Below, piece by piece: positions 1-64,000 of a DNA stretch of 64,000 nucleotides (position 1 is its first letter; each line of letters begins with the position of its first letter). Location: positions 32,001 through 96,000 of the forward strand of contig CAWJKT010000015.1 of the NCBI GenBank assembly GCA_963843375.1, written 5' to 3'. The notes under the pieces are model-generated. The model was not told the DNA's origin. It did not search any database and saw only the letters and a list, made by a program, of their open reading frames with translations. A program made the translations under genes and the position numbers. The stretch is from an uncultured Pseudomonadota bacterium. GTDB taxonomy: Bacteria; Oederibacteriota; Muellerivitia; Muellerivitales; Muellerivitaceae.

Positions 1-1113
1 AATAGCGATATCATTGTTGATTGTAATTCCCCTCCTGCGACGATCCAAGGCTCAACTCTCCCCGGTCAATGGACGACACTCTTCATTAATCTTGCTGGCC
101 TAAATGCTCCCGTGAGTCAAGTGAATGTCATTATTCCATCTGGGGAAGCGGCTAATATGGCATCGGGGAACTATGTATATTTTGACAATCTTATCGAGTC
201 GAATAATTTGCCCTGTATTGTTCCGCCTACAAATACCTTTACCATGACCCCCACTAATAGCCCCACCTTCACAGAGACATCCACCCCAACGAATACCCCA
301 ACCATTACTTTTACGCCCACACTAACGCCGACTTTCACGCCGTCAGCTACCTCTACGCCGACCACTCCTTCCACTCCAACATTTACCCCCACCGCGACCC
401 CTTCCTTTACTCCGACATTAAGTCCGACGCCAACCCTTTCTTTGACGCCAACCAGTAGCACTACCGGTACTCCCACTCAAACCCAATCATTTACCGCCAC
501 TTCCACCGGAACAGCTCCACCCACACTTACCTTTACCCCTTCCCCAACGATAACCTTCACCCAAACATCCACCTTGACGTTGGTTCCTACCAATACCCCT
601 TTACCCACATCCACAAATACATTTACCTTTACGCCTTCCAATAGCCCAACCGCTACTTACACTCTTACACTTACGTTCACACCGACTATTACCTTTACCC
701 CCACCAATACCAATACGCCGACCATTACCAATACTCCTGGGCCAACTTCGACCTATACCCAAACCCCTTGTCCGATAGTGGTTTATCCCAATCCGATGGA
801 TTTCCAGCATGTTCCGGCTTATTCCAATAATTGTCCCAGTGGAACCGCTTGTATTAAATTTGATTGTGTTCCAGTCGGTTCGACGTTGAAAATTTATACT
901 GTTTCTCTAGGGCTCGTCCGAAACTTTACCGCGAACGAACCTTCCCCTATTTTCACCTTGGATTCGGGCCTGAATGTTGGCACCTTTCACTGGGATGGAA
1001 ATAATGGGGATGGAAATCCCGTTTCTTCCGGATTTTATCTTTATGTGGTTGAAGGTCCCGGTGGCAGGACTTTCGGTAAGTTTGCTATTTCACGTTCCTG
1101 GAACGGACCTTAA
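1..1113 (+). CDS. Secreted/surface protein, 5'-partial: Thr/Pro-rich linker plus C-terminal T9SS type A sorting / FlgD-Ig-like domain
   Basis: Frame is open from base 1. ~180 aa TPT/TFT linker, then VVYPNP...LKIYTVS...HWDG...SSGFYLY...GKFAI, a typical CTD-like signature. Followed directly by PorV-like genes. Confidence 0.75.
   Translation, partial: NSDIIVDCNSPPATIQGSTLPGQWTTLFINLAGLNAPVSQVNVIIPSGEAANMASGNYVYFDNLIESNNLPCIVPPTNTFTMTPTNSPTFTETSTPTNTPTITFTPTLTPTFTPSATSTPTTPSTPTFTPTATPSFTPTLSPTPTLSLTPTSSTTGTPTQTQSFTATSTGTAPPTLTFTPSPTITFTQTSTLTLVPTNTPLPTSTNTFTFTPSNSPTATYTLTLTFTPTITFTPTNTNTPTITNTPGPTSTYTQTPCPIVVYPNPMDFQHVPAYSNNCPSGTACIKFDCVPVGSTLKIYTVSLGLVRNFTANEPSPIFTLDSGLNVGTFHWDGNNGDGNPVSSGFYLYVVEGPGGRTFGKFAISRSWNGP
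220..768 (+). repeat. Low-complexity coding repeat encoding a (Thr-Pro-Thr-x)n linker
   Basis: Imperfect ACx-CCx codon repeats; protein reads PTNTFTMTPTNSPTFT...TYTQTP. Confidence 0.9.
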
Positions 1114-2084
1114 TGACCGAGGTTTTTTCCAAATGCATTGTCATAGTCACCCTTATGATATGGGGGCTAGTCTATGTACCTGCTTACTCCCAAACGGATA
1201 ACGGCGGTCGGGCGGCGTTTGATTTCCTGAAGATTTCGCCCATTTCCAGGGCTGTTGGGATGGGCGGTGCCTATACGGCCTTGGGTGATGATGTGGGTTC
1301 CATTTTTTACAACCCTGCAGGACTTGCCAGCGTATTGACCAATGAATTAAACGTGACTTATATTTCCCTTTACCAGAGTTTCAACTACGAATTTCTTGCT
1401 TATGCATATCCTTTGGGTGAGTCCCTTCCGTCCATCGGGGGAACCGTGGCTTTAAGTGCCAGCTTGCTTCAACCTGGAAATCAATCCCGAACCAATGATT
1501 CCGGCGTTACCACGGGTACATTTTCGAGCGGTGATCAGGTGTTTTCCCTGGCCTATGCAAGGGCCATTGGGGAACGGCTCCATGTAGGCCTTACCCTCAA
1601 CATGATCCAACAGCAGATTGATACAATCTCCAGTTCCATTTTTGACATGGATGCAGGAATCGTTGTTTTGCCTCCTTTTGACGGTATGCGTTTAGGTTTG
1701 TCCCTGAAAAATATCGGTTCCCAAGTGTCGGAGTTTGACCTTCCATTTACCTTGAACGCCGGGCTTTCCTACCGGCGATATGAGATTTTGAGCGAGCAGG
1801 ACGACGGCGCCTTGACGGCAGAAATATCCTTCCCTCTGGAGCCCATCGAGGACCCCGTAGGCGTAAAAGTGGGCGGTGAATACGATTTTAAGTGGGTTGG
1901 AAGCCGAGCAACCGTCCGGGCTGGCTATGAGTTTCTGGATACATCCCTGGATGGTGTCGGACTTGGCATCGGGGCAGGATATGGCTTGGATTTTGAGGGT
2001 ACGGTTCTTTTCCTGGATTATGCATATGCCCCGGCCGATATTTTTGGCGAAGCCCAACGTATCTCCATTACGACAAAATTTTAA
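1113..2084 (+). CDS. PorV/PorQ family outer-membrane beta-barrel protein
   Basis: Signal peptide, FLKISPISRAVGMGGAYTAL..D..SIFYNPAGL motif, C-terminal Phe (ISITTKF). Start overlaps the upstream stop. Confidence 0.8.
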   Translation: MTEVFSKCIVIVTLMIWGLVYVPAYSQTDNGGRAAFDFLKISPISRAVGMGGAYTALGDDVGSIFYNPAGLASVLTNELNVTYISLYQSFNYEFLAYAYPLGESLPSIGGTVALSASLLQPGNQSRTNDSGVTTGTFSSGDQVFSLAYARAIGERLHVGLTLNMIQQQIDTISSSIFDMDAGIVVLPPFDGMRLGLSLKNIGSQVSEFDLPFTLNAGLSYRRYEILSEQDDGALTAEISFPLEPIEDPVGVKVGGEYDFKWVGSRATVRAGYEFLDTSLDGVGLGIGAGYGLDFEGTVLFLDYAYAPADIFGEAQRISITTKF

Positions 2085-2104
2085 GTTTATTGAGAAGAGA
2101 ATAA

Positions 2105-3148
2105 ATGAATTCAACTCGTCTTATTCAAATATTCCGGATTTCACTTTTTTTCTTGGGCGTCATCGTTTTGGGTGATTCGGCGCGTTCCCAAACGGTGGGA
2201 ACGACCACAGCGGATATCTTAAAGATCAACGAAGGCGCCAGACCCGCGGCGATGGGGGGGGCCTACACGGCTATGGGGGACGATATATATTCCCTTAGTT
2301 ATAATCCCGCCGGATTAAGCTATTTAAAAGCATCCCAATTGGTGGTGGAGCATTTGGACAGCTTGGCCGGAATTGAATATGAGTATTTATCATTTGGCAC
2401 TGCGTTTGGCTCCAGCAACGTTTTGGCGTTTAATGCCACTTATCGTTCTCAGCCTCCCATTGACAACAATAATGGAAATCCGGCGGTTTATACGTACGAT
2501 CTCTTGCTCAGTCTTTCTTACGCCACGAAACTAGGAAGCAGTTTCCGGGCGGGAGCGACCTTTAAGTACCTTCAAAGCGAATTGGCGAATTATTCGGCTT
2601 CTGCGGTTGCTTTTGATCTGGGAGCGGTTCTGGACCATTTGCCGTTGGGTATCCGGGCCGGTGCCTCTGTCCAAAATGTCGGAACCGGAATGACCTTCAC
2701 CCCCGGGGGAAGCGGAGACGCCAACGGTGCGCCTTCTGAACCCCTTCCGCTTTTTTTGCGATTCGGGTTGGGGACACATCAGGTGATCGACAGTTACAAG
2801 GATTTGAATTTGGGCGTTGAATTGTTCTTGCCCTCCGATCAAGGCCTAAAGATGGGTCTCGGTGGGGAATATTGGGTTTTCCCGCAACTTTTCGTGATTC
2901 GAGCCGGCTACAAAATCGAAAATTTGGGTTCTCCCTATGGCGGAATTAATTCCGCCACAAACCAACCTTTCCCGGGCGTTTCAAACGCATTTCAGGATTA
3001 TACTTTGGGATGTAGCATTACCCGCGAGATCGATGGGGACGACTTCACCATTGATTTGGCATATGACCCTGCGGATTTCACTACGACCACGCAGGATACG
3101 TTCTTTTTCGCCCTTAACTTAAGGTTTAACCAACTGCGGATTTTTTAA
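2105..3148 (+). CDS. PorV/PorQ family outer-membrane beta-barrel protein (second paralog)
   Basis: Signal peptide, ILKINEGARPAAMGGAYTAMGDD..YNPAGL motif, C-terminal Phe. Confidence 0.8.
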   Translation: MNSTRLIQIFRISLFFLGVIVLGDSARSQTVGTTTADILKINEGARPAAMGGAYTAMGDDIYSLSYNPAGLSYLKASQLVVEHLDSLAGIEYEYLSFGTAFGSSNVLAFNATYRSQPPIDNNNGNPAVYTYDLLLSLSYATKLGSSFRAGATFKYLQSELANYSASAVAFDLGAVLDHLPLGIRAGASVQNVGTGMTFTPGGSGDANGAPSEPLPLFLRFGLGTHQVIDSYKDLNLGVELFLPSDQGLKMGLGGEYWVFPQLFVIRAGYKIENLGSPYGGINSATNQPFPGVSNAFQDYTLGCSITREIDGDDFTIDLAYDPADFTTTTQDTFFFALNLRFNQLRIF

Positions 3149-3187
3149 TATAGGCTCTCGTCTCTTCAATGTTCGCTTTTTCTATAA

Positions 3188-3216
3188 TTGACAAGCATTG
3201 TTAGCCCTGTTAATCT
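3188..3216 (+). promoter_or_regulatory. Sigma70-type promoter of tRNA-Phe
   Basis: TTGACA (3188-3193), 17 nt spacer, TAATCT (3211-3216) with upstream TG (extended -10). Confidence 0.65.
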
Positions 3217-3272
3217 TCAAGCCCTGCAAAAGATGTTGTTGGTTTTAACTCAAAACTTCACAATTCTCTGGA

Positions 3273-3348
<76 letters not shown>

Positions 3349-3421
3349 CTTTTAAACTACTGTTGCACCACTGAAAAGTATTTCAGCATCACAAAAATCA
3401 TTGTCCCTAGAGAATTTTAGA

Positions 3422-3466
3422 GCCTCCGGTCCAAAGGTTTTCTCGGGCGGAGGTTTTTTGTTTTTG
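3422..3466 (+). terminator. Rho-independent terminator downstream of tRNA-Phe
   Basis: CCTCCG (3423-3428) pairs with CGGAGG (3448-3453), followed by TTTTTTGTTTTT. Confidence 0.55.
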
Positions 3467-3816
3467 GCAGTCAGTGGCAGTTAAAGTCATCAAAAGTCCG
3501 AAAATGAACACTGCAAATGGCGCGTATATGACAAGTGAAATCCGATGCTTGTTTTTGAGCGGCGGTGAGTTACTCCGGTGCTCCACACCCTAATATTGCC
3601 TCCCTCGGTTCTATTGGGTGTAAATTAAGTTATGTCACTTTAAAAAGAGTAAAATCATATGAAATTATTATTCACTACGGGGACCCGTCGTGGACAGGTA
3701 AAGGTGGAGCGGAAGGCTCAATGGGTAAATTAGCTGTAAGAAACATAAACTCTACTGCGGAATTGAAGCGTGCAGTGATTAAGGGGTCTGGCTCCTTCAG
3801 TTTCTTGTGAAAAGGC

Positions 3817-5271
3817 TCATTGCGTGGGAGGGTCTTCTTTCAACAAAATTTGCTGGATGGCGTGCAATATTTTCTGGACCGCCTGCCTGCGATAATCCCA
3901 TCTTTGATCCCTGTCAGGCGGATTCACTACCATCGTCGCGTTAGCCTCAAATAAGAGGATATCCCCTTTATCATTGAGGCTAAAATCAACCCCTGCATAA
4001 TCAAGTCCCAAACTCGAACAAATTTTCCCCAATGCTTCAATCGCAGGTTTTCCAAGGACTTCCGGCATCTGGTTTAAAAATTTCAAATCCTCTTCACGGT
4101 TTTCAGGGTTTTCAGCCATTTCTGCGCTAAAAAAATGAATTTTCCAATCATGCGAAATAGCGGCGTGCAAGGGATACAATTTTCCATCGATCATCATGAC
4201 GCGGTATTTACGTATTTTTCCATCAGGGCTTCGGGCATCCAAATACTGAATGGCCAGAAGATTTTCCCCAGGAAGGTTCGGCAGGTGGTTTTTAAGCGCT
4301 TCCTCATTTTCAACATAAATGAAATGTCGGCCTTCATGAAATCCGGTCGAACGCAACAAGAAAGGGAAGGAAAAACCAAGTTCATTCAAATAACTCCCAA
4401 CCTGCGGGCTCATCAATGGGTCCCGTGAAACGAACGATGTTCGGGGCGTGATGACCCCTGGGATGGTCCCTAGTTTTTTGAGAATTTCCTGACGACCTGT
4501 TTGAATGACCCTGGATGGATGATTGATGACAATGGTTGAAGTTTTTTCCAATAGTTTAGCGGCGATTTCAAGGGCCGGACGGGAAAGGTCTGCGTCCCCA
4601 ATAGCATTCACCACCTTCTGATGGGGCGGTAAGGGTTGGTAAGGGTCAAAATACTCCACAAAAAGAACGGTGACTTGGAAGAGGTGGCTGTCAAAGTGGT
4701 GGCGAAGCCTGACCATGCCGCCCAAGGCCGATACAAGCAAAAGGACATTCACCGGCAAATCTTCCCCATTATAGGGCCAAATAAGGACCGGTTTTTGCCG
4801 GAAGGCCTTATCCCGGTATCGTTTGGCGTTCTGCTCATCCCTGGAGTCCGTCAACAAGTAGGCCATGCCTCGATTGGCGGCCCAATTTTCAGGATCAAGT
4901 CGAAGGGCGGCTTCGAAATTTAATCTTGCGTGTTCCTTTTCTTTAATTTGCGCCAGGACATTAGCGAGGTTGACATAACCGATGGGGTTCGAAGGATGTT
5001 TGATGACAGTGTCACGGTATATGGTAAGTGCCGCTGCTATAAAACCCGTCGCATAAAGCGTATTTCCAAATCGAGTTAAGGCCCCGAAATGGGTGGGCGC
5101 CTTTTTCAAAACCTCCCAAAATTCGCTTTTGGCTTCTTCCGTCCGTCCCAACTCGTCCAAAAGGCAAGCTCGTTGATAGCGCTCTTCGATCAAATCCGGA
5201 GAGGCAGCAAGTAACTTATTGATTTTTTCTAAAGCTTTAAGTTTTAAAAGGCGAGGGGGCCATTTATTCAT
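3817..5271 (-). CDS. N-terminal TPR plus C-terminal ATP-grasp (RimK-like) protein
   Basis: TPR-like helices in the first ~150 aa, then VINHP, FPFLLRS, IQYLD, RKYRV, LDYAGVDF and LLFEAN ATP-grasp motifs. Confidence 0.75.
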   Translation of the reverse strand: MNKWPPRLLKLKALEKINKLLAASPDLIEERYQRACLLDELGRTEEAKSEFWEVLKKAPTHFGALTRFGNTLYATGFIAAALTIYRDTVIKHPSNPIGYVNLANVLAQIKEKEHARLNFEAALRLDPENWAANRGMAYLLTDSRDEQNAKRYRDKAFRQKPVLIWPYNGEDLPVNVLLLVSALGGMVRLRHHFDSHLFQVTVLFVEYFDPYQPLPPHQKVVNAIGDADLSRPALEIAAKLLEKTSTIVINHPSRVIQTGRQEILKKLGTIPGVITPRTSFVSRDPLMSPQVGSYLNELGFSFPFLLRSTGFHEGRHFIYVENEEALKNHLPNLPGENLLAIQYLDARSPDGKIRKYRVMMIDGKLYPLHAAISHDWKIHFFSAEMAENPENREEDLKFLNQMPEVLGKPAIEALGKICSSLGLDYAGVDFSLNDKGDILLFEANATMVVNPPDRDQRWDYRRQAVQKILHAIQQILLKEDPPTQ

Positions 5272-5559
5272 TTGCCATACCTATGGTGAACCAGCAAACT
5301 CTTTACACGGGAATCCCCATTGGTCTCGCCCGTCTGTTGATGCCGGTAATCCGCTTTATAAGTCGCCATCTTTTCCCATCACTCGTCAATGTCGGCGATC
5401 AAGTTATCCTCCGCGTCATTCACGTAAACCCCCGCCGTGATATGCATGGCCGAAACAAAACCATGCCCTCCTTAATACCGCTTTTCTTGACGGTTTTTTC
5501 CACATCCAAGGTGATGTTGATATATTCCCTGAGATTCTTGGTATTAAACTACATTTCAT
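5268..5559 (-). pseudogene. yjbQ: YjbQ (UPF0047) family pseudogene
   Basis: Reverse strand reads [33 protein letters not shown] / [56 protein letters not shown]. It has a frameshift, in-frame stops and no C-terminus. Not in the ORF track. Confidence 0.8.
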
Positions 5560-5846
5560 GCCTTAATACCTTTATCCAACCTCCTTAACGCTCCCATATT
5601 ATCAGGAGAATAACCAAAAGAAATGGTCCCAAACGTCTTGAAATCGTCATGTTATAGTTCAAACATGTTTCCAAATATTCAAATGGCTCAAAATTATGGA
5701 GGTCTCCAGACCTTTGCGAGGGGTTGAAAGCTTGATGATGGGTGGGGAATAAATTTTAAAACCGCTTAATTTATGATAAGGCCTTCGCAAAATCGATGGA
5801 AATGGACATTTCCATCGAGCAACGGTATAAATTACCAGGGTGTGGT

Positions 5847-5895
5847 CTGAAAATCCGCCTGTCGGCAGTTCAATTCTACCCCTCGGTCCACTTTT
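5847..5895 (+). repeat. Degenerate direct repeat of the tRNA-Phe 3' half (att-like site)
   Basis: CTGAAAATCCGCcTGTCGGCAGTTCAATTCTaCCCCTCGGt-CCACTTTT versus 3304-3353: three substitutions and one indel. Confidence 0.9.
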
Positions 5896-6025
5896 CGCGA
5901 GAAGCTCAGATGATATTTAGAATTGATTGGAAAAATGTATATGGTTAAGCCCGCCTATTATCCATCAAGTGAAAAGTCGAAGATCATCACATTCTTTGGT
6001 GTTTTTGGCCGATCATAAGGATTTC

Positions 6026-7408
6026 ATGAACCCAATTTTCTCTGACATATTTAAGTTATGTGATATCCGCGGCGTTTATCCCAAATCATTGGGAAATCCC
6101 CAGGCAGAACAAATTGGTTTGGCGGTTGGAACGCTGGTTAAGGAAGAATATCATCGAAATATAAAGGTGGTAGTGGGTCATGATAACCGCCATTCAAGTA
6201 GTTCCCTAAATCGATTCCTGGTTCAGGGTCTGCGGAATACTGGTTTGAAAATCGTGGATGCCGGGTTGGTCTCATCCCCTCTGTTGGCATATGCCTCCCG
6301 GTTTTCTGGGGCTTCGGTGGGTGTCATGATTACGGCTTCCCATAAGTCTCCCGAATACAACGGGTTCAAGTTTTTTATCCAAGGCGTTCCTGTTCCGTTG
6401 ACCTGGATGGAGCGGCTTTACTCCGTTTTGAAGAGTCAAATATTTCGAAAAGGCGCCGGTGTAGTTGAAAAAAAGAGTTTTTACGCTGATTATCGCAATG
6501 CGCTGGTTAATACCGTGGCCCAAAATTTCCAAGGTCTCAAGATAGCGGTTGATTTGGGCAATGGAACTGCTTCCCTCACGGTTCCTATGGTGTTGGAAGC
6601 CCTTCATTGCGAAGTGGATTTACTGAACGCTGAAATCGACGGGGATTATCCGGGAAGAGGGGCAGACAGCTCCCAGCCTATGGGTTTAAGTGTTTTGGGT
6701 GAAAGAGTTCGAAAAACAAAGGCCCAATTGGGAGTGGCTTTTGACTGTGACGGAGACCGTATCAATTTTGTGGACGAAAAGGGTCGTGTAGTTCCCAATG
6801 ATCTCGTACTTTGTCTTTTTGCAACCGACCTTTTAAAACGACAAAAAAGTGGAAGTGTGGTTTACGATGGAAAATGCTCGGATTTGGTTGAAAAGACGGT
6901 CCGCGATTTGGGCGGGATCCCCTTGTTGGAAAAGACCGGATATTCCTTTATTTTTAATCGGATGAAAAAGGATAAATCCATTTTAGGGGGGGAGGCCAGC
7001 GGGCATTTTTTCCTGCCAGGTTCTTTTCCAGGGGACGCCCTTTATGCGTGCTTATGTCTACTGGATTTATTAAAAGGTAACCCAAAAACCTTTTCTTCAC
7101 TTTGTGGTCATTTTCCTATATTTGTCTCAACTCATGAGGTGAAGCTGGAACTGTCGACGGAAATGATCCCCCCTTTATATGAGGCGTTGAGAACCCGCGC
7201 GCTGGAAAAGGGGGCCAAAGTTTCCACCCTTGACGGAGTGCGTGCCTCTTTTGCTGATGGATGGGGAATTGTCCAGAATCCAACTAACGAGTCCTTTCTT
7301 TCGTGCCGTTTTGAAGGCGCGACTACGGGCAAACTAACCCAACTCATTAAAGAATGGTTTGTCGATTATCCGGATTTGGGCCAAGAGATTCTAAAAAAAA
7401 TGAAATGA
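6026..7408 (+). CDS. Phosphomannomutase/phosphoglucomutase family protein
   Basis: DIRG, ITASH (phosphoserine), DCDGDR metal loop, GEASGH. ATG 6026 follows AAGGA. Confidence 0.85.
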   Translation: MNPIFSDIFKLCDIRGVYPKSLGNPQAEQIGLAVGTLVKEEYHRNIKVVVGHDNRHSSSSLNRFLVQGLRNTGLKIVDAGLVSSPLLAYASRFSGASVGVMITASHKSPEYNGFKFFIQGVPVPLTWMERLYSVLKSQIFRKGAGVVEKKSFYADYRNALVNTVAQNFQGLKIAVDLGNGTASLTVPMVLEALHCEVDLLNAEIDGDYPGRGADSSQPMGLSVLGERVRKTKAQLGVAFDCDGDRINFVDEKGRVVPNDLVLCLFATDLLKRQKSGSVVYDGKCSDLVEKTVRDLGGIPLLEKTGYSFIFNRMKKDKSILGGEASGHFFLPGSFPGDALYACLCLLDLLKGNPKTFSSLCGHFPIFVSTHEVKLELSTEMIPPLYEALRTRALEKGAKVSTLDGVRASFADGWGIVQNPTNESFLSCRFEGATTGKLTQLIKEWFVDYPDLGQEILKKMK

Positions 7409-7437
7409 CATTTTGTCGATAAAATGGCAAGGTTCCA

Positions 7438-7857
7438 ATGATTTACTGCGTTTTTGTAGGTCCCTTTAAGGATAACCGTCTCGAGCAAATGACGGGGGAG
7501 TTTCACCAACAGCTTGAACGTCTTTGGCCGGTAAGGATTTTAGAGTTGGTCGAAAAAGATAAGGAAATCCTCAAGTTTATCCATGAGAAAAACAAAAAGG
7601 CTTTACTGGTTTCATTAGATGCCCATGGCAATTCAATGGATTCGGCTTCTTTCGGCGGTTGGGTAACGAAATCTTCTCAGGATATTTATTTTTTTGGCTG
7701 GGGGGCGGATGGCCCGCCCCAGGGGCTTACGCGAACAGATTTTAGAAGCATGAGTTTATCGCCGATGACTTATTCCCACGAGATAGCACGCATGCTTTTG
7801 ATGGAACAACTTTTCCGGGCTGGCGCCGCCTTGCGGGGCCATCCCTACCCCCGGTGA
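7438..7857 (+). CDS. rlmH: 23S rRNA pseudouridine-1915 N3-methyltransferase RlmH-like (SPOUT)
   Basis: LD..G..MDS, G.ADG, SLSPMTYSHEIARMLLMEQLFRA..GHPY motifs. Confidence 0.85.
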   Translation: MIYCVFVGPFKDNRLEQMTGEFHQQLERLWPVRILELVEKDKEILKFIHEKNKKALLVSLDAHGNSMDSASFGGWVTKSSQDIYFFGWGADGPPQGLTRTDFRSMSLSPMTYSHEIARMLLMEQLFRAGAALRGHPYPR

Positions 7858-8017
7858 ACCGGGAATAAGCTGTCCAACCCATGTCAAAAGGGATAAAAGG
7901 AATAAATCAAGGTTATTGCGACTAAAATGAACTGCAACCAGCCGCATGTTCCAGCCGTCTTAAAGTAAACAGAAGAGAAGTTGATTGTCTGAAGCATTGA
8001 TAAACTGGGGGAAAAGA

Positions 8018-8824
8018 ATGAAACAAAAATTATTTTTAAAAATTTGTTCTATTGCCTTGATGGGATTTTTTTTAACCTTGTACGGGCCTTTTAAGGCTAT
8101 TTCACAGACTGACGACCAGACCGCCTCAGCGGCGCGGGTGGAATATGTTGTGGAAGATATCCAGGGAACCGTCCAAGTCCTGGAAGACGGCACTAAAGAT
8201 TGGGAGACCGCGCAAGAGGGTCAGGTCGTCGAAACGGGCGATGAAATTAAGGTGGGTGACAACAGCGAAGCCACCCTGACTATGCAATCCGATACTTCGG
8301 TTCATTTGAGCGCCGATACGGACATGAAAGTCGAGCAAATCGAAACCAATCAAACGAACGGTTTTTTAAGCCGTCTTCAAGTTTTTGCGGGCAGCCTCCT
8401 GGCCGATGTTAAAAAACACCTTGGAGATAGCCATTCGACATTTGAGATTGAATCCAACGGAGTTGTTTGCGGGGTCCGGGGAACGGCTTTCGAAGTCACT
8501 GCCACAGGCGATACAGCTGATGTTGCAACCCACGAGGGATCGGTTGCCGTAGGAAACGGAACCGAGTCGCATATGGTAGAGGCGGGCAATTTTTCATCTT
8601 TTCAAAGGGGCCATTTCATAGGCCAACGCCGATTGAACCGGTCGGAAATCAACAGATTTCAAAAGTGGAGAGCTTACCGCGAAATGGTTCGAAAAAAGCG
8701 TCTTAATCGCCTCGCTGATATTCGCGCCCACCGCAGGACGCCTTGGAAACGGCACCACCCACATTTGAGGCGGGCTTTCAACCGTCGTAGGGTGCAGGAA
8801 AAACGTCATAGGAACCAAGACTAA
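8018..8824 (+). CDS. FecR-domain exported protein with an Arg-rich C-terminal tail
   Basis: Signal/TM segment, GDEIKVGDNSEATL, VCGVRGTAFEV and EGSV FecR motifs. Confidence 0.75.
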   Translation: MKQKLFLKICSIALMGFFLTLYGPFKAISQTDDQTASAARVEYVVEDIQGTVQVLEDGTKDWETAQEGQVVETGDEIKVGDNSEATLTMQSDTSVHLSADTDMKVEQIETNQTNGFLSRLQVFAGSLLADVKKHLGDSHSTFEIESNGVVCGVRGTAFEVTATGDTADVATHEGSVAVGNGTESHMVEAGNFSSFQRGHFIGQRRLNRSEINRFQKWRAYREMVRKKRLNRLADIRAHRRTPWKRHHPHLRRAFNRRRVQEKRHRNQD

Positions 8825-8871
8825 GGGCTTGGAATAGAAGCTTTTGACCGGTTAAAATAGTTGAACTTCAT

Positions 8872-8907
8872 AAGAGAGAGGGAGTGACCCCTCTCTCTTT
8901 GTTTTTT
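8872..8907 (+). terminator. Rho-independent terminator
   Basis: Perfect 11 bp stem AAGAGAGAGGG/CCCTCTCTCTT followed by TGTTTTTT. Confidence 0.85.
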
Positions 8908-9039
8908 ATCCGCCCTGCTTTGGAACATTCCACGTTTTAATTTGGAAAGCCGCAGGAATCGTCTTTTAGTTGAAAATAGAAAACTAAAAGACGGTTAATT
9001 CTATTTCGCGTGTCGGTAAAGAAAATTGACGGGAGTCCA

Positions 9040-11097
9040 ATGAATATCGCTCAAAGATTATCCTCGGTCGTCCGCGAGGCAAGCCTTGAGAACCGTCCCC
9101 AACAAAACGAAATGGCCCAAGCCATCGGCCAAACTCTCGAAAAGGGCGGCTTTTTGATGGTTGAGGCCGGGACAGGGGTGGGAAAAAGTTTTGCCTATCT
9201 GATCCCCGCTTTGGAATATGCCCTCAAGAACGGCGGACCCGTCGTGGTCTCGACTCATACTCTAACACTCCAAGAACAACTATATGAGAAAGACCTTCCT
9301 ATCGTCCTGAATGCCTTGGAGAAGGAAGGTAAGGGGCTGGCTTCGGCGGTTTTAATGAAGGGACGGGGAAATTATCTTTCAAAACGTCGATTGGGTTTGG
9401 CCCTTGAAAATAAACCGCAAATGGATTTCGATGGGGAGAATTCCCAACTTTTAAAAATCCAGGAATGGGCCTCCACCTCCATGGAGGGGACTTTGGCTTC
9501 CGTCGGATTCCTGGTCCCTTCCGAAGTCTGGGGTGAAGTTAAAAGCGACCCTTTTCATTGTTTGGGGCCCAAGTGCCAGACTTTTAAAACTTGTTTTTAT
9601 CACTCGGTTAGGCAAAAAGGGCATGGAGCCCACATCATCTTGGTGAACCATGCTCTTCTCTTGGCGGATTTGTCCTTGAAAATGGAAGAGGAACAAGGTG
9701 TCCTTCCACCTTATGAGGTCCTGATTGTGGATGAGGCTCACCACCTCCCAGCTTTGGCCGCCGAACATTTGGCTACCAGTTTCTCCTTTACTGATTGCAT
9801 AGGATTAATAAGACGGCTGCTTTATTCGGATGATAAATCCGATAAAGGAAAGAAAGGACTTTTTACACTTCTGCCTACCTCCGGTGCCGGAGAGGCAGTA
9901 ATGGAATTCAAGGCCGCCGTGGAAGGTTTTTTTAATGAGATCGCTTTGTCCGCCTTTCCTGTTGCTTCCGTGAATCGCTCTTATCCTTTGCCTGCAGAAA
10001 CTCCCTCGGTTGAGAAGCTTGCTTTGCCCTTACAAAAAATCGAATATCTTTTGGAGATAGCCGAAAAATCCGCGTCTTCGGAAGAGTTGGCGATGGAAGC
10101 TAAAGGAACGCGGGAGGAATGCCGGGCACTGGTGAAACGCTTGTCTTATATATTAGAACGAGGATGGGGAGAGGAATCCTGTTATGTCGTAGAGCCGGAC
10201 GGGGCCGCTTTGCGCCGTGGGGAACGGAAAGCCTCGGCCATCAAAGCCATTCCCTTGGACGCTTCCGGCTTGTTAAGGGAACATCTTCTTTCTTCTGTCA
10301 AGTCGGTAATTTTCACAAGCGCGACTCTTTCAGTTGGCAACGATTTCGCATATTTCAAACATTCCCTGGGACTGGATGATTTTGAGGAAAAGGAAAGAGT
10401 CAAAACCCTGCTCGTCGGGTCGCCGTTTAATTATAAGAAGCAAGTGACTCTTTTTTTGCCCCGGTCCATGCCGCACCCGAAACGAGAAGAGGAAGGGTAT
10501 ACGCGGGCGGTTATCGATTATACCCGAGCTTCCTTAAAGCACTCCCACGGCAAAGCTTTCGTTCTTTTTACAAGTTTTAAAATGCTTCGGCAGGTATCCA
10601 AAGCGGTGCGTAGGGACATGGAGGAAATGGGAATTACCCTATTGATTCAGGGAGAAGAGGGGTGGGATCGTACCCGGCTTCTCAAAGTTTTTCGTGAGGA
10701 TGTCCATTCGGTCTTATTCGGGGTCAACAGTTTCTGGGAAGGGGTAGATGTACCTGGAGAGGCGCTATCCAACCTGATTATCACTAAGCTTCCTTTTCAG
10801 GTGCCCGAAGGACCGTTGGTGGAAGCCCGACATGCTCGCATGAAGGAGCAGGGATTGGAGCCGTTCCAGGTCGAAAGCTTGCCGGAAGCGGTATTGCGTT
10901 TAAAACAGGGGTTCGGCCGGTTGATTCGTACCGCTACCGATGTCGGTACTGTGACCATTCTGGATCCACGAGTAACCAGCGAGCGATGGGGAAGAGTTTT
11001 CTTGAACGCGCTCCCCGAATGCGAGGTAGTCTATCTTTCCAAGCCAGGGACTCCTGAAAAAAAGCCAAATGCTAAAACAAAAATGAAACAAAATTGA
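9040..11097 (+). CDS. dinG: DinG/YoaA family ATP-dependent DNA helicase
   Basis: EAGTGVGKS, DEAH, TSATL, FWEGVDVPG and QGFGRLIR motifs. ATG 9040 follows GGGAG (track start 9010). Confidence 0.9.
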   Translation: MNIAQRLSSVVREASLENRPQQNEMAQAIGQTLEKGGFLMVEAGTGVGKSFAYLIPALEYALKNGGPVVVSTHTLTLQEQLYEKDLPIVLNALEKEGKGLASAVLMKGRGNYLSKRRLGLALENKPQMDFDGENSQLLKIQEWASTSMEGTLASVGFLVPSEVWGEVKSDPFHCLGPKCQTFKTCFYHSVRQKGHGAHIILVNHALLLADLSLKMEEEQGVLPPYEVLIVDEAHHLPALAAEHLATSFSFTDCIGLIRRLLYSDDKSDKGKKGLFTLLPTSGAGEAVMEFKAAVEGFFNEIALSAFPVASVNRSYPLPAETPSVEKLALPLQKIEYLLEIAEKSASSEELAMEAKGTREECRALVKRLSYILERGWGEESCYVVEPDGAALRRGERKASAIKAIPLDASGLLREHLLSSVKSVIFTSATLSVGNDFAYFKHSLGLDDFEEKERVKTLLVGSPFNYKKQVTLFLPRSMPHPKREEEGYTRAVIDYTRASLKHSHGKAFVLFTSFKMLRQVSKAVRRDMEEMGITLLIQGEEGWDRTRLLKVFREDVHSVLFGVNSFWEGVDVPGEALSNLIITKLPFQVPEGPLVEARHARMKEQGLEPFQVESLPEAVLRLKQGFGRLIRTATDVGTVTILDPRVTSERWGRVFLNALPECEVVYLSKPGTPEKKPNAKTKMKQN

Positions 11098-11152
11098 GAA
11101 TTTAATGTATTCATAAGACGGGGGAACCAGATTTCGATCCAAGGAGGTTTTT

Positions 11153-11680
11153 ATGGGGAAAGGATTTTTGCTTGGAATCTTAATGTCGATCTTTACTGTT
11201 CTGGCTGGCGGATATCTTTTCGTGACAAAGGGCTGGATGCCGGCCAACGCCGATGGAACTCCACCGGCTATTGAGAAGTGGATGGCAAGAACCTCCCTTA
11301 GGGCCACCCTCCAAAGAGAAGCTCCTCAAATTCCTAACCCGGTTGCTTTGACCAATGAAAATCTGATTGTGGGAATTAAACTTTACGCTGTCAATTGCGC
11401 CGTTTGCCATGGAGCCGCCGATGGCAAGGCCTCCAATATCGCCGTGGGTCTTTACCAGCATGCGCCGCAATTGGCTATGCACGGAGTAACGGATGATCCG
11501 GATGGAAAAATCTATTGGAAAATCAAACACGGCATCCGGTTGACTGGAATGCCGGCCTTCAGTGAAACCTTAAGCGAAAACCAAATTTGGCAAATAGTGC
11601 TTTTTCTGAAAAATATGGATTCACTTACTCCGGCCGCAAGCAAAGTTTGGAATAAAGTTCCTGATTCGGGTTCGTATTAA
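11153..11680 (+). CDS. Monoheme c-type cytochrome, membrane-anchored
   Basis: N-terminal TM, CAVCH heme motif, TGMPAF axial Met, strong AAGGAGG RBS. Confidence 0.85.
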   Translation: MGKGFLLGILMSIFTVLAGGYLFVTKGWMPANADGTPPAIEKWMARTSLRATLQREAPQIPNPVALTNENLIVGIKLYAVNCAVCHGAADGKASNIAVGLYQHAPQLAMHGVTDDPDGKIYWKIKHGIRLTGMPAFSETLSENQIWQIVLFLKNMDSLTPAASKVWNKVPDSGSY

Positions 11681-11774
11681 TATACCGTTCATCAAACGAT
11701 AGTTCCTTTGCAGGATTTACTTAGGTTTGAAATTACATTGTTCCTTTCCCCTGAATTGCCTGTAAAATACCCCC

Positions 11775-12836
11775 ATGCCCCGTCCTAAAACTGCTTCCAA
11801 ACCATCTGTAAGCGACCCGACGGAAGAACTTCGCATGATGAATCCGAAAAAAAGTGGGGAGGAAGAGGAGCAAACTCTCCGGCCCCAACGTTTGGCCGAT
11901 TATGTGGGCCAATCAGCCCTCAAAGACTCCCTTTCAATCACCCTTTCAGCGGCACAAAAACGTAAAGAGGCACTGGAGCATCTATTGCTTTCGGGTCCGC
12001 CGGGACTAGGTAAAACCACTTTGGCTTCCATCATCGCAAAAGAAATGGGCGTAAATATCAAGACCACGTCAGGACCAGTCATTGAAAGGGCTGGTGACTT
12101 GGCCGCGCTTTTAACCAATCTCCAACCACATGATCTCTTGTTCATTGATGAAATACATCGGTTGCCCCGTGTGGTGGAAGAGGTGCTCTACCCCGCCATG
12201 GAAGATTTTGAGCTGGATATTATGATTGGAAAGGGACCTACGGCCCGAGCCATCCGACTTAGCCTGCCACCCTTTACGTTAGTGGGAGCAACAACCCGGT
12301 CGGGAAAGGTGAGCGCTCCTTTGAGAGACCGATTTGGGTTGTCGTTTCGTCTTGAGTTTTATACTCCGGAAGAATTGACCTCCATTGTAAAAAGATCGGC
12401 TCAGGTTCTGAAGATTGAGATTTCAAACGATGGAGCGGTGGAAATCGCTAAAAGGTCTCGTGGGACCCCGCGATTGGCAAATCGATTACTAAAGCGTGTT
12501 CGGGATTTTGCGGAAGTGAAACGCAAGGGCCACATTGACCATGAAGTTGCGGATTCGGCTTTGAAACTTTTGGAAGTCGATGGCTTGGGACTGGACCGGA
12601 TGGACAGGCGCATCCTTTCCTGTATCATAGAAAAGTTTTCAGGTGGGCCTGTGGGAATTGAAACACTTGCTATGGCGGTGGGGGAAGAGTCTGAGACTGT
12701 TGAAGATGTTTATGAATCCTATCTCGTGCAAATCGGATTTTTGCAACGAACCTCCAGTGGGCGAAAGGCTACGGTGTTGGCTTACAGGCATTTGGGTATA
12801 ACACCTCCTTCCCTCGCACAAGGTAACCTCTTGTGA
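11775..12836 (+). CDS. ruvB: Holliday junction branch migration helicase RuvB
   Basis: [34 protein letters not shown] motifs. Confidence 0.97.
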
Positions 12837-14101
12837 ACAGCAATAAACCTGGGCTTAAAAGAGCTGAAATCCTACTTTATTCCCTTATTACGCTTCTTGG
12901 CGTGATTATCGGCTTGGTTTTCCCCCTCTTGCAAAATTTAAAGTCCACCAGCCTCTTCTGGTTTTATGTCATTTGTGTCTTATCAGGTGTTTTTGCGGCG
13001 GGACTAATCCTTTGGGTTGTTCAAAAAATTGTTTTAAGTCCTTTGGATGAGTTTTTGGATGCGATGGAACGGGCTTCCTTGGGTGATTTGAACGTTGCGA
13101 TTGAAGGGAAATACATTGGGGATTTTCAGTCGCTGGCTCAACATTTTAACCTCATGCTTCAATCCATCCGTTCCTCAGTAGAACAACTGACGAAAAGTTC
13201 CGAGGAGACGCTCCATTTGGCCGAACAATTGACCCAAACAATCCAGCAAATGCATGGCGCCACCGAGGAAGTTTCCGCCACGATCCAAAATATATCAAAG
13301 GGCGCCGAGGAACAGGCGGTCAAGGTTCAGGAGGCTTTCAATATCATCGACAAGATGGCGGGAAACATTCAAACTTCAGCGGAGCTTTTAAGCAACTCGG
13401 AAAAGGTGGTTTCTCGGTCTAAAAATGCCTCTGCGGCGGGCAGTCACGCCGTACAACGAACCACTATCCAGATGAATGCGATCCATGAAGTAGTACAGAA
13501 TTCAGCCCGTGAGGTCACGGAACTGGGTAACCGGTCCAAAGCGATTGGAAAAGTCGTTGAAGTTATAACCCACATCTCGGACCAGACCAATTTATTGGCC
13601 TTGAATGCCGCTATCGAGGCCGCGAGAGCCGGGGAATATGGGCGGGGTTTCGCGGTAGTTGCCGAGGAAGTGAAGAAACTTGCCGATGGCTCTGCCGAAG
13701 CAGCGAACCAAATCGGCGTCATGATTCGGGAGATTCAAAAAGAAATATCGACCGTGGTCAGTACCATGAGCGCGGGTGCCGAAAAAGTTACGGAGGGTTT
13801 GGGGGTGGTCGCCCAGGGCGGGGAAGCCCTTAAAGAAATCCAGTCCGCTTCCGATGAAGTGGCATTGCAGGTGCAGGAAATCTCAAAATCTTTTGAAAAC
13901 CAAGCGGATCAAGCCGGGAAAGTAGTTGAGGCTATCACCAATATCGTGGCGGTTTCCGAGGAAAATGCCTCCGCTACAGAGGAAATCTCGGCGTCCACAG
14001 AGGAATTGACTGCTTCCATGGAATCCATGGTGGCAGCGGCCCGGCAATTGGAGGGGGTGGCCCAGCGTTTGAGGGAAGCTGCGGCTAATTTCAATGCTTA
14101 A
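12833..14101 (+). CDS. Methyl-accepting chemotaxis protein (2 TM, HAMP, no periplasmic sensor domain)
   Basis: Two TM segments with a ~10 aa loop, [41 protein letters not shown] hairpin. Confidence 0.93.
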
Positions 14102-14343
14102 AAGCCCATCATCGGACTGTTCCAAAGTAGTCAATCACTTTAAAACAAGGAACTAAGAACAGGTTTTTATGGTATAGTTTCCACTCGTTTTTAAAGAAAT
14201 ATATTGTTTTTTAAATGAATCAAAGGCAAAAAATTACTCTTGAAATTATTTGACGGGTTTATATATATTTTCACCCGGTGTAAGTCCTGCGATTGACAAT
14301 TCGTCTTGAAAACTGCTAACAAAATATTTAAAAGGCTTCCCTC

Positions 14344-15288
14344 GTGATTGAAGTCAAAGATCTTGTGAAATCCTATGGATCCCTGGCTGCGGTAGATCGG
14401 GTCACTTTTTCTGTTCCCAAAGGAACTATTTTGGGTCTTTTGGGTCCTAACGGCGCAGGCAAAACCACCACTATGAGGATTTTAACTACATCGCTTGCCC
14501 CAAGCGCCGGGAAAGCTACCGTCGCCGGATTTGACGTGGTAGAGGAACCCCAAGAAGTTCGAAAAAGAATAGGTTACCTTCCGGAAATTCCCCCGATTTA
14601 TACCGATATGTCGGTTATTAATTACCTTCGATTTGTCGCGGATATTAAGGAAGTGCCTGTTGATAAAAAGGCGAACCGCGTGGGTGAAGTTTTGGAAATG
14701 CTTTCGTTGGAGGATATGAGCCGTCGGTTGATTGGTCATCTTTCCTTGGGATACCGGCAAAGGGTGGGATTGGCTCAGGCGCTTATTCACGATCCCGAAA
14801 TACTGATTCTGGACGAGCCGACCCGCGGTCTTGATCCAAAGCAAATCCTTGAGATCCGCAAACTCATCAAGTCCCTCAGCGGTAAAAAAACGATCATCCT
14901 TTCCACCCACATTTTGCCCGAGGTTTCCTCAACATGCGATGATGTGGTGATTATCGACCGTGGTAGGGTGGTGGCGGCCGATACAGTTGAAAACCTTTCA
15001 CAAAGGATTTCGGGCGGTAAAACCCTCGAAATCGAAGTGAAGGGTCCCGCGGCAGACATTGAAAAAGCCCTGCAAAAATCCGAAGGAGTCACTGCGGTCC
15101 GGTCGGTGGCGAAGGAAAATCGTGGACTTTGCAAATTCGAAGTCACCACTGATGGAAGTAATGATTCTCGGGAAGCCCTATTTCAATGCATTGTGCGAAA
15201 CAAATGGGTTCTCTATCAATTAACCCCGCTCGGGATGAGTTTGGAAGATGTCTTCTTGAAACTCACCACAAAGGATGCGACCGCATGA
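14344..15288 (+). CDS. ABC transporter ATP-binding subunit (GldA-like)
   Basis: GPNGAGKTT, LSLGYRQRVGLAQAL, ILDEPT, STHILPEV. Confidence 0.9.
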   Translation: MIEVKDLVKSYGSLAAVDRVTFSVPKGTILGLLGPNGAGKTTTMRILTTSLAPSAGKATVAGFDVVEEPQEVRKRIGYLPEIPPIYTDMSVINYLRFVADIKEVPVDKKANRVGEVLEMLSLEDMSRRLIGHLSLGYRQRVGLAQALIHDPEILILDEPTRGLDPKQILEIRKLIKSLSGKKTIILSTHILPEVSSTCDDVVIIDRGRVVAADTVENLSQRISGGKTLEIEVKGPAADIEKALQKSEGVTAVRSVAKENRGLCKFEVTTDGSNDSREALFQCIVRNKWVLYQLTPLGMSLEDVFLKLTTKDATA

Positions 15289-15998
15289 ATTCACGGAAAC
15301 TATTTGCCCTAGTTCGAAAGGAATTGACGCATTATTTTTCATCTTTTATGGGTTATGTTGTCATGTTCGCTTTTTTTGCCATCGGAGGATTTTTTTATTA
15401 TTTGATCATGGTTCAAACCCGGCAGGCCAGCATGAAGCCGGTTTTCCAAAACCTTAATGTGATTCTGCTTTTCGTAACACCCGTGATTACAATGCGGCTT
15501 TGGTCCGAAGAGGAAAAAAGCGGGACCGCTGAGCTTTTAAAAACTTCCCCCATGACTATTTGGGAAATCGTCATTGGAAAATATCTGGGAGTCTGCTGTT
15601 TCTTCCTAGTGACCTTGATCCCTACTTTCATATATCTGGCTCTTATCATGGCGACGGGAAACCCGGATATGCAGCCCATTTTAGCCAATTACATGGGTTA
15701 TATCCTTGCGGCCATGTCATTTTTTGCCTTAGGCCTCTTGGCTTCCACCTTGACCGAAAACCAAATCATCGCCGCCGTTATCACATTTGCAATGCTTTTG
15801 CTTCTATGGGTTATTGGCGCCGCCGGAGGGAACGTGCAAGGGCCGTTAGGGGATTTCCTGAAATATCTGTCGATATTCGAACATACAGACGATTTTTTTG
15901 CTGGCATTATCGATTTGAGCCATATCGTTTATTTCGCCAGCCTGATTTTCCTCGGCTTGTTCTTTTCGGTCAAAATCCTGGAAAGCAAGAGAACCTGA
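15285..15998 (+). CDS. ABC-2 permease (GldF-like)
   Basis: KEL..YFSS, TMRLWSEEEKSGT.ELL.T.P, GKYL, TENQIIA. ATGA overlap at 15285. Confidence 0.88.
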   Translation: MNSRKLFALVRKELTHYFSSFMGYVVMFAFFAIGGFFYYLIMVQTRQASMKPVFQNLNVILLFVTPVITMRLWSEEEKSGTAELLKTSPMTIWEIVIGKYLGVCCFFLVTLIPTFIYLALIMATGNPDMQPILANYMGYILAAMSFFALGLLASTLTENQIIAAVITFAMLLLLWVIGAAGGNVQGPLGDFLKYLSIFEHTDDFFAGIIDLSHIVYFASLIFLGLFFSVKILESKRT

Positions 15999-15999
15999 T

Positions 16000-17610
16000 A
16001 TGAGCTACAACTCTTTTTTGATCCAAATGCGTTCCTACAACACAATACTTTTGTCGGCCGGGCTGGCCCTCGTTATCAGCGGCCTCTTGGCCGTGGGAAT
16101 CCTCAATTCCACTAACTGGTGGAACATCGCCTTGATGGTATTGGGCCTGGTAGTCCTGGCTCTTTTTCTTCTCGCCAACTTAGCCGAAGTAAAGGCGGTT
16201 GGAAAAAAGCGATCTACCGCGGTCCGTGCTAATTTATCGTTGGTGGCCGTGGCGATGGTAGGAATCGTTATCGGTGTTAATTATATCGTATCCCGTCACC
16301 CTATCCGCTTTGACATGACCTCCAATAAAATTTATACCCTTTCCGACCAAACCCTGGATGCTTTGAAAAAGCTCACCCAGGATGTGGATGTCACCATGTT
16401 CACGTCGGCCAAACGTTCTTCCAGCGCCGAAATTCAAAAGGCCCAACAACTTTTAGAGGAATACGCCAAGAATTCAAGCAAGTTCCATTTTAAAATCGTG
16501 GATGGGGATAGGAACCCGGCCGAGGCAAGGCAGTTGAAAGTTACCGAGGCCAATACGGTCGTTTTTATGTCGGGTGACAACCGAAAAGACGTTCTTCAAC
16601 GCGATTACGTGACTTACTCACTTCAGGGTCGCCAGCCGGTCCCGAAATTCCAGGGTGAAGCCACTTTTACCTCCGCCTTGATGCAGATGACCGACTCTTC
16701 CCATTTAACCTTTTATTTCACTGAAGGGCACGGAGAGAAAGACTTCACAAGTCCCCAACCTGATGGTTTTAATGGGTTCAAAGACCTTTTAGAAAAACAA
16801 AACTACACGTTCAAGACTCAAAACATCCTTACAACTGGAAAAATTCCTGATGATGCCTCGGTTTTATGCATCATGGGACCCGAGAAGCCCTTTCAACCTT
16901 CCGAGGTCGACTTGATAAAAGCCTATCTCCTTAAAGGGGGGAAGTTGGTGGCTTGCGTGGATCCGATCGTCAAATCGGGACTTGATTCTTTATTTAAAGA
17001 TTACGGCGTCAAACTCGGAAATGACATGGTCGTGGATCCAACTATGAGTATTCCTCCCGATCCTCGAAATGTCGTACCCCAATATCAATACCATCCTATT
17101 GTCGAAAAACTTTCCAGCAGCCATGTCTTGACCATCATGCCATTTATGAGAAGCGTCCAGAAGGTTGATCCCGGGATCAAGGGCGTGACGGCGACGGTTT
17201 TTATGCAAACCACCGCGAATGGATGGGGTTTCACTGATTTTAAAGCCAAAAGTTTGAAATACCATGCGGGCATTGATACGAAGGGTCCTGTTCCCTTGGC
17301 TATCGCTTCCGAACTAGTTCTTCCGGATAATCCGGCCAAAAAGGCACGGGTGGTCGTTTATGGAGGGTCCAACTTCTTGTCCAATCAGTTCCTGCAAGCG
17401 CCAGGAAATGGGGATGTGGGTCTCAATACTTTTAGCTGGGTTGCCGAACAGGAGAATAAAATTTCTATCCATCCCAAAGAAGACGATAATCGGGTGGTCA
17501 ACTTGACGACCGTCAGCGCGGCGGTCATGCTTTATACCGCTGTTTTCATTATCCCCTTGGGTACCCTACTTATCGGCGGAATTGTTTGGTATAGACGCCG
17601 TTCCCTATGA
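16000..17610 (+). CDS. GldG family ABC auxiliary component
   Basis: RFDMTSNKIYTLSDQT, YFTEGHGEK, YLLKGGK, C-terminal TM plus WYRRR. Confidence 0.85.
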   Translation: MSYNSFLIQMRSYNTILLSAGLALVISGLLAVGILNSTNWWNIALMVLGLVVLALFLLANLAEVKAVGKKRSTAVRANLSLVAVAMVGIVIGVNYIVSRHPIRFDMTSNKIYTLSDQTLDALKKLTQDVDVTMFTSAKRSSSAEIQKAQQLLEEYAKNSSKFHFKIVDGDRNPAEARQLKVTEANTVVFMSGDNRKDVLQRDYVTYSLQGRQPVPKFQGEATFTSALMQMTDSSHLTFYFTEGHGEKDFTSPQPDGFNGFKDLLEKQNYTFKTQNILTTGKIPDDASVLCIMGPEKPFQPSEVDLIKAYLLKGGKLVACVDPIVKSGLDSLFKDYGVKLGNDMVVDPTMSIPPDPRNVVPQYQYHPIVEKLSSSHVLTIMPFMRSVQKVDPGIKGVTATVFMQTTANGWGFTDFKAKSLKYHAGIDTKGPVPLAIASELVLPDNPAKKARVVVYGGSNFLSNQFLQAPGNGDVGLNTFSWVAEQENKISIHPKEDDNRVVNLTTVSAAVMLYTAVFIIPLGTLLIGGIVWYRRRSL

Positions 17611-19053
17611 AGAACACGCTCATCTACCTCGCTGTAGCCGCTCTTTTGGGTGGTTATATCTATTTTTTCGAACGGGGTCCCGTCAAACCCAAAGATGAAG
17701 AAAAAAAGACAAAAGTATTCGATAACTTCGTCGCGGACGACATCCGGGACATCACGATCGAAAATTTGGGAACCACTTTAACCGCCAAAAAAACACCCAT
17801 CGAGTTGAAAAAAGACGATAAAGATGTTTGGCAGATCATCTCTCCCAAACCATTTAAGGCTGATGAAGCCACGATCCGCACCATGCTTACGGGTGTAGGT
17901 GACTTTGACCCTGATACCACCATTGACAATCCCACCAATTTAAAGGACTACGGCCTTGATCAACCCTCAGCTCGATGCACCTTAAAGTCTAAAAATGGCA
18001 CTTCTTTTGTTTTGCTGATAGGTGATAAAAACATGTCGAGTTCCTCCACCTACATCAAACGAGGCGATAAGAATAGCGTTTATTTAGTGGCATCTTTTGG
18101 GGCGGATAATTTAACGAAAGATCTTAATAATTACCGAAATAAGACCTTCTTTAAAACCGATCTGGTTTTGGCTCAAAAAGTCGAAATAACTCGCGATGGA
18201 AAGGCGATTACTTTTGAGAAGGACAAGGATAACAATTGGAACATCACTGAACCAATACAAGCCCGAGCCGACGAGGGTAAAATGCAGGGACCTAATGAAC
18301 AATATCAGTTCTTTAAATATCCAGGATTTTGAAAATGACAATCCATCGGGTCTTTCCAAATATGGATTATCCAAGCCCCATATTCGAATCGAAGTTTGGT
18401 CCAGTGATAGCAAAACACCCCGGAGCATCCTGATAGGCCATAAGAAGGAAAAAACGACCAACTTATACGCTGATGTATAGTGAGACCGCCTCCGTTTACC
18501 TGGTTGGCCAATATATCGACAAAACTATGGATTTGAAACTGGCTGATTTTAGGGACAAAAAGGCCATGCAATTTGACGGAGGAGCGGTTAAATCCATCAC
18601 GGTTAAGCATGGGGATTCGACCTTCGTTTACCAGAAGGATGCCAAAGGATCAATGGAATTCCCCTGGGCGGGCCGACGCCAATGGGGAAGGTACCGCTTT
18701 GGTGAACCAACTGTCCGGAATCACGATCACTGATTTTGCCGAAGAGGGGGCTTTGACCGGACTGCAGCAGCCAGCCTTTATTGTGGCGGTGGCATTGAGC
18801 CGATGGAACGATTCGAACCTTCCGTTTTGGGACCAGGGATAAGGGCAAGGTTTATTTAGCCTCGGATAAAACCAAGGACGTTTACTTGGTCGCCGATGGG
18901 GTTATTTCACTGATGGAAGTTTATTACAATACCGTCCTCACTCCTGTGCCTGCCATGAAGGTTCCAATCCGCAACGAAATAGGCTTCTTCCTCCAGTTCG
19001 TTCCAAGGGCTGACAGCATCTATCGCGGATGTTATAGTGTGCCTCATGCCTGA
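17607..19053 (+). CDS. DUF4340-domain protein, split by at least four frameshifts (probably sequence errors); 3' end approximate
   Basis: Repeated W.I..P..AD, YGL..P and VYLV motifs continue across ORFs 17607, 18196, 18473, 18573 and a frame from ~18802. Usual partner of GldAFG-like operons. Confidence 0.7.
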
Positions 19054-19820
19054 CTTGATTCCAGATCGCCCCAAATATTTGACAGAACATTTAAACGAAT
19101 TGCGACAAGGGTTGATCAAGTCCTCGGTTTTTATGTGTTCTTGGAATGGTCGCTGGCCTTTTGGAAATCGGATTTGCTTTTTGTGGTCCTTCTCAAACCC
19201 TTTCATGACTCCTTGGCCACCTTTCCCGAATTCAGTTCCCAAGTCCATACCCTGCAAACCCTCACCCCGATTGAGGCCTTCATGATCAACATGAAACTGG
19301 CCGCTATCGTGGGATTGATCTTGGCTTCTCCCTTTATTCTTTGGCAAATTTGGGGGTTTGTCGCTCCGGCCCTGAAACCCCAGGAACGCAGTGGGATTCT
19401 CATGGTCTTTTTATTGGGTTTGTTTTTCTTTTTGGGGGGGTTGGCTTTCGGTTATTTCGTAATTGTACCCATCGCCATGCGGTTTTTAATTCGATATAAC
19501 TTGGACTACCATTTCATTCCCCAATGGACCTTGCAGGGCTATTTCGGATTTGTGATGAATTTTCTTCTCGTATTCGGGTGTGTTTTTGAATTACCGCTGG
19601 TTTTAGCGGCATTAGTCACGATGGGAATCGCGACACCCGCTTTTTTGTCGCAGAAACGAAAGCACGCTATTGTTGGAATCTTTATTTTGGCCTTTTTCAT
19701 CGCCCCCAGCGCGGATCCTGGTCACACAGACCATTGTGGCCTTGCCTTTAATCGTTTTGTACGAAATTCGGGATACTTCTTTCGCGCTTGGCTTTTAGCC
19801 GTAAAAACAGGATTTCTTGA
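19046..19820 (+). CDS. tatC: Twin-arginine translocase subunit TatC (frameshifted in this sequence)
   Basis: LTEHLNELRQGLIKS, QIWGFVAPAL, FELP, and ADP/VTQ..ALPL..LYEI recovered across shifts near 19135, 19720 and 19770. Confidence 0.88.
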
Positions 19821-19858
19821 TAATGGTCGTATTTAATTCAGGTAAAAGCCCGGCTTTA

Positions 19859-19887
19859 TTGACATTTAAATAGTGAAAGTTGATAAT
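19859..19887 (+). promoter_or_regulatory. Sigma70-type promoter of fsa/tal
   Basis: TTGACA-N17-GATAAT, with a GGAGG RBS downstream. Confidence 0.7.
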
Positions 19888-19915
19888 TTTAAAAAGAAGA
19901 AGTATGGAGGACTAA

Positions 19916-20575
19916 ATGAAGTTTTTTTTAGATACAGCCAACATTGATGAAATTAAGCAGGGGGTAGCCTGGGGCCTGGTGGATGGCGTGACCACCAATC
20001 CAACTCTAGTCGCCAAAGAAGGGGTCGATTTCCACACCCGAATCAAGGAAATCTGCGCCATGGTAAATGGGTCGGTTTCGGCGGAAGTTACCGCCACCGA
20101 TTACGATGGAATGATCCGGGAAGGGCATATTCTCGCGAAGCTTCATGATAACGTGACGGTTAAGGTTCCCTTGATTCCAGAAGGCATCAAGGCCTGCCGA
20201 ACTTTGAGCCAGGAGGGAATTAAGGTCAATGTGACCCTTTGTTTTTCCCCCTCCCAGGCCCTTTTGGCCGCAAAATCCGGGGCCACTTTCATCAGCCCTT
20301 TCGTGGGCCGGTTGGACGATATTTCCGAGGATGGGATGAAGTTGGTCGGTGAAATTGTCCAAATCTACAAGAATTATGGTTACCCCACGCAGGTCCTGGC
20401 CGCTTCCTTACGGCATCCCCAGCACGTGGTCCAATCGGCACTCATGGGCGCCCACGTTGGAACCATGCCCTTTGGTGTTTTGAAGATGCTTTTCAACCAT
20501 CCTTTAACGGATATCGGCTTAAAGCGGTTCCTTGAAGATTGGGAGAAAGTCAAAGACAAGGTTATGAAGAAATAA
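19916..20575 (+). CDS. fsa: Transaldolase / fructose-6-phosphate aldolase (TalC/Fsa family)
   Basis: [19 protein letters not shown] Schiff-base Lys, [17 protein letters not shown]. Confidence 0.93.
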
Positions 20576-20595
20576 TTTTTCAAATATTTTTACGT

Positions 20596-20626
20596 AAAAA
20601 AGGGCGGCCATTGGCCGCCCTTTTTT
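20596..20626. terminator. Bidirectional Rho-independent terminator
   Basis: AAAAAAGGGCGGCC-ATT-GGCCGCCCTTTTTT. Confidence 0.9.
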
Positions 20627-20646
20627 ATTGGGCTCGAAAGGCGAAA

Positions 20647-20876
20647 ATGTCCGATTTTTCGATGATAGGGAAATGGATCTGTTTTGACCGGGTTGGTTGT
20701 TGGTGGTGATCGGGGCCCTTATTTGGGCCACGGGAAAAATTCCATTTTTAGGGCGCCTTCCGGGCGACCTTCGATTCGAAGGACAAAACTTTAAGTTTTA
20801 TTTTCCATTGGCCACTTGTCTTTTGATCTCGGTTCTCGGTTCGTTATTACTCTGGATTTTTTCCAAGTTTAAATGA
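20647..20876 (+). CDS. DUF2905 family small membrane protein (frameshifted near the 5' end; missing from the ORF track)
   Basis: PFLGRLPGDLRFEGQNFKFYFPLATCLLISV motif; usual position upstream of spoIID/queA. Confidence 0.8.
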
Positions 20877-22082
20877 AAGCCATTCGCTTTTCTTTGCGCG
20901 CTTCTTTTTGTCCTGGAAGGTTGCGAGACCCCTATGGCTTATCAACCCCTCATCCGAGGCCGTTTCGAAAGCCAATATCCGAGAACCCCCTTCCGGAATC
21001 CACTGAAGTCCAAGGACGGTTCCCAACAAATTCGGGTGGCAATCGAAGTCCGCCAAAACTCAGTCCATTTGGTCGCTCCCGAGGAATTTATCCTCTCCGG
21101 ATTTCCCTGGGGAACTCCCGTTGTTTCAAAGGGAGAAAACCGTTATCGAGGAAATCACCCTGACTTCGGATCAATTGTACGCCCATAAGGCACTATATCG
21201 AACCGACGGGTGACGGGGAAATCAAGGTAAACGGCAAGAGTTTCAAGGGATCCATGGAAATCGTTGAGGAAACCAAAGGAACCCTCACGGTCATCAACCA
21301 GCTTTCCTTGGAGGAATATGTGATGGGGGTTTTGGCGGGGGAGATTCCGCGAAACTGGCCTTTAGAGGCTCTTAAGGCCCAAGCCATCGCCGCCCGAACC
21401 TTCGCGGTTTTGTATCGCTCGGAAGCCCGCCAAAAAGGCCAACCCTATGACTTGGAAAATACGGCTTTTTTCCAGCGGTATCAGGGATCGGAATTGGTGA
21501 ATGAAAATATCCAAAAAGCGGTTTTGGAAACGAAAGATGAAATTTTAACTTTTAACGGAAAACCGATTGAAGCCTTTTTTCACTCCAATTGCGGCGGACA
21601 CACTTCCGGTGCCCTGGGAGTATGGAGTCATGATCAGCCCTATTTAAAGCCCGTCTAATTGCCCTTTCGGGAACCAAGGGGAACATTTCCGTTGGAGAGC
21701 CGAAATTTCCATTCCGGACATGGTTCGGAAATTGAGAAGCGCGGGAGTGAAAATCGAAGACGTTGTGGGGATCGATATCATGTCCCGGGACGAAAGCAAT
21801 CGCATCCAGGAACTGACGATTACGGATGGGGACGGTTCATTGAAAAAAATGAAGGGCTCCGCTTTTCGAATGGCCCTGGGACCTGATTTGGTGCGTAGCA
21901 CCCGGTTCGATCCCAAGGTTGAGGGAAAAAAAGTTGTGTTTATCGGAAAGGGTTGGGGCCATGGAGTGGGGCTTTGCCAGGAAGGGGCCTATGGGATGGC
22001 CCTGAAGGGCTACGGCGCTTTTGACATTTTGAGATACTATTATCGGGGCGTCATCTTGGAAAAGATTAAAGGAATGGACTAG
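20873..22082 (+). CDS. SpoIID/LytB domain protein (frameshifted in this sequence)
   Basis: INQLSLEEYVMGVLAGE, EALKAQAIAARTF, FHSNCGGHT, GWGHGVGLCQEGA..MA across ORFs 21254 and 21720. Confidence 0.85.
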
Positions 22083-22136
22083 GATTTTCGGGTTAGTTAA
22101 CAAATGAAATATTGCAAAATCGCTCTAAGGATTTGA

Positions 22137-23174
22137 ATGAAAACAAGCCTATTTGACTATCCTCTACCGATGGAACGTATTGCCCAATGGCCCCTGGAAA
22201 AACGGGACGCTTCCCGGATGCTGGTATTGGACCGTAAAACGGGACGAGTGGAACATAGCTGGGTCAGGGATTTGTCGAAATGGCTTCTTCCGAGCGATTT
22301 GATGGTGGTCAACCGAACAAAAGTTTTCCCCGCCCGCCTTTTCGCCACCAAACCCGAAACGGGAGCTCTGTTAGAGGTTTTTTTATTGCGTCCGGCGATG
22401 GATTCTTCGACTGAGGAGTGGGAGGCTCTCGTCAGCCCCGCCAAGAGGATCAAGGGTGTCACCCTCCTGAAATTGAAACCCAAGGGAGAAGTGGCCGTTT
22501 TGGAATCCCTTGGTGAAGGTCACTTTATCGTTCGGTTAAACCGGGTTGGGAATGTGAAGAAATTCCTGGTCCAACACGGCCATATCCCGTTGCCCCCTTA
22601 TATCAAACGCAAGGATGATGCGTCCGACCGGGAAAGATACCAGACTCTTTTCGCCAAAAAAGAGGGTTCGGTGGCGGCCCCGACAGCGGGCCTACACTTC
22701 ACTCCGGCCCTCCTTTCAAGCCTCAAACAAAAAGGGATAAAACAATCTTCGGTTACTTTGCATGTGGGTTTGGGAACATTTCTCCCTGTTTCGGCCGACG
22801 ATCTGGAAGAACATATAATGCATCCCGAATGGTTTGAGGTTTCCGCCTCCACGGCCTCGACCATCCAAAAAACCAGGGCCCGCCATGGAAGGGTAGTGGC
22901 CATCGGAACCACGGTGGTGCGAGCCCTCGAGTCAGCCGCCCAGCCCGATGGAACATTCAAAACTGAAGCGGATGAAACAAGAATCTTTATTTCCCCGGGA
23001 TACCATTTCAAATCGGTGGATGTTCTATTCACCAATTTCCATCAGCCCAAGTCTACCCTGCTTATGCTGGTATCGGCTTTTGCCGGAAGGGAAAGGATTT
23101 TAGCCGCTTACGAAGAGGCTCTTCGGGAAGGCTATCGGTTTTTATCTTATGGCGACGCGATGCTGATCCTTTAA
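22137..23174 (+). CDS. queA: S-adenosylmethionine:tRNA ribosyltransferase-isomerase
   Basis: FDY.LP...IAQ, PLPPYIKR, SVAAPTAGLHFT, TNFHQPKSTL, SYGDAMLI. Confidence 0.97.
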   Translation: MKTSLFDYPLPMERIAQWPLEKRDASRMLVLDRKTGRVEHSWVRDLSKWLLPSDLMVVNRTKVFPARLFATKPETGALLEVFLLRPAMDSSTEEWEALVSPAKRIKGVTLLKLKPKGEVAVLESLGEGHFIVRLNRVGNVKKFLVQHGHIPLPPYIKRKDDASDRERYQTLFAKKEGSVAAPTAGLHFTPALLSSLKQKGIKQSSVTLHVGLGTFLPVSADDLEEHIMHPEWFEVSASTASTIQKTRARHGRVVAIGTTVVRALESAAQPDGTFKTEADETRIFISPGYHFKSVDVLFTNFHQPKSTLLMLVSAFAGRERILAAYEEALREGYRFLSYGDAMLIL

Positions 23175-23198
23175 AAGGTTGGGTTTCTAACACCGCCT

Positions 23199-23624
23199 TC
23201 ACTTTTTATTGACCATCCAGCTGGAAAAATCCCGTAGAAAATTTTTGAACCCATCCAGATGTTCGGGAGGAAATTGATATTTGGAATCGGCTTTCTCCAG
23301 GATCCTCATAAAACAATCCAACCAGGTTTGACGGGCCTTTTCGTCAATCGCAAACGGCAGATGGCGCGCCCGCATGCGGGGAGGGCCGTGATCAATCACG
23401 TAGAGGGGCGGCCCGCCCAAAACTTGGACGAAAAATTTAGCCGATTTGTGGGAGGCTTCCTTCATGTCGGGGGGAAACAAGGCTCGGATATCTGATTTTT
23501 CCAATTCCTGATAAAAATCATCAAGCATCGTAAAAATATTCTCTTCCCCCATCCGGGCGTAGATTTCCCGGCTAGGGCCCGTTTGCGGCGGTCCTCCGGG
23601 AGGGGTGTAAATATCGCGTTCCAT
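23199..23624 (-). CDS. Group 2 truncated hemoglobin
   Basis: DDFY, LFPPD, QVLGGPPLY, HGPPRMRARHLPFAID, WLDCF motifs. Confidence 0.88.
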   Translation of the reverse strand: MERDIYTPPGGPPQTGPSREIYARMGEENIFTMLDDFYQELEKSDIRALFPPDMKEASHKSAKFFVQVLGGPPLYVIDHGPPRMRARHLPFAIDEKARQTWLDCFMRILEKADSKYQFPPEHLDGFKNFLRDFSSWMVNKK

Positions 23625-23699
23625 GGGCTTATTTTACAATAGGGCTTCCGAAAATCCCTGTAAGATAATCGGGTTTCGGAACTACATTACGGATGAAAC

Positions 23700-25886
23700 A
23701 TGCGAATTAAAAAAGATAACCTGCACGACTTTATAACTTTGTCTTTTTTATTGGTTGTGTGGGCCTGGTTTTATCATCGGGTGCTTTTCGGTGGGAACAC
23801 CTTTGTTCTTGAAGATTCTTCCCGGTTTTTTTTCCCGCTCTGGAAATGGGGTTCGGAGGTTTGGCGAGATGGCTGGATACCGCTTTGGAACCCGGATGCA
23901 GGCTTTGGAACCCCTTACTTGGCGGACCCACAGATGGCGGTTTGGTATCCTCCGGTTTATCTTTTTTATCGTCTCTTTAATCCTGTTACCGCTTTTAATC
24001 TTCTTGTTTTAGGGCACCACCTTTTTGCCCTTTTGGGTTTTTACATTTTCGCCAGAATGAAAAATTTCTCTAGTGGGGTTGCCCTTAACGGAAGCCTTAT
24101 ATTTGGATTTTCATTTAATGCGGTCAGTTTGACCTGGGCTTCGCCCATGCTTTTCACTTATTCGTGGATTCCTTGGATCTTTATGGCGGTTCACGGCTTA
24201 AAGAGCCATCGAAAAGGTTGTTTTTTGTTTTCTGGTTTTGCTTTTGCCATGCAGCTTGCCGCGGGTTATCCCATTTTCTTTTATTTAACCCTACTCACTC
24301 TTTTGATTGAGTCCTTGTTTGAGAAAAAGGATGGAAGAACCTGGAAAAGAGAAATTTTCATGGGTTTGGGTGCTTTGACCATCGCCTTGTTTTATAACGC
24401 TGCCTGGTTATTGCCGTTCAAGGAATTTATTCCTTATAGTAATTTGACCCAGCGAACATCTTTTTTCGGATCCCTTGCCTGGGACGACTTGGCTAGTTGG
24501 TTAAATCCGTTTCTCAAGGGTCATCCCCTTTATTCCCATCCTGACTCCCCTTATTCCGTGAGCGTTTTTTTCGCGGGTTTGCCCTTGTTGGTTTTTATGA
24601 TTTGGGGTATTTCCAATCGAAAGGTCAAACCAGCCCTTGTCTTTGTTTTTTTGGTGATTCTTGTTTTAAGTTTAGGGGAGACCGCACTTTTGGGGGGGTG
24701 GCTAAAAAGGCTTTTACCAGGTTATTCACTTGTAGTGAGGTCGGGATATTGGATACCTTTTGCGATTTGGGCAGCTTTAAGGGTTTTTTTGGAGGCATTG
24801 GCGGAACTTAATTTTCTTCAGGAAAAAAATTCCACTCAAATAACCCGGTTTTGGATATTGTTTGTGCTTTTGATTTATGGAGCGGCTCTAATTTCGGGGG
24901 TGCCTTGGGATTTGGGATCCTTTTGGATTTCTTTTTGCTTCTTATTGCCGGTAGGGTTATTTTGGCCTTTCTCACACAACCTTCGGCCCATTTTATTAAC
25001 CTTTGCCATTCTGTTTTCCCTTTTTCCCGTGGCCCGGAATATGAATTTCACGATGGATAGGTCCTATTACGAGAAGAGCCCTCCGATTTTGTCTGAAATG
25101 ACCCTGCCGGGGCGCATCTATCAATCGTCCAGATGGGTAGACTCGCTTAAAACTATTTCGGGCCAAAGCGTTGCGGATGCTTATGAGAATTTAAAGAAGG
25201 CTATTCCCCCCGACAGCCCTTTGGGCTGGGACAAAGAGGAAGTTTCATTCGCCAACTCCTTGTTTTTGAAGTCTTTTTTGAGATGGTATTTATGGACGGA
25301 TCACACCGATGAAAAAACCGGGCTTCGGCTTTTGAATTTTCTCAACGTCAGGTACCGGGTTGGATCTTTGTCTTTTTCAGCTTTCGAGGTATCGAAGGAA
25401 ACGGAAAACCCCGCCCCATTGATTGAGAATACAAACTTGCTTCCCAAATGGTTTTCGGTCGCAAAAGCGCTCCCGGCACCGGGGGAAACGGACGTTGAAA
25501 AAGGTATCCTGAATCCATCCTTTGATTTCGAAAATGAATGCTTTATCGCGGATGCATCCAATGCGGGCTTCTATCATCATCGCTCCGTGGAGGAGAGAGA
25601 AAGAAGAGCGGGAAGCGTTCATTTAAAAGCTTCCGGCAAGGGAAGGGGATTGTTGATTTCAAGCGAGATGGCCTATCCAGGTTGGCGGGCGAATGTTGAT
25701 GGAAAAGACCGGGCGGTTGAGCTGATTAACCAGGCATTTCGAGGAGTCGTCTTGGCCGATGGCGAAGATGAGGTTGATTTCCACTATGTCCCCATCAGTT
25801 TTCGCCTTGGCTGTTTCCTTTCCTTGTGTATTTGCGGTATGTGGTTTGGAGCCATATTGAGAATTTTGAGGGGTCTGCATGCATGA
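23700..25886 (+). CDS. YfhO family multi-TM membrane protein (GT-C fold glycosyltransferase-like)
   Basis: PLWNP..GFGTP.LADPQ..YPP at the N-terminus; SEMAYPGWRANVDG..N.AFRGV..G...V.F.Y.P at the C-terminus. Confidence 0.8.
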   Translation: MRIKKDNLHDFITLSFLLVVWAWFYHRVLFGGNTFVLEDSSRFFFPLWKWGSEVWRDGWIPLWNPDAGFGTPYLADPQMAVWYPPVYLFYRLFNPVTAFNLLVLGHHLFALLGFYIFARMKNFSSGVALNGSLIFGFSFNAVSLTWASPMLFTYSWIPWIFMAVHGLKSHRKGCFLFSGFAFAMQLAAGYPIFFYLTLLTLLIESLFEKKDGRTWKREIFMGLGALTIALFYNAAWLLPFKEFIPYSNLTQRTSFFGSLAWDDLASWLNPFLKGHPLYSHPDSPYSVSVFFAGLPLLVFMIWGISNRKVKPALVFVFLVILVLSLGETALLGGWLKRLLPGYSLVVRSGYWIPFAIWAALRVFLEALAELNFLQEKNSTQITRFWILFVLLIYGAALISGVPWDLGSFWISFCFLLPVGLFWPFSHNLRPILLTFAILFSLFPVARNMNFTMDRSYYEKSPPILSEMTLPGRIYQSSRWVDSLKTISGQSVADAYENLKKAIPPDSPLGWDKEEVSFANSLFLKSFLRWYLWTDHTDEKTGLRLLNFLNVRYRVGSLSFSAFEVSKETENPAPLIENTNLLPKWFSVAKALPAPGETDVEKGILNPSFDFENECFIADASNAGFYHHRSVEERERRAGSVHLKASGKGRGLLISSEMAYPGWRANVDGKDRAVELINQAFRGVVLADGEDEVDFHYVPISFRLGCFLSLCICGMWFGAILRILRGLHA

Positions 25887-27021
25887 TTTCAAAGTAACGG
25901 CGAGGGATCACAAAACTTCTGCAAGGACAGGGGTCCTGAAGTTAACCCATGGGGAGATTCAGACTCCATGTTACATGCCGGTGGGTACCCAAGCTTCAGT
26001 CAAGGCGCTCTCTCCTGAGGATGTCCTGGCTTGCGGTTCGGAAATACTCCTCGCCAACACCTATCATTTGATGTTGAGGCCAGGCGCGGCCCTTATTGAA
26101 AAAGCGGGGGGACTTCACGCCTTCATGCATTGGGATAAACCGATTTTGACGGACAGCGGGGGGTTCCAGGTTTTCAGTTTGGCCGACTTGCGCCAAATCA
26201 CCGAGGAGGGGGTCAGCTTTCAATCGCACTTGGACGGCAGCAAATGGCAAATGACCCCCGAATCCGCTACTGGTCTCCAGCACCTGATCGGAGCCGATAT
26301 TGTCATGGCCTTCGATGAGTGCATTCCTTATCCCTCTGCGGAAGAGTACGTTGAAAAATCCGTTGAACGGACGACTCGGTGGGCGGTCCGTTGTCTTGAA
26401 ACTCACCGCAAAGCCGGTAAGGAAGGTTCCCAATCGCTTTATGGAATTGTCCAGGGTTCGAACTTTCCCCGCCTGCGGGAGAAAAGCGCGAAACAACTCC
26501 TCGCTTTGGATTTTCCCGGTTATGCCATTGGCGGGGTTTCGGTCGGGGAACCTAAAGAAGTCATTTACGGTGTGGTGGAAAAAACAGCGCCCTATCTTCC
26601 GGAAGAGAAACCCCGCTATCTGATGGGCGTGGGGACCCCGGAAGATCTTTGGGAATGCGTCGAAAGGGGAATGGATTTATTCGATTGTGTCATGCCCACC
26701 CGGATCGCGCGGAATGGAACGGCCCTCACCCGAAAGGGAAGGGTGATATTAAAAAACGCCCAATATGTCGAAGACTTTTCACCCTTGGACCCTCGATGCG
26801 GTTGTGAGTGTTGTCGATTTTATTCCAAGGCCTACCTGCGCCATCTTTTCATGGCAGAGGAATTATTAGTTCTGCGGCTGGTCAGCCTTCATAATCTTCA
26901 GTTCATGACCGATGTCACGAAGATGATCCGGCAGGCCGTTCAAAGAGGGAATTTTACTGAAGCCAAGAACCAATTCATGGAGGATTATTTTGGGTTTCCC
27001 CCCAAGTCGCGGCCCACTTGA
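25879..27021 (+). CDS. tgt: Queuine tRNA-ribosyltransferase
   Basis: MPVGTQ, NTYHL, TDSGGFQVFSL, DCVMPTR, CGCECC zinc site. Confidence 0.97.
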   Translation: MHDFKVTARDHKTSARTGVLKLTHGEIQTPCYMPVGTQASVKALSPEDVLACGSEILLANTYHLMLRPGAALIEKAGGLHAFMHWDKPILTDSGGFQVFSLADLRQITEEGVSFQSHLDGSKWQMTPESATGLQHLIGADIVMAFDECIPYPSAEEYVEKSVERTTRWAVRCLETHRKAGKEGSQSLYGIVQGSNFPRLREKSAKQLLALDFPGYAIGGVSVGEPKEVIYGVVEKTAPYLPEEKPRYLMGVGTPEDLWECVERGMDLFDCVMPTRIARNGTALTRKGRVILKNAQYVEDFSPLDPRCGCECCRFYSKAYLRHLFMAEELLVLRLVSLHNLQFMTDVTKMIRQAVQRGNFTEAKNQFMEDYFGFPPKSRPT

Positions 27022-27055
27022 TTGATTTTCCATGAGTCAGCCGGTAAGTTGAGCG

Positions 27056-27085
27056 TTGCGGCTGCTCTTGGCCCCCGCGTATAAT
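27056..27085 (+). promoter_or_regulatory. Probable sigma70 promoter of accA
   Basis: TTGCGG-N18-TATAAT, upstream of an AGGAAGGA RBS. Confidence 0.5.
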
Positions 27086-27115
27086 GTGCCTCCAAGAAAA
27101 GGAAGGATTTATAAT

Positions 27116-27976
27116 TTGAAAAACCATAAAACGACGCTTTCCTCCAAAGGTAAAAAATCCAAGGTCGATAATGGCGTTTTAACGTCATGGAAAAAGGTCC
27201 AACTGGCTCGGCATCCCCAGCGGCCCTTTGCCCTGGATTACATCCAGAGGATTTTCACTGATTTCCAGGAAATCCATGGGGATCGAGTCTTTGGCGATGA
27301 CCATGCCATTGTGGCGGGGTCCGCCTTCCTAGGGGATCAGCCCGTTTTCACCCTTGGGCAGCAAAAGGGAAGAGACACAAAAGAAAACATAATACGAAAC
27401 TTTGGAATGCCCAATCCGGAAGGTTACCGCAAGGCCCTGAGGATCTTGAAATTGGCCGAGAAGTTCAAAAAGCCCCTGATTACTTTTATTGATACGCCAG
27501 GTGCCTATCCAGGTTTGGGGGGCGAGGAAAGGGGCCAGTCCGAAGCCATCGCACGAAATCTCCTCGAAATGGCCAAACTGAGGGTTCCAATTGTGGCGGT
27601 GGTGACAGGCGAAGGGGGCAGTGGCGGCGCTCTTGGGATTGGGGTCGCCAATAAGATTTTGATCCTTGAAAACTCGGTTTATTCCGTAATTTCTCCTGAG
27701 GGCTGCGCAGCCATCCTCTGGAACGACCGGGCCCGCATGCAGGAAGCAGCCGAGGCGATGAAGATGACGGCCCCCGATCTACTTGAGCTTAAAATTGTTG
27801 ATGAGATCGTTCCCGAACCGGTTGGAGGAGCCCACCTCAATCATGATTTAGCCGCGCAAAACCTCAAAAAGGCTCTGGAAAAGAACCTGAAACAACTATT
27901 GGCTTTGTCCCCGACCGCCTTGGAAGCCCAACGATATGAAAAGTTCCGCGCTATGGGAGTTTTCCAAGATAAGTAG
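27116..27976 (+). CDS. accA: Acetyl-CoA carboxylase carboxyltransferase subunit alpha
   Basis: [56 protein letters not shown] 27116 follows the RBS. Confidence 0.95.
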
Positions 27977-28014
27977 CCCCCTGGTTTAAAATTCTTTCTT
28001 AAAAAGGTTTTTCC

Positions 28015-28728
28015 TTGGAGTTTAAGATATTTTTCAAATTAATGTTTCTAGGGTGGCTCCTTTCCATATTTTTAATTCCGACTCGGGGTTCAGCCAAAGC
28101 CTTGGTGGTGTTGGACGCGGCTCACGGAGGAAACGATTCGGGGGTCAAGGCCGGTTCGGAGGTGGAAAAAGAATGGAACTATAAGTTTGCCCAATCCCTT
28201 GAAAAAGCCATACAGGGATTAGGCTTCGAGGTTCTGGAAGTCCGAAAAAAAGACGAGACCATCTCACAGGAAAAGCGGGCCGAAATAATCAATACTTCCC
28301 AGGCCTCCGCCGTGATCGTGATCCACGCGGACAGGGAATGGACGGGAACCCAAAAAGGGCCCCTGATCGTCGTGGAACCCCCGACCCAGGGAAATGAATT
28401 TACGGACATATCCCGGTGGGGTGCCATTACCCCTTCCCATTACCGTTCCAGCCTGAAATTGGCCCGGGACATCGCCGGACGGCTGGGGATTGGAATCGAG
28501 TTGTCCTCCCTCTCCGACAGCCGGGGCGTCATGGGCGAAACCACTTCCCCGTCGGGCCGGCTCTATTGCCTCCCGCACCAAAGTCTGAGGTATTTGAATT
28601 TACCCGCGGTGGTTATTACCCCGCTTTTTCTGTCCTCGTCCTCGGATCTTAAAAAGTTCTCCAGTGGCGAGGTCATGGCGGAGTTTTCCTCCAAGGTGGC
28701 CAAGGGGTTGGCGGATTTTTTGCAGTAA
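28015..28728 (+). CDS. N-acetylmuramoyl-L-alanine amidase (Amidase_3)-like exported protein
   Basis: LDAAHGG.DSG, EKEWN, RAEIIN, IHAD; the catalytic Glu position reads PAVVITPLF. Confidence 0.75.
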   Translation: MEFKIFFKLMFLGWLLSIFLIPTRGSAKALVVLDAAHGGNDSGVKAGSEVEKEWNYKFAQSLEKAIQGLGFEVLEVRKKDETISQEKRAEIINTSQASAVIVIHADREWTGTQKGPLIVVEPPTQGNEFTDISRWGAITPSHYRSSLKLARDIAGRLGIGIELSSLSDSRGVMGETTSPSGRLYCLPHQSLRYLNLPAVVITPLFLSSSSDLKKFSSGEVMAEFSSKVAKGLADFLQ

Positions 28729-28746
28729 GGAATTTCATCAAACGAT

Positions 28747-29346
28747 ATGAAAAACAACTTTTTTCCGAAAATTCTAGTCTCGGTGGTGATTCTCTGTGTT
28801 TCCATCGGGGGAATCGTTCTAGTCTTCCACTGGATTCGGTCAAAGCCGAAGATCGAGCCCGTTCATAACGCCACCCATTCACCCTTGTATGAACCGGGGG
28901 ACAGGCCTACCACGATTTTCTTGAAGGAAGTGGAGATGGAAAGCGGAAAGGCTATCAATGTCCCCGCGGTGATCCGTGAAAGTAAAATTCGGGCGAACCA
29001 AATGCAACAGGCGGTCCTGGCTTATTTGCTGGGCCCCCGAACGGGCCCGGTACAGGTGCCTGTACCCGATGGCGTGGCCTTGAACGAGTTCTATTTCACG
29101 CCCACGGGCGCGGCTGTCGTAGATTTGTCCATTGGCCAGGTACAAAAGGAAAAAGTCGGTTTTACCGACGAGTCCCTCTTTGTTCGGGGCTTGATCGAAA
29201 CCCTGTCCGGCAATTTTTTCGAGATCAAACAAGTGAAAGTCCTTGTGGATGGCCAGGACGCCCCGACGATCTTCGGCCATTATGCCTTGGGAACCTCGGA
29301 AGCTAGCAAGCCTGTATCGGTCCTCGCGGCCGGTCCAATCGATTAA
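28747..29346 (+). CDS. GerMN domain protein
   Basis: N-terminal [35 protein letters not shown]. Confidence 0.8.
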
Positions 29347-29362
29347 AACGAAAGAACTCAAA

Positions 29363-32028
29363 ATGGAAAATCCAATCGAAACATCACTTCCCTCCGCTTA
29401 CGAACCCAAAAACGTCGAGGCCAGGTGGTACAAGCAATGGGAAGAATCAGGATTGTTCAAGGCCTCACAAACTTCTTCCAAACCGCCCTTTAGTATGGTC
29501 ATGCCCCCGCCCAATGTGACTGGGAGTCTTCATATGGGGCATGCCTTGAACGACACTCTTCAAGACTTGGTCGCCCGTTACAAACGCATGCAAGGTTTTA
29601 ATGTCCTGTGGCTTCCAGGGGTGGATCACGCGGGAATCGCCACCCAAAACGTGGTGGAAAGGGTTTTGAAAAAAGAAGGCAAAAGCCGGCATGATTTGGG
29701 GCGAGAAGCCTTTATCGAAAAGGTCTGGGCCTGGAAGGAAAAATACGGGGCCACAATCAACCAGCAAATCCGGAAAATGGGCGCTTCCTGCGACTGGACC
29801 CGCGAGCGGTTCACCCTGGATGAAGGCCTTTCCAAGGCCGTGCAGGAAGTCTTCATCACCCTTTACAACGAAAAACTGATTTACCAGGATTATTACCTGA
29901 TCAATTGGTGCCCCCGCTGTCAAACCGCCCTCTCGGATATCGAGGTGGAGCACAAGGCCGTCCAAGGTAATTTCTACCACATCCGTTATCCCTTCGCCCA
30001 TGACCCCGCCAACGGTTTGGAAGTGGCCACTACTAGGCCAGAAACTCTGCTGGGGGATACCGCAGTGGCCGTCCATCCCGGGGATGACCGTTATACGGGG
30101 TTGGAGGGTAAAAAGGTCAACCTGCCCCTAGTGAACCGGCAAATACCCATCATCGTGGATACCTATGTGGATAAGGAATTCGGAACGGGCGTGGTGAAGA
30201 TTACCCCGGCCCATGACTTCAACGATTTTCAGGTGGGAAATCGACACAAGCTTCCGCGCATTAACATCCTGAACCCGGACGGAACCCTTAATGAGAATGC
30301 GGGCTCCTACAAGGGAATGGATCGAACTGCGGCCCGCAAAAAGATAGTCGTCGACTTGGAGGCCCTGGGCCTTTTGCTGAAGGTGGAGCCCCACGAACAC
30401 AACGTGGGCCATTGTTACCGTTGCGGAACCATCGTTGAACCCTACTATTCCAAGCAATGGTTCGTGCGCATGAAACCCTTGGCAGAGACTGCCTTGAAGG
30501 CAGTGGCCGAGGGAAAAACCAAATTTGTCCCCGAAAATGTGGCGAGGAGAGTTTGAAAAATGGCTGAACAATATCCAGGATTGGTGCATCAGCCGCCAAA
30601 TCTGGTGGGGCCACCGGATTCCCGTCTATAACTGCCTCTCCTGCGGTCACCAAGTGGCCGCAGCTGATAAACCCGTTTCCTGCCCCAAGTGCAAAAGCAA
30701 CCAATGGGAACAGGACCCCGATGTGCTGGACACTTGGTTCTCCTCCGGCCTTTGGCCCTTTTCCACCCTGGGGTGGCCGGATAAGACCGGCAAAGATTTG
30801 AAAATCTTTTATCCCACCTCGGTTATGGTCACCAGTTGGGACATCCTTTTCTTTTGGGTGGCCCGCATGATGATGATGGGCCTGAAGTTCATGGGCGAGG
30901 TTCCTTTCCGGGAAGTCTATATGTATTCACTGGTTGCGGATGAGGACGGGAAAAAAATGAGCAAGTCCAAGGGAAACGTGGTGGACCCTCTTGAATTGAT
31001 CGAGAAATATGGAACCGACGCCCTTCGCTTTACCTTAACCAGCATCGAGACCAAACAGCGGTACGTGGCCCTGACGCCCCAAAAACTGGAATCTTCCCGG
31101 AATTTTGTGAACAAACTTTATAACGCCACCCGTTTCGTCTTAATGGGGCTTGGCGGACGGAACGGAAGCAGGGGGGCTGTTGAAAGCGGACTATCCCCAG
31201 CTGAAGCTGGAGGACCGTTGGATTCTTACCCGCCTTTCCCAGGTGGTGGGGGAAGTCACCCGGGATTACGAAAAATACCGGGTGGCGGAATTGTCCCAGA
31301 CCCTTTATCGGTTCGTTTGGAACGAATTTTGCGATTGGTACCTGGAATGCATCAAGCCTCGGCTTTATGCGGAAGCTAATTCTTCCGAAAAGAAACTCGC
31401 TGCTTCGGTTTTCGTGACGGTATTGAACGGAGTTTTACGGTTGTTGCATCCGGTGATGCCTTTCGTCACGGAGGAATTATGGCATAAACTGCCGGGCTCC
31501 TCCGAAACCATCATGAAAGCTGCCTGGCCCAAAGAAGGGGAATATCCCACCGATAATTCGTCCCTGGGGGCTTTTGCAACCCTGCAAGAAATCGTGACTG
31601 CAATCCGGACCAGCCGAAGTGAACTCAATGTGCCGCCCTCCGCCCACGTGATGGTTTCAACCCATGGAGATGGTGTGAAATTCGACCCGTCTTCGCAACA
31701 AGCCGCTTTATTGAAGACCTTGTGCAGGGTGAGTGTGATTTCCGAAACTTCCCAAAGACCGATCAAGTCCGCCTTGGCTGTTGTCAAAAGCGGAGAGATC
31801 TACATCCACTTGGAGGGTTTGATTGATTTGAAAGCGGAGGCGGTCAAACAACAAAAGGAACGGGAAAAGCTGGCCAAGTATTTCCGGGCCATCGAGGAGA
31901 AATTGAAAAACGAGCAATTCATGAAGAATGCCCCCGAGGAATTGGTTACGGGTGAAAAAGTCAAACTTCAGGAAACTCAGGACAAGATAACCCGAATCGA
32001 CAACAATCTAAAATTCTTAGAGAATTAG
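29363..32028 (+). CDS. valS: Valine--tRNA ligase (two frameshifts, probably sequence errors)
   Basis: [31 protein letters not shown]-terminal coiled coil. Extra bases in homopolymers near 30536 (AAAA) and 31146 (GGGG). Confidence 0.96.
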
Positions 32029-32034
32029 ACCTGC

Positions 32035-32877
32035 ATGAAACCAAACTTGGATTTTCGGAAAATTCGTCCCCAGCTTCGCATGGCATTGGATGAAGATGGT
32101 GCTTGGTATGATCGGACCACCTATGCCGTGGTGCCCTCGAGTTTTAAAACCCGTGGTGAAATCCTGGCCAAAGCGGACGGGGTTTTGGCGGGCCTGCCAG
32201 TCGTGGAACAGGTATTTAAAGCCTTGGATAAACGCTGCAGGGTAAAGGCTTTATTAAAAGAGGGATCCAAAGTCCACAAAGGCATGAAGGTCGCCACCTT
32301 ACAAGGTTACGCCCGTCCTCTTCTTTCCGGCGAGCGGGTGGCGCTTAATCTCTTGAGCCGCCTTTCCGGGGTGGCCACCTTGACTCGCAAATTTACCGAT
32401 GTCGTCAAGGGACCTCGCATTTACGATACCCGCAAAACGACCCCGCTTTGGCGAACTCTGGAGCGTTATGCCGTTCGGGTAGGTGGGGGCCAAAACCACC
32501 GGTTCAACTTGGCCGGACATGTGCTGATTAAAGACAACCACTTGAGCCTCGGGGGAGGGGTTTATGCCTGCGTCCATGCCGCCCGAAAAAAATATGGATC
32601 CCAGGAATTCATCGAGGTGGAAGTGGAGAACTTTGAACAGGCTTCCGAGGCTCTTAGAGCGGGGGCCAATATCATCCTGGTGGATAACGCCGATCCGCGG
32701 GTTTTTCAGCGAATTCTGAAGCTGGTGAAAGACAAAATGCAGGTCGAAATCTCGGGGGGCCTCACTCTCCAAAACATCAAGAAATACTCCCGAATTCCGG
32801 TGGACCGCTTTTCTTCGGGCGCCTTGACCCATTCCGCCACCTCCGTCGATTTTTCAATCGAGCTTTACCCAGCCTAG
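32035..32877 (+). CDS. nadC: Quinolinate phosphoribosyltransferase
   Basis: ERVALN, DTRKTTP, NHRFNL, LIKDNH, EVEVE, EISGG. Confidence 0.95.
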   Translation: MKPNLDFRKIRPQLRMALDEDGAWYDRTTYAVVPSSFKTRGEILAKADGVLAGLPVVEQVFKALDKRCRVKALLKEGSKVHKGMKVATLQGYARPLLSGERVALNLLSRLSGVATLTRKFTDVVKGPRIYDTRKTTPLWRTLERYAVRVGGGQNHRFNLAGHVLIKDNHLSLGGGVYACVHAARKKYGSQEFIEVEVENFEQASEALRAGANIILVDNADPRVFQRILKLVKDKMQVEISGGLTLQNIKKYSRIPVDRFSSGALTHSATSVDFSIELYPA

Positions 32878-33092
32878 GCTCAAATCGGCTTAACTTCCCG
32901 GAATTACCAATGCGATATTGTCGATTAAAATCAGGCAGATAACAAACACTTCAAATATCTCCCTGTGGTTCTGAAAACAAATTATGGTAACCTTTTTGAG
33001 GTCAGAGCGCCTCACCGGGAAATCATTCTCGTTGTCCTAATTGCCAACTTTTTCCTGTTAAACAATTCTTCCATCGGTTATTTTCTTTCGGC

Positions 33093-33923
33093 ATGAAACA
33101 TCCACCCTTAAAAGCCAAGATGACCCCGCAAGCCGTTTTAAGGGGGCTTAAAACCCGCATTTTAGGCAGAAGCCTCCTGTGCCTCGAAAAGACCAGCTCT
33201 ACGAACGATGTTATCTTGGAATTAGCGCGACAGGGCGCCCTTGAGGGAACCACCGTAACCGCGGACATCCAAACCCAGGGAAGGGGACGGCAAGGAAGAC
33301 GATGGACTCAAACCCAGGGGAAGGGGCTGGCTTTTTCCCTGCTTCTGCGGCCCAAGCTTCATTCGGATGAGCTTTCCGAAATCACTTTGGCGGCGGCTGT
33401 GGCGGTGGCGAAAACACTCGAAAGCTTCCAGCTAAAACCCCAAATCAAATGGCCCAATGATTTGCTTTTAAATGGGCGAAAGGTTTGCGGCATTTTGACC
33501 GAAATGGGGCCGAAAAAAGATAAAATGGTTTCGGTGGTGTTGGGAATCGGGGTCAACTTAAACCAAACCACCAGGGATTTTCCCCGGGAATTAAGGCGCA
33601 CAGCGACGAGTCTTTACCGCTTTTCGGGGCGAAAAGTGGATCGCATCCGGTTTCTTCAAACGTTACTACATCATCTAGAAGAAACCTATCATTGGGTTGC
33701 GGAGAGGCAATTTTCCAAGGTATTGGCTGAATGGCGGAAAAGAGCAGTTACCCTTGAGCAGCAAGTCAAAATCAGCCAGGCCCAACATGTTTTTTACGGA
33801 CAGGTGATAAATATCGATGAGAAGGGCGCCTTGCTGGTGAGAAATGACAGTGGAATTGTTGAAAGAGTGACTTCCGGGGACGTGGAAGTAGTCCCCGTGG
33901 AACCACGGAAGAGGCAATCATGA
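33093..33923 (+). CDS. birA: Biotin--[acetyl-CoA-carboxylase] ligase (no HTH domain)
   Basis: SSTN, QTQGRGRQGRRW, KWPNDL, KVCGIL. Confidence 0.93.
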   Translation: MKHPPLKAKMTPQAVLRGLKTRILGRSLLCLEKTSSTNDVILELARQGALEGTTVTADIQTQGRGRQGRRWTQTQGKGLAFSLLLRPKLHSDELSEITLAAAVAVAKTLESFQLKPQIKWPNDLLLNGRKVCGILTEMGPKKDKMVSVVLGIGVNLNQTTRDFPRELRRTATSLYRFSGRKVDRIRFLQTLLHHLEETYHWVAERQFSKVLAEWRKRAVTLEQQVKISQAQHVFYGQVINIDEKGALLVRNDSGIVERVTSGDVEVVPVEPRKRQS

Positions 33924-34669
33924 TTTGGGCGGTTTTGATCGGCAATACAAGAGCTGTAGCGGCCTTGATGAAAGGAACAAAGGTGCTTCAACGCCATATT
34001 GTTTCGACCCAATCTTTTAGGAAATCCTCGTTTTATTTGACGTGGGCCAAGAGGCTCCGAAGAAAATCAAAGGTCGATGGCGTCATCGTGGCCAGTGTTG
34101 TTCCTTGGGTGGATTTGGACCTTCGTAGGGCTTTTAAAAAAACGTTCAATCAAAATCCTTTCTTCATAACCCACCAAAGCAAGCTCGGGATTAAAGTCAA
34201 AGTCAAAAAGCCGTCCCAAGTCGGCGCAGACCGATTGGCTAACGCAGTGGCGGCTCAGCATTTTTATGGGGTCCCTTCCATTGTCGTGGATTTCGGTACT
34301 GGAACCACTTTTGACGTTTTGGATAGGAGTGGGGCCTATTGTGGTGGAGCTATTTTACCGGGTGTTGGAACTTCCTTAAGGGCCCTTCACGAGTTCACTG
34401 CAAAAATTCCAGTTGTCCAATTTGAACCCATTCATTTTGCCGTGGGTAAAACCACGGAAGAAGCTGTTCGGTCAGGAGTTTATCATGGAGCCGTGGGCAC
34501 AACCCGGGAACTGTTATTGCGTATCCGGGAGGAGATCGGAAGAAAGGCCCCCGCCGTGGCGACAGGAGGCTGGTGCCGGGTGTTTGAAAAAACCGGCCTG
34601 TTTCACCATATCGAACCTGATTTAACCCTTAAGGGCTTGGCGCTGATTTGGCAAAACCAATATGCGTAA
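33920..34669 (+). CDS. coaX: Type III pantothenate kinase
   Basis: IGNT, SVVP, VGADR, VVDFGTGTTFD, GGAILPG, ATGG. Confidence 0.92.
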   Translation: MIWAVLIGNTRAVAALMKGTKVLQRHIVSTQSFRKSSFYLTWAKRLRRKSKVDGVIVASVVPWVDLDLRRAFKKTFNQNPFFITHQSKLGIKVKVKKPSQVGADRLANAVAAQHFYGVPSIVVDFGTGTTFDVLDRSGAYCGGAILPGVGTSLRALHEFTAKIPVVQFEPIHFAVGKTTEEAVRSGVYHGAVGTTRELLLRIREEIGRKAPAVATGGWCRVFEKTGLFHHIEPDLTLKGLALIWQNQYA

Positions 34670-37007
34670 TATTGAGGATCTAGCCGCGGAGGAAGACTCG
34701 CGGATTTGGGAAGAGCGAAGCAAGGTTTTAAGGGTCTTCTTACTTTGGTTGGGGTCAGGTTCTGAAATCTGGGGTTGGTATCTCTTTTCCCAACCGCAAA
34801 TCGGTAAAGGCGCCCTGTTTATTATCGCCTCCTTCGTGTTTTTTGGATTGGCCTGGGGAATATTAAGGGTTTTCAGCAATTCAACGATTCCTTTCGTTTT
34901 AGGACTGGCTTCTGGACTGGGTGGGTTTGCCTTTTATTCCTATTCCAGGTTGCCCTCTTTTTACTGGGGGCATGATCCATCTTTTTGGCTGTCGGTACAG
35001 GCTGGCGCCGTAACGGAACCATTCTGGTCACCCCTGAGCTATCTTTTGGCTGAAGCGGCTGGGTTCCTGCTGCCTCAGCTTCAGTTTTCGTTTCTTCCTG
35101 AACTATCCGGCGTTCTTTTGTCTATCACTTTATTTTTTATCCTGCAAGTTTATTTTTCGGAATTGCAAGATAAAACTTTTCGGAATGTTCTTTTTGCGCT
35201 TTTGATTTGCGTGGTGTTGGGGGCGAGCGCCCCATTTTGGAATTCGGGAACAATGGGGGCGGGAATCCCGTCTGTTTTAGGTCTTTTGATTTTTATTTTA
35301 CAATCTCTCCTTTTCAAGAAAGAGGGAAGACCATGGAGAGGGCTTGCCTTTCTTCTGGGGTTATTGTGGTCAGTGCATCCGCTTTGGGGATTAGTGGGAA
35401 CTTTAAACTACCTGGGTTTCCTCGATTTTGAGGGGAAAAAGTTGAGGCGATATTTTTTCCCGTTTTTACTTGGGTTGACTCCCTACCTTTGGATCTTGTT
35501 CCGAACGGGGAAGTATTTTCCTTCATGGGGCGGGCGGCAGCCTTTTTTGGAAATGCTGAAAGAGTGGAAATCGCTTTGGTTATTTCATGTGGCGCAAGAC
35601 TGGATTCCTTTGGAGGCATTCAAGGCTCTGGGGTTGATCGCTTTAGTTTTAGGGGCCATTACCATTTTGGGTTTTCTTTTATACGCTTTTAAATGGAAGT
35701 CTGGATGGAAAATACAACTTTCAGTGATGGAGTTTTGGATTTGGGTATTCGCGGGGGTGGGAGGTTGGTTCTTTTATTCGGTTTCAACGGAATTGTTGGG
35801 GCCCACAATTTTATGGTTCCTGGCGGGTTTAGGGAACCTACTTTTAAAACTTTTTGAAAAGTGCAATTCGTCTCCTTTCACGGGCAAACTTCTGACTTGG
35901 TTCGCTCCAAGCGCCTTGGTTTTAAGTCTCAGCCTTGTTTTTTTTCCTGGCCAAAATTTTTGGAGAAGTCAGTTCTATTTTCCCCCCCAACATGCGATGA
36001 ATCTGCTTCAAACCCTCGGTGAAAAATCCCTTTTGATTTGCCAAGATCCCTTTGAGGCCGCGGCCTGTATGGAAACCCGTCTGATGGAACCGGCCGCTCC
36101 TAATAGCATGATCCTGGAGCAAAAATACCTGAACCAAAAGTGGTATATCACCCAGGTGATGGCCCATGAACCAGGAATTTTATTTTCCATAATGCCGGAG
36201 ATTCCCCAGGACATCCCCAAGACCCTCATTCTCGACAATAGCTCAACCTGGGACATTCAGTGGGACCTTTCGGTTTTGCCCAAGGGGTGGACGGAACCCG
36301 TGGGAGTTCCAACCGTTTTAACGGAGGAATTTGCGGGGAACCCCGCCACCCTTCTCGACCCGGAGCGGTTTCAATACCGGTTTGACCTGGCGGCTATGCC
36401 TATAGAAGGGTTGACTGGGGATGCAATAACAAGGAATTATTATTCGCGTTATGTGATTGGTTTTGATGAACTAGGGAAGTTTTTAATGGGTTTGGGCCGA
36501 TATTCGGATTCGATACGCGCCTTTGATAGATCCCTCAAGCTCGACCCCTCTTTTCAGGAACCGCAAACCTTTTTGGCCCAAATGTATTCCCAAAAGAATA
36601 TCCTGGAAGCCGCCCAGTTGGAATTTGAAAAAATAATCCATGTTCAACCGGATAAGATTTCAGTATTGATGGGGAGGATCGAGGAAGCCCAGAAGGATAA
36701 GGACGAGTCGGAAATAGGTTTGTGGTTGGATCAAATGATTCAATTGAATTCGGAATTGGCCAACGCCGAATATCAATTGTCGAAAATCTATGAAAAAGAG
36801 GGGCGAACCCAGGAGGCCAAGACAATGTTGGAATCCTCCGTCAACATGAACCCGCAACAATTGGGAGCCCAGATAACGCTTGGCCACCTGATGAAAAAAT
36901 TAGGAAACCGAATCAAGGCACAAGAAGCTTTTCACTCGGCTTTAGTGATCGACCCCCAAAACAAGGAAGCGCAAGTGGAGTATTGGAAATTGCTGAACAA
37001 TCAGTGA
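34662..37007 (+). CDS. Multi-TM membrane protein with C-terminal TPRs; divergent DUF2723/TMEM260-like
   Basis: Many TM segments; LPSFYWGHDPSF...TEPFWSPLSYLL parallels the DUF2723 DSGE...HPPGYP region; TPR repeats in the last ~180 aa. Confidence 0.6.
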   Translation: MRNIEDLAAEEDSRIWEERSKVLRVFLLWLGSGSEIWGWYLFSQPQIGKGALFIIASFVFFGLAWGILRVFSNSTIPFVLGLASGLGGFAFYSYSRLPSFYWGHDPSFWLSVQAGAVTEPFWSPLSYLLAEAAGFLLPQLQFSFLPELSGVLLSITLFFILQVYFSELQDKTFRNVLFALLICVVLGASAPFWNSGTMGAGIPSVLGLLIFILQSLLFKKEGRPWRGLAFLLGLLWSVHPLWGLVGTLNYLGFLDFEGKKLRRYFFPFLLGLTPYLWILFRTGKYFPSWGGRQPFLEMLKEWKSLWLFHVAQDWIPLEAFKALGLIALVLGAITILGFLLYAFKWKSGWKIQLSVMEFWIWVFAGVGGWFFYSVSTELLGPTILWFLAGLGNLLLKLFEKCNSSPFTGKLLTWFAPSALVLSLSLVFFPGQNFWRSQFYFPPQHAMNLLQTLGEKSLLICQDPFEAAACMETRLMEPAAPNSMILEQKYLNQKWYITQVMAHEPGILFSIMPEIPQDIPKTLILDNSSTWDIQWDLSVLPKGWTEPVGVPTVLTEEFAGNPATLLDPERFQYRFDLAAMPIEGLTGDAITRNYYSRYVIGFDELGKFLMGLGRYSDSIRAFDRSLKLDPSFQEPQTFLAQMYSQKNILEAAQLEFEKIIHVQPDKISVLMGRIEEAQKDKDESEIGLWLDQMIQLNSELANAEYQLSKIYEKEGRTQEAKTMLESSVNMNPQQLGAQITLGHLMKKLGNRIKAQEAFHSALVIDPQNKEAQVEYWKLLNNQ

Positions 37008-38752
37008 GGTTTTCAGTGAGAACAAAAGAACCTGAGTCTGTTTCCAAGGTGAAAATTAAAAGGTCGTTCTCTCTCTTTTTTCCCGGGGGTGGCCTCCTTT
37101 ATTTATCTGTTTTGTGGGTAATCCTCTTGAGGGCCCAAAACCCTGGATTGATGTCCGATGATAGCGGGGAAATGGCCTCCTCGGCTTACGGGTTGGGGAT
37201 TCCCCATCCTCCGGGTTACCCACTCTTCAACTTATTGGGGCATTTAGTTTGTTGGTTGCCGCTCGGAACGGTTGCTTTTCGCTTAAATCTCTTATCCGAG
37301 TTCTTTGTTTTAGTCTCCTTGGGGATTGTTTTAATTACCTGCCGAAGAATTGTTGATAAATTACCGGGCCCATTTCTGGGAAGAGGTATTGAAGATTTGC
37401 TTTTAATGATGGTTGGAATCTTTTTTATTTCTTGCCGGAGCATTTTTGCACAAAGCCTCACTGCAAAAGGCTGTATTTACTCTCTAACTCTGTTATTGGT
37501 TTCCTGCGTGGCCTTGCTGCAACTATTGGATGTTGGGAAAGTCTCTTTGAAGTTTTTGTTTTTAGCCGTTTTTTTATGGGCGGTAGGAATGGGGAACCAT
37601 TGGCAAACCATGGTTTTATTCATTCCATTTTATTTATTTTGGTTTTATAAAAAAAAATCCGTTTTGAATTTACGAAATTTTATTTTCATGTTTATGGTCG
37701 TTCTGGTGGGGTTCTCTACCTATTTGTACCTGCCCTTGAGGGCGGAATTAAACTGCTCACCATCCTGGGGGTATCCCATTCATTTTTCTCTTTTCTTTTG
37801 GGTTGTTTCCCGGCAGTTGATTGCTGGCCATGAACCCTGGATCCAAAATCCCCTCTTTTATTTTGAGACGGTTAAGGAAATTTCAAAGGTTTTTGTTTTT
37901 TATTGGCTCCCCGGTTTTATTTTTTTTGTTTTGATCGGAATGAGAATCTTATGGATCAATGAAAAGAGAGTGGCTTTGGCCATGTTGTTGCTTTTGTTAC
38001 CTGTTTTTGCAGGGATCGTGGCAATTCATGAACAAAAAAATATTTATTTACTGCATGCCTATTTGGTTCCGCTGGCGGGATTGATAGGAGTGTTTGGCTT
38101 TTGGGGTTTTCGTTCCCTTTTTACCTTTACGAATAACAAAATGACTCAGTGGATGATGATTTTTTTATTTATTTTTGTATCTGTTGCGTGGTTTATTCAT
38201 GTTTTTCAAATTGAAAGCAAAAATGAGTATTTGGCGGCTGAGGATTTTGGCGAAAATGTCATGAAACCCCTTCCGGAGGGATCCATTCTCCTTGCCGAAG
38301 GGGATCATTACGTGATGTCGATTTGGTATGAACGGTTCGTGAAGCAGAAAAGACAGGATTTGATCTTTGAACCATCCGTATTTCTTCTTCATGGCTGGGG
38401 ATGGAAACAACTGGCAAATCAATCAAAAGACTTGAATCAGGTCGAAAGCGGTTCAACCTTATTTGGGAATCGGTTGGAGTTTTTAACCCGCTTTCCTCTT
38501 GCCCACCCTCTCTATTATTCGCTATCAATGATGGAACTTGGGCCGGTCCTGGCCCAAATGCCCGGAATTTGGGTTCCAAAGGGGTTAACTTATGAATGGG
38601 AATCCCAAAAACCAAACCAACCGCGAATAGATCATCCAAATATACGAACCTTTCAGGATCTAAGAATTCGGGGAATGGATTATTGGGGAAGTCCCGCTAT
38701 GGACCCTTCCACCGCTGAAATTTACCGTTATTACCATTCCGAGCCTTTTTGA
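37004..38752 (+). CDS. DUF2723 / TMEM260 family GT-C protein (putative protein O-mannosyltransferase)
   Basis: DDSGE..S.YGLGIPHPPGYPLF, RLNLLS, GNH, YLYLPLRA, WG.P. Start uncertain (GTG 37004 overlaps the upstream stop). Confidence 0.8.
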   Translation: MRFSVRTKEPESVSKVKIKRSFSLFFPGGGLLYLSVLWVILLRAQNPGLMSDDSGEMASSAYGLGIPHPPGYPLFNLLGHLVCWLPLGTVAFRLNLLSEFFVLVSLGIVLITCRRIVDKLPGPFLGRGIEDLLLMMVGIFFISCRSIFAQSLTAKGCIYSLTLLLVSCVALLQLLDVGKVSLKFLFLAVFLWAVGMGNHWQTMVLFIPFYLFWFYKKKSVLNLRNFIFMFMVVLVGFSTYLYLPLRAELNCSPSWGYPIHFSLFFWVVSRQLIAGHEPWIQNPLFYFETVKEISKVFVFYWLPGFIFFVLIGMRILWINEKRVALAMLLLLLPVFAGIVAIHEQKNIYLLHAYLVPLAGLIGVFGFWGFRSLFTFTNNKMTQWMMIFLFIFVSVAWFIHVFQIESKNEYLAAEDFGENVMKPLPEGSILLAEGDHYVMSIWYERFVKQKRQDLIFEPSVFLLHGWGWKQLANQSKDLNQVESGSTLFGNRLEFLTRFPLAHPLYYSLSMMELGPVLAQMPGIWVPKGLTYEWESQKPNQPRIDHPNIRTFQDLRIRGMDYWGSPAMDPSTAEIYRYYHSEPF

Positions 38753-38793
38753 TGGTAAAACCATAAAATAATGGGTTTTTCCCCCTTTGAAAT

Positions 38794-38802
38794 TGATATA
38801 AT
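38794..38802 (+). promoter_or_regulatory. Extended -10 promoter element upstream of the pilT-TPR cluster
   Basis: TGaTATAAT, 44 nt upstream of ATG 38847. Confidence 0.5.
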
Positions 38803-38846
38803 GAAGTCGATGTTTCGACGCTTTTAAACGCTTTCTGGGAGATGGG

Positions 38847-41150
38847 ATGGACCTTCAGCAGCTCCTTTATTCCATGGTTGAAAAAAAGGCCTCCGATGTG
38901 CATATGAAGGCCGGTGCTCCTCCTCTTTTTCGTATTGATGGTGACTTGGCCCCCCAAAGCGAGAATCCCTTGACCCCCCAGGAACTAGCTGAAGTGGCTT
39001 CCTATCTCATGGATGAAAAACAACAAAGAACCTTTTTCGAAGAACATAAAGAAGTGGATTTGGCCTATGCCGTGGAAGGTTTGGCTCGATTCAGGACCAA
39101 TGCCATGTGGCAAAGGGGATTGCCTGAGATAATTATGCGCGTTATTCCACAGCGCATTCCGAAAATTGAAGATATTAATATGCCGACAGCGATTCTGAAA
39201 CAAATTGCCATGGAGCAACGGGGCCTAATTCTGGTGACCGGAATCACGGGATCGGGCAAATCCACTACTTTAGCATCCCTTATCAATGAAATGAACGTCA
39301 ACCGGGCGGCTCATATCGTCACGGTTGAAGATCCCATCGAGTTCGTCCATCCTGACAAAAAATCAAGCGTCACCCAGCGGGAAGTTGGTCTTGATACCGA
39401 GAGCTTCAAAACGGCCCTTAAATATGTTTTGCGGCAAGACCCAGATATCATTCTGATTGGGGAAATGCGCGATATTGAAACGGTTCAGGCCGCCATATCA
39501 GCCGCCGAAACGGGCCACTTGGTTTTATCGACCCTGCATACGATGGATACGATTCAAACGATCGAGCGTATTTTAGATTTTTTCCCTCCGGAACAACAAA
39601 ATCAAATTCGGGTCCAGCTTGCTGGAACCCTCCGGGCTGTTATTTCCCAACGATTAGTCAACAAGGCCGATGGTGTTGGGGTGGTGCCGGCTTGCGAAAT
39701 CATGATTGTGACCCAGACCATAAAATCCTTGATCGCCGAGGGCAAAATTTCATCCATCCGGCAATTTATCGCGGAAGGCCATAGTCAATATGGCATGCAA
39801 ACTTTCGATCAATCCTTGATTCAATTAGTTCGCGGGGGGTTCATCACGAAAGAAAACGCCATGGAGCAGGCGTCTTCTCCCAGTGAAATAGATTTGGGAT
39901 TAAAAGGCATCTCTTCTTCGAAAGCCTCGGCTCAGTCTCTCATTTCTCAAATGGAGAATGCCCAACAAAAAGACCGCGTCAATGGCTGGCTTAAAAAGGG
40001 GCAGGAATACTATGAAAAACGTCGTTACGATGAAGCAAGGGGTGAACTCAAACGAGTCCTTCAGGAAATTCCGGAGCATAAGGAAGCCAATGCCCTGATG
40101 GCTCGGTTGCGGGAGATGGATAATAAGAGCGAAAAGAAAAAGGACGCGTCCACCAACATCAAAACGGCTTTACAGCTTTACCGGGAGGGGAAGCATCAGG
40201 CGGCGATTTTGGAGTTTCAAAAAGCGCTGGAACTCGACCCGGAAAACAAACAAGCTCAGGGTTATATTAAGGCCATCCAGGAAGAACTGGATAACCGATC
40301 CAAGGCCCGTGAATTCTATCAGGCGGCTTTAAACGCCCAAAATCAAAATGATTTGGCGGGCGCTTTGTCCTATGTGGATCAAGCCCTGGTTCTTGATCCG
40401 GAAAACGAACAAGTCCAAGTTTTACAGCGGGACCTAAAAATATCCGTTCAAAAAGAACAGGCTCGATCCAAGGCTGATTCATTCAATCAAACAGCGATCG
40501 ATTTATACAAGTCGGGGGATTTGTTGAGCGCGTTGGTCGCTTGGAATAAAGCTTATGAGCTCAATTCCGAATTGGAAGATGTCGCCCGCTATCTTCAACA
40601 GGGAATCACCAAGCTTTTGTCATTTGGGGTGGATGGGTTGGATGCTAATCCAGAGAAACAGCTTATTTTAAACCTCTTCGAACAGGGAGTCCGCAGTTAT
40701 GTCCGTGGCGATTTTCAAACAGCTATGGACTTTTTCAAAAAAGCCATTTCCAAGGCCGATGGAAATAATTATTTAAACGCCTATCTTCAAAAGTCCGGCC
40801 AAATGTTGGAACAACAGATCGGCGAGTTCCTTCAAGACGGGATTCGTGCCCAACAATCCGGAGATTTGACTACCGCCCAAAAGGAATTCACGAAAGTCAT
40901 TCGGCTTTCCCCCGGACACCCTGAAGCCATTAAACAATTAGGGGCATTGAAGGTGACTATCCAGCAGAACATGGAAAAACTTTACGCCGATGGCAAACAA
41001 TATTTTGATGCCAATGACATGGACCGGGCCATTCGGATTTGGACCCAGATTTTAGACCTGGAGCCTTCAAATGAACGGGCTCAGAAGCGCATTGAAGAGG
41101 CGAAGATCAAAAAAAATACCTTAAGCGGAATATTTTCAAAAATCAGTTGA
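38847..41150 (+). CDS. pilT: PilT/PilU family type IV pilus retraction ATPase fused to ~400 aa of TPR repeats
   Basis: ASDVH, GITGSGKSTT, EDPIE, RQDPDIILIGEMRD, GHLVLSTLHT, GMQTFDQSL; then A...F.KALELDPEN-type TPRs in the same frame. Confidence 0.9.
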   Translation: MDLQQLLYSMVEKKASDVHMKAGAPPLFRIDGDLAPQSENPLTPQELAEVASYLMDEKQQRTFFEEHKEVDLAYAVEGLARFRTNAMWQRGLPEIIMRVIPQRIPKIEDINMPTAILKQIAMEQRGLILVTGITGSGKSTTLASLINEMNVNRAAHIVTVEDPIEFVHPDKKSSVTQREVGLDTESFKTALKYVLRQDPDIILIGEMRDIETVQAAISAAETGHLVLSTLHTMDTIQTIERILDFFPPEQQNQIRVQLAGTLRAVISQRLVNKADGVGVVPACEIMIVTQTIKSLIAEGKISSIRQFIAEGHSQYGMQTFDQSLIQLVRGGFITKENAMEQASSPSEIDLGLKGISSSKASAQSLISQMENAQQKDRVNGWLKKGQEYYEKRRYDEARGELKRVLQEIPEHKEANALMARLREMDNKSEKKKDASTNIKTALQLYREGKHQAAILEFQKALELDPENKQAQGYIKAIQEELDNRSKAREFYQAALNAQNQNDLAGALSYVDQALVLDPENEQVQVLQRDLKISVQKEQARSKADSFNQTAIDLYKSGDLLSALVAWNKAYELNSELEDVARYLQQGITKLLSFGVDGLDANPEKQLILNLFEQGVRSYVRGDFQTAMDFFKKAISKADGNNYLNAYLQKSGQMLEQQIGEFLQDGIRAQQSGDLTTAQKEFTKVIRLSPGHPEAIKQLGALKVTIQQNMEKLYADGKQYFDANDMDRAIRIWTQILDLEPSNERAQKRIEEAKIKKNTLSGIFSKIS

Positions 41151-41190
41151 TCTTACCTTGGCTGTTTTTGACTTTTAAAATTAAAAAGGG

Positions 41191-41604
41191 GTGGAAATGA
41201 AATTAATGATAGTGGGTGCTGGAGTTTTAATTCTGATTTTTATCGTTGTGCTGAACACGTCAATGGTCGCGGACCAAGCGTTATCTTGGGTTGCGGCCAA
41301 TCCAAAGGATCCTGGAGCCCCTGATGTTCTTTATCGCACGGCGCGGTGGTGCGATATGCTTGGTAGCGACGACAAGGCAGCATCCATATATTTACAATTG
41401 TACCAACAATATCCCGAGCGGGGGGACTTGTGTGCGCCCGCCCTTTATCATTTGGCGTACAATCTGGCGAATGGAACATATATTGTTGGAATCAAAAAAC
41501 AAGCCCTCCCTTATTTAGAAACGATCATGAACCAGTATTCGAGTCAAGACGAATGGTCGACTAAGGCAAAACAACTTTATGATGAGGTGAATTATGCCCA
41601 TTAA
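41191..41604 (+). CDS. Small membrane-anchored helical-repeat (TPR/YbgF-like) protein
   Basis: N-terminal hydrophobic segment; APDVLYR, LYQQYP and APALYHLA TPR-like pattern. Confidence 0.55.
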   Translation: MEMKLMIVGAGVLILIFIVVLNTSMVADQALSWVAANPKDPGAPDVLYRTARWCDMLGSDDKAASIYLQLYQQYPERGDLCAPALYHLAYNLANGTYIVGIKKQALPYLETIMNQYSSQDEWSTKAKQLYDEVNYAH

Positions 41605-42643
41605 GCTTGGCCGGACTGCGGAATGTTTGATTTTAATGTCGGCTATTTTTGCATTAGGAATTGGGTGCCGTTTGTGGGCGGCAACGGTAGAGGTGGAAAA
41701 TGAGGATGATGATATTTCCGTGATTCCCACGCCTGCGCCAAAGGCAATGAATCCCCAAGTGACTCCATCGAACGATAAAGGGGTTGATGCGGATATTGAA
41801 TTACAGGGCGAAGAAAAAGAAGTTTTGCCATCGCCAACACCCGTAAAAAAACCAGAGGTGGATACACCAACTCCGAGCGTTGTTGCAAATGAAAGCCAAG
41901 TGAAAAAAAATGAACAGTCGAATTCTATCGAATCGACCTTACCTCGGGTTCGGATCAATGATAATGTTGGTTTTTATTATTTTGTTTCCGCCGGTTTCAT
42001 GATTTCAGATAACGCCCAAATGCACTCCATAGGTAAAGTGATCGGGAACGCCGATACCAGCCTTAATTTCAGCATGCCCAAGAGAACTTATATTGAGTTG
42101 GCATCAGATCATTATGAAGTTAGGCCTGATGACTTATTAGTTGTTTTTCATTCGGTGCCGGCGTTTCATGATTCGCATTCCACATTTCCTGCATACCAAA
42201 TCGAAAATCTAGCCATTGTCAAAGTCATCGAAATTCAGAAAAGACGTGTGCTGGTTGAAGTAAAGGAATCTTTCCGGACTTTTCAGGACGGGGACTTAGT
42301 GGAGACTTATGAAAATGAGATTAAAAGATGGAAACAGGCTCAAATTAAAAAAGTCCTTCCTTCGCACCCCGTTAAATGTTTTGTAATGGGGGGGGAGTTA
42401 AGCCGCCAAAATTACGAACAAACAGATTTTATTTTTCTTTCCGCTGGCTCAAAAGCTGGTGTTGTGGAAGGCCAAAAATTTGAACTACGGGAAATTGACA
42501 ACACTGGTGCTATGGAAGAGCCTCTTCATGCGCTGCGAGGCGTCGCCCAAGTTATTTCTGCAGGACTAAGGTGCTCCACGGCACAAATCATTAGCAATAG
42601 TGAATCCATTAAAAAAGGTTTTGAAGCCGTTTACCAACCTTAG
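41594..42643 (+). CDS. Exported protein with an acidic/PTP linker and tandem FlgT-C/TsaP-like beta domains
   Basis: Signal peptide; TYIEL...DLLVVF...AIVKVIE..GDLV and DFIFLSAGSKAGVVEGQKF...GVAQVI...STAQII patterns. Confidence 0.55.
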   Translation: MPIKLGRTAECLILMSAIFALGIGCRLWAATVEVENEDDDISVIPTPAPKAMNPQVTPSNDKGVDADIELQGEEKEVLPSPTPVKKPEVDTPTPSVVANESQVKKNEQSNSIESTLPRVRINDNVGFYYFVSAGFMISDNAQMHSIGKVIGNADTSLNFSMPKRTYIELASDHYEVRPDDLLVVFHSVPAFHDSHSTFPAYQIENLAIVKVIEIQKRRVLVEVKESFRTFQDGDLVETYENEIKRWKQAQIKKVLPSHPVKCFVMGGELSRQNYEQTDFIFLSAGSKAGVVEGQKFELREIDNTGAMEEPLHALRGVAQVISAGLRCSTAQIISNSESIKKGFEAVYQP

Positions 42644-42673
42644 GAGGTTTTCGGACCCCGAGAGGAATCTCTC

Positions 42674-43531
42674 ATGACTGTGATGATAGAGGAAGATCAG
42701 AGTTTTAAAAAAATATTGGCTTTTCTTTTGCGCTCAAAAGGTTTCGACGGTAATCACTATAAAACTAATTACATCAAACGTCGAATCGCGGTTCGAATGA
42801 GGGTGGTCGGAGCTTCAACCTATACCGACTATTTAAAAATCCTCCAACATAACCTTGAAGAACCAGCCAGACTTCTGGACCGCCTGACAATCCACGTAAC
42901 AGAATTTTTTCGTGATCCGAGTGTTTATAAAGCGGTCCAAGAAAAAGTACTTCCCGGTTTTTTGGGAAAAGCAGGAAAAAAAATGAAAGTATGGTGCGCT
43001 GGCTGCAGTACCGGTGAGGAGCCCTATTCACTTGCGGGGCTGTTGAACGAATGGGTTTCTTCGAATCCGGAGTACTCTTTTCAAATATTTGCTACGGACA
43101 TTGACCTAAAAAGCATCAGCTTCGCTGAAAAAGGGGAGTATTCACGTGAGTCCTTGGTAAAGGTGCCCAAAGGGGGGCTGACCCGTTGGTTTCGTTCCGA
43201 TGGAACAAAGGTCTCAGTTTCATTTGAATTGAAGAATCATGTTCGATTCAGGGTACATGATTTGCTTGGGAAATGGATGGCAAGTTTGTCCGATTTCGAC
43301 CTCATCTTTTGCCGGAATCTTTTAATCTACCTTACTGGAAAACAACAACAAAAAATTTATGAACAGTTTTCAAACGCCCTAAATCCCCAAGGGTATCTTG
43401 TGCTAGGGCTTACGGAAACCCTTCTGGGGCCCGCTCGGAAATATTTCCATTGCGTGGATGTTAAACATCGTATTTATCAAACCCTGGATTCAAGCGGTGA
43501 ATTGGATTTGGAAAAGGATGCGAATGGATAA
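42674..43531 (+). CDS. cheR: Chemotaxis protein methyltransferase CheR
   Basis: TEFFRD, WCAGCSTGEEPYSLA, ATDID, FCRNLLIY. Confidence 0.95.
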   Translation: MTVMIEEDQSFKKILAFLLRSKGFDGNHYKTNYIKRRIAVRMRVVGASTYTDYLKILQHNLEEPARLLDRLTIHVTEFFRDPSVYKAVQEKVLPGFLGKAGKKMKVWCAGCSTGEEPYSLAGLLNEWVSSNPEYSFQIFATDIDLKSISFAEKGEYSRESLVKVPKGGLTRWFRSDGTKVSVSFELKNHVRFRVHDLLGKWMASLSDFDLIFCRNLLIYLTGKQQQKIYEQFSNALNPQGYLVLGLTETLLGPARKYFHCVDVKHRIYQTLDSSGELDLEKDANG

Positions 43532-44696
43532 GGCACAAGAACACATCAATTTGGGGACGGCTTTTTCCCTTTCGCGTCGATTCGATGACGCCATCATTGA
43601 GTTCAAAAGAGCGTTGGAACTGAGTCCTTCTGACGCTGAGATACTTTTTCAATTGGGGGGACTCAGCACGAATGTTGGAAATTATGGGGAGGCGGAAAAT
43701 TATTACCGCCGCTCGCTTGAAATAAATCAAATGAATCTAAACGCACATTGCAAGCTGGGACTCCTTTTGGAAGTTCAGGGGAAATATCAGGAAGCTATTT
43801 TGGCGTTTCAGAAATCGGTTGAATTAAATCCTCTTGATGTCGGCCTTTACAATAACCTCGGAAATGTCTATTCCAAAATGGGGAAATACCAGGAGGCGAT
43901 TGGACAATACCAGAAATATATTGTTATCAATAAAAGTAACGCTGAGATTTACTTCAAATTGGGATATGCCTATGAACAAGCCGGTCAGTTGGAGGAGGCG
44001 ATTTCTTCTTACGAACGGGCTTTGATTACGAATCCGCGGCACGCCGCGGTTTACGCTATTTTGGGAAACGTTTATTTAAAAACCGGGAAATACAATGAGG
44101 CGATCGTTCAATACCATCAGGCCGTGAAATTTAACCCTAACGAACCGGAAGTTCATCTTAAACTCGGCCAAGCCTATATGTCACTTGGTCAATACGAAAA
44201 GGCGTTGGAGATTTTGAATCAGGCAAAAATAAAAAATCCCAACAACGCTGAAGTCTATTTGAAATTAGGAATGATTTACGCAAGTCGGGGTCAACATGAT
44301 GAGGCCATTCAAATGTATAGAAAAGTTATGGAAATCAACCCTAATGATGCAAGCGTTCACAATGTTTTGGGGTATATTTATGACAAGCAGGGCGACCTTC
44401 AGCGGGCTCGGGATGAGTATAAAGCCGCCAAGTTAATTAATCCAAACGATGTTCAGATTTTGGACAATTTAGGAAATTTGAGTTACAAACAGGGGAATTT
44501 TGACGAAGCGGTTGTCGAGTTTGAAAAACTGATAACTTTGAATCCTTCTCACCTGGACGCTCAGGCCAAACTGGGAAACATTTACATGAAAAAGGGCGAA
44601 AAAGAAAAAGCCATAGCTCATTGGGAGAAAGCATTGATACTCGATCCTTCGAATGATATTTTAAAAAATAATTTGAAAATTGTGCGAGGGAACTAA
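43524..44696 (+). CDS. Cytoplasmic all-TPR protein (~11 repeats)
   Basis: Regular 34-aa YNNLG.VY..MGKY.EAI repeats; no signal peptide; overlaps the end of cheR. Confidence 0.9.
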   Translation: MDKAQEHINLGTAFSLSRRFDDAIIEFKRALELSPSDAEILFQLGGLSTNVGNYGEAENYYRRSLEINQMNLNAHCKLGLLLEVQGKYQEAILAFQKSVELNPLDVGLYNNLGNVYSKMGKYQEAIGQYQKYIVINKSNAEIYFKLGYAYEQAGQLEEAISSYERALITNPRHAAVYAILGNVYLKTGKYNEAIVQYHQAVKFNPNEPEVHLKLGQAYMSLGQYEKALEILNQAKIKNPNNAEVYLKLGMIYASRGQHDEAIQMYRKVMEINPNDASVHNVLGYIYDKQGDLQRARDEYKAAKLINPNDVQILDNLGNLSYKQGNFDEAVVEFEKLITLNPSHLDAQAKLGNIYMKKGEKEKAIAHWEKALILDPSNDILKNNLKIVRGN

Positions 44697-44699
44697 TTT

Positions 44700-45338
44700 A
44701 TGATGAAACCGCAAGAAAAATCATTGGGTGAGCTTCTTCGCCAAGCGGGAAAAATCACTTTTCGTCAAATTCAAGTGGCGTTAGGCGAACAAAAAAAAAC
44801 CCATGAACCGATTGGGAAAATTCTGATAAAGCTGGGTTTTGTCGAGGAACAAGACATATTGCAAGTCATGCAAGGGATGATGGTTTTGACCTTTCGTGTG
44901 GAAAAAGAATGGTATGGAATTGAAACATTTCGGGTTCGTGAAGTTTTAAAATACTCACCATTTCAATTGTTGGAAAATCCGAATGGGTCCTGGGTGGGAA
45001 CACTTTCTTTGCGAGGGAAAACTATTTCTGTTTTATCTTTTCGAACTTTTCTGGAAATGGGACAAGTTCAAAGTCCTGAGGGAACTTGGTTTATTGTTTT
45101 GGAAAAGAAAGGGAATCCATTTGTATTGTGGGTTGATCAGGTGAAAGAAGTCACGAGGTTTAAAATAGAACAAATTGAACCCTTGCCGCCTTATTTATTG
45201 GGTAAAAAAAACGACTTATATTATTGTTTGGGTAAAATAAAAGACGATCTTTATTCAATCTTAAATCCAGACAAATTAATCGACGATAACGGCGTTTTAC
45301 TGCCATCGTCAGGGGTTGGTTATGCCTACCCGACCTGA
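44700..45338 (+). CDS. MshEN (GSPII_N)-CheW fusion protein
   Basis: Two 24-aa MshEN-type motifs with a 5-aa linker (SLGELL..AGKI....I...L..Q-KKTHE-PIGKIL..LGFV), then CheW (YGIE..RVREV, GTLSLRG, WVDQVKEV). Confidence 0.8.
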   Translation: MMKPQEKSLGELLRQAGKITFRQIQVALGEQKKTHEPIGKILIKLGFVEEQDILQVMQGMMVLTFRVEKEWYGIETFRVREVLKYSPFQLLENPNGSWVGTLSLRGKTISVLSFRTFLEMGQVQSPEGTWFIVLEKKGNPFVLWVDQVKEVTRFKIEQIEPLPPYLLGKKNDLYYCLGKIKDDLYSILNPDKLIDDNGVLLPSSGVGYAYPT

Positions 45339-47535
45339 AACTAAAACTATCCGTGAACTTGCCCATGGAAGCGATCAAGGGGACGCTTCTACTCACAATA
45401 ATTTGGGCGTATTTTATTATTCCAAAGGGATGTATGCCGAGGCCATAAAAGAATTTAAAACGGCTTTGGAAGTGGATCCGGAAAACAATCAAGCGCAAGA
45501 AAACTTGAAGGCCGTGAACCGTCATACAGGGCTTTATGATAGGTCGATCGAGGCTTACAAAAAATCAGTCCAAATGTTTCCCCAGGATGCCGAGGCTTAT
45601 TACAATCTGGCCAATGCATATCGTTATACCGGTCAATATGAAAAGGCCATCGAGGAGTATCGAAAGTCGCTCCAATTAAATCCGGACCATCCTTTTGCCA
45701 GGAATTATTTGGGGATTGCTAACAAATGCTTAGGCAGGTTTGATGAAGCACTGGCCGAATTTCGAAAGGCCATTGAAAAAAATCCTTTTTTTGCCGACCT
45801 TCATAATAATTTGGGCGAGGTTTATTATAAAAAAACTATGATCAACGAGGCATTGATCGAGTTTAAAAAAGCTATTTCCCTAAATCCTGATTATGCCATT
45901 GCCCATTACAATTTAAGTTTTGTTTATGGCGACAAAAATATGCTTCAAGAAGCGGAACGAGAATTCAAAAAAGCCGTAGATTTGAATCCGAATTTTGGTC
46001 AAGGATCACAGGCACTTTTGGCTATTGAACGCCCTAAAACCTTGGAAGAAAGGGTAGCGGAGAAAGTCGCAGCAAATCCCGCCGAACACAATGGAGTCGA
46101 TACTTATTTGAGCTTAGCTTCCGCATATAAAGGAAAGGGGTTATTGGACGAGGCTATTCGGGAATATAAACGGGCCATCGAGGCCGTTCCTGGACAAGAA
46201 AAACTTTATCGCGCCTTAGGAGAAATATATCTTGTTAAAGGGATGTTGGAGGACTCCTTAGCGGCTTCCCAAAAAGCCATCGAATTGGCTCCCAAGAATG
46301 TTGAAAACTATATTCAAACAGGGATTGCTTTAAGAGAACTTAATCGAACGGACCAAGCCGCAAAACAGTTTCTAACGGCCATACAAATATCACCTGGATC
46401 TAGTATGGGCCATTTTGAACTGGGAGTGACCTACTTTAAAATGGGTGAAAGTGAAAAGGCGACCCAACAGGTGCGGGAAGCATTGGAAATCGATCCTCAA
46501 AATGCCGAAGCCCATTATTATCTTGGAGTTTATTACTACAAAGTGAATTTATATGACGAAGCCATTCGTGAAATTTCACAAGCCATTGATTTAAATGTTT
46601 CTATCGCATCCAGCGCTGAAGCGTTGACCTATCTGGGATTGGCTTTATCCGATAAGGGACGGTTTGAGGAAGCGATCGCGGAATATAAAAAAGCGATGGA
46701 GTTTGACCCCAAAAATCCGATAATTCACAATAGCTTAGGAGTTGCTTACAAGAATGCAGGTATGATTCAAGAATCCATTGCACATTACCAAAAGGCCATT
46801 GAACTTAACCCCCAATACGCAAAAGCCTACAATAATTTAGGCGTTGTTTACTTTAAAATGAGCCAATACGAGAGGGCCATTGAAGCATTCAAAAAAGCGG
46901 TTGAAATTGAACCGCTTTATAAAACAGCGCAAAATAATTTGGCCGTTGCCCTGAAAAAGAAGAATGTCCTGTCGGAAGCATCGGAAGTTCTTATTAAACA
47001 AATTATGGCGGATCCCGAAAACGCTTCTCTCCATTTCAATTTAGGAATTCTTTATAAGAATACTGGGCAGTTTTTGGAGGCCGTTAGGGAATTTCAAGAA
47101 ACGGTTCGATTAGTTCCGAAGAATCGTGAGGCTCTTACAAATTTAGGTGAAGTTTATTTGAACTTGGAAATGTTGGATGATGCCATAAAGGTTTTGGCAC
47201 GCGCAGTGTCCTGTGATGTTCAATTTCCGGAAGCTCATTTACAACTGGGCAAGGTCTACATTCGGCGCAAATGGTGGGACGAGGCGCTAGTTGAACTTAG
47301 AAAAGCAGAGGAGCTTAAACCGGAATTGAATGAGGTTCATTTTTATTTGGGGCAGGTGTATAGGTTTAAAAGTTGGTGGGATGAAGCGGTTGTCGAGTTT
47401 CAGAAATATATGGACTCCCATAGCCCTGAAGAAGATAAGGTGATTCAATCGATTGACATGCTTCAACAGATACAAGTTTGGAAAAGAGAACTACAGATTT
47501 CTCCCAGCGCCGATAAATCGAAATTGATTAAATAG
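45322..47535 (+). CDS. Large cytoplasmic all-TPR protein (~20 repeats)
   Basis: Continuous HNNLG/YYNLA/HFELG TPR repeats; overlaps the end of MshEN-CheW. Confidence 0.9.
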   Translation: MPTRPETKTIRELAHGSDQGDASTHNNLGVFYYSKGMYAEAIKEFKTALEVDPENNQAQENLKAVNRHTGLYDRSIEAYKKSVQMFPQDAEAYYNLANAYRYTGQYEKAIEEYRKSLQLNPDHPFARNYLGIANKCLGRFDEALAEFRKAIEKNPFFADLHNNLGEVYYKKTMINEALIEFKKAISLNPDYAIAHYNLSFVYGDKNMLQEAEREFKKAVDLNPNFGQGSQALLAIERPKTLEERVAEKVAANPAEHNGVDTYLSLASAYKGKGLLDEAIREYKRAIEAVPGQEKLYRALGEIYLVKGMLEDSLAASQKAIELAPKNVENYIQTGIALRELNRTDQAAKQFLTAIQISPGSSMGHFELGVTYFKMGESEKATQQVREALEIDPQNAEAHYYLGVYYYKVNLYDEAIREISQAIDLNVSIASSAEALTYLGLALSDKGRFEEAIAEYKKAMEFDPKNPIIHNSLGVAYKNAGMIQESIAHYQKAIELNPQYAKAYNNLGVVYFKMSQYERAIEAFKKAVEIEPLYKTAQNNLAVALKKKNVLSEASEVLIKQIMADPENASLHFNLGILYKNTGQFLEAVREFQETVRLVPKNREALTNLGEVYLNLEMLDDAIKVLARAVSCDVQFPEAHLQLGKVYIRRKWWDEALVELRKAEELKPELNEVHFYLGQVYRFKSWWDEAVVEFQKYMDSHSPEEDKVIQSIDMLQQIQVWKRELQISPSADKSKLIK

Positions 47536-47546
47536 TAAGGATATTC

Positions 47547-47885
47547 ATGAAATTGCTTGTTTGTATTATTTCGCCCAAAAAAATTGAACAAGTTAAAAAG
47601 ACTTTATGGGAAGCTGGAGTTCGAGGAGTAACCTTGTCGGAGGGGTATGGTTTTGGATATCAAAGGGTTCAGGTAGAAGCGATAAAAGGGGCGGATTATA
47701 AAGTCCAATACCAGCCGAGAATACGTGTTGAAATTGCATTGCCTAATAATGAAGTTGAAAAAGTGCTTGAACTGCTTTTGGAAACAGTCCGGACGGGTCG
47801 AATTGGAGATGGAAAATTCTTTATCTTACCTCTTGAGGATGCGATTCGTGTTCGCACGGGTGAACGGGGCGAAGGTACTCTTTAA
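47547..47885 (+). CDS. P-II family signal transduction protein (divergent GlnB/GlnK-like)
   Basis: 112 aa, colinear with GlnB; GFG.Q, T-loop Y51, TGRIGDGK B-loop, IRVRTGERG C-loop. Confidence 0.92.
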   Translation: MKLLVCIISPKKIEQVKKTLWEAGVRGVTLSEGYGFGYQRVQVEAIKGADYKVQYQPRIRVEIALPNNEVEKVLELLLETVRTGRIGDGKFFILPLEDAIRVRTGERGEGTL

Positions 47886-48003
47886 TAGGTTTTTATTGAT
47901 TGGCATAAAGCTTAAAATTTAAAAAGGTTTTCATTTTTCAACAAAACAATTAACATCAGTTTGGATCGGAACTACAAATTTATTCGTTTTTAGGGAGGGT
48001 GAA

Positions 48004-48366
48004 GTGGCACATCGAGTTATGCTCGTTGATGATGCGTCTTTCATGAGAATGATGCTGAAAAACATTCTTGTGGGATCCGGATATGAAATTATTGGTGAGG
48101 CTGAAAACGGGGCCAAAGCGGTTGAACAATATAAGAGCCTGAAACCGGATTTAACAATCATGGATATTATCATGCCTGAAATGGGTGGTATTGATGCGGT
48201 ACGGGAAATTGTAAAAATAAATCCTTCCGCAAAAATTCTAATGTGTAGCTCCATGGGTCAACAATCATTAGTGGTGGAAGCAATTCAAGCTGGGGCCAAA
48301 GATTTTATTGTCAAACCTTTTCAACCATCCAACGTATTGGAGGCTGTTAAAAAGGCATTGGGTTAA
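48004..48366 (+). CDS. cheY: CheY-like response regulator
   Basis: VDDASFMR, MDIIMPEM, SSMGQQ, AKDFIVKPF. Confidence 0.93.
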   Translation: MAHRVMLVDDASFMRMMLKNILVGSGYEIIGEAENGAKAVEQYKSLKPDLTIMDIIMPEMGGIDAVREIVKINPSAKILMCSSMGQQSLVVEAIQAGAKDFIVKPFQPSNVLEAVKKALG

Positions 48367-48414
48367 ACCTAAAGCACTTTAAAGTCTATTCGGTTAAACA
48401 AAGTGGGTGGCGCG

Positions 48415-49054
48415 ATGGGAATAGAATCTGAAATTTTCAGTGATTTTCAATTGGATGCTTTGCGGGAAATCGGAAATGTTGGAGCCGGAAACGCCGCCAC
48501 TGCTCTTTCTCAAATGGTCGGGCGCCGAGTCGATATGTCGGTAACAAAGGTTTTGGTTTTGCCAACCGATGGCATTGCGGGTTTTTTAGGCGGGTTGGAT
48601 CAAAATGTGGCTGCGGTTCATATGCCCATCTATGGAGAAGTTTGCGGTATTTCCCTTGTGTTCTTTCCACTGGATAGAATCAATGAGCTTTGTGGGATGT
48701 TGATCGGAAAAGTAGAAAAAGATCCATTCCATTTGTCCGAATTGGGCCAATCCGCCATTAAGGAACTTGGAAGCATACTAACGGGTTCCTATTTAAGCGC
48801 TTTGTTCAGGTTTGTCCATATTCAAATGATCCATGGTGTTCCTGGGCTTGGCGTTAGATATGGCGCAAGCCGTGCTTGATACGGTTTTGGTGGAATTAGA
48901 GCAAAAAGAAGAAATCGCCATCGTGATTGAAACAGAATTTCTTGAAAATGAAAAACAATTAACAGGTAGTTTTTTCCTTTTGCCGGAAGCCGGGTCTTTG
49001 AAAAAATTGTTTATTGCTTTTTCAAAATCACTTGGAATTCCTGGGAATGCCTGA
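48415..49054 (+). CDS. cheC: CheC phosphatase (one frameshift near 48845)
   Basis: DALREIGNVGAGNAATALSQM; continues LALDMAQAVL..IETEF..FFLLP in ORF 48833. Confidence 0.88.
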
Positions 49055-49533
49055 AGAAAACTGGATTGTTGGCATCGCGGAATATAAGGTAACCCACAGC
49101 CCAAACAGGCTAGTGGCTTATGGTCTGGGTTCTTGCGTGGGGGCTATACTTTGCGATCTCCAGGCTAAAGTTGGCGGGTTGGCTCATATCATGCTTCCCT
49201 CAAGCCGTCTTTATGTTCAGACGGAATTTCCTGGTAAGTTTGCCGATACTGCGATTGACATGTTAGTAAATGAGATGGAAAAATTGGGGAGCTGTCCAAA
49301 AAATATTTTCTCCAAAATTGTTGGTGGCGCAAATATGTTTTCTTCGATCTCGCAAAATTCAGTTCCGATTGGGTTGCGTAACGTTTCTGCTGTTCGTGAA
49401 AAGTTGCAGCAGCGAAACATCCCTATTTTGGCCGAACAAGTGGGGGGGACCCAGGGAAGAACAGTCTTATTTGATATTGAGACCGGAAAGAGTTGAAATA
49501 CGGAAATTAAATCAATTTTCGGAATGGATTTGA
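49047..49533 (+). CDS. cheD: CheD chemoreceptor glutamine deamidase (frameshift near the 3' end)
   Basis: GLGSCVG, AHIMLP, KFADTA, GGANMF, IGLRN, GG.QGRT. Confidence 0.92.
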
Positions 49534-49546
49534 TCGGAAGTGTGAA

Positions 49547-50079
49547 TTGAGTGTTTCGTTATCGGAAGTATCTAATAGTTTCCAGGTTAGCGATGAATTC
49601 CAATGGGTTGTTTTCTGCATAGCTGGATCCGAGATGAGTGTTGGGATCAGTCATGTTCGGGAAATAATCCGTGTGGGCGAAATAACTCGAATGCCAAGGG
49701 CTCCCAAATTTTTGGAAGGAATCATCAATCTGCGAGGACGTATTATCCCCGTTTTAGACTTGAAAAGACGTTTTAATATGCCACTTGTGGATTCGACAAG
49801 TGAATCACGGATATTAGTAGTTGAAATTGAAGACCAAATGTTAGGTCTTTTAGTGGATAAGATTTTAGAAGTCATAAAAGTTTCTGTCGCAAATGTCGCT
49901 CCGCCAAAAGAGACGACATTGAATATCGGCCCCGAGTATCATAAATGGAGTGCTGACTTTGGATCGTCGAAAAATTCTTATTTTTGAACTTGCTGAAGCT
50001 TTTTGTATTTGAGGATATGAAATTATTTTCGGATTCTGAGGCGGGTTCTTTTGGGGAGGGAAAAACCATTGGCCATTAA
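49547..50079 (+). CDS. cheW: CheW coupling protein (frameshifts near 49940-49985; end approximate)
   Basis: VREII, P.AP.F.EGIINLRGRIIPVLDL, GLLVD. Confidence 0.9.
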
Positions 50080-50434
50080 AGTATTATTCGTGGATGATTC
50101 TTCTTTCATGAGAACTGTTCTGAAAGGGATTATTCTAAAAGACCCTTTTGAACTTGCAGGAGAGGCTGGAACCGGTAAAGATGCCGTGGATCTTTATAAG
50201 AAGTTAAAACCTGATCTCGTCACCATGGATATCGTGATGCCGGAAATGAACGGTATAGACGCCGTAAAAGAGATTCGACTCTTTGACTCGCAAGCGAAAA
50301 TCATTATGGTAAGTGCGATGGGGCAACAGAATATGGTGATTGATTCTATACAGGCAGGTGCCAGGGATTTCATAATTAAACCCTTTCAGCCACCGCGCGT
50401 CCACGAAGCTTTGAAGCGGGTAATTGGTATTTAA
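50069..50434 (+). CDS. cheY: Second CheY-like response regulator
   Basis: VDDSSFMR, TMDIVMPEM, SAMGQQ, FIIKPF. Confidence 0.92.
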   Translation: MAIKVLFVDDSSFMRTVLKGIILKDPFELAGEAGTGKDAVDLYKKLKPDLVTMDIVMPEMNGIDAVKEIRLFDSQAKIIMVSAMGQQNMVIDSIQAGARDFIIKPFQPPRVHEALKRVIGI

Positions 50435-50464
50435 GATGTATATATCAGGCCTTAGGAATTCTTT

Positions 50465-51577
50465 ATGATGCCTGAAAAATCCTCCACCATTAAAGTTTTG
50501 GTCGTCGATGACTCCTACTTCATGCGAAAAATGCTTCAGGATATCTTGGCGGATTCAAGCGATGTTATCCGTGTAGTGGACACCGCTAAAAACGGTTTGG
50601 AGGCAATTGAAAAGACTAAAAAATTAAAACCTGATGTTATTACCATGGATGTCGAAATGCCTCGGATGGATGGTTTGGTGGCTCTTGAAAAGATTATGCG
50701 GGAACGACCGACCCCAGTGATCATGCTCTCGAGCCACACAGGAAAAGGTAGCGAAGCCACTATTCGGGCGCTGGAATTAGGAGCCGTTGATTTTATCGAA
50801 AAGCCGGTCGGCAGGATCTTGGAAAATGTTCGGGACATTCAAGGTGAATTGATTGAGAAAATTAAGATGGCGTCCCTAAGCAGGCCAAGATACTTTCCTC
50901 CATCGAGTCCAGAAGTTGAAACTAAAAGTTCAATAAAAAACCGTCCGCAGGTGAGCGGGGCTTCATCAAACGGTATCAAAAGTGAAAATCGGGCGACTTT
51001 TATTGTTGCAATCGCCTCGTCGACGGGCGGTCCCCGCGCACTGAACGAGCTTTTTTCTCGAATAACTGGAAATTCAACTTCGGCTTTCGTAATTGTGCAA
51101 CATATATCCGTTGGATTTACCAAGGCTTTAGCCCGAAGGTTAGGGGAAGTGAGCCCATTAGTATTTTCAGAAGCAATAGAAAATGGTTACTTGAAAGCAG
51201 GATGTGTTTATCTCGCGCCTGGGGGATGTCATCTCGTTTTAGAGGGGTTGCCCGGCAATTTTCGATTTGCCTTTGACGACTCTCCTCCCCGTTTAGGCGT
51301 CAAGCCCTCGGCGGATATTACAATGGCCTCCGTGGCAAAGGTTGCTCCAAAAAAATGTTTGGGAGTTGTTTTAACAGGAATGGGCCGGGATGGAACTATT
51401 GGTTTAAAAAGTATACGAGCTGTTGGTGGAAAAACGTTTGCTCAAGATGCAGAGAGTTGTGTTGTCTATGGCATGCCTAAATCTGCGATGGATGCCAAAG
51501 TGATAGATCGACAATTGCCAATAGCCGCAATTGCGGCTGAAATCAATGCCTTTTTAAGCCACCAAATTGAACTCTAG
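50465..51577 (+). CDS. cheB: CheB methylesterase (REC plus esterase domain)
   Basis: TMDVEMP, ASSTGGP, VQH, LTGMGRDG, VYGMP. Confidence 0.95.
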   Translation: MMPEKSSTIKVLVVDDSYFMRKMLQDILADSSDVIRVVDTAKNGLEAIEKTKKLKPDVITMDVEMPRMDGLVALEKIMRERPTPVIMLSSHTGKGSEATIRALELGAVDFIEKPVGRILENVRDIQGELIEKIKMASLSRPRYFPPSSPEVETKSSIKNRPQVSGASSNGIKSENRATFIVAIASSTGGPRALNELFSRITGNSTSAFVIVQHISVGFTKALARRLGEVSPLVFSEAIENGYLKAGCVYLAPGGCHLVLEGLPGNFRFAFDDSPPRLGVKPSADITMASVAKVAPKKCLGVVLTGMGRDGTIGLKSIRAVGGKTFAQDAESCVVYGMPKSAMDAKVIDRQLPIAAIAAEINAFLSHQIEL

Positions 51578-51649
51578 TGACGGAATGTCATAACCAATGG
51601 TTTAAAATACATAAGGTGATTTGGACTTTGTTATTGACGGGAGCTTTTA

Positions 51650-53745
51650 GTGAACATCGGAGATTATAAAGATGCTTTTTTGACGGAAGCCCGCGAGTAC
51701 TTATCGACACTTAATAATTCCTTGGTTTTGTTGGAAAAAAATCAAACTCAAACCGACGCCATTAATGATATTTTCCGAGCGGCTCATACACTTAAGGGGA
51801 TGGCCGCGACGATGGGTTACGATCCAATGGTGCGGTTGACACACCAAATGGAAACACTTTTGGAACCGATTCGTTCCGGGACTCAAAATCCTTTCTACCC
51901 GAATGGTAGATGTCCTGTTTGTTTGTTTGGATCAGTTGGAAAAATGGTTGGAAATTTTAATGACGCAAGATTTTATTGAGGAAGAAAGCCTTCAAACGGT
52001 TCTTCAATTGCTCTATTCGGTTTGGGATGACCAATCTAATTCAGATGTTTCCGGGATCGATTCTTTTACCCCCGAAATCGAAATTCCACTACTTTTCTCG
52101 GAATCGGAAAATGAAATATTGTCCCAAGCTAAGATAAATGGCTTTTCTATCTTTAAAATTATCAATCCAATTAGTCCCGGATTGTAATTTCAAAGAAGTT
52201 CGAGCTTTCATGATCCTAAAAAACATAAATGTGTTTGGCGAAATTGTTCAAAAGCCGTCCTATTCCCGAAGAAATTGAAAAGGGACATTTTATGGACCGG
52301 TTTATATTAGTTGTTGTGACTGATTGGAAACCTGAAAAAATCAAAGAATCGCTTTTGAATGTTGGAGAGGTTATCGATGTTAGAGTCGAGGACTTTGTGC
52401 CCAGAATCTTCTTCGGCTCCATTTACTGGGAATGAGGAAGTTTTGGGGCTGAATTCGAAAACGATTTCTCTTTCTCCGCCGAGTCAGTCGGTGGCCCCGG
52501 AAGAGCGGAAGATTATTTTACCTACCATCCGTGTCCATACCTCGAAATTAGATAAATTAATGGCATTGGTTCAGGAATTGGTAATTTCGAAAATTCGCTT
52601 TGAACAAGTTGCTACCTCCAAAGCATTGAAAGAGTTGTCGGACCCGCTTTCACAACTAAATCACATTACCGACGAACTTCAGGACGAAATTATGAAGGTT
52701 CGTCTGATGCCCGTGAAACAAATTTTCGAAAGATTTCCGAGGATGATTCGGGACTTGGCCAAAAATTTGAATAAACAAGTTGATTTGGAAATGGATGGAG
52801 CGGAAGTTGAATTAGATAGGACAGTACTAGAGGAAATGAGCGAACCACTTGTTCATCTTTTAAGAAACGCGGTTGACCATGGGATAGAAGAACCCGAAAT
52901 AAGGACCAAAGAAGGGAAGGAACCCTATGGGACCATCCGGCTTCAGGCTAAACGCGAGAGATCTTATGTTGTTATTTCCATTTCGGATGACGGTCGGGGG
53001 GTTGATCCGGATATTATTCGACAAAAATCTATTGAAAAAGGACTTGTGACCCCTGACGATGCGGCAAAACTAACAGATGAAGAGGTGATTCGTTTGATTG
53101 CCTTACCTGGCTTTTCAACCGTTGAAAATGCTACTGAAATATCTGGCCGAGGTGTTGGGGTTGATGTGGCCAAAACAAAAGTTGAAATACTTAGGCGGAA
53201 CTTTTCGGATTCTAAGCAAAAAAGGACATGGAACCACATTTATTTTGAAATTTCCGCTTACTTTGGCAATTATTAAGGCACTTTTAGTCAAGTGTAACCA
53301 GGAAATATTTGCCATGCCTGTTGTCAATATCATTGAAACGCTCGATGTTTTTCCAGCGGAGAAAAAATTGATTCAACAACAAGAAACTATTATTTTGAGG
53401 GGAGATGTTATACCCCTTTATCCACTTCAGGAACTACTGGATTTGCCCATTCCCGATGTTAGTTACATAACTGGACTGGAGACTGTTCTGGTGGTTGAGG
53501 TGGGGGAATCAAGAGTGGGATTGCGGGTGGATGAGGTAATTGCCCAACAAGAGATAGCCATTAAATCCCTAGATCGAATTTTAAAAGGCATACGTGGTTT
53601 TTCGGGCGCAACTATTCTGGGGAATGGTAAGATAGCGCTCATATTGGATGTGAATAGTTTGATCGAAGATTTAAAGGACAAGCGTTTTCAGGTTGAACAT
53701 CCTCTTTTTAGTAAGGAAGACGTTAATGCTTCTCAATCTCGATGA
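51650..53745 (+). CDS. cheA: CheA histidine kinase (P1-P2-P3-P4-P5), split by several frameshifts
   Basis: IFRAAHTLKGM (P1), VRAFMI (P2), HLLRNAVDHGIE, DDGRG, PGFST..SGRGVG.DV, GATILGNG..ALILDV across ORFs 51650, 51903, 52229, 52359 and 53098. Confidence 0.92.
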
Positions 53746-54340
53746 ATTAAATCCAGCTCAACTGGATGCGATAAAAGAAGTTGGAAATATTGGAGCGGGG
53801 CACGGTGCGACAGCCCTTTCTCAGCTTTTAGGGAAAAGAATCTTAATCACTGTTCCTAAAGCAAACATCATTCCCTTATCAGAGATTCCGAGCTTAGTGG
53901 GGGATCCAAATACCCTGGTAGCGGGGCTTACTTTGTCTATTTTGGGGGATGCAACAGGAAAAATTATTCTTTTGTTTCCAAGGGATTCAGCGCTTCATCT
54001 TGCGGACATGCTTTTAAAACAACCGATCGGTTCCAGCAAAATTCTAACCGAAATGGGACATTCGGCCATTAAGGAAGCTGGAAATATTCTAACCGGAGCT
54101 TACTTAAGTGCTTTAAATGAATTTTTGGGAATGTTACTCCTTATTTCAGTTCCAACTTTAGTTTTTGACATGGCGGGTGCCCTTTTGGCTACTGTCACTC
54201 AAGGGTTGGAAGATGCGACAAAAGTTATTTCGATTGAAACACGATTCATTGATGACAACAAAGAAATAGGCGGTTATTTTATTTTGGTTCCAGATGCGGT
54301 TTCGTTACGTGCTATTTTTCAAGCAATCAAGGTTAAGTGA
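53726..54340 (+). CDS. cheC: Second CheC phosphatase
   Basis: DAIKEVGNIGAG and SAIKEAGNILTGAYL, both ExxN sites present. Confidence 0.92.
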   Translation: MLLNLDELNPAQLDAIKEVGNIGAGHGATALSQLLGKRILITVPKANIIPLSEIPSLVGDPNTLVAGLTLSILGDATGKIILLFPRDSALHLADMLLKQPIGSSKILTEMGHSAIKEAGNILTGAYLSALNEFLGMLLLISVPTLVFDMAGALLATVTQGLEDATKVISIETRFIDDNKEIGGYFILVPDAVSLRAIFQAIKVK

Positions 54341-54466
54341 GATTTATTGTTAGTTTTTTGCGGTTTTGAATAAGCCTTTATTTGCGCCTTTCTGATATTT
54401 AATAAGACCGTGTTAATATAATGCCATTAAATTCTATGTTTGCTATCAGCTTGAATAAGAGGTTTT

Positions 54467-55565
54467 GTGAGTTCCGACACCACCCTAATTGAAAAACTCA
54501 TTTCACGTTGTGTCAAACCCGCCAATTCATCAATCAAATCTAGTTGCATGCTGTAAAGATATTCTGGAAAACTTCAAATTTGACTGTGTTTTTTTGGCTC
54601 GCGCTTCCAATGCCGAAGAACCCCTTTCGATAGTGGCATTAGATGGTAAGGAAGAAGTAATGGATACCTGCCTTTATCGGTTGGGGGTGGAGGAGCGAAA
54701 TGCACTTTCCAAACTTCCGCTAAAAACCTATTTGGATATAACTGGAAAACCTGTTTTCAATAAATCCGGGTCTCTTCGCATTCAAAAACCCAACAGCGGC
54801 GTGTTTATGGTATTGAACCGGGCAAAAAAAAATTATTTGTTATTTGGATGTGCTCATCAGAATTCGCAAGCTTATGATCATAAAACGCTGGAGGAGCTTT
54901 CCGCACTTTGGAAGCTGTGGCAGGAACCGTTGGAAAGAGCCGTTCTGCAAGTGTCCGAAACGGGGAAAAAGGACGGGGGAATTGATAATTCAAAGAATGA
55001 AACTGTTGTTGAAGAAAAACCGGGTTTCACTTTAATTAATTCAGTTACAACGCCCCAATCCCCTGAACTTAATCGAGATGGACGTCGCCCGATAGTCCTG
55101 GTGGATGAAGTGACTCGTCTTTTTAATAAAGAATATTTTGCCGAATGTCTTTCAATTGAGGTTGAAAGGGCGAAAAGATATTCCCGCTTGATGAGCCTTA
55201 TGTTTCTAAGCGTTTCACCTGTTGATGGCGTTTCAAGCAAACTGGATAAAAATCTAGTGGCGACACAAGTCGCTGAAATTCTTTCCAAGAGTCTTCGCCG
55301 GGTAGATGTAATCTGTCGGTTAGATCAAAATAAATACGGAATAATTCTTCCGGACACGGCGAATAACACGTATGGAATTATTGCGAAAAGAATTTTTAAA
55401 TTCTTCAAGCTAATTATGGGAGACGCGTCTCCTGTGTTTCTTAATATCAGTGCTTCTACTTATCCAAAGCATGCCGCGGACCATCATAGTCTTCTTGAGA
55501 ATGCTGAAAAACTTTTGGCTCAAGCGCAAGAGGTTGGGCCGAACAAAGCTGTTCTACCGGAATGA
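54467..55565 (+). CDS. Degenerate GGDEF-domain protein with N-terminal GAF-like region (true start probably GTG 54467, one-base shift before 54489)
   Basis: DEVTRLFNKEYF, ERAKRY, SLRRVDVICRLDQNKYGIILPDT, GPNK. Confidence 0.75.
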
Positions 55566-55949
55566 AACGGAAAATAATTTAGTTCAAGGTCATCAATCCA
55601 AGTGAATAACCGTATAAACCTTCCTGACCTCCATCTCGAGGGTGTTATTGGATTGCGTTGATGGTAGTCGGAAAAAAATCGTTTTCCCAGTTTCGATTGA
55701 AGTTTTGGTGAGATACACAAAAGGCCTTTGACGGATCAACGATTGGCCTCGGAGTTTAGAGAGAAAAGACTTGGTTCAATAGGTCGCGGAACCTTGTCGT
55801 TTCAAAAATTTCGATTCGCGAATTTTTGTGATTTAAAAATTTTAAAATCTGATATTCGAAAAGAATATAAAAAAACGTCAAATGAAAGTGTTTAAAAGGG
55901 TTTAATTAATTTTTTTCTTCTCGTTTTGCGACCTGAAAAAGCCGAAAAC

Positions 55950-55978
55950 TTGACAAACCCAACGGTACTACCTATTCT
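55950..55978 (+). promoter_or_regulatory. Sigma70 promoter of topA
   Basis: TTGACA-N17-TATTCT. Confidence 0.65.
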
Positions 55979-56046
55979 TGCCCAATTATAAGAGGCACCT
56001 ATAAAATGGTTCTCGAATTGTAATCAACGCTTAATCGGAGATTTCA

Positions 56047-58386
56047 GTGGCAAAAACAAAAGCGAAAAAGGTACCGAACAAGAAATTAGTCATTGTTGAG
56101 TCACCTTCGAAAGCAAAAACAATCAATAAATACTTAGGTTCGGACTACGTCGTTTTGGCTTCGAAAGGGCATTTAATTGATCTTCCCAAGAGCAAGTTGG
56201 GAGTTGACATCGAGAACAACTTTGAGCCGAAGTATATCCCCATTCGGGGAAAAGCCTCCATTATTAAGGAACTCAAGAAGGCCGCCCAAAAGTCCACGGC
56301 TGTTTACCTCGCGGCCGACCCGGACAGGGAAGGTGAGGCTATTGGATGGCATATCCGAAATTTTCTTAGTTCCATGGAAACGGTACCCGTTATTTATCGG
56401 CTGCGTTTAAATGAGATCACTAAAGCTGCTATTGAGGAAGCGATTAATGCTCCCAGTGAAGTTGATATAAATATGGTTAACGCTCAGCAAGCTCGCCGTG
56501 TTTTGGATCGGTTGGTGGGGTATGGTATAAGCCCTCTTCTTTGGAAAAACATCCGAAGGGGTCTTTCGGCGGGACGTGTTCAATCCGTCGCTTTGCGCCT
56601 TATTTATGAAAGGGAGAAGGAGATCGAAGGCTTCAAACCTGTTGAGTATTGGACATTAGAAGCCGATTTCATCATGGAGGATGGTCGGGTAGTTCGCACC
56701 AAATTGGCTAAAATAGACGGTGAAAAAACCGAACTAAAAACGCAAGTGGACACCCAAGCGTTGATTGATCGTATAAAAAGCGCGGATTTCAAAGTTACGG
56801 CTGTTTTACACAGGGACAAATCAAAAAAACCCCCAATGCCTTTTACCACTTCTAAGCTTCAACAAGAGGCCTATAAACAATTAAGGTTTGGAGCCCGCAA
56901 AACCATGTCGGTGGCCCAAGGACTCTATGAGGGAATTGAGGTTGGTGAATCCGCTCCGGTTGGTTTGATTACCTATATGCGCACAGATTCCAAACGTGTT
57001 TCCCCCGATGCGAAGTTAGAAGCGGCTAAATTTATTGGTCAAACCTATGGCGAAAAATACTTGGGGCCTGGTGATCGTGATACTTCCAGCAAAGGCAAAA
57101 TTCAGGACGCTCATGAGGCTATTCGGCCGACTTCAGTTTTCCGAACACCGGATCAAATGAAAAATTTTCTTACGCCCGAGCAATTTAAACTTTACCAATT
57201 GATTTGGGAAGACTTCCTGGCGAGTCAAATGAGTAACGCCCTGTATCGAGAAACGAGCGTGGAAATCGGCGCCAATAATGTGGTTTTTCGAGCCACTGGA
57301 ACTGAAACTGTTTTTGAGGGTTATACCAAAGTTTATGAAGAAGCCGCCGATGAGGATAAAAAAGAAAGCCAGGGTGAGGGGGATGAAACGGGCCAAGTGA
57401 ATCCCAATAAACTTGCGGGTATCAGCGAAGGACAAAAAGCTATTTGGAAGGAGCCGTTTCCAGAACAACACTTTACCCAACCTCCCCCACGCTTCACCGA
57501 CGCCTCCATGGTTAAGACATTGGAAGAGATGGGAATTGGGAGGCCTTCCACTTATGCCCCGACCCTTGAAACCATTCAAACGAGACATTATGTAAAAAAG
57601 GAAAACGGGCGATTTTTTCTTGCCGAATTAGGAAACTTGGTTCTGGAAATATTGATGAAAAATTTTCCTGTAATTTTGGATTATGCTTTTACGGCCAAAA
57701 TGGAAGGGGAGTTGGACCAAGTTGAATCCGGCGAACGGGAATGGCGGACCGTCATCCAAGAATTCTATACGCCATTCAAAGACACCCTTGCTGAAGCGGA
57801 AAAACTTATTGGCGAGGAAAAAAGTAAAATCGAGCAAGTAACCGATATTCCTTGTGAAAAATGTGGCCAGATGATGATAGTAAAATGGGGACGTCATGGG
57901 AAATTCCTGGCTTGTTCCAAATATCCGGAGTGCCAGAATACAAAAAGCCTTAAAGAAACGACGGATGGTTCGATTCAAGTCGATGTGGATACAAAAACCG
58001 ATGAGAAGTGTCCAAAATGTGGAGCCGATATGGTCGTCAAAATGGGGCGTTTCGGAAAGTTCCTGGCTTGTTGCAAATATCCGGAGTGCAAGACAGCCAA
58101 GCCTATTTCGCTCGGCATTAAATGCCCGTTGGGGTGTGGTGGCGAAGTTGTTTCCCGCGGTTCTCGCCGGGGAGTTTTCTATGGTTGTAATAAATATCCC
58201 GATTGTAAATTCATATCTTGGTACAAACCAGTCAACCGCGCCTGTCCGCAATGTTCCAATCCTTACTTGGTGGATAAGTATCTTAAAACCTTGGGGCCCC
58301 ATATCGCCTGTCCGAATAAGGAATGCGACTATAAAGAATTTCCAAAATCGGAAGCCCAACCAGCGGAAGTAGCGCCAACGGCCTAA
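56047..58386 (+). CDS. topA: DNA topoisomerase I with C-terminal zinc ribbons
   Basis: IVESPSKAKTI, DPDREGEAI, SAGRVQS, ITYMRTD, GIGRPSTY, repeated C..CG..M...GRFGKFLAC. Confidence 0.97.
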   Translation: MAKTKAKKVPNKKLVIVESPSKAKTINKYLGSDYVVLASKGHLIDLPKSKLGVDIENNFEPKYIPIRGKASIIKELKKAAQKSTAVYLAADPDREGEAIGWHIRNFLSSMETVPVIYRLRLNEITKAAIEEAINAPSEVDINMVNAQQARRVLDRLVGYGISPLLWKNIRRGLSAGRVQSVALRLIYEREKEIEGFKPVEYWTLEADFIMEDGRVVRTKLAKIDGEKTELKTQVDTQALIDRIKSADFKVTAVLHRDKSKKPPMPFTTSKLQQEAYKQLRFGARKTMSVAQGLYEGIEVGESAPVGLITYMRTDSKRVSPDAKLEAAKFIGQTYGEKYLGPGDRDTSSKGKIQDAHEAIRPTSVFRTPDQMKNFLTPEQFKLYQLIWEDFLASQMSNALYRETSVEIGANNVVFRATGTETVFEGYTKVYEEAADEDKKESQGEGDETGQVNPNKLAGISEGQKAIWKEPFPEQHFTQPPPRFTDASMVKTLEEMGIGRPSTYAPTLETIQTRHYVKKENGRFFLAELGNLVLEILMKNFPVILDYAFTAKMEGELDQVESGEREWRTVIQEFYTPFKDTLAEAEKLIGEEKSKIEQVTDIPCEKCGQMMIVKWGRHGKFLACSKYPECQNTKSLKETTDGSIQVDVDTKTDEKCPKCGADMVVKMGRFGKFLACCKYPECKTAKPISLGIKCPLGCGGEVVSRGSRRGVFYGCNKYPDCKFISWYKPVNRACPQCSNPYLVDKYLKTLGPHIACPNKECDYKEFPKSEAQPAEVAPTA

Positions 58387-58396
58387 GGAAACTTTC

Positions 58397-59260
58397 GTGC
58401 AAGACTCCATTCAAAAAGCTCAAATCCTTGTAGAAGCATTTCCCTATATCCGTCAGTGGTATGGTTCCACCGTTGTTGTTAAATATGGCGGAAGTACAAG
58501 ATCGGGCGCAGAGGAACTCAAAACAACCTTACAAGACATTGTCTTAATGAAGTTTGTGGGAATGAGGCCTGTAGTTGTCCATGGTGGCGGAAAAGATATT
58601 ACCCGGTTAACCGAAAAAATGGGGATACATTCCAAATTTGTTGATGGCCTTAGAGTGACAGATTTACCGACCATGGAAATTGTTGAAATGGTGTTGGGGG
58701 GAAAGATTAATAAAGAATTAGTGAGTGTTATCCACCAATTGGGCGGTTCGGCGGTGGGGCTTTCAGGTAAAGACGGGGCAATGTTAGAGGCTTCGCGAAT
58801 TAAATCCAAATCTGGAAAAGATATAGGTTTCGTTGGGAAAGTCGCAAAGGTGAATACTGCAGTTTTGGAAACCCTCGATCGTGAACAATTCATTCCCGTG
58901 ATTGCCCCCTTGGGCCTAGGTAAGGACGGGCAAACTTATAATGTGAACGCCGATGAGGCAGCTGGCGCTATTGCGGGGGCATTGAAAGCCGAAAAATTGG
59001 TATTTCTAACGGATGTTCCGGGCATTTGCCGAAAAAAGGATGACCCAAAGACGCTCTTTTCAACTGTTAGGGTTAAGGAAGTTCCTAAGCTCCTCAAGAG
59101 TGGTGTCATCTCGGGTGGAATGATTCCCAAAATCGAAGCTTGTCTTCATGCGCTGAAAACGGGTGTACATAAGACCCACATCATTGACGGCACCCTACCC
59201 CATGCACTGCTTTTAGAAATTTTCACACCTAAAGGGGTTGGAACGGAAATTGTTCCTTAA
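58397..59260 (+). CDS. argB: Acetylglutamate kinase
   Basis: VKYGG, VHGGG, GLRVTD, NVNAD, GGMIPK. Confidence 0.95.
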   Translation: MQDSIQKAQILVEAFPYIRQWYGSTVVVKYGGSTRSGAEELKTTLQDIVLMKFVGMRPVVVHGGGKDITRLTEKMGIHSKFVDGLRVTDLPTMEIVEMVLGGKINKELVSVIHQLGGSAVGLSGKDGAMLEASRIKSKSGKDIGFVGKVAKVNTAVLETLDREQFIPVIAPLGLGKDGQTYNVNADEAAGAIAGALKAEKLVFLTDVPGICRKKDDPKTLFSTVRVKEVPKLLKSGVISGGMIPKIEACLHALKTGVHKTHIIDGTLPHALLLEIFTPKGVGTEIVP

Positions 59261-59339
59261 ATTCTATAAATAAAGCCAAAATATACAAAGCCATGGCTAT
59301 CAAGTTCTTGATAGTTCGTTTATTGATGTAACCTACCTG

Positions 59340-59380
59340 TGGTATAATCCGGCCGATATTTTTACCACAACCTGTTGAGG
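59340..59380 (+). promoter_or_regulatory. Extended -10 (TGgTATAAT) and candidate NrdR box overlapping the nrdR RBS
   Basis: TATAAT at 59343-59348; CCACAACCTGTTGAGG at 59365-59380. Confidence 0.45.
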
Positions 59381-59388
59381 AGTTGTTC

Positions 59389-59847
59389 ATGAAGTGCCCC
59401 TTTTGTGGACATCAAGAAGATAAAGTCATGGATTCAAGGCCCAGCAAAGGCGGTTCGGCGATTCGCCGTCGTCGGGAATGCTTGAAATGCGAGAAACGTT
59501 TCACGACCTATGAACAAATAGAAGAAATACTTCCTATGGTTGTTAAACGCGATGGACGCCGAGAACCTTTTGATCGTTTGAAGATTGTGGCCGGCATTCG
59601 CAAAGCAGTTGAAAAAAGACCGGTTTCCTCTGAGAAAATTGAAGCTCTGGTGGATGACATTGAAAATACATTGATGGAACGAGCCGCCAAGGAAATCAAT
59701 TCCACTGAGGTGGGAGAAATGGTTATACGTCGGCTGCAGGACTTGGATGATGTGGCTTATGTGCGGTTCGCAAGTGTTTATCTCCAGTTTAAGGACATCA
59801 ATGCTTTCATGGATGTTGTTAAAAAGGTTCTAGCCCGAAAAAGCTAA
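59389..59847 (+). CDS. nrdR: Transcriptional repressor NrdR
   Basis: [25 protein letters not shown] cone, [10 protein letters not shown]. Confidence 0.97.
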
Positions 59848-59880
59848 CTCAGAAATCAAAACAAATTAAATTAGGGGAAA

Positions 59881-61194
59881 ATGATGGCGAACATTATTCC
59901 ATTTCGCGGACTTCGTTACCGAATGACTGATTCCAAAAAAATGATGAAGGTAATGGCGCCTCCTTATGACGTTATTTCTCCCCAACAAAAGCGGGAACTT
60001 AAAACGGCCGATCCGCATAACGTCATCCGCCTGATTATCGGAAATCCCAGCCACGAAAAACATAAGGCTTCTGATTACCAATCGGCGAAAAAAACATTTG
60101 CAGATTGGCAAAAGAAGGGAATCCTAATACGTGATAGTGAAAAATCAATCTATGTTTATCAACAAACTTTCAGCAATTATGGAAAAACCTACCACCGAAC
60201 CGGATTTGTGGCTTTATCCCAATTAACACCTTTCGGAAATAAGAAGGGTGGAATCCTTGCGCACGAACACACTTTGAGCGGACCCAAAGCCGACCGCCTC
60301 AAATTAACCAAGGCTTGCAGAGCCAATTTCAGTTGTATCTTTTCCCTTTATCCGGATAAGGGAGGGGTTGGCAAGGTTTTGAAAAAGATCACCGCGACGA
60401 AAGCCGATATTACGGTCGAATTTCCTACAAGTATTCAGAATCGGGTTTGGAAGATTTCCGACGTCAATGTGATTAAAGAAATTCAGAAAAAAATCAAGAA
60501 TGCCACGCTCTTTATCGCGGATGGACATCATCGATATGAAACTGCATTGACCTATCAAGCCTTTCGGGCCAAGGGTTTGCGGGGTAAACCAGGTTCCCGA
60601 CCTTTTGACTTCGTCCAAATGATGTTTGTCGCGATGGAAGACCCGGGACTGGTCATTCTACCAACCCATAGGATGCTTCCGAAAAGACTGATTTCCTCAT
60701 CGTCGCTTTTACTGAGTCGCTTATCGTCACTGGGAGAAATTCACGAATTCAAAAAACCTTTGAAGGGGTTGACGCCATGGCAGTGGATGGAAAAACTGGG
60801 AAAAAAACAACCTACAATCGGGATTTCTTTTGATGGGAAAAAACTTTATGCCCTTAGGTTTTCGAAATTGGTTGTCCATTCTCCTTTGTTAAAAGATGTT
60901 TCTGACGCCCAGAAGAAATTAGACGTGACTCTTTTGCACAGGTTAATTCTTGAACCATTCTTTGGGATCACCAAGGAAAAAGTGGAGCATGAAATTTCTT
61001 TTACCAGTAAAGCGGAAGAAGCCGTGGAGAGAATGCGTAAAAACGAATTCGCTGCCACCTTCTTTTTAAACCCCACGCGTATCGAGCAGTTAAGGGAAGT
61101 GGCTTTGAAGCAAGAACGCATGCCGCAAAAATCCACTTACTTTTACCCCAAGCTTGTCACGGGCCTCGTGATAAACAGTTTGGATTCTTTTTGA
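59881..61194 (+). CDS. DUF1015 family protein
   Basis: PFRGLRY, PPYDVIS, HEHT, IADGHHRYETA, MPQKSTYFYPK. Confidence 0.9.
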   Translation: MMANIIPFRGLRYRMTDSKKMMKVMAPPYDVISPQQKRELKTADPHNVIRLIIGNPSHEKHKASDYQSAKKTFADWQKKGILIRDSEKSIYVYQQTFSNYGKTYHRTGFVALSQLTPFGNKKGGILAHEHTLSGPKADRLKLTKACRANFSCIFSLYPDKGGVGKVLKKITATKADITVEFPTSIQNRVWKISDVNVIKEIQKKIKNATLFIADGHHRYETALTYQAFRAKGLRGKPGSRPFDFVQMMFVAMEDPGLVILPTHRMLPKRLISSSSLLLSRLSSLGEIHEFKKPLKGLTPWQWMEKLGKKQPTIGISFDGKKLYALRFSKLVVHSPLLKDVSDAQKKLDVTLLHRLILEPFFGITKEKVEHEISFTSKAEEAVERMRKNEFAATFFLNPTRIEQLREVALKQERMPQKSTYFYPKLVTGLVINSLDSF

Positions 61195-61290
61195 TCCGTA
61201 AGGCTATAGTTTTACATGAGGGCTTGCCTGAAATTGCCAAGCGAAGGTAGAATCAGCCTTCGTTTTGATCTCCGTTTACCTGAAATCTGA

Positions 61291-62592
<1,302 letters not shown>

Positions 62593-62675
62593 TTGTCGGG
62601 GTTGTAAATGTGAATTGAGATTTTTTATTTATAGGAAGGTGGGTTTTCCCACTCTCTTGTTTTATTAAGCGAGGT

Positions 62676-63602
62676 TTGATATTGCTGCCAGCATTCTCGA
62701 ATCCCCCTCGAATTTACGATAACGTCAGCGAATTGGTTGGAAGAACTCCTCTTCTACAAATCCACAGCCATGGTGTGCCGGGGGTCGAATTGTGGGCGAA
62801 ATTGGAAGCCTATAACCCAGGCCGCTCGGTAAAGGATAGGCCCGCCCTTCGAATGATCCTGGAGGGTATCCGTATTGGGAAGCTCACTAAAGATAAGACC
62901 ATTCTGGACGCTACATCGGGGAATACGGGAATTGCCTATGGTTGGATTGGTGCGGCTATGGGTTATAAAGTGGCTTTGGCCATACCTGCGAACGTTAGTG
63001 ACGAGCGAAAACGAATTCTCAAATCATTCAATGTGGAAGTCCACTATTCGAGCGCCATGGAGGGTTCGGATGGCGCTATCCGCTTGGCCCGCGAAATCTA
63101 TAAGGAAAATCCTGAGAAATACTTTGTGCCCGACCAATATAACAATCCCGAGAATCCCAAAGCCCATATGCTTTCCACGGCGGAAGAAATATTTGAACAT
63201 TTAGGGGAAAAGATGACCCACTTTGCCGCCACGATTGGAACCAGCGGGACCCTGATGGGAACGGGCAAAAGAATCAAAGAGTTGAAGCCTTCGGTAAAGA
63301 TAATCGCATTGGAGCCGTCCCAACCTTTTCACGGATTGGAAGGCTTGAAACACATGGCTTCTTCGATAGTTCCGGGAATCTATGATCCCGGGGCTTATGA
63401 CGAGAATCTTCCTATCGATACGGATGAAGCCTATGAATGGGTCAAAAAATTGGCCCAGCACGAAGGCGTTCTGGTGGGGCTATCCAGCGGGGGCGCCATG
63501 GCGGGATGCGTTCAATTAGCCAAGCGAATTCAAAAAGGCTGCATTGTGACTATTTTCGCTGATTCGGGCGATAAGTATCTTTCGACAAGGGTATGGGAGT
63601 AA
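62676..63602 (+). CDS. PLP-dependent cysteine synthase family protein (CysM-like)
   Basis: AKLEAYNPGRSVKDR, TSGNTG, GTSGT, DSGDKYLS. Confidence 0.9.
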   Translation: MILLPAFSNPPRIYDNVSELVGRTPLLQIHSHGVPGVELWAKLEAYNPGRSVKDRPALRMILEGIRIGKLTKDKTILDATSGNTGIAYGWIGAAMGYKVALAIPANVSDERKRILKSFNVEVHYSSAMEGSDGAIRLAREIYKENPEKYFVPDQYNNPENPKAHMLSTAEEIFEHLGEKMTHFAATIGTSGTLMGTGKRIKELKPSVKIIALEPSQPFHGLEGLKHMASSIVPGIYDPGAYDENLPIDTDEAYEWVKKLAQHEGVLVGLSSGGAMAGCVQLAKRIQKGCIVTIFADSGDKYLSTRVWE

Positions 63603-63605
63603 ATC

Positions 63606-64000
63606 ATGATTTCGTTTGACGAAGGAGCTAAAACCCAGATGATCGCCATTGGGGAGCGGGGCTATCCTCATGAAATCTGTGGTTTGATGTTTGGGAAAGC
63701 GGGCGATACCCGGGTAGTGATAGAAGTGTTTGAATGTGGAAATCTTAACAAACTCAAACCCGAAACCCGTTATGACATGGATCCAAAAGATTATATGAAG
63801 GGGGAAGCTCTGGCCCGTCAGAAGGGATTAGACGTGGTAGGAATCTTTCATTCTCATCCCGATCATCCCGACAAAGCTTCGGAAACGGACCGTCAGGCTG
63901 CCTGGCTTGGCTTTTCATATGTCATCATGTCTATCCAAAATGGAAAGTACGCTTCCATGAAATCCTGGGTTCTGAACGAGGACTCAAAATTCGACGAAGA
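63606..64000 (+). CDS. M67/JAMM metallopeptidase (Mec-like), 3'-partial; not in the ORF track
   Basis: Read by eye: MISFDEG...YPHEICG...GIFHSHPDHPDKASETD (E...HSH.....S..D JAMM motif). Runs off the window. Confidence 0.88.
   Translation, partial: MISFDEGAKTQMIAIGERGYPHEICGLMFGKAGDTRVVIEVFECGNLNKLKPETRYDMDPKDYMKGEALARQKGLDVVGIFHSHPDHPDKASETDRQAAWLGFSYVIMSIQNGKYASMKSWVLNEDSKFDE

What the first reader, a model, noticed from the sequence alone, without database searches (positions are those of the whole stretch)
38847..55565. Candidate undescribed system: type IV pilus-linked chemosensory cluster integrating c-di-GMP and P-II signals through TPR scaffolds
Seen: one co-oriented, mostly overlapping run of pilT-TPR, small TPR, TsaP-like, cheR, TPR, MshEN-cheW, giant TPR, P-II, cheY, cheC, cheD, cheW, cheY, cheB, cheA, cheC and a dead GGDEF gene. 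It has no MCP, and the window has no flagellar genes. Known: CheA with P2 plus CheC and CheD marks F1-class systems, which usually steer flagella; the Myxococcus Dif pathway is a pilus-linked exception, and Pil-Chp systems use a different CheA architecture. Inference: an F1-type pathway repurposed for pilus retraction or surface behaviour, with two candidate c-di-GMP inputs and a metabolic input. I know of no described system with this combination, but could not search.
Basis: partly seen in the sequence, partly recalled or inferred. Interest (0 to 1): 0.88.

Follow-up and report, generated by a model that had tools for sequence, protein, structure and literature searches.

The report
Chemotaxis operon with unusual conserved extras
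An uncultured soil bacterium carries a complete chemotaxis-type signalling operon with four conserved extra genes (two TPR proteins, a CheW with a c-di-GMP-receptor-type module and a P-II protein); relatives without flagella keep it too, so it probably steers more than flagella, and the pilus-type genes next to it are a separate unit.

Summary
The apparent frameshifts in cheC, cheD, cheW and cheA are nine single extra bases. They are missing from the same-genus relative and from independent public contigs, so the cluster is intact.

The core (CheR, 2 CheW, 2 CheY, 2 CheC, CheD, CheB, CheA with P2) resembles Thermotoga/Bacillus ("F1") systems. Four inserted genes keep the same order across candidate phylum FCPU426: TPR390, MshEN-type CheW, TPR739 and P-II.

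The "no flagella" premise fails at genome level. This genome has a full flagellar cluster, four MCPs (one in the window) and a second CheA.

Four relatives with neither FliM nor FlhA keep the whole 11-gene block in loci I read; three more keep its two CheW genes. The output is therefore not tied to flagella.

The PilT-TPR, small TPR and TsaP-like trio is a separable neighbour. It persists where the che block is lost or lies elsewhere.

Best reading, about 0.5: a motility-control pathway with a flagellar and a second, probably pilus, output. c-di-GMP and P-II inputs are plausible but untested.

Earlier notes of this scan flagged what appears to be the same cluster on other genomes (e1-915328, e1-1458171, e1-7659153, e1-7782356). 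My paper searches did not find it in print.

The parts
38847..41150 (+). PilT-family ATPase fused to about 400 aa of TPR repeats (767 aa). A neighbouring, separable module, not part of the che block.
   Evidence: T2SSE 1.5e-49 at residues 3-275 plus TPR families. Full-length orthologues occur in about 58 of 99 phylum genomes. It is kept where the che block is absent.
41191..41604 (+). Small protein with an N-terminal hydrophobic segment and one weak TPR-like hit.
   Evidence: TPR_6 1.7e-5, below the cut-off. It follows PilT-TPR in 13 of 20 loci.
41594..42643 (+). Exported TsaP-like protein: signal-like N-terminus, disordered linker, two-barrel C-terminal part (residues about 121-347). No LysM domain.
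   Evidence: No Pfam family. AF2 pLDDT 76.8. TsaP 6VE2_O matches with Foldseek E 2.1e-4 and VIA Z 13.7, 211 aligned.
42674..43531 (+). CheR methyltransferase; first gene of the conserved che block.
   Evidence: CheR 1e-53, CheR_N 2.5e-12.
43524..44696 (+). TPR protein (about 390 aa; start taken from the G001 alignment), always directly after CheR.
   Evidence: TPR families, 11 repeats. The G001 orthologue aligns from 43524. Same position in f1, f2, f3, f7, f8 and f10.
44700..45338 (+). CheW with an N-terminal MshEN-type four-helix module (residues 1-60).
   Evidence: CheW 2e-24 at 62-196. The N-terminal profile hits PilF and MshE c-di-GMP domains at about 6e-10. 65 of 99 phylum genomes have a match that includes the N-terminus.
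45316..47535 (+). Large TPR protein (739 aa) between MshEN-CheW and P-II.
   Evidence: TPR families, up to 15 repeats. Present in f1, f2, f7, f8 and f10; absent in f3.
47547..47885 (+). P-II (GlnB/GlnK-type) protein; one of 8 P-II genes over the cut-off in the genome.
   Evidence: P-II 1.8e-22. Best PDB sequence 2EG1 at 2.8e-31, with the GxxY T-loop, TGRxGDGK and RxRTGE stretches aligned. Paralogue count.
48004..48366 (+). CheY1
   Evidence: Response_reg 1.8e-30.
48403..49051 (+). CheC1, broken in the record by one extra base near 48843-48847.
   Evidence: CheC 2e-17. The G001 CheC1 aligns in two frames. The base is left out in contigs of X1, X3 and X4.
49014..49533 (+). CheD, with its end shifted by one extra base at 49487.
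   Evidence: CheD 1e-30.
49547..50035 (+). CheW2, with its end shifted by extra bases near 49938 and 49977-49980. The end coordinate is approximate.
   Evidence: CheW 7.4e-31 covering only profile positions 1-103. The G001 orthologue is 162 aa with a full domain.
50051..50434 (+). CheY2
   Evidence: Response_reg 1.3e-28.
50465..51577 (+). CheB (REC + methylesterase)
   Evidence: CheB_methylest 4.9e-55, Response_reg 5.7e-26.
51650..53745 (+). CheA (P1-P2-P3-P4-P5), split in the record by five extra bases near 51885-51889, 52151-52164, 52244-52250, 52404 and 53188-53191.
   Evidence: Three-frame reading. Pieces carry Hpt, H-kinase_dim, HATPase_c and CheW. The intact 698-aa G001 orthologue has all five domains including P2. 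Extra bases.
53726..54340 (+). CheC2
   Evidence: CheC 1.1e-23, CheX 1.5e-10. 95% identical to G001 CheC2 from 53726.
54489..55565 (+). GAF-like N-terminal domain plus degenerate GGDEF domain with the RxxD site kept. Present only in f1/f2 versions of the cluster.
   Evidence: GGDEF 4.3e-14. Motifs in 10 of 10 orthologues. Fold nearest to the GAF-GGDEF cyclase Dcsbis 4ZMU, E 7e-12.
12833..14101 (+). MCP (HAMP + signalling domain); probable receptor of the pathway, 25 kb upstream.
   Evidence: MCPsignal 1.4e-45. 37% identical over 406 aa to the MCP that sits between CheD and CheW in family f3.

Best explanation
The CheR-to-CheC2 stretch is the main chemosensory operon of candidate phylum FCPU426.

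Its core is Thermotoga/Bacillus-like (F1-like): CheA with P2, 2 CheW, 2 CheY, CheB, CheR, 2 CheC and CheD. Four lineage-specific genes were inserted and then kept in fixed order: a TPR protein right after CheR, a CheW with an MshEN-type N-terminal module, a large TPR protein and a P-II protein. In this family a GAF-like/degenerate-GGDEF protein follows CheC2.

The operon is intact; the breaks in the record are assembly errors. Receptors are encoded elsewhere, one of them in this window.

Inferred mechanism:
- MCP arrays activate CheA, which phosphorylates the two CheYs and CheB.
- CheC and CheD give Bacillus-type adaptation and dephosphorylation.
- The accessory proteins act at the array. The MshEN-CheW would replace or join CheW2 in the array according to c-di-GMP. 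P-II would report ATP/ADP/2-oxoglutarate status. The TPR proteins would serve as docking platforms, the first one for CheR as in CheR-TPR fusions.

Inferred output:
- The flagellar switch in flagellated members such as this genome.
- A second, non-flagellar target, most likely the type IV pilus machine. This target alone can explain why flagellum-less relatives keep the operon.

The PilT-TPR / small TPR / TsaP-like trio upstream is a separate pilus-type module that only happens to be adjacent in three families.
For: Shown:
- Gene content.
- Intactness. All 9 coding breaks are +1 bases relative to the same-genus G001. They are left out in Logan contigs of runs X1-X4 at every covered place except X3 at 52250. 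The cluster CheA is one open frame of 685-752 aa in relatives.
- Conservation next to PilT-TPR, in 20 loci taken downstream of it. The full order is kept in 9 f1 loci plus 1 cut by a contig end, and in 1 f2 locus. Two f3 loci carry a variant with an in-cluster MCP and without TPR739 or GGDEF.
- Conservation elsewhere. The block CheR-TPR-XCheW-TPR739-PII-CheY-CheC-CheD-CheW-CheY-CheB is kept in order in f8 (G031, cut inside the first TPR gene by the end of the fetched stretch, and G037), in f7 G030, and in f10 G036, G057, G062, G064 (its CheR cut off by the contig end) and G066.
- Independence from flagella. G030, G060 and G062-G066 (89-100% complete) have no FliM at 1e-15 and no FHIPEP at 1e-20, yet have the full-length MshEN-CheW. 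The whole block was read in G030, G062, G064 and G066.
- A link with flagella is possible. This genome has a full flagellar cluster. The cluster CheA is the only H-kinase_dim match in the flagellated genomes G002, G009, G011, G025, G026 and G033.
- PilM is found in 86 of 99 phylum genomes, so pili are available everywhere.
- In G030 and G036 the orthologous CheA-CheC pair lies a few genes from pilT-pilM-(N)-O-pilQ.
- Accessory modules.
Against: - No binding, expression or phenotype data exist. No RNA run was on record, and the one complex prediction gave no verdict.
- The MshEN motifs lack the leading Arg in both halves (Ser and Pro) and the closing Gln of the second half (Met). This holds in all six families whose sequences I read, so c-di-GMP binding is uncertain.
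- Both CheYs are kept in flagellum-less genomes. That argues against a simple model of one CheY per output.
- Flagellated lineages with no CheA match exist: G013 at 99% completeness, the single-contig G029, and both sampled members each of f5 and f9. Flagella in this phylum therefore do not need the pathway.
- The FliM N-terminal LSxxExxALL-type peptide is equally conserved in lineages with and without the che block, so it does not show coupling.
- The pilus link rests on neighbourhood and on pili being universal, which cannot discriminate.
- Families are related, so the number of independent losses behind the phyletic pattern is unknown.
Confidence: 0.5

Rival explanations
1. An ordinary flagellar F1 chemotaxis operon. 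In this genome it steers only the flagellum. The extras tune adaptation. Retention in flagellum-less families reflects a later change of function there, and the pilus-type neighbours are coincidental.
For: - F1-like content with P2, CheC and CheD.
- The best solved relatives of CheA are the 1B3Q/3JA6 chains, at E about 1e-104. That these are Thermotoga CheA is recalled.
- The genome has a full flagellar cluster.
- It is the sole CheA in six flagellated relatives.
- PilT-TPR is separable from the che block.
Against: Eleven genes are kept in order at 30-64% identity in four genomes without FliM or FlhA (G030, G062, G064, G066; the CheR of G064 is cut off by the contig end), and the two CheW genes of the block in three more. 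This is hard to explain unless a non-flagellar output already existed. Flagellated lineages lost the block several times.
Confidence: 0.25
2. A pathway dedicated to type IV pilus retraction or surface behaviour, acting through PilT-TPR, with flagella not under its control.
For: - Adjacency and tight spacing from PilT-TPR to CheC2 in f1, f2 and f3.
- A TsaP-like partner.
- The block is kept without flagella.
- CheA-CheC lies near pilT-pilMNOQ in G030 and G036.
- Flagella exist without any CheA in several lineages.
Against: - The PilT-TPR fusion is not found in the flagellum-less che-bearing family f10 or in G030 (0 of 11 and 0 of 1).
- PilT-TPR is present in f5, f6, f9 and g13, which lack the che block.
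- PilT-TPR lies on other contigs than the che block in f8.
- The trio stays when the che block is deleted (L037, L051).
- This genome has a canonical pilT-pilC-pilM cluster elsewhere, on contig C1.
Confidence: 0.2
3. A decaying, non-functional cluster. The frameshifts in cheC, cheD, cheW and cheA are real.
For: Nine frame breaks lie within 4.4 kb of the record, while the 10 kb upstream has none.
Against: - Every break is a single inserted base beside a short A, T or G run.
- Public contigs from two studies lack these bases.
- Essential or conserved genes are broken in the same way elsewhere in the assembly: valyl-tRNA synthetase in 3 ORFs, and FliG, FliF, FliI, MotB, SecF and ProC.
Confidence: 0.02

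Closest known systems
F1-class chemotaxis systems of Thermotoga maritima and Bacillus subtilis (Wuichet and Zhulin classification; recalled, paper not read here)
   Same: CheA with P1-P5 including P2; CheW, CheY, CheB, CheR, CheC and CheD. CheA is closest in sequence to the 1B3Q/3JA6 chains.
   Different: - Four inserted accessory genes (TPR, MshEN-CheW, TPR, P-II) and, in this family, a degenerate GGDEF protein.
- Two CheY and two CheC genes.
- No MCP in the cluster in this family.
- Kept by relatives that lack FliM and FlhA.
MshEN c-di-GMP receptor domain (V. cholerae MshE 5HTL; T. thermophilus PilF). Wang et al. 2016, PMC5013675; passages and supplement hits read.
   Same: Two 24-residue half-motifs joined by 5 residues. 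The conserved Leu/Ile, Gly and first Gln are kept. Profile E about 6e-10. The paper lists MshEN fusions with CheA and CheX.
   Different: - Fused to a stand-alone CheW, an architecture not listed in the passages I saw.
- The leading Arg of both halves is replaced by Ser and Pro, and the closing Gln of the second half by Met.
- Pfam does not recognise the domain.
TsaP, secretin-associated protein of type IVa pili (PDB 6VE2 chain O)
   Same: The C-terminal two-barrel fold: Z 13.7, 211 of 225 residues.
   Different: 11% identity, no LysM domain found, and it is encoded beside a PilT-TPR gene rather than beside pilQ.
CheR-TPR fusions (FrzF of Myxococcus, WspC of Pseudomonas; recalled)
   Same: A TPR protein is tied to CheR. 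Here it is the next gene in every version of the cluster.
   Different: Separate genes rather than a fusion. The role is untested.
Degenerate-GGDEF c-di-GMP receptors such as PelD and PopA (recalled)
   Same: GGDEF fold with a ruined active-site motif and a conserved RxxD site, behind a GAF-like domain.
   Different: Soluble, encoded after CheC2, and restricted to families f1/f2. Binding is untested.
Pil-Chp / Tfp-class chemosensory systems (recalled)
   Same: Possible control of type IV pili.
   Different: CheA here has one Hpt, a P2 domain and no C-terminal receiver.

Membership tests
F1-class chemosensory system | CheA with P1, P2, P3, P4 and P5 | tested here: met
   The intact G001 orthologue has Hpt, P2, H-kinase_dim, HATPase_c and CheW. 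The window pieces carry Hpt, dimerisation, HATPase and CheW, and the P2 stretch is readable in three frames.
F1-class chemosensory system | CheC and CheD encoded with the core | tested here: met
   CheC twice and CheD once.
F1-class chemosensory system | Assignment by MiST class-specific HMMs of CheA/CheW/CheB/CheR | not testable with these tools
   No MiST models are on hand. The only proxy is that the closest solved CheA sequences are 1B3Q/3JA6.
F1-class chemosensory system | Serves a flagellum (co-occurrence with flagellar genes) | tested here: inconclusive
   This genome is flagellated, and the cluster CheA is the sole CheA in six flagellated relatives. Against that, seven genomes without FliM or FlhA keep the system.
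MshEN c-di-GMP-binding domain | Two 24-residue motifs joined by a 5-residue spacer, forming a four-helix module | tested here: met
   Residues 8-31, 32-36 and 37-60. Profile matches to MshE and PilF domains.
MshEN c-di-GMP-binding domain | Leading Arg of each motif and closing Gln of each motif | tested here: not met
   Ser8 and Pro37 replace the Arg residues. Gln31 is kept; Met60 replaces the second Gln. The same holds in f3, f7, f8 and f10. The paper reports under five-fold effects for the charged residues.
MshEN c-di-GMP-binding domain | Binds c-di-GMP | not testable with these tools
   Needs ITC, DRaCALA or similar.
P-II (GlnB/GlnK) | P-II fold family over the Pfam cut-off, with conserved T-loop Tyr, B-loop TGxxGDGK and C-terminal RxRTGE | tested here: met
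   80 bits against a cut-off of 25. Alignment to 2EG1 shows GADY/GTEY, TGRIGDGK/TGRVGDGK and IRVRTGERGE/IRIRTGERGE. The residue roles are recalled.
TsaP | C-terminal two-barrel (FlgT-like) part | tested here: met
   Z 13.7, rmsd 3.9, 211 aligned; the next entry scores Z 10.3.
TsaP | N-terminal LysM peptidoglycan-binding domain (recalled as defining) | tested here: not met
   No Pfam family at E up to 10. The N-terminal 120 residues are a signal-like helix plus a low-confidence linker.
PilT retraction ATPase | T2SSE ATPase core with Walker A, Walker B and His box | tested here: met
   T2SSE 1.5e-49. GSGKST, the acidic Walker B stretch and the TGH...T..HT stretch are visible in the sequence.
PilT retraction ATPase | Single-domain protein of about 350 aa encoded with pilus genes | tested here: not met
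   767 aa with about 400 aa of TPR. The canonical pilT with pilC and pilM lies on contig C1.
Tfp (Pil-Chp) chemosensory class | CheA with several Hpt domains and a C-terminal receiver | tested here: not met
   One Hpt, a P2 and no receiver.
Degenerate-GGDEF c-di-GMP receptor | GGDEF fold, active-site motif lost, RxxD kept | tested here: met
   Binding itself is not testable here.

The most novel reading that the evidence does not exclude
An F1-type chemosensory pathway whose receptor array is wired to the cell's internal state by three dedicated, co-inherited proteins. A P-II protein would report energy and carbon/nitrogen status. A CheW with a variant MshEN module and a degenerate GGDEF protein would report c-di-GMP. 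TPR platforms would hold them together. The pathway would drive type IV pilus motility as well as, or in flagellum-less members instead of, flagella. This would be the first P-II protein acting inside a chemotaxis pathway and the first F1-type system with a pilus output in bacteria.
Probability: 0.3. Interest if true: 0.8.

Novelty: new variant of a known kind. Interest (0 to 1): 0.6.

Why it matters
Chemotaxis pathways are among the best understood signalling systems, yet how they take in the cell's metabolic and c-di-GMP state is known from only a few unrelated add-ons.

Here a whole phylum keeps a fixed four-gene insert inside an otherwise classical operon, across about 30-64% protein identity. 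The insert contains a P-II protein, and my searches found no chemosensory role for P-II in print. That makes a direct link between P-II or c-di-GMP and the receptor array testable with purified proteins.

The phyletic pattern also offers a natural experiment on what an F1-type pathway does when there is no flagellum. All four combinations occur: flagella with the operon, flagella without it, the operon without flagella, and neither.

Limits: the organisms are uncultured, and no binding or expression data exist.

Tried and rejected
- Complex prediction with P-II x3 and MshEN-CheW: score 0.00, no verdict. It says nothing either way.
- The look-up of sequencing runs listed no RNA holder, so co-transcription could not be tested.
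- The promoter/terminator scan of 37500-56500 found 30 and 26 sites, against 35.4 and 22.8 expected from shuffles. It gives no information on operon boundaries.
- Pfam at E up to 10 did not report T2SSE_N/MshEN for the CheW N-terminus. A profile against PDB sequences was needed.
- The FliM N-terminal peptide was compared in 10 flagellated genomes without the che block (one, G042, gave no readable start) and in 10 with it. It is conserved in both groups, so it is uninformative.
- G022 looked like a flagellum-less f1 genome with the cluster. It has three rod/hook-type matches and is 93% complete, so I rejected it as a case.
- The search for related loci with the MshEN-CheW alignment gave 26 of 80 loci with near-full-length matches; the 14 whose titles name a lineage all say 'candidate division FCPU426'. 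The other 54 matched mainly the MshEN part. For 14 of these I looked only at ORF length (185-1135 aa, mostly 490-640) and did not scan them with Pfam. The fusion is therefore not shown to be absent outside the phylum.
- The search for homologous proteins returned 100 hits, nearly all at 54% identity or more and all named plain CheW or unnamed. No distant forms appeared.
- Paper searches found no description of the cluster, of a P-II protein in a chemosensory operon, or of a stand-alone MshEN-CheW. The searches were 'MshEN'+'CheW', 'PII'/'chemotaxis operon'/'CheD'/'CheC', 'FCPU426' and 'PII protein'+'chemosensory'. I read listings and abstract starts only. Subscription journals are not covered.
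- An early working idea, that the operon is simply the flagellar one, was downgraded.

Full report
**What is in the window.**
ORF listing and Pfam confirm a tight + strand run from 38847 to 55565:
- a PilT-family ATPase fused to about 400 aa of TPR
- a small membrane-anchored TPR-like protein
- a 349-aa protein without a Pfam family
- CheR, then a TPR protein
- a 212-aa protein whose CheW domain starts at residue 62
- a 739-aa TPR protein
- a P-II protein
- CheY, CheC, CheD, CheW, CheY, CheB, a fragmented CheA, CheC
- a GGDEF-domain protein

Gaps between genes are mostly 0-40 nt or overlaps. Co-orientation itself means little, because almost every gene from 5.9 to 64 kb is on the + strand. A consensus scan found no more promoter-like or terminator-like sites than shuffled sequence.

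**The frame breaks are assembly errors.**
- CheA reads through only by changing frame five times. CheC1, CheD and CheW2 are also shifted.
- Aligned to the same-genus genome G001, every coding break is one extra base in the window, beside a short A, T or G run.
- I laid Logan contigs of four public runs from two studies on 48200-54400. All nine bases (48847, 49487, 49938, 49980, 51885, 52164, 52250, 52404, 53191) are left out wherever a contig covers them. The one exception is X3 at 52250. Depths are low (2.3-7.5), and X1 may be the source sample.
- The same assembly breaks valyl-tRNA synthetase into three ORFs, and also breaks FliG, FliF, FliI, MotB, SecF and ProC.
- In relatives the cluster CheA is one open frame of 685-752 aa. 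The G001 protein has Hpt, P2, dimerisation, HATPase and CheW domains.

**Identity of the unusual parts.**
- *CheW N-terminus.* A profile of the first 62 residues from 14 orthologues matches the c-di-GMP-binding domains of Thermus PilF (5.8e-10) and V. cholerae MshE 5HTL (6.4e-10), and PilB N-termini. Pfam does not see it. The two 24-residue half-motifs and the 5-residue spacer described by Wang et al. (PMC5013675, passages read) are in register. The leading Arg of both halves is Ser or Pro, and the last Gln is Met. This holds in every family I read. That paper reports large effects for the hydrophobic positions, which are kept here, and under five-fold effects for the charged ones. Binding is therefore plausible, not shown. 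Its text and supplement list MshEN fusions with CheA and CheX, not with a stand-alone CheW.
- *The 349-aa protein.* It folds with pLDDT 76.8. Residues 121-347 match TsaP of the PilQ-TsaP complex: Foldseek E 2.1e-4 and VIA Z 13.7 with 211 of 225 residues aligned. The next entry, a flagellar LPHT-ring chain, scores Z 10.3 over 86 residues. No LysM domain was found.
- *P-II.* It aligns end to end with solved GlnB/GlnK proteins (best 2EG1, 2.8e-31). The T-loop Tyr, TGRxGDGK and RxRTGE stretches are kept. It is one of 8 P-II genes over the cut-off in the genome.
- *The GGDEF protein.* The active-site motif is ruined in 10 of 10 orthologues and RxxD is invariant. Its model is nearest to GAF-GGDEF and phytochrome-GGDEF cyclases.

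**The genome around it.**
The window lies in an 80%-complete, 32-contig assembly. Record titles of close relatives read 'candidate division FCPU426 bacterium'. The genome holds:
- a flagellar cluster with FliE, FlgC, FliF, G, H, I, J, MotA, MotB, FliL, M, N, O and P, plus FlhA
- four MCPs, one of them in the window at 12833-14101
- a second CheA without P2, next to a CheX-like protein, a TarH-type MCP and two receiver proteins
- a canonical pilT-pilC-pilM cluster on another contig

**Conservation.**
I took 20 loci downstream of PilT-TPR orthologues.
- The whole order PilT-TPR to GGDEF is kept in 9 loci of the same family (f1). A tenth is cut by a contig end.
- It is kept in the single locus of family f2.
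- Two loci of family f3 keep PilT-TPR, two small genes, CheR, TPR, MshEN-CheW, P-II (overlapping the CheW gene), CheY, CheC, CheD, an MCP, CheW, CheY, CheB, CheA and CheC. They lack the 739-aa TPR and the GGDEF gene. That MCP is 37% identical over 406 residues to the window's MCP.
- In two loci of genus g13, PilT-TPR, the small TPR and the TsaP-like gene are followed directly by dprA and topA. The whole che block is missing.
- In five loci of families f5, f6 and f8, PilT-TPR stands without che genes.
- In f8 the complete che block, extras included, lies on other contigs.

The trio and the che block are thus separable units.

**Which motility organelle?**
All 99 sampled genomes of the phylum were searched.

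| Marker | Threshold | Genomes with a match |
|---|---|---|
| FliM | 1e-15 | 62 |
| FHIPEP (FlhA) | 1e-20 | 69 |
| MshEN-CheW profile, N-terminus included | 1e-22 | 65 |
| PilM | 1e-25 | 86 (58 of the 60 high-quality ones) |
| PilT-TPR with TPR coverage | 1e-100 | about 58 |

- Seven genomes have neither FliM nor FHIPEP but have the full-length MshEN-CheW, with a second CheW about 4.6 kb away: G030, G060, G062, G063, G064, G065 and G066 (89-100% complete).
- In G030, G062, G064 and G066 I read the block itself. It runs CheR, TPR, MshEN-CheW, TPR739, P-II, CheY, CheC, CheD, CheW, CheY, CheB in the same order, at 30-64% identity to G001; in G064 the contig end cuts off CheR.
- G036 and G057 have the block too, together with a divergent FHIPEP and, in G036 at a looser threshold, a weak FliM-like match. 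This may be another type III system.
- In G030 and G036 the orthologous CheA (with P2) and CheC lie apart from the block. They are followed by a PilM/FtsA-like protein of about 870 aa and dprA. They sit a few genes from aroE-pilT-pilM-(N)-O-pilQ.
- Conversely, flagellated genomes without any CheA match exist: G013 at 99% completeness, the single-contig G029, and both sampled members each of f5 and f9.
- In the flagellated genomes G002, G009, G011, G025, G026 and G033, the cluster CheA is the only one found.

All four combinations of flagella and che block therefore occur. The system cannot be purely flagellar across the phylum, and flagella do not need it.

Pili are nearly universal, so their presence is compatible with a pilus output but cannot prove it. 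The FliM N-terminal peptide is conserved with and without the che block and does not help.

**Reading.**
The best-supported account is a general motility-control pathway.
- Shown: the gene content, its intactness, its conservation, the separability of the PilT-TPR trio, and retention without flagella.
- Inferred: that the MshEN-CheW and the GGDEF protein sense c-di-GMP; that P-II reports ATP/ADP/2-oxoglutarate; that the TPR proteins are docking platforms (the first for CheR, by analogy with recalled CheR-TPR fusions); and that output goes both to the flagellar switch and to a second target, probably the pilus machine.

The remainder is for outputs I have not thought of.

**What weighs against my reading.**
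- There is no expression or binding evidence at all.
- The MshEN motif is a consistent variant with three signature residues changed.
- Both CheYs persist in flagellum-less genomes.
- The pilus link is by neighbourhood only.
- The families are related, so the phyletic pattern may rest on few events.

**Novelty.**
I found no description of the cluster in four paper searches (listings only). Earlier notes of this scan flagged what appears to be the same cluster on other genomes: e1-915328, e1-1458171, e1-7659153 and e1-7782356. The MshEN-CheW was flagged in e1-4481057 and e1-1458173. It is a new variant of a known kind of system, not a new kind.

Noticed in passing
window 38847-41150: The PilT-TPR fusion follows flagella rather than the che block. 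It is found in 15 of 17 families that have canonical FliM or FlhA, and in 0 of 6 families that lack canonical FliM (f4, f7, f10, f11, f12, f13). It is present in flagellated families without the che block (f5, f6, f9). Its TsaP-like partner's second-best structural match is a flagellar LPHT-ring chain. It could be a flagellum-associated module, but the families are related and no flagellar genes lie beside it.
   Followed up: partly
window 34662-38752: A TMEM260-like GT-C glycosyltransferase (PF11028, 1.1e-20) and a 781-aa TPR protein lie directly upstream of PilT-TPR. The glycosyltransferase is found upstream in 16 of 21 f1/f2 loci and in 0 of 8 loci of other families.
   Followed up: partly
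window 55566-56046: Relatives carry dprA between the cluster and topA. Here there is only a 480-bp AT-rich gap, and tblastn finds no dprA anywhere in this 80%-complete assembly.
   Followed up: partly
window 29243-32028: Valyl-tRNA synthetase is split into three overlapping ORFs. This is another sign of single-base errors in this assembly.
   Followed up: partly
G000 contig C16, L003:10710-16677: A second chemosensory cluster: a CheX-like protein, a CheA without P2 and with a 170-aa N-terminal extension, a TarH-type MCP, a CheY and a 258-aa receiver protein. PilZ and STAS genes lie upstream.
   Followed up: partly
G000 contigs C29, C8, C3: The genome has eight P-II genes over the cut-off. Three are in tandem on C29, and two lie inside long open frames (423 and 659 aa) that may be fusions.
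   Followed up: no
relatives G036, G057, G058, G061, G054-G056, and second copies in G037, G091-G093: A second, divergent FHIPEP class (E about 1e-243 to 1e-250). In G036, G037, G061 and G091-G093 a weak FliM-like match lies close by. This may be a non-flagellar type III system or a second flagellar set.
   Followed up: no
L040:14528-16702, L134:15691-18300, L136:10874-13477: In f3, f7 and f10 a large PilM/FtsA-like protein (725-870 aa; in f3 with a weak ThiS-like end) follows CheC2. In this family the degenerate GGDEF protein stands in that place.
   Followed up: no
relatives G013, G029, G028, G035, G032, G038: Flagellated genomes with no CheA dimerisation-domain match at all, including a single-contig genome.
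   Followed up: partly
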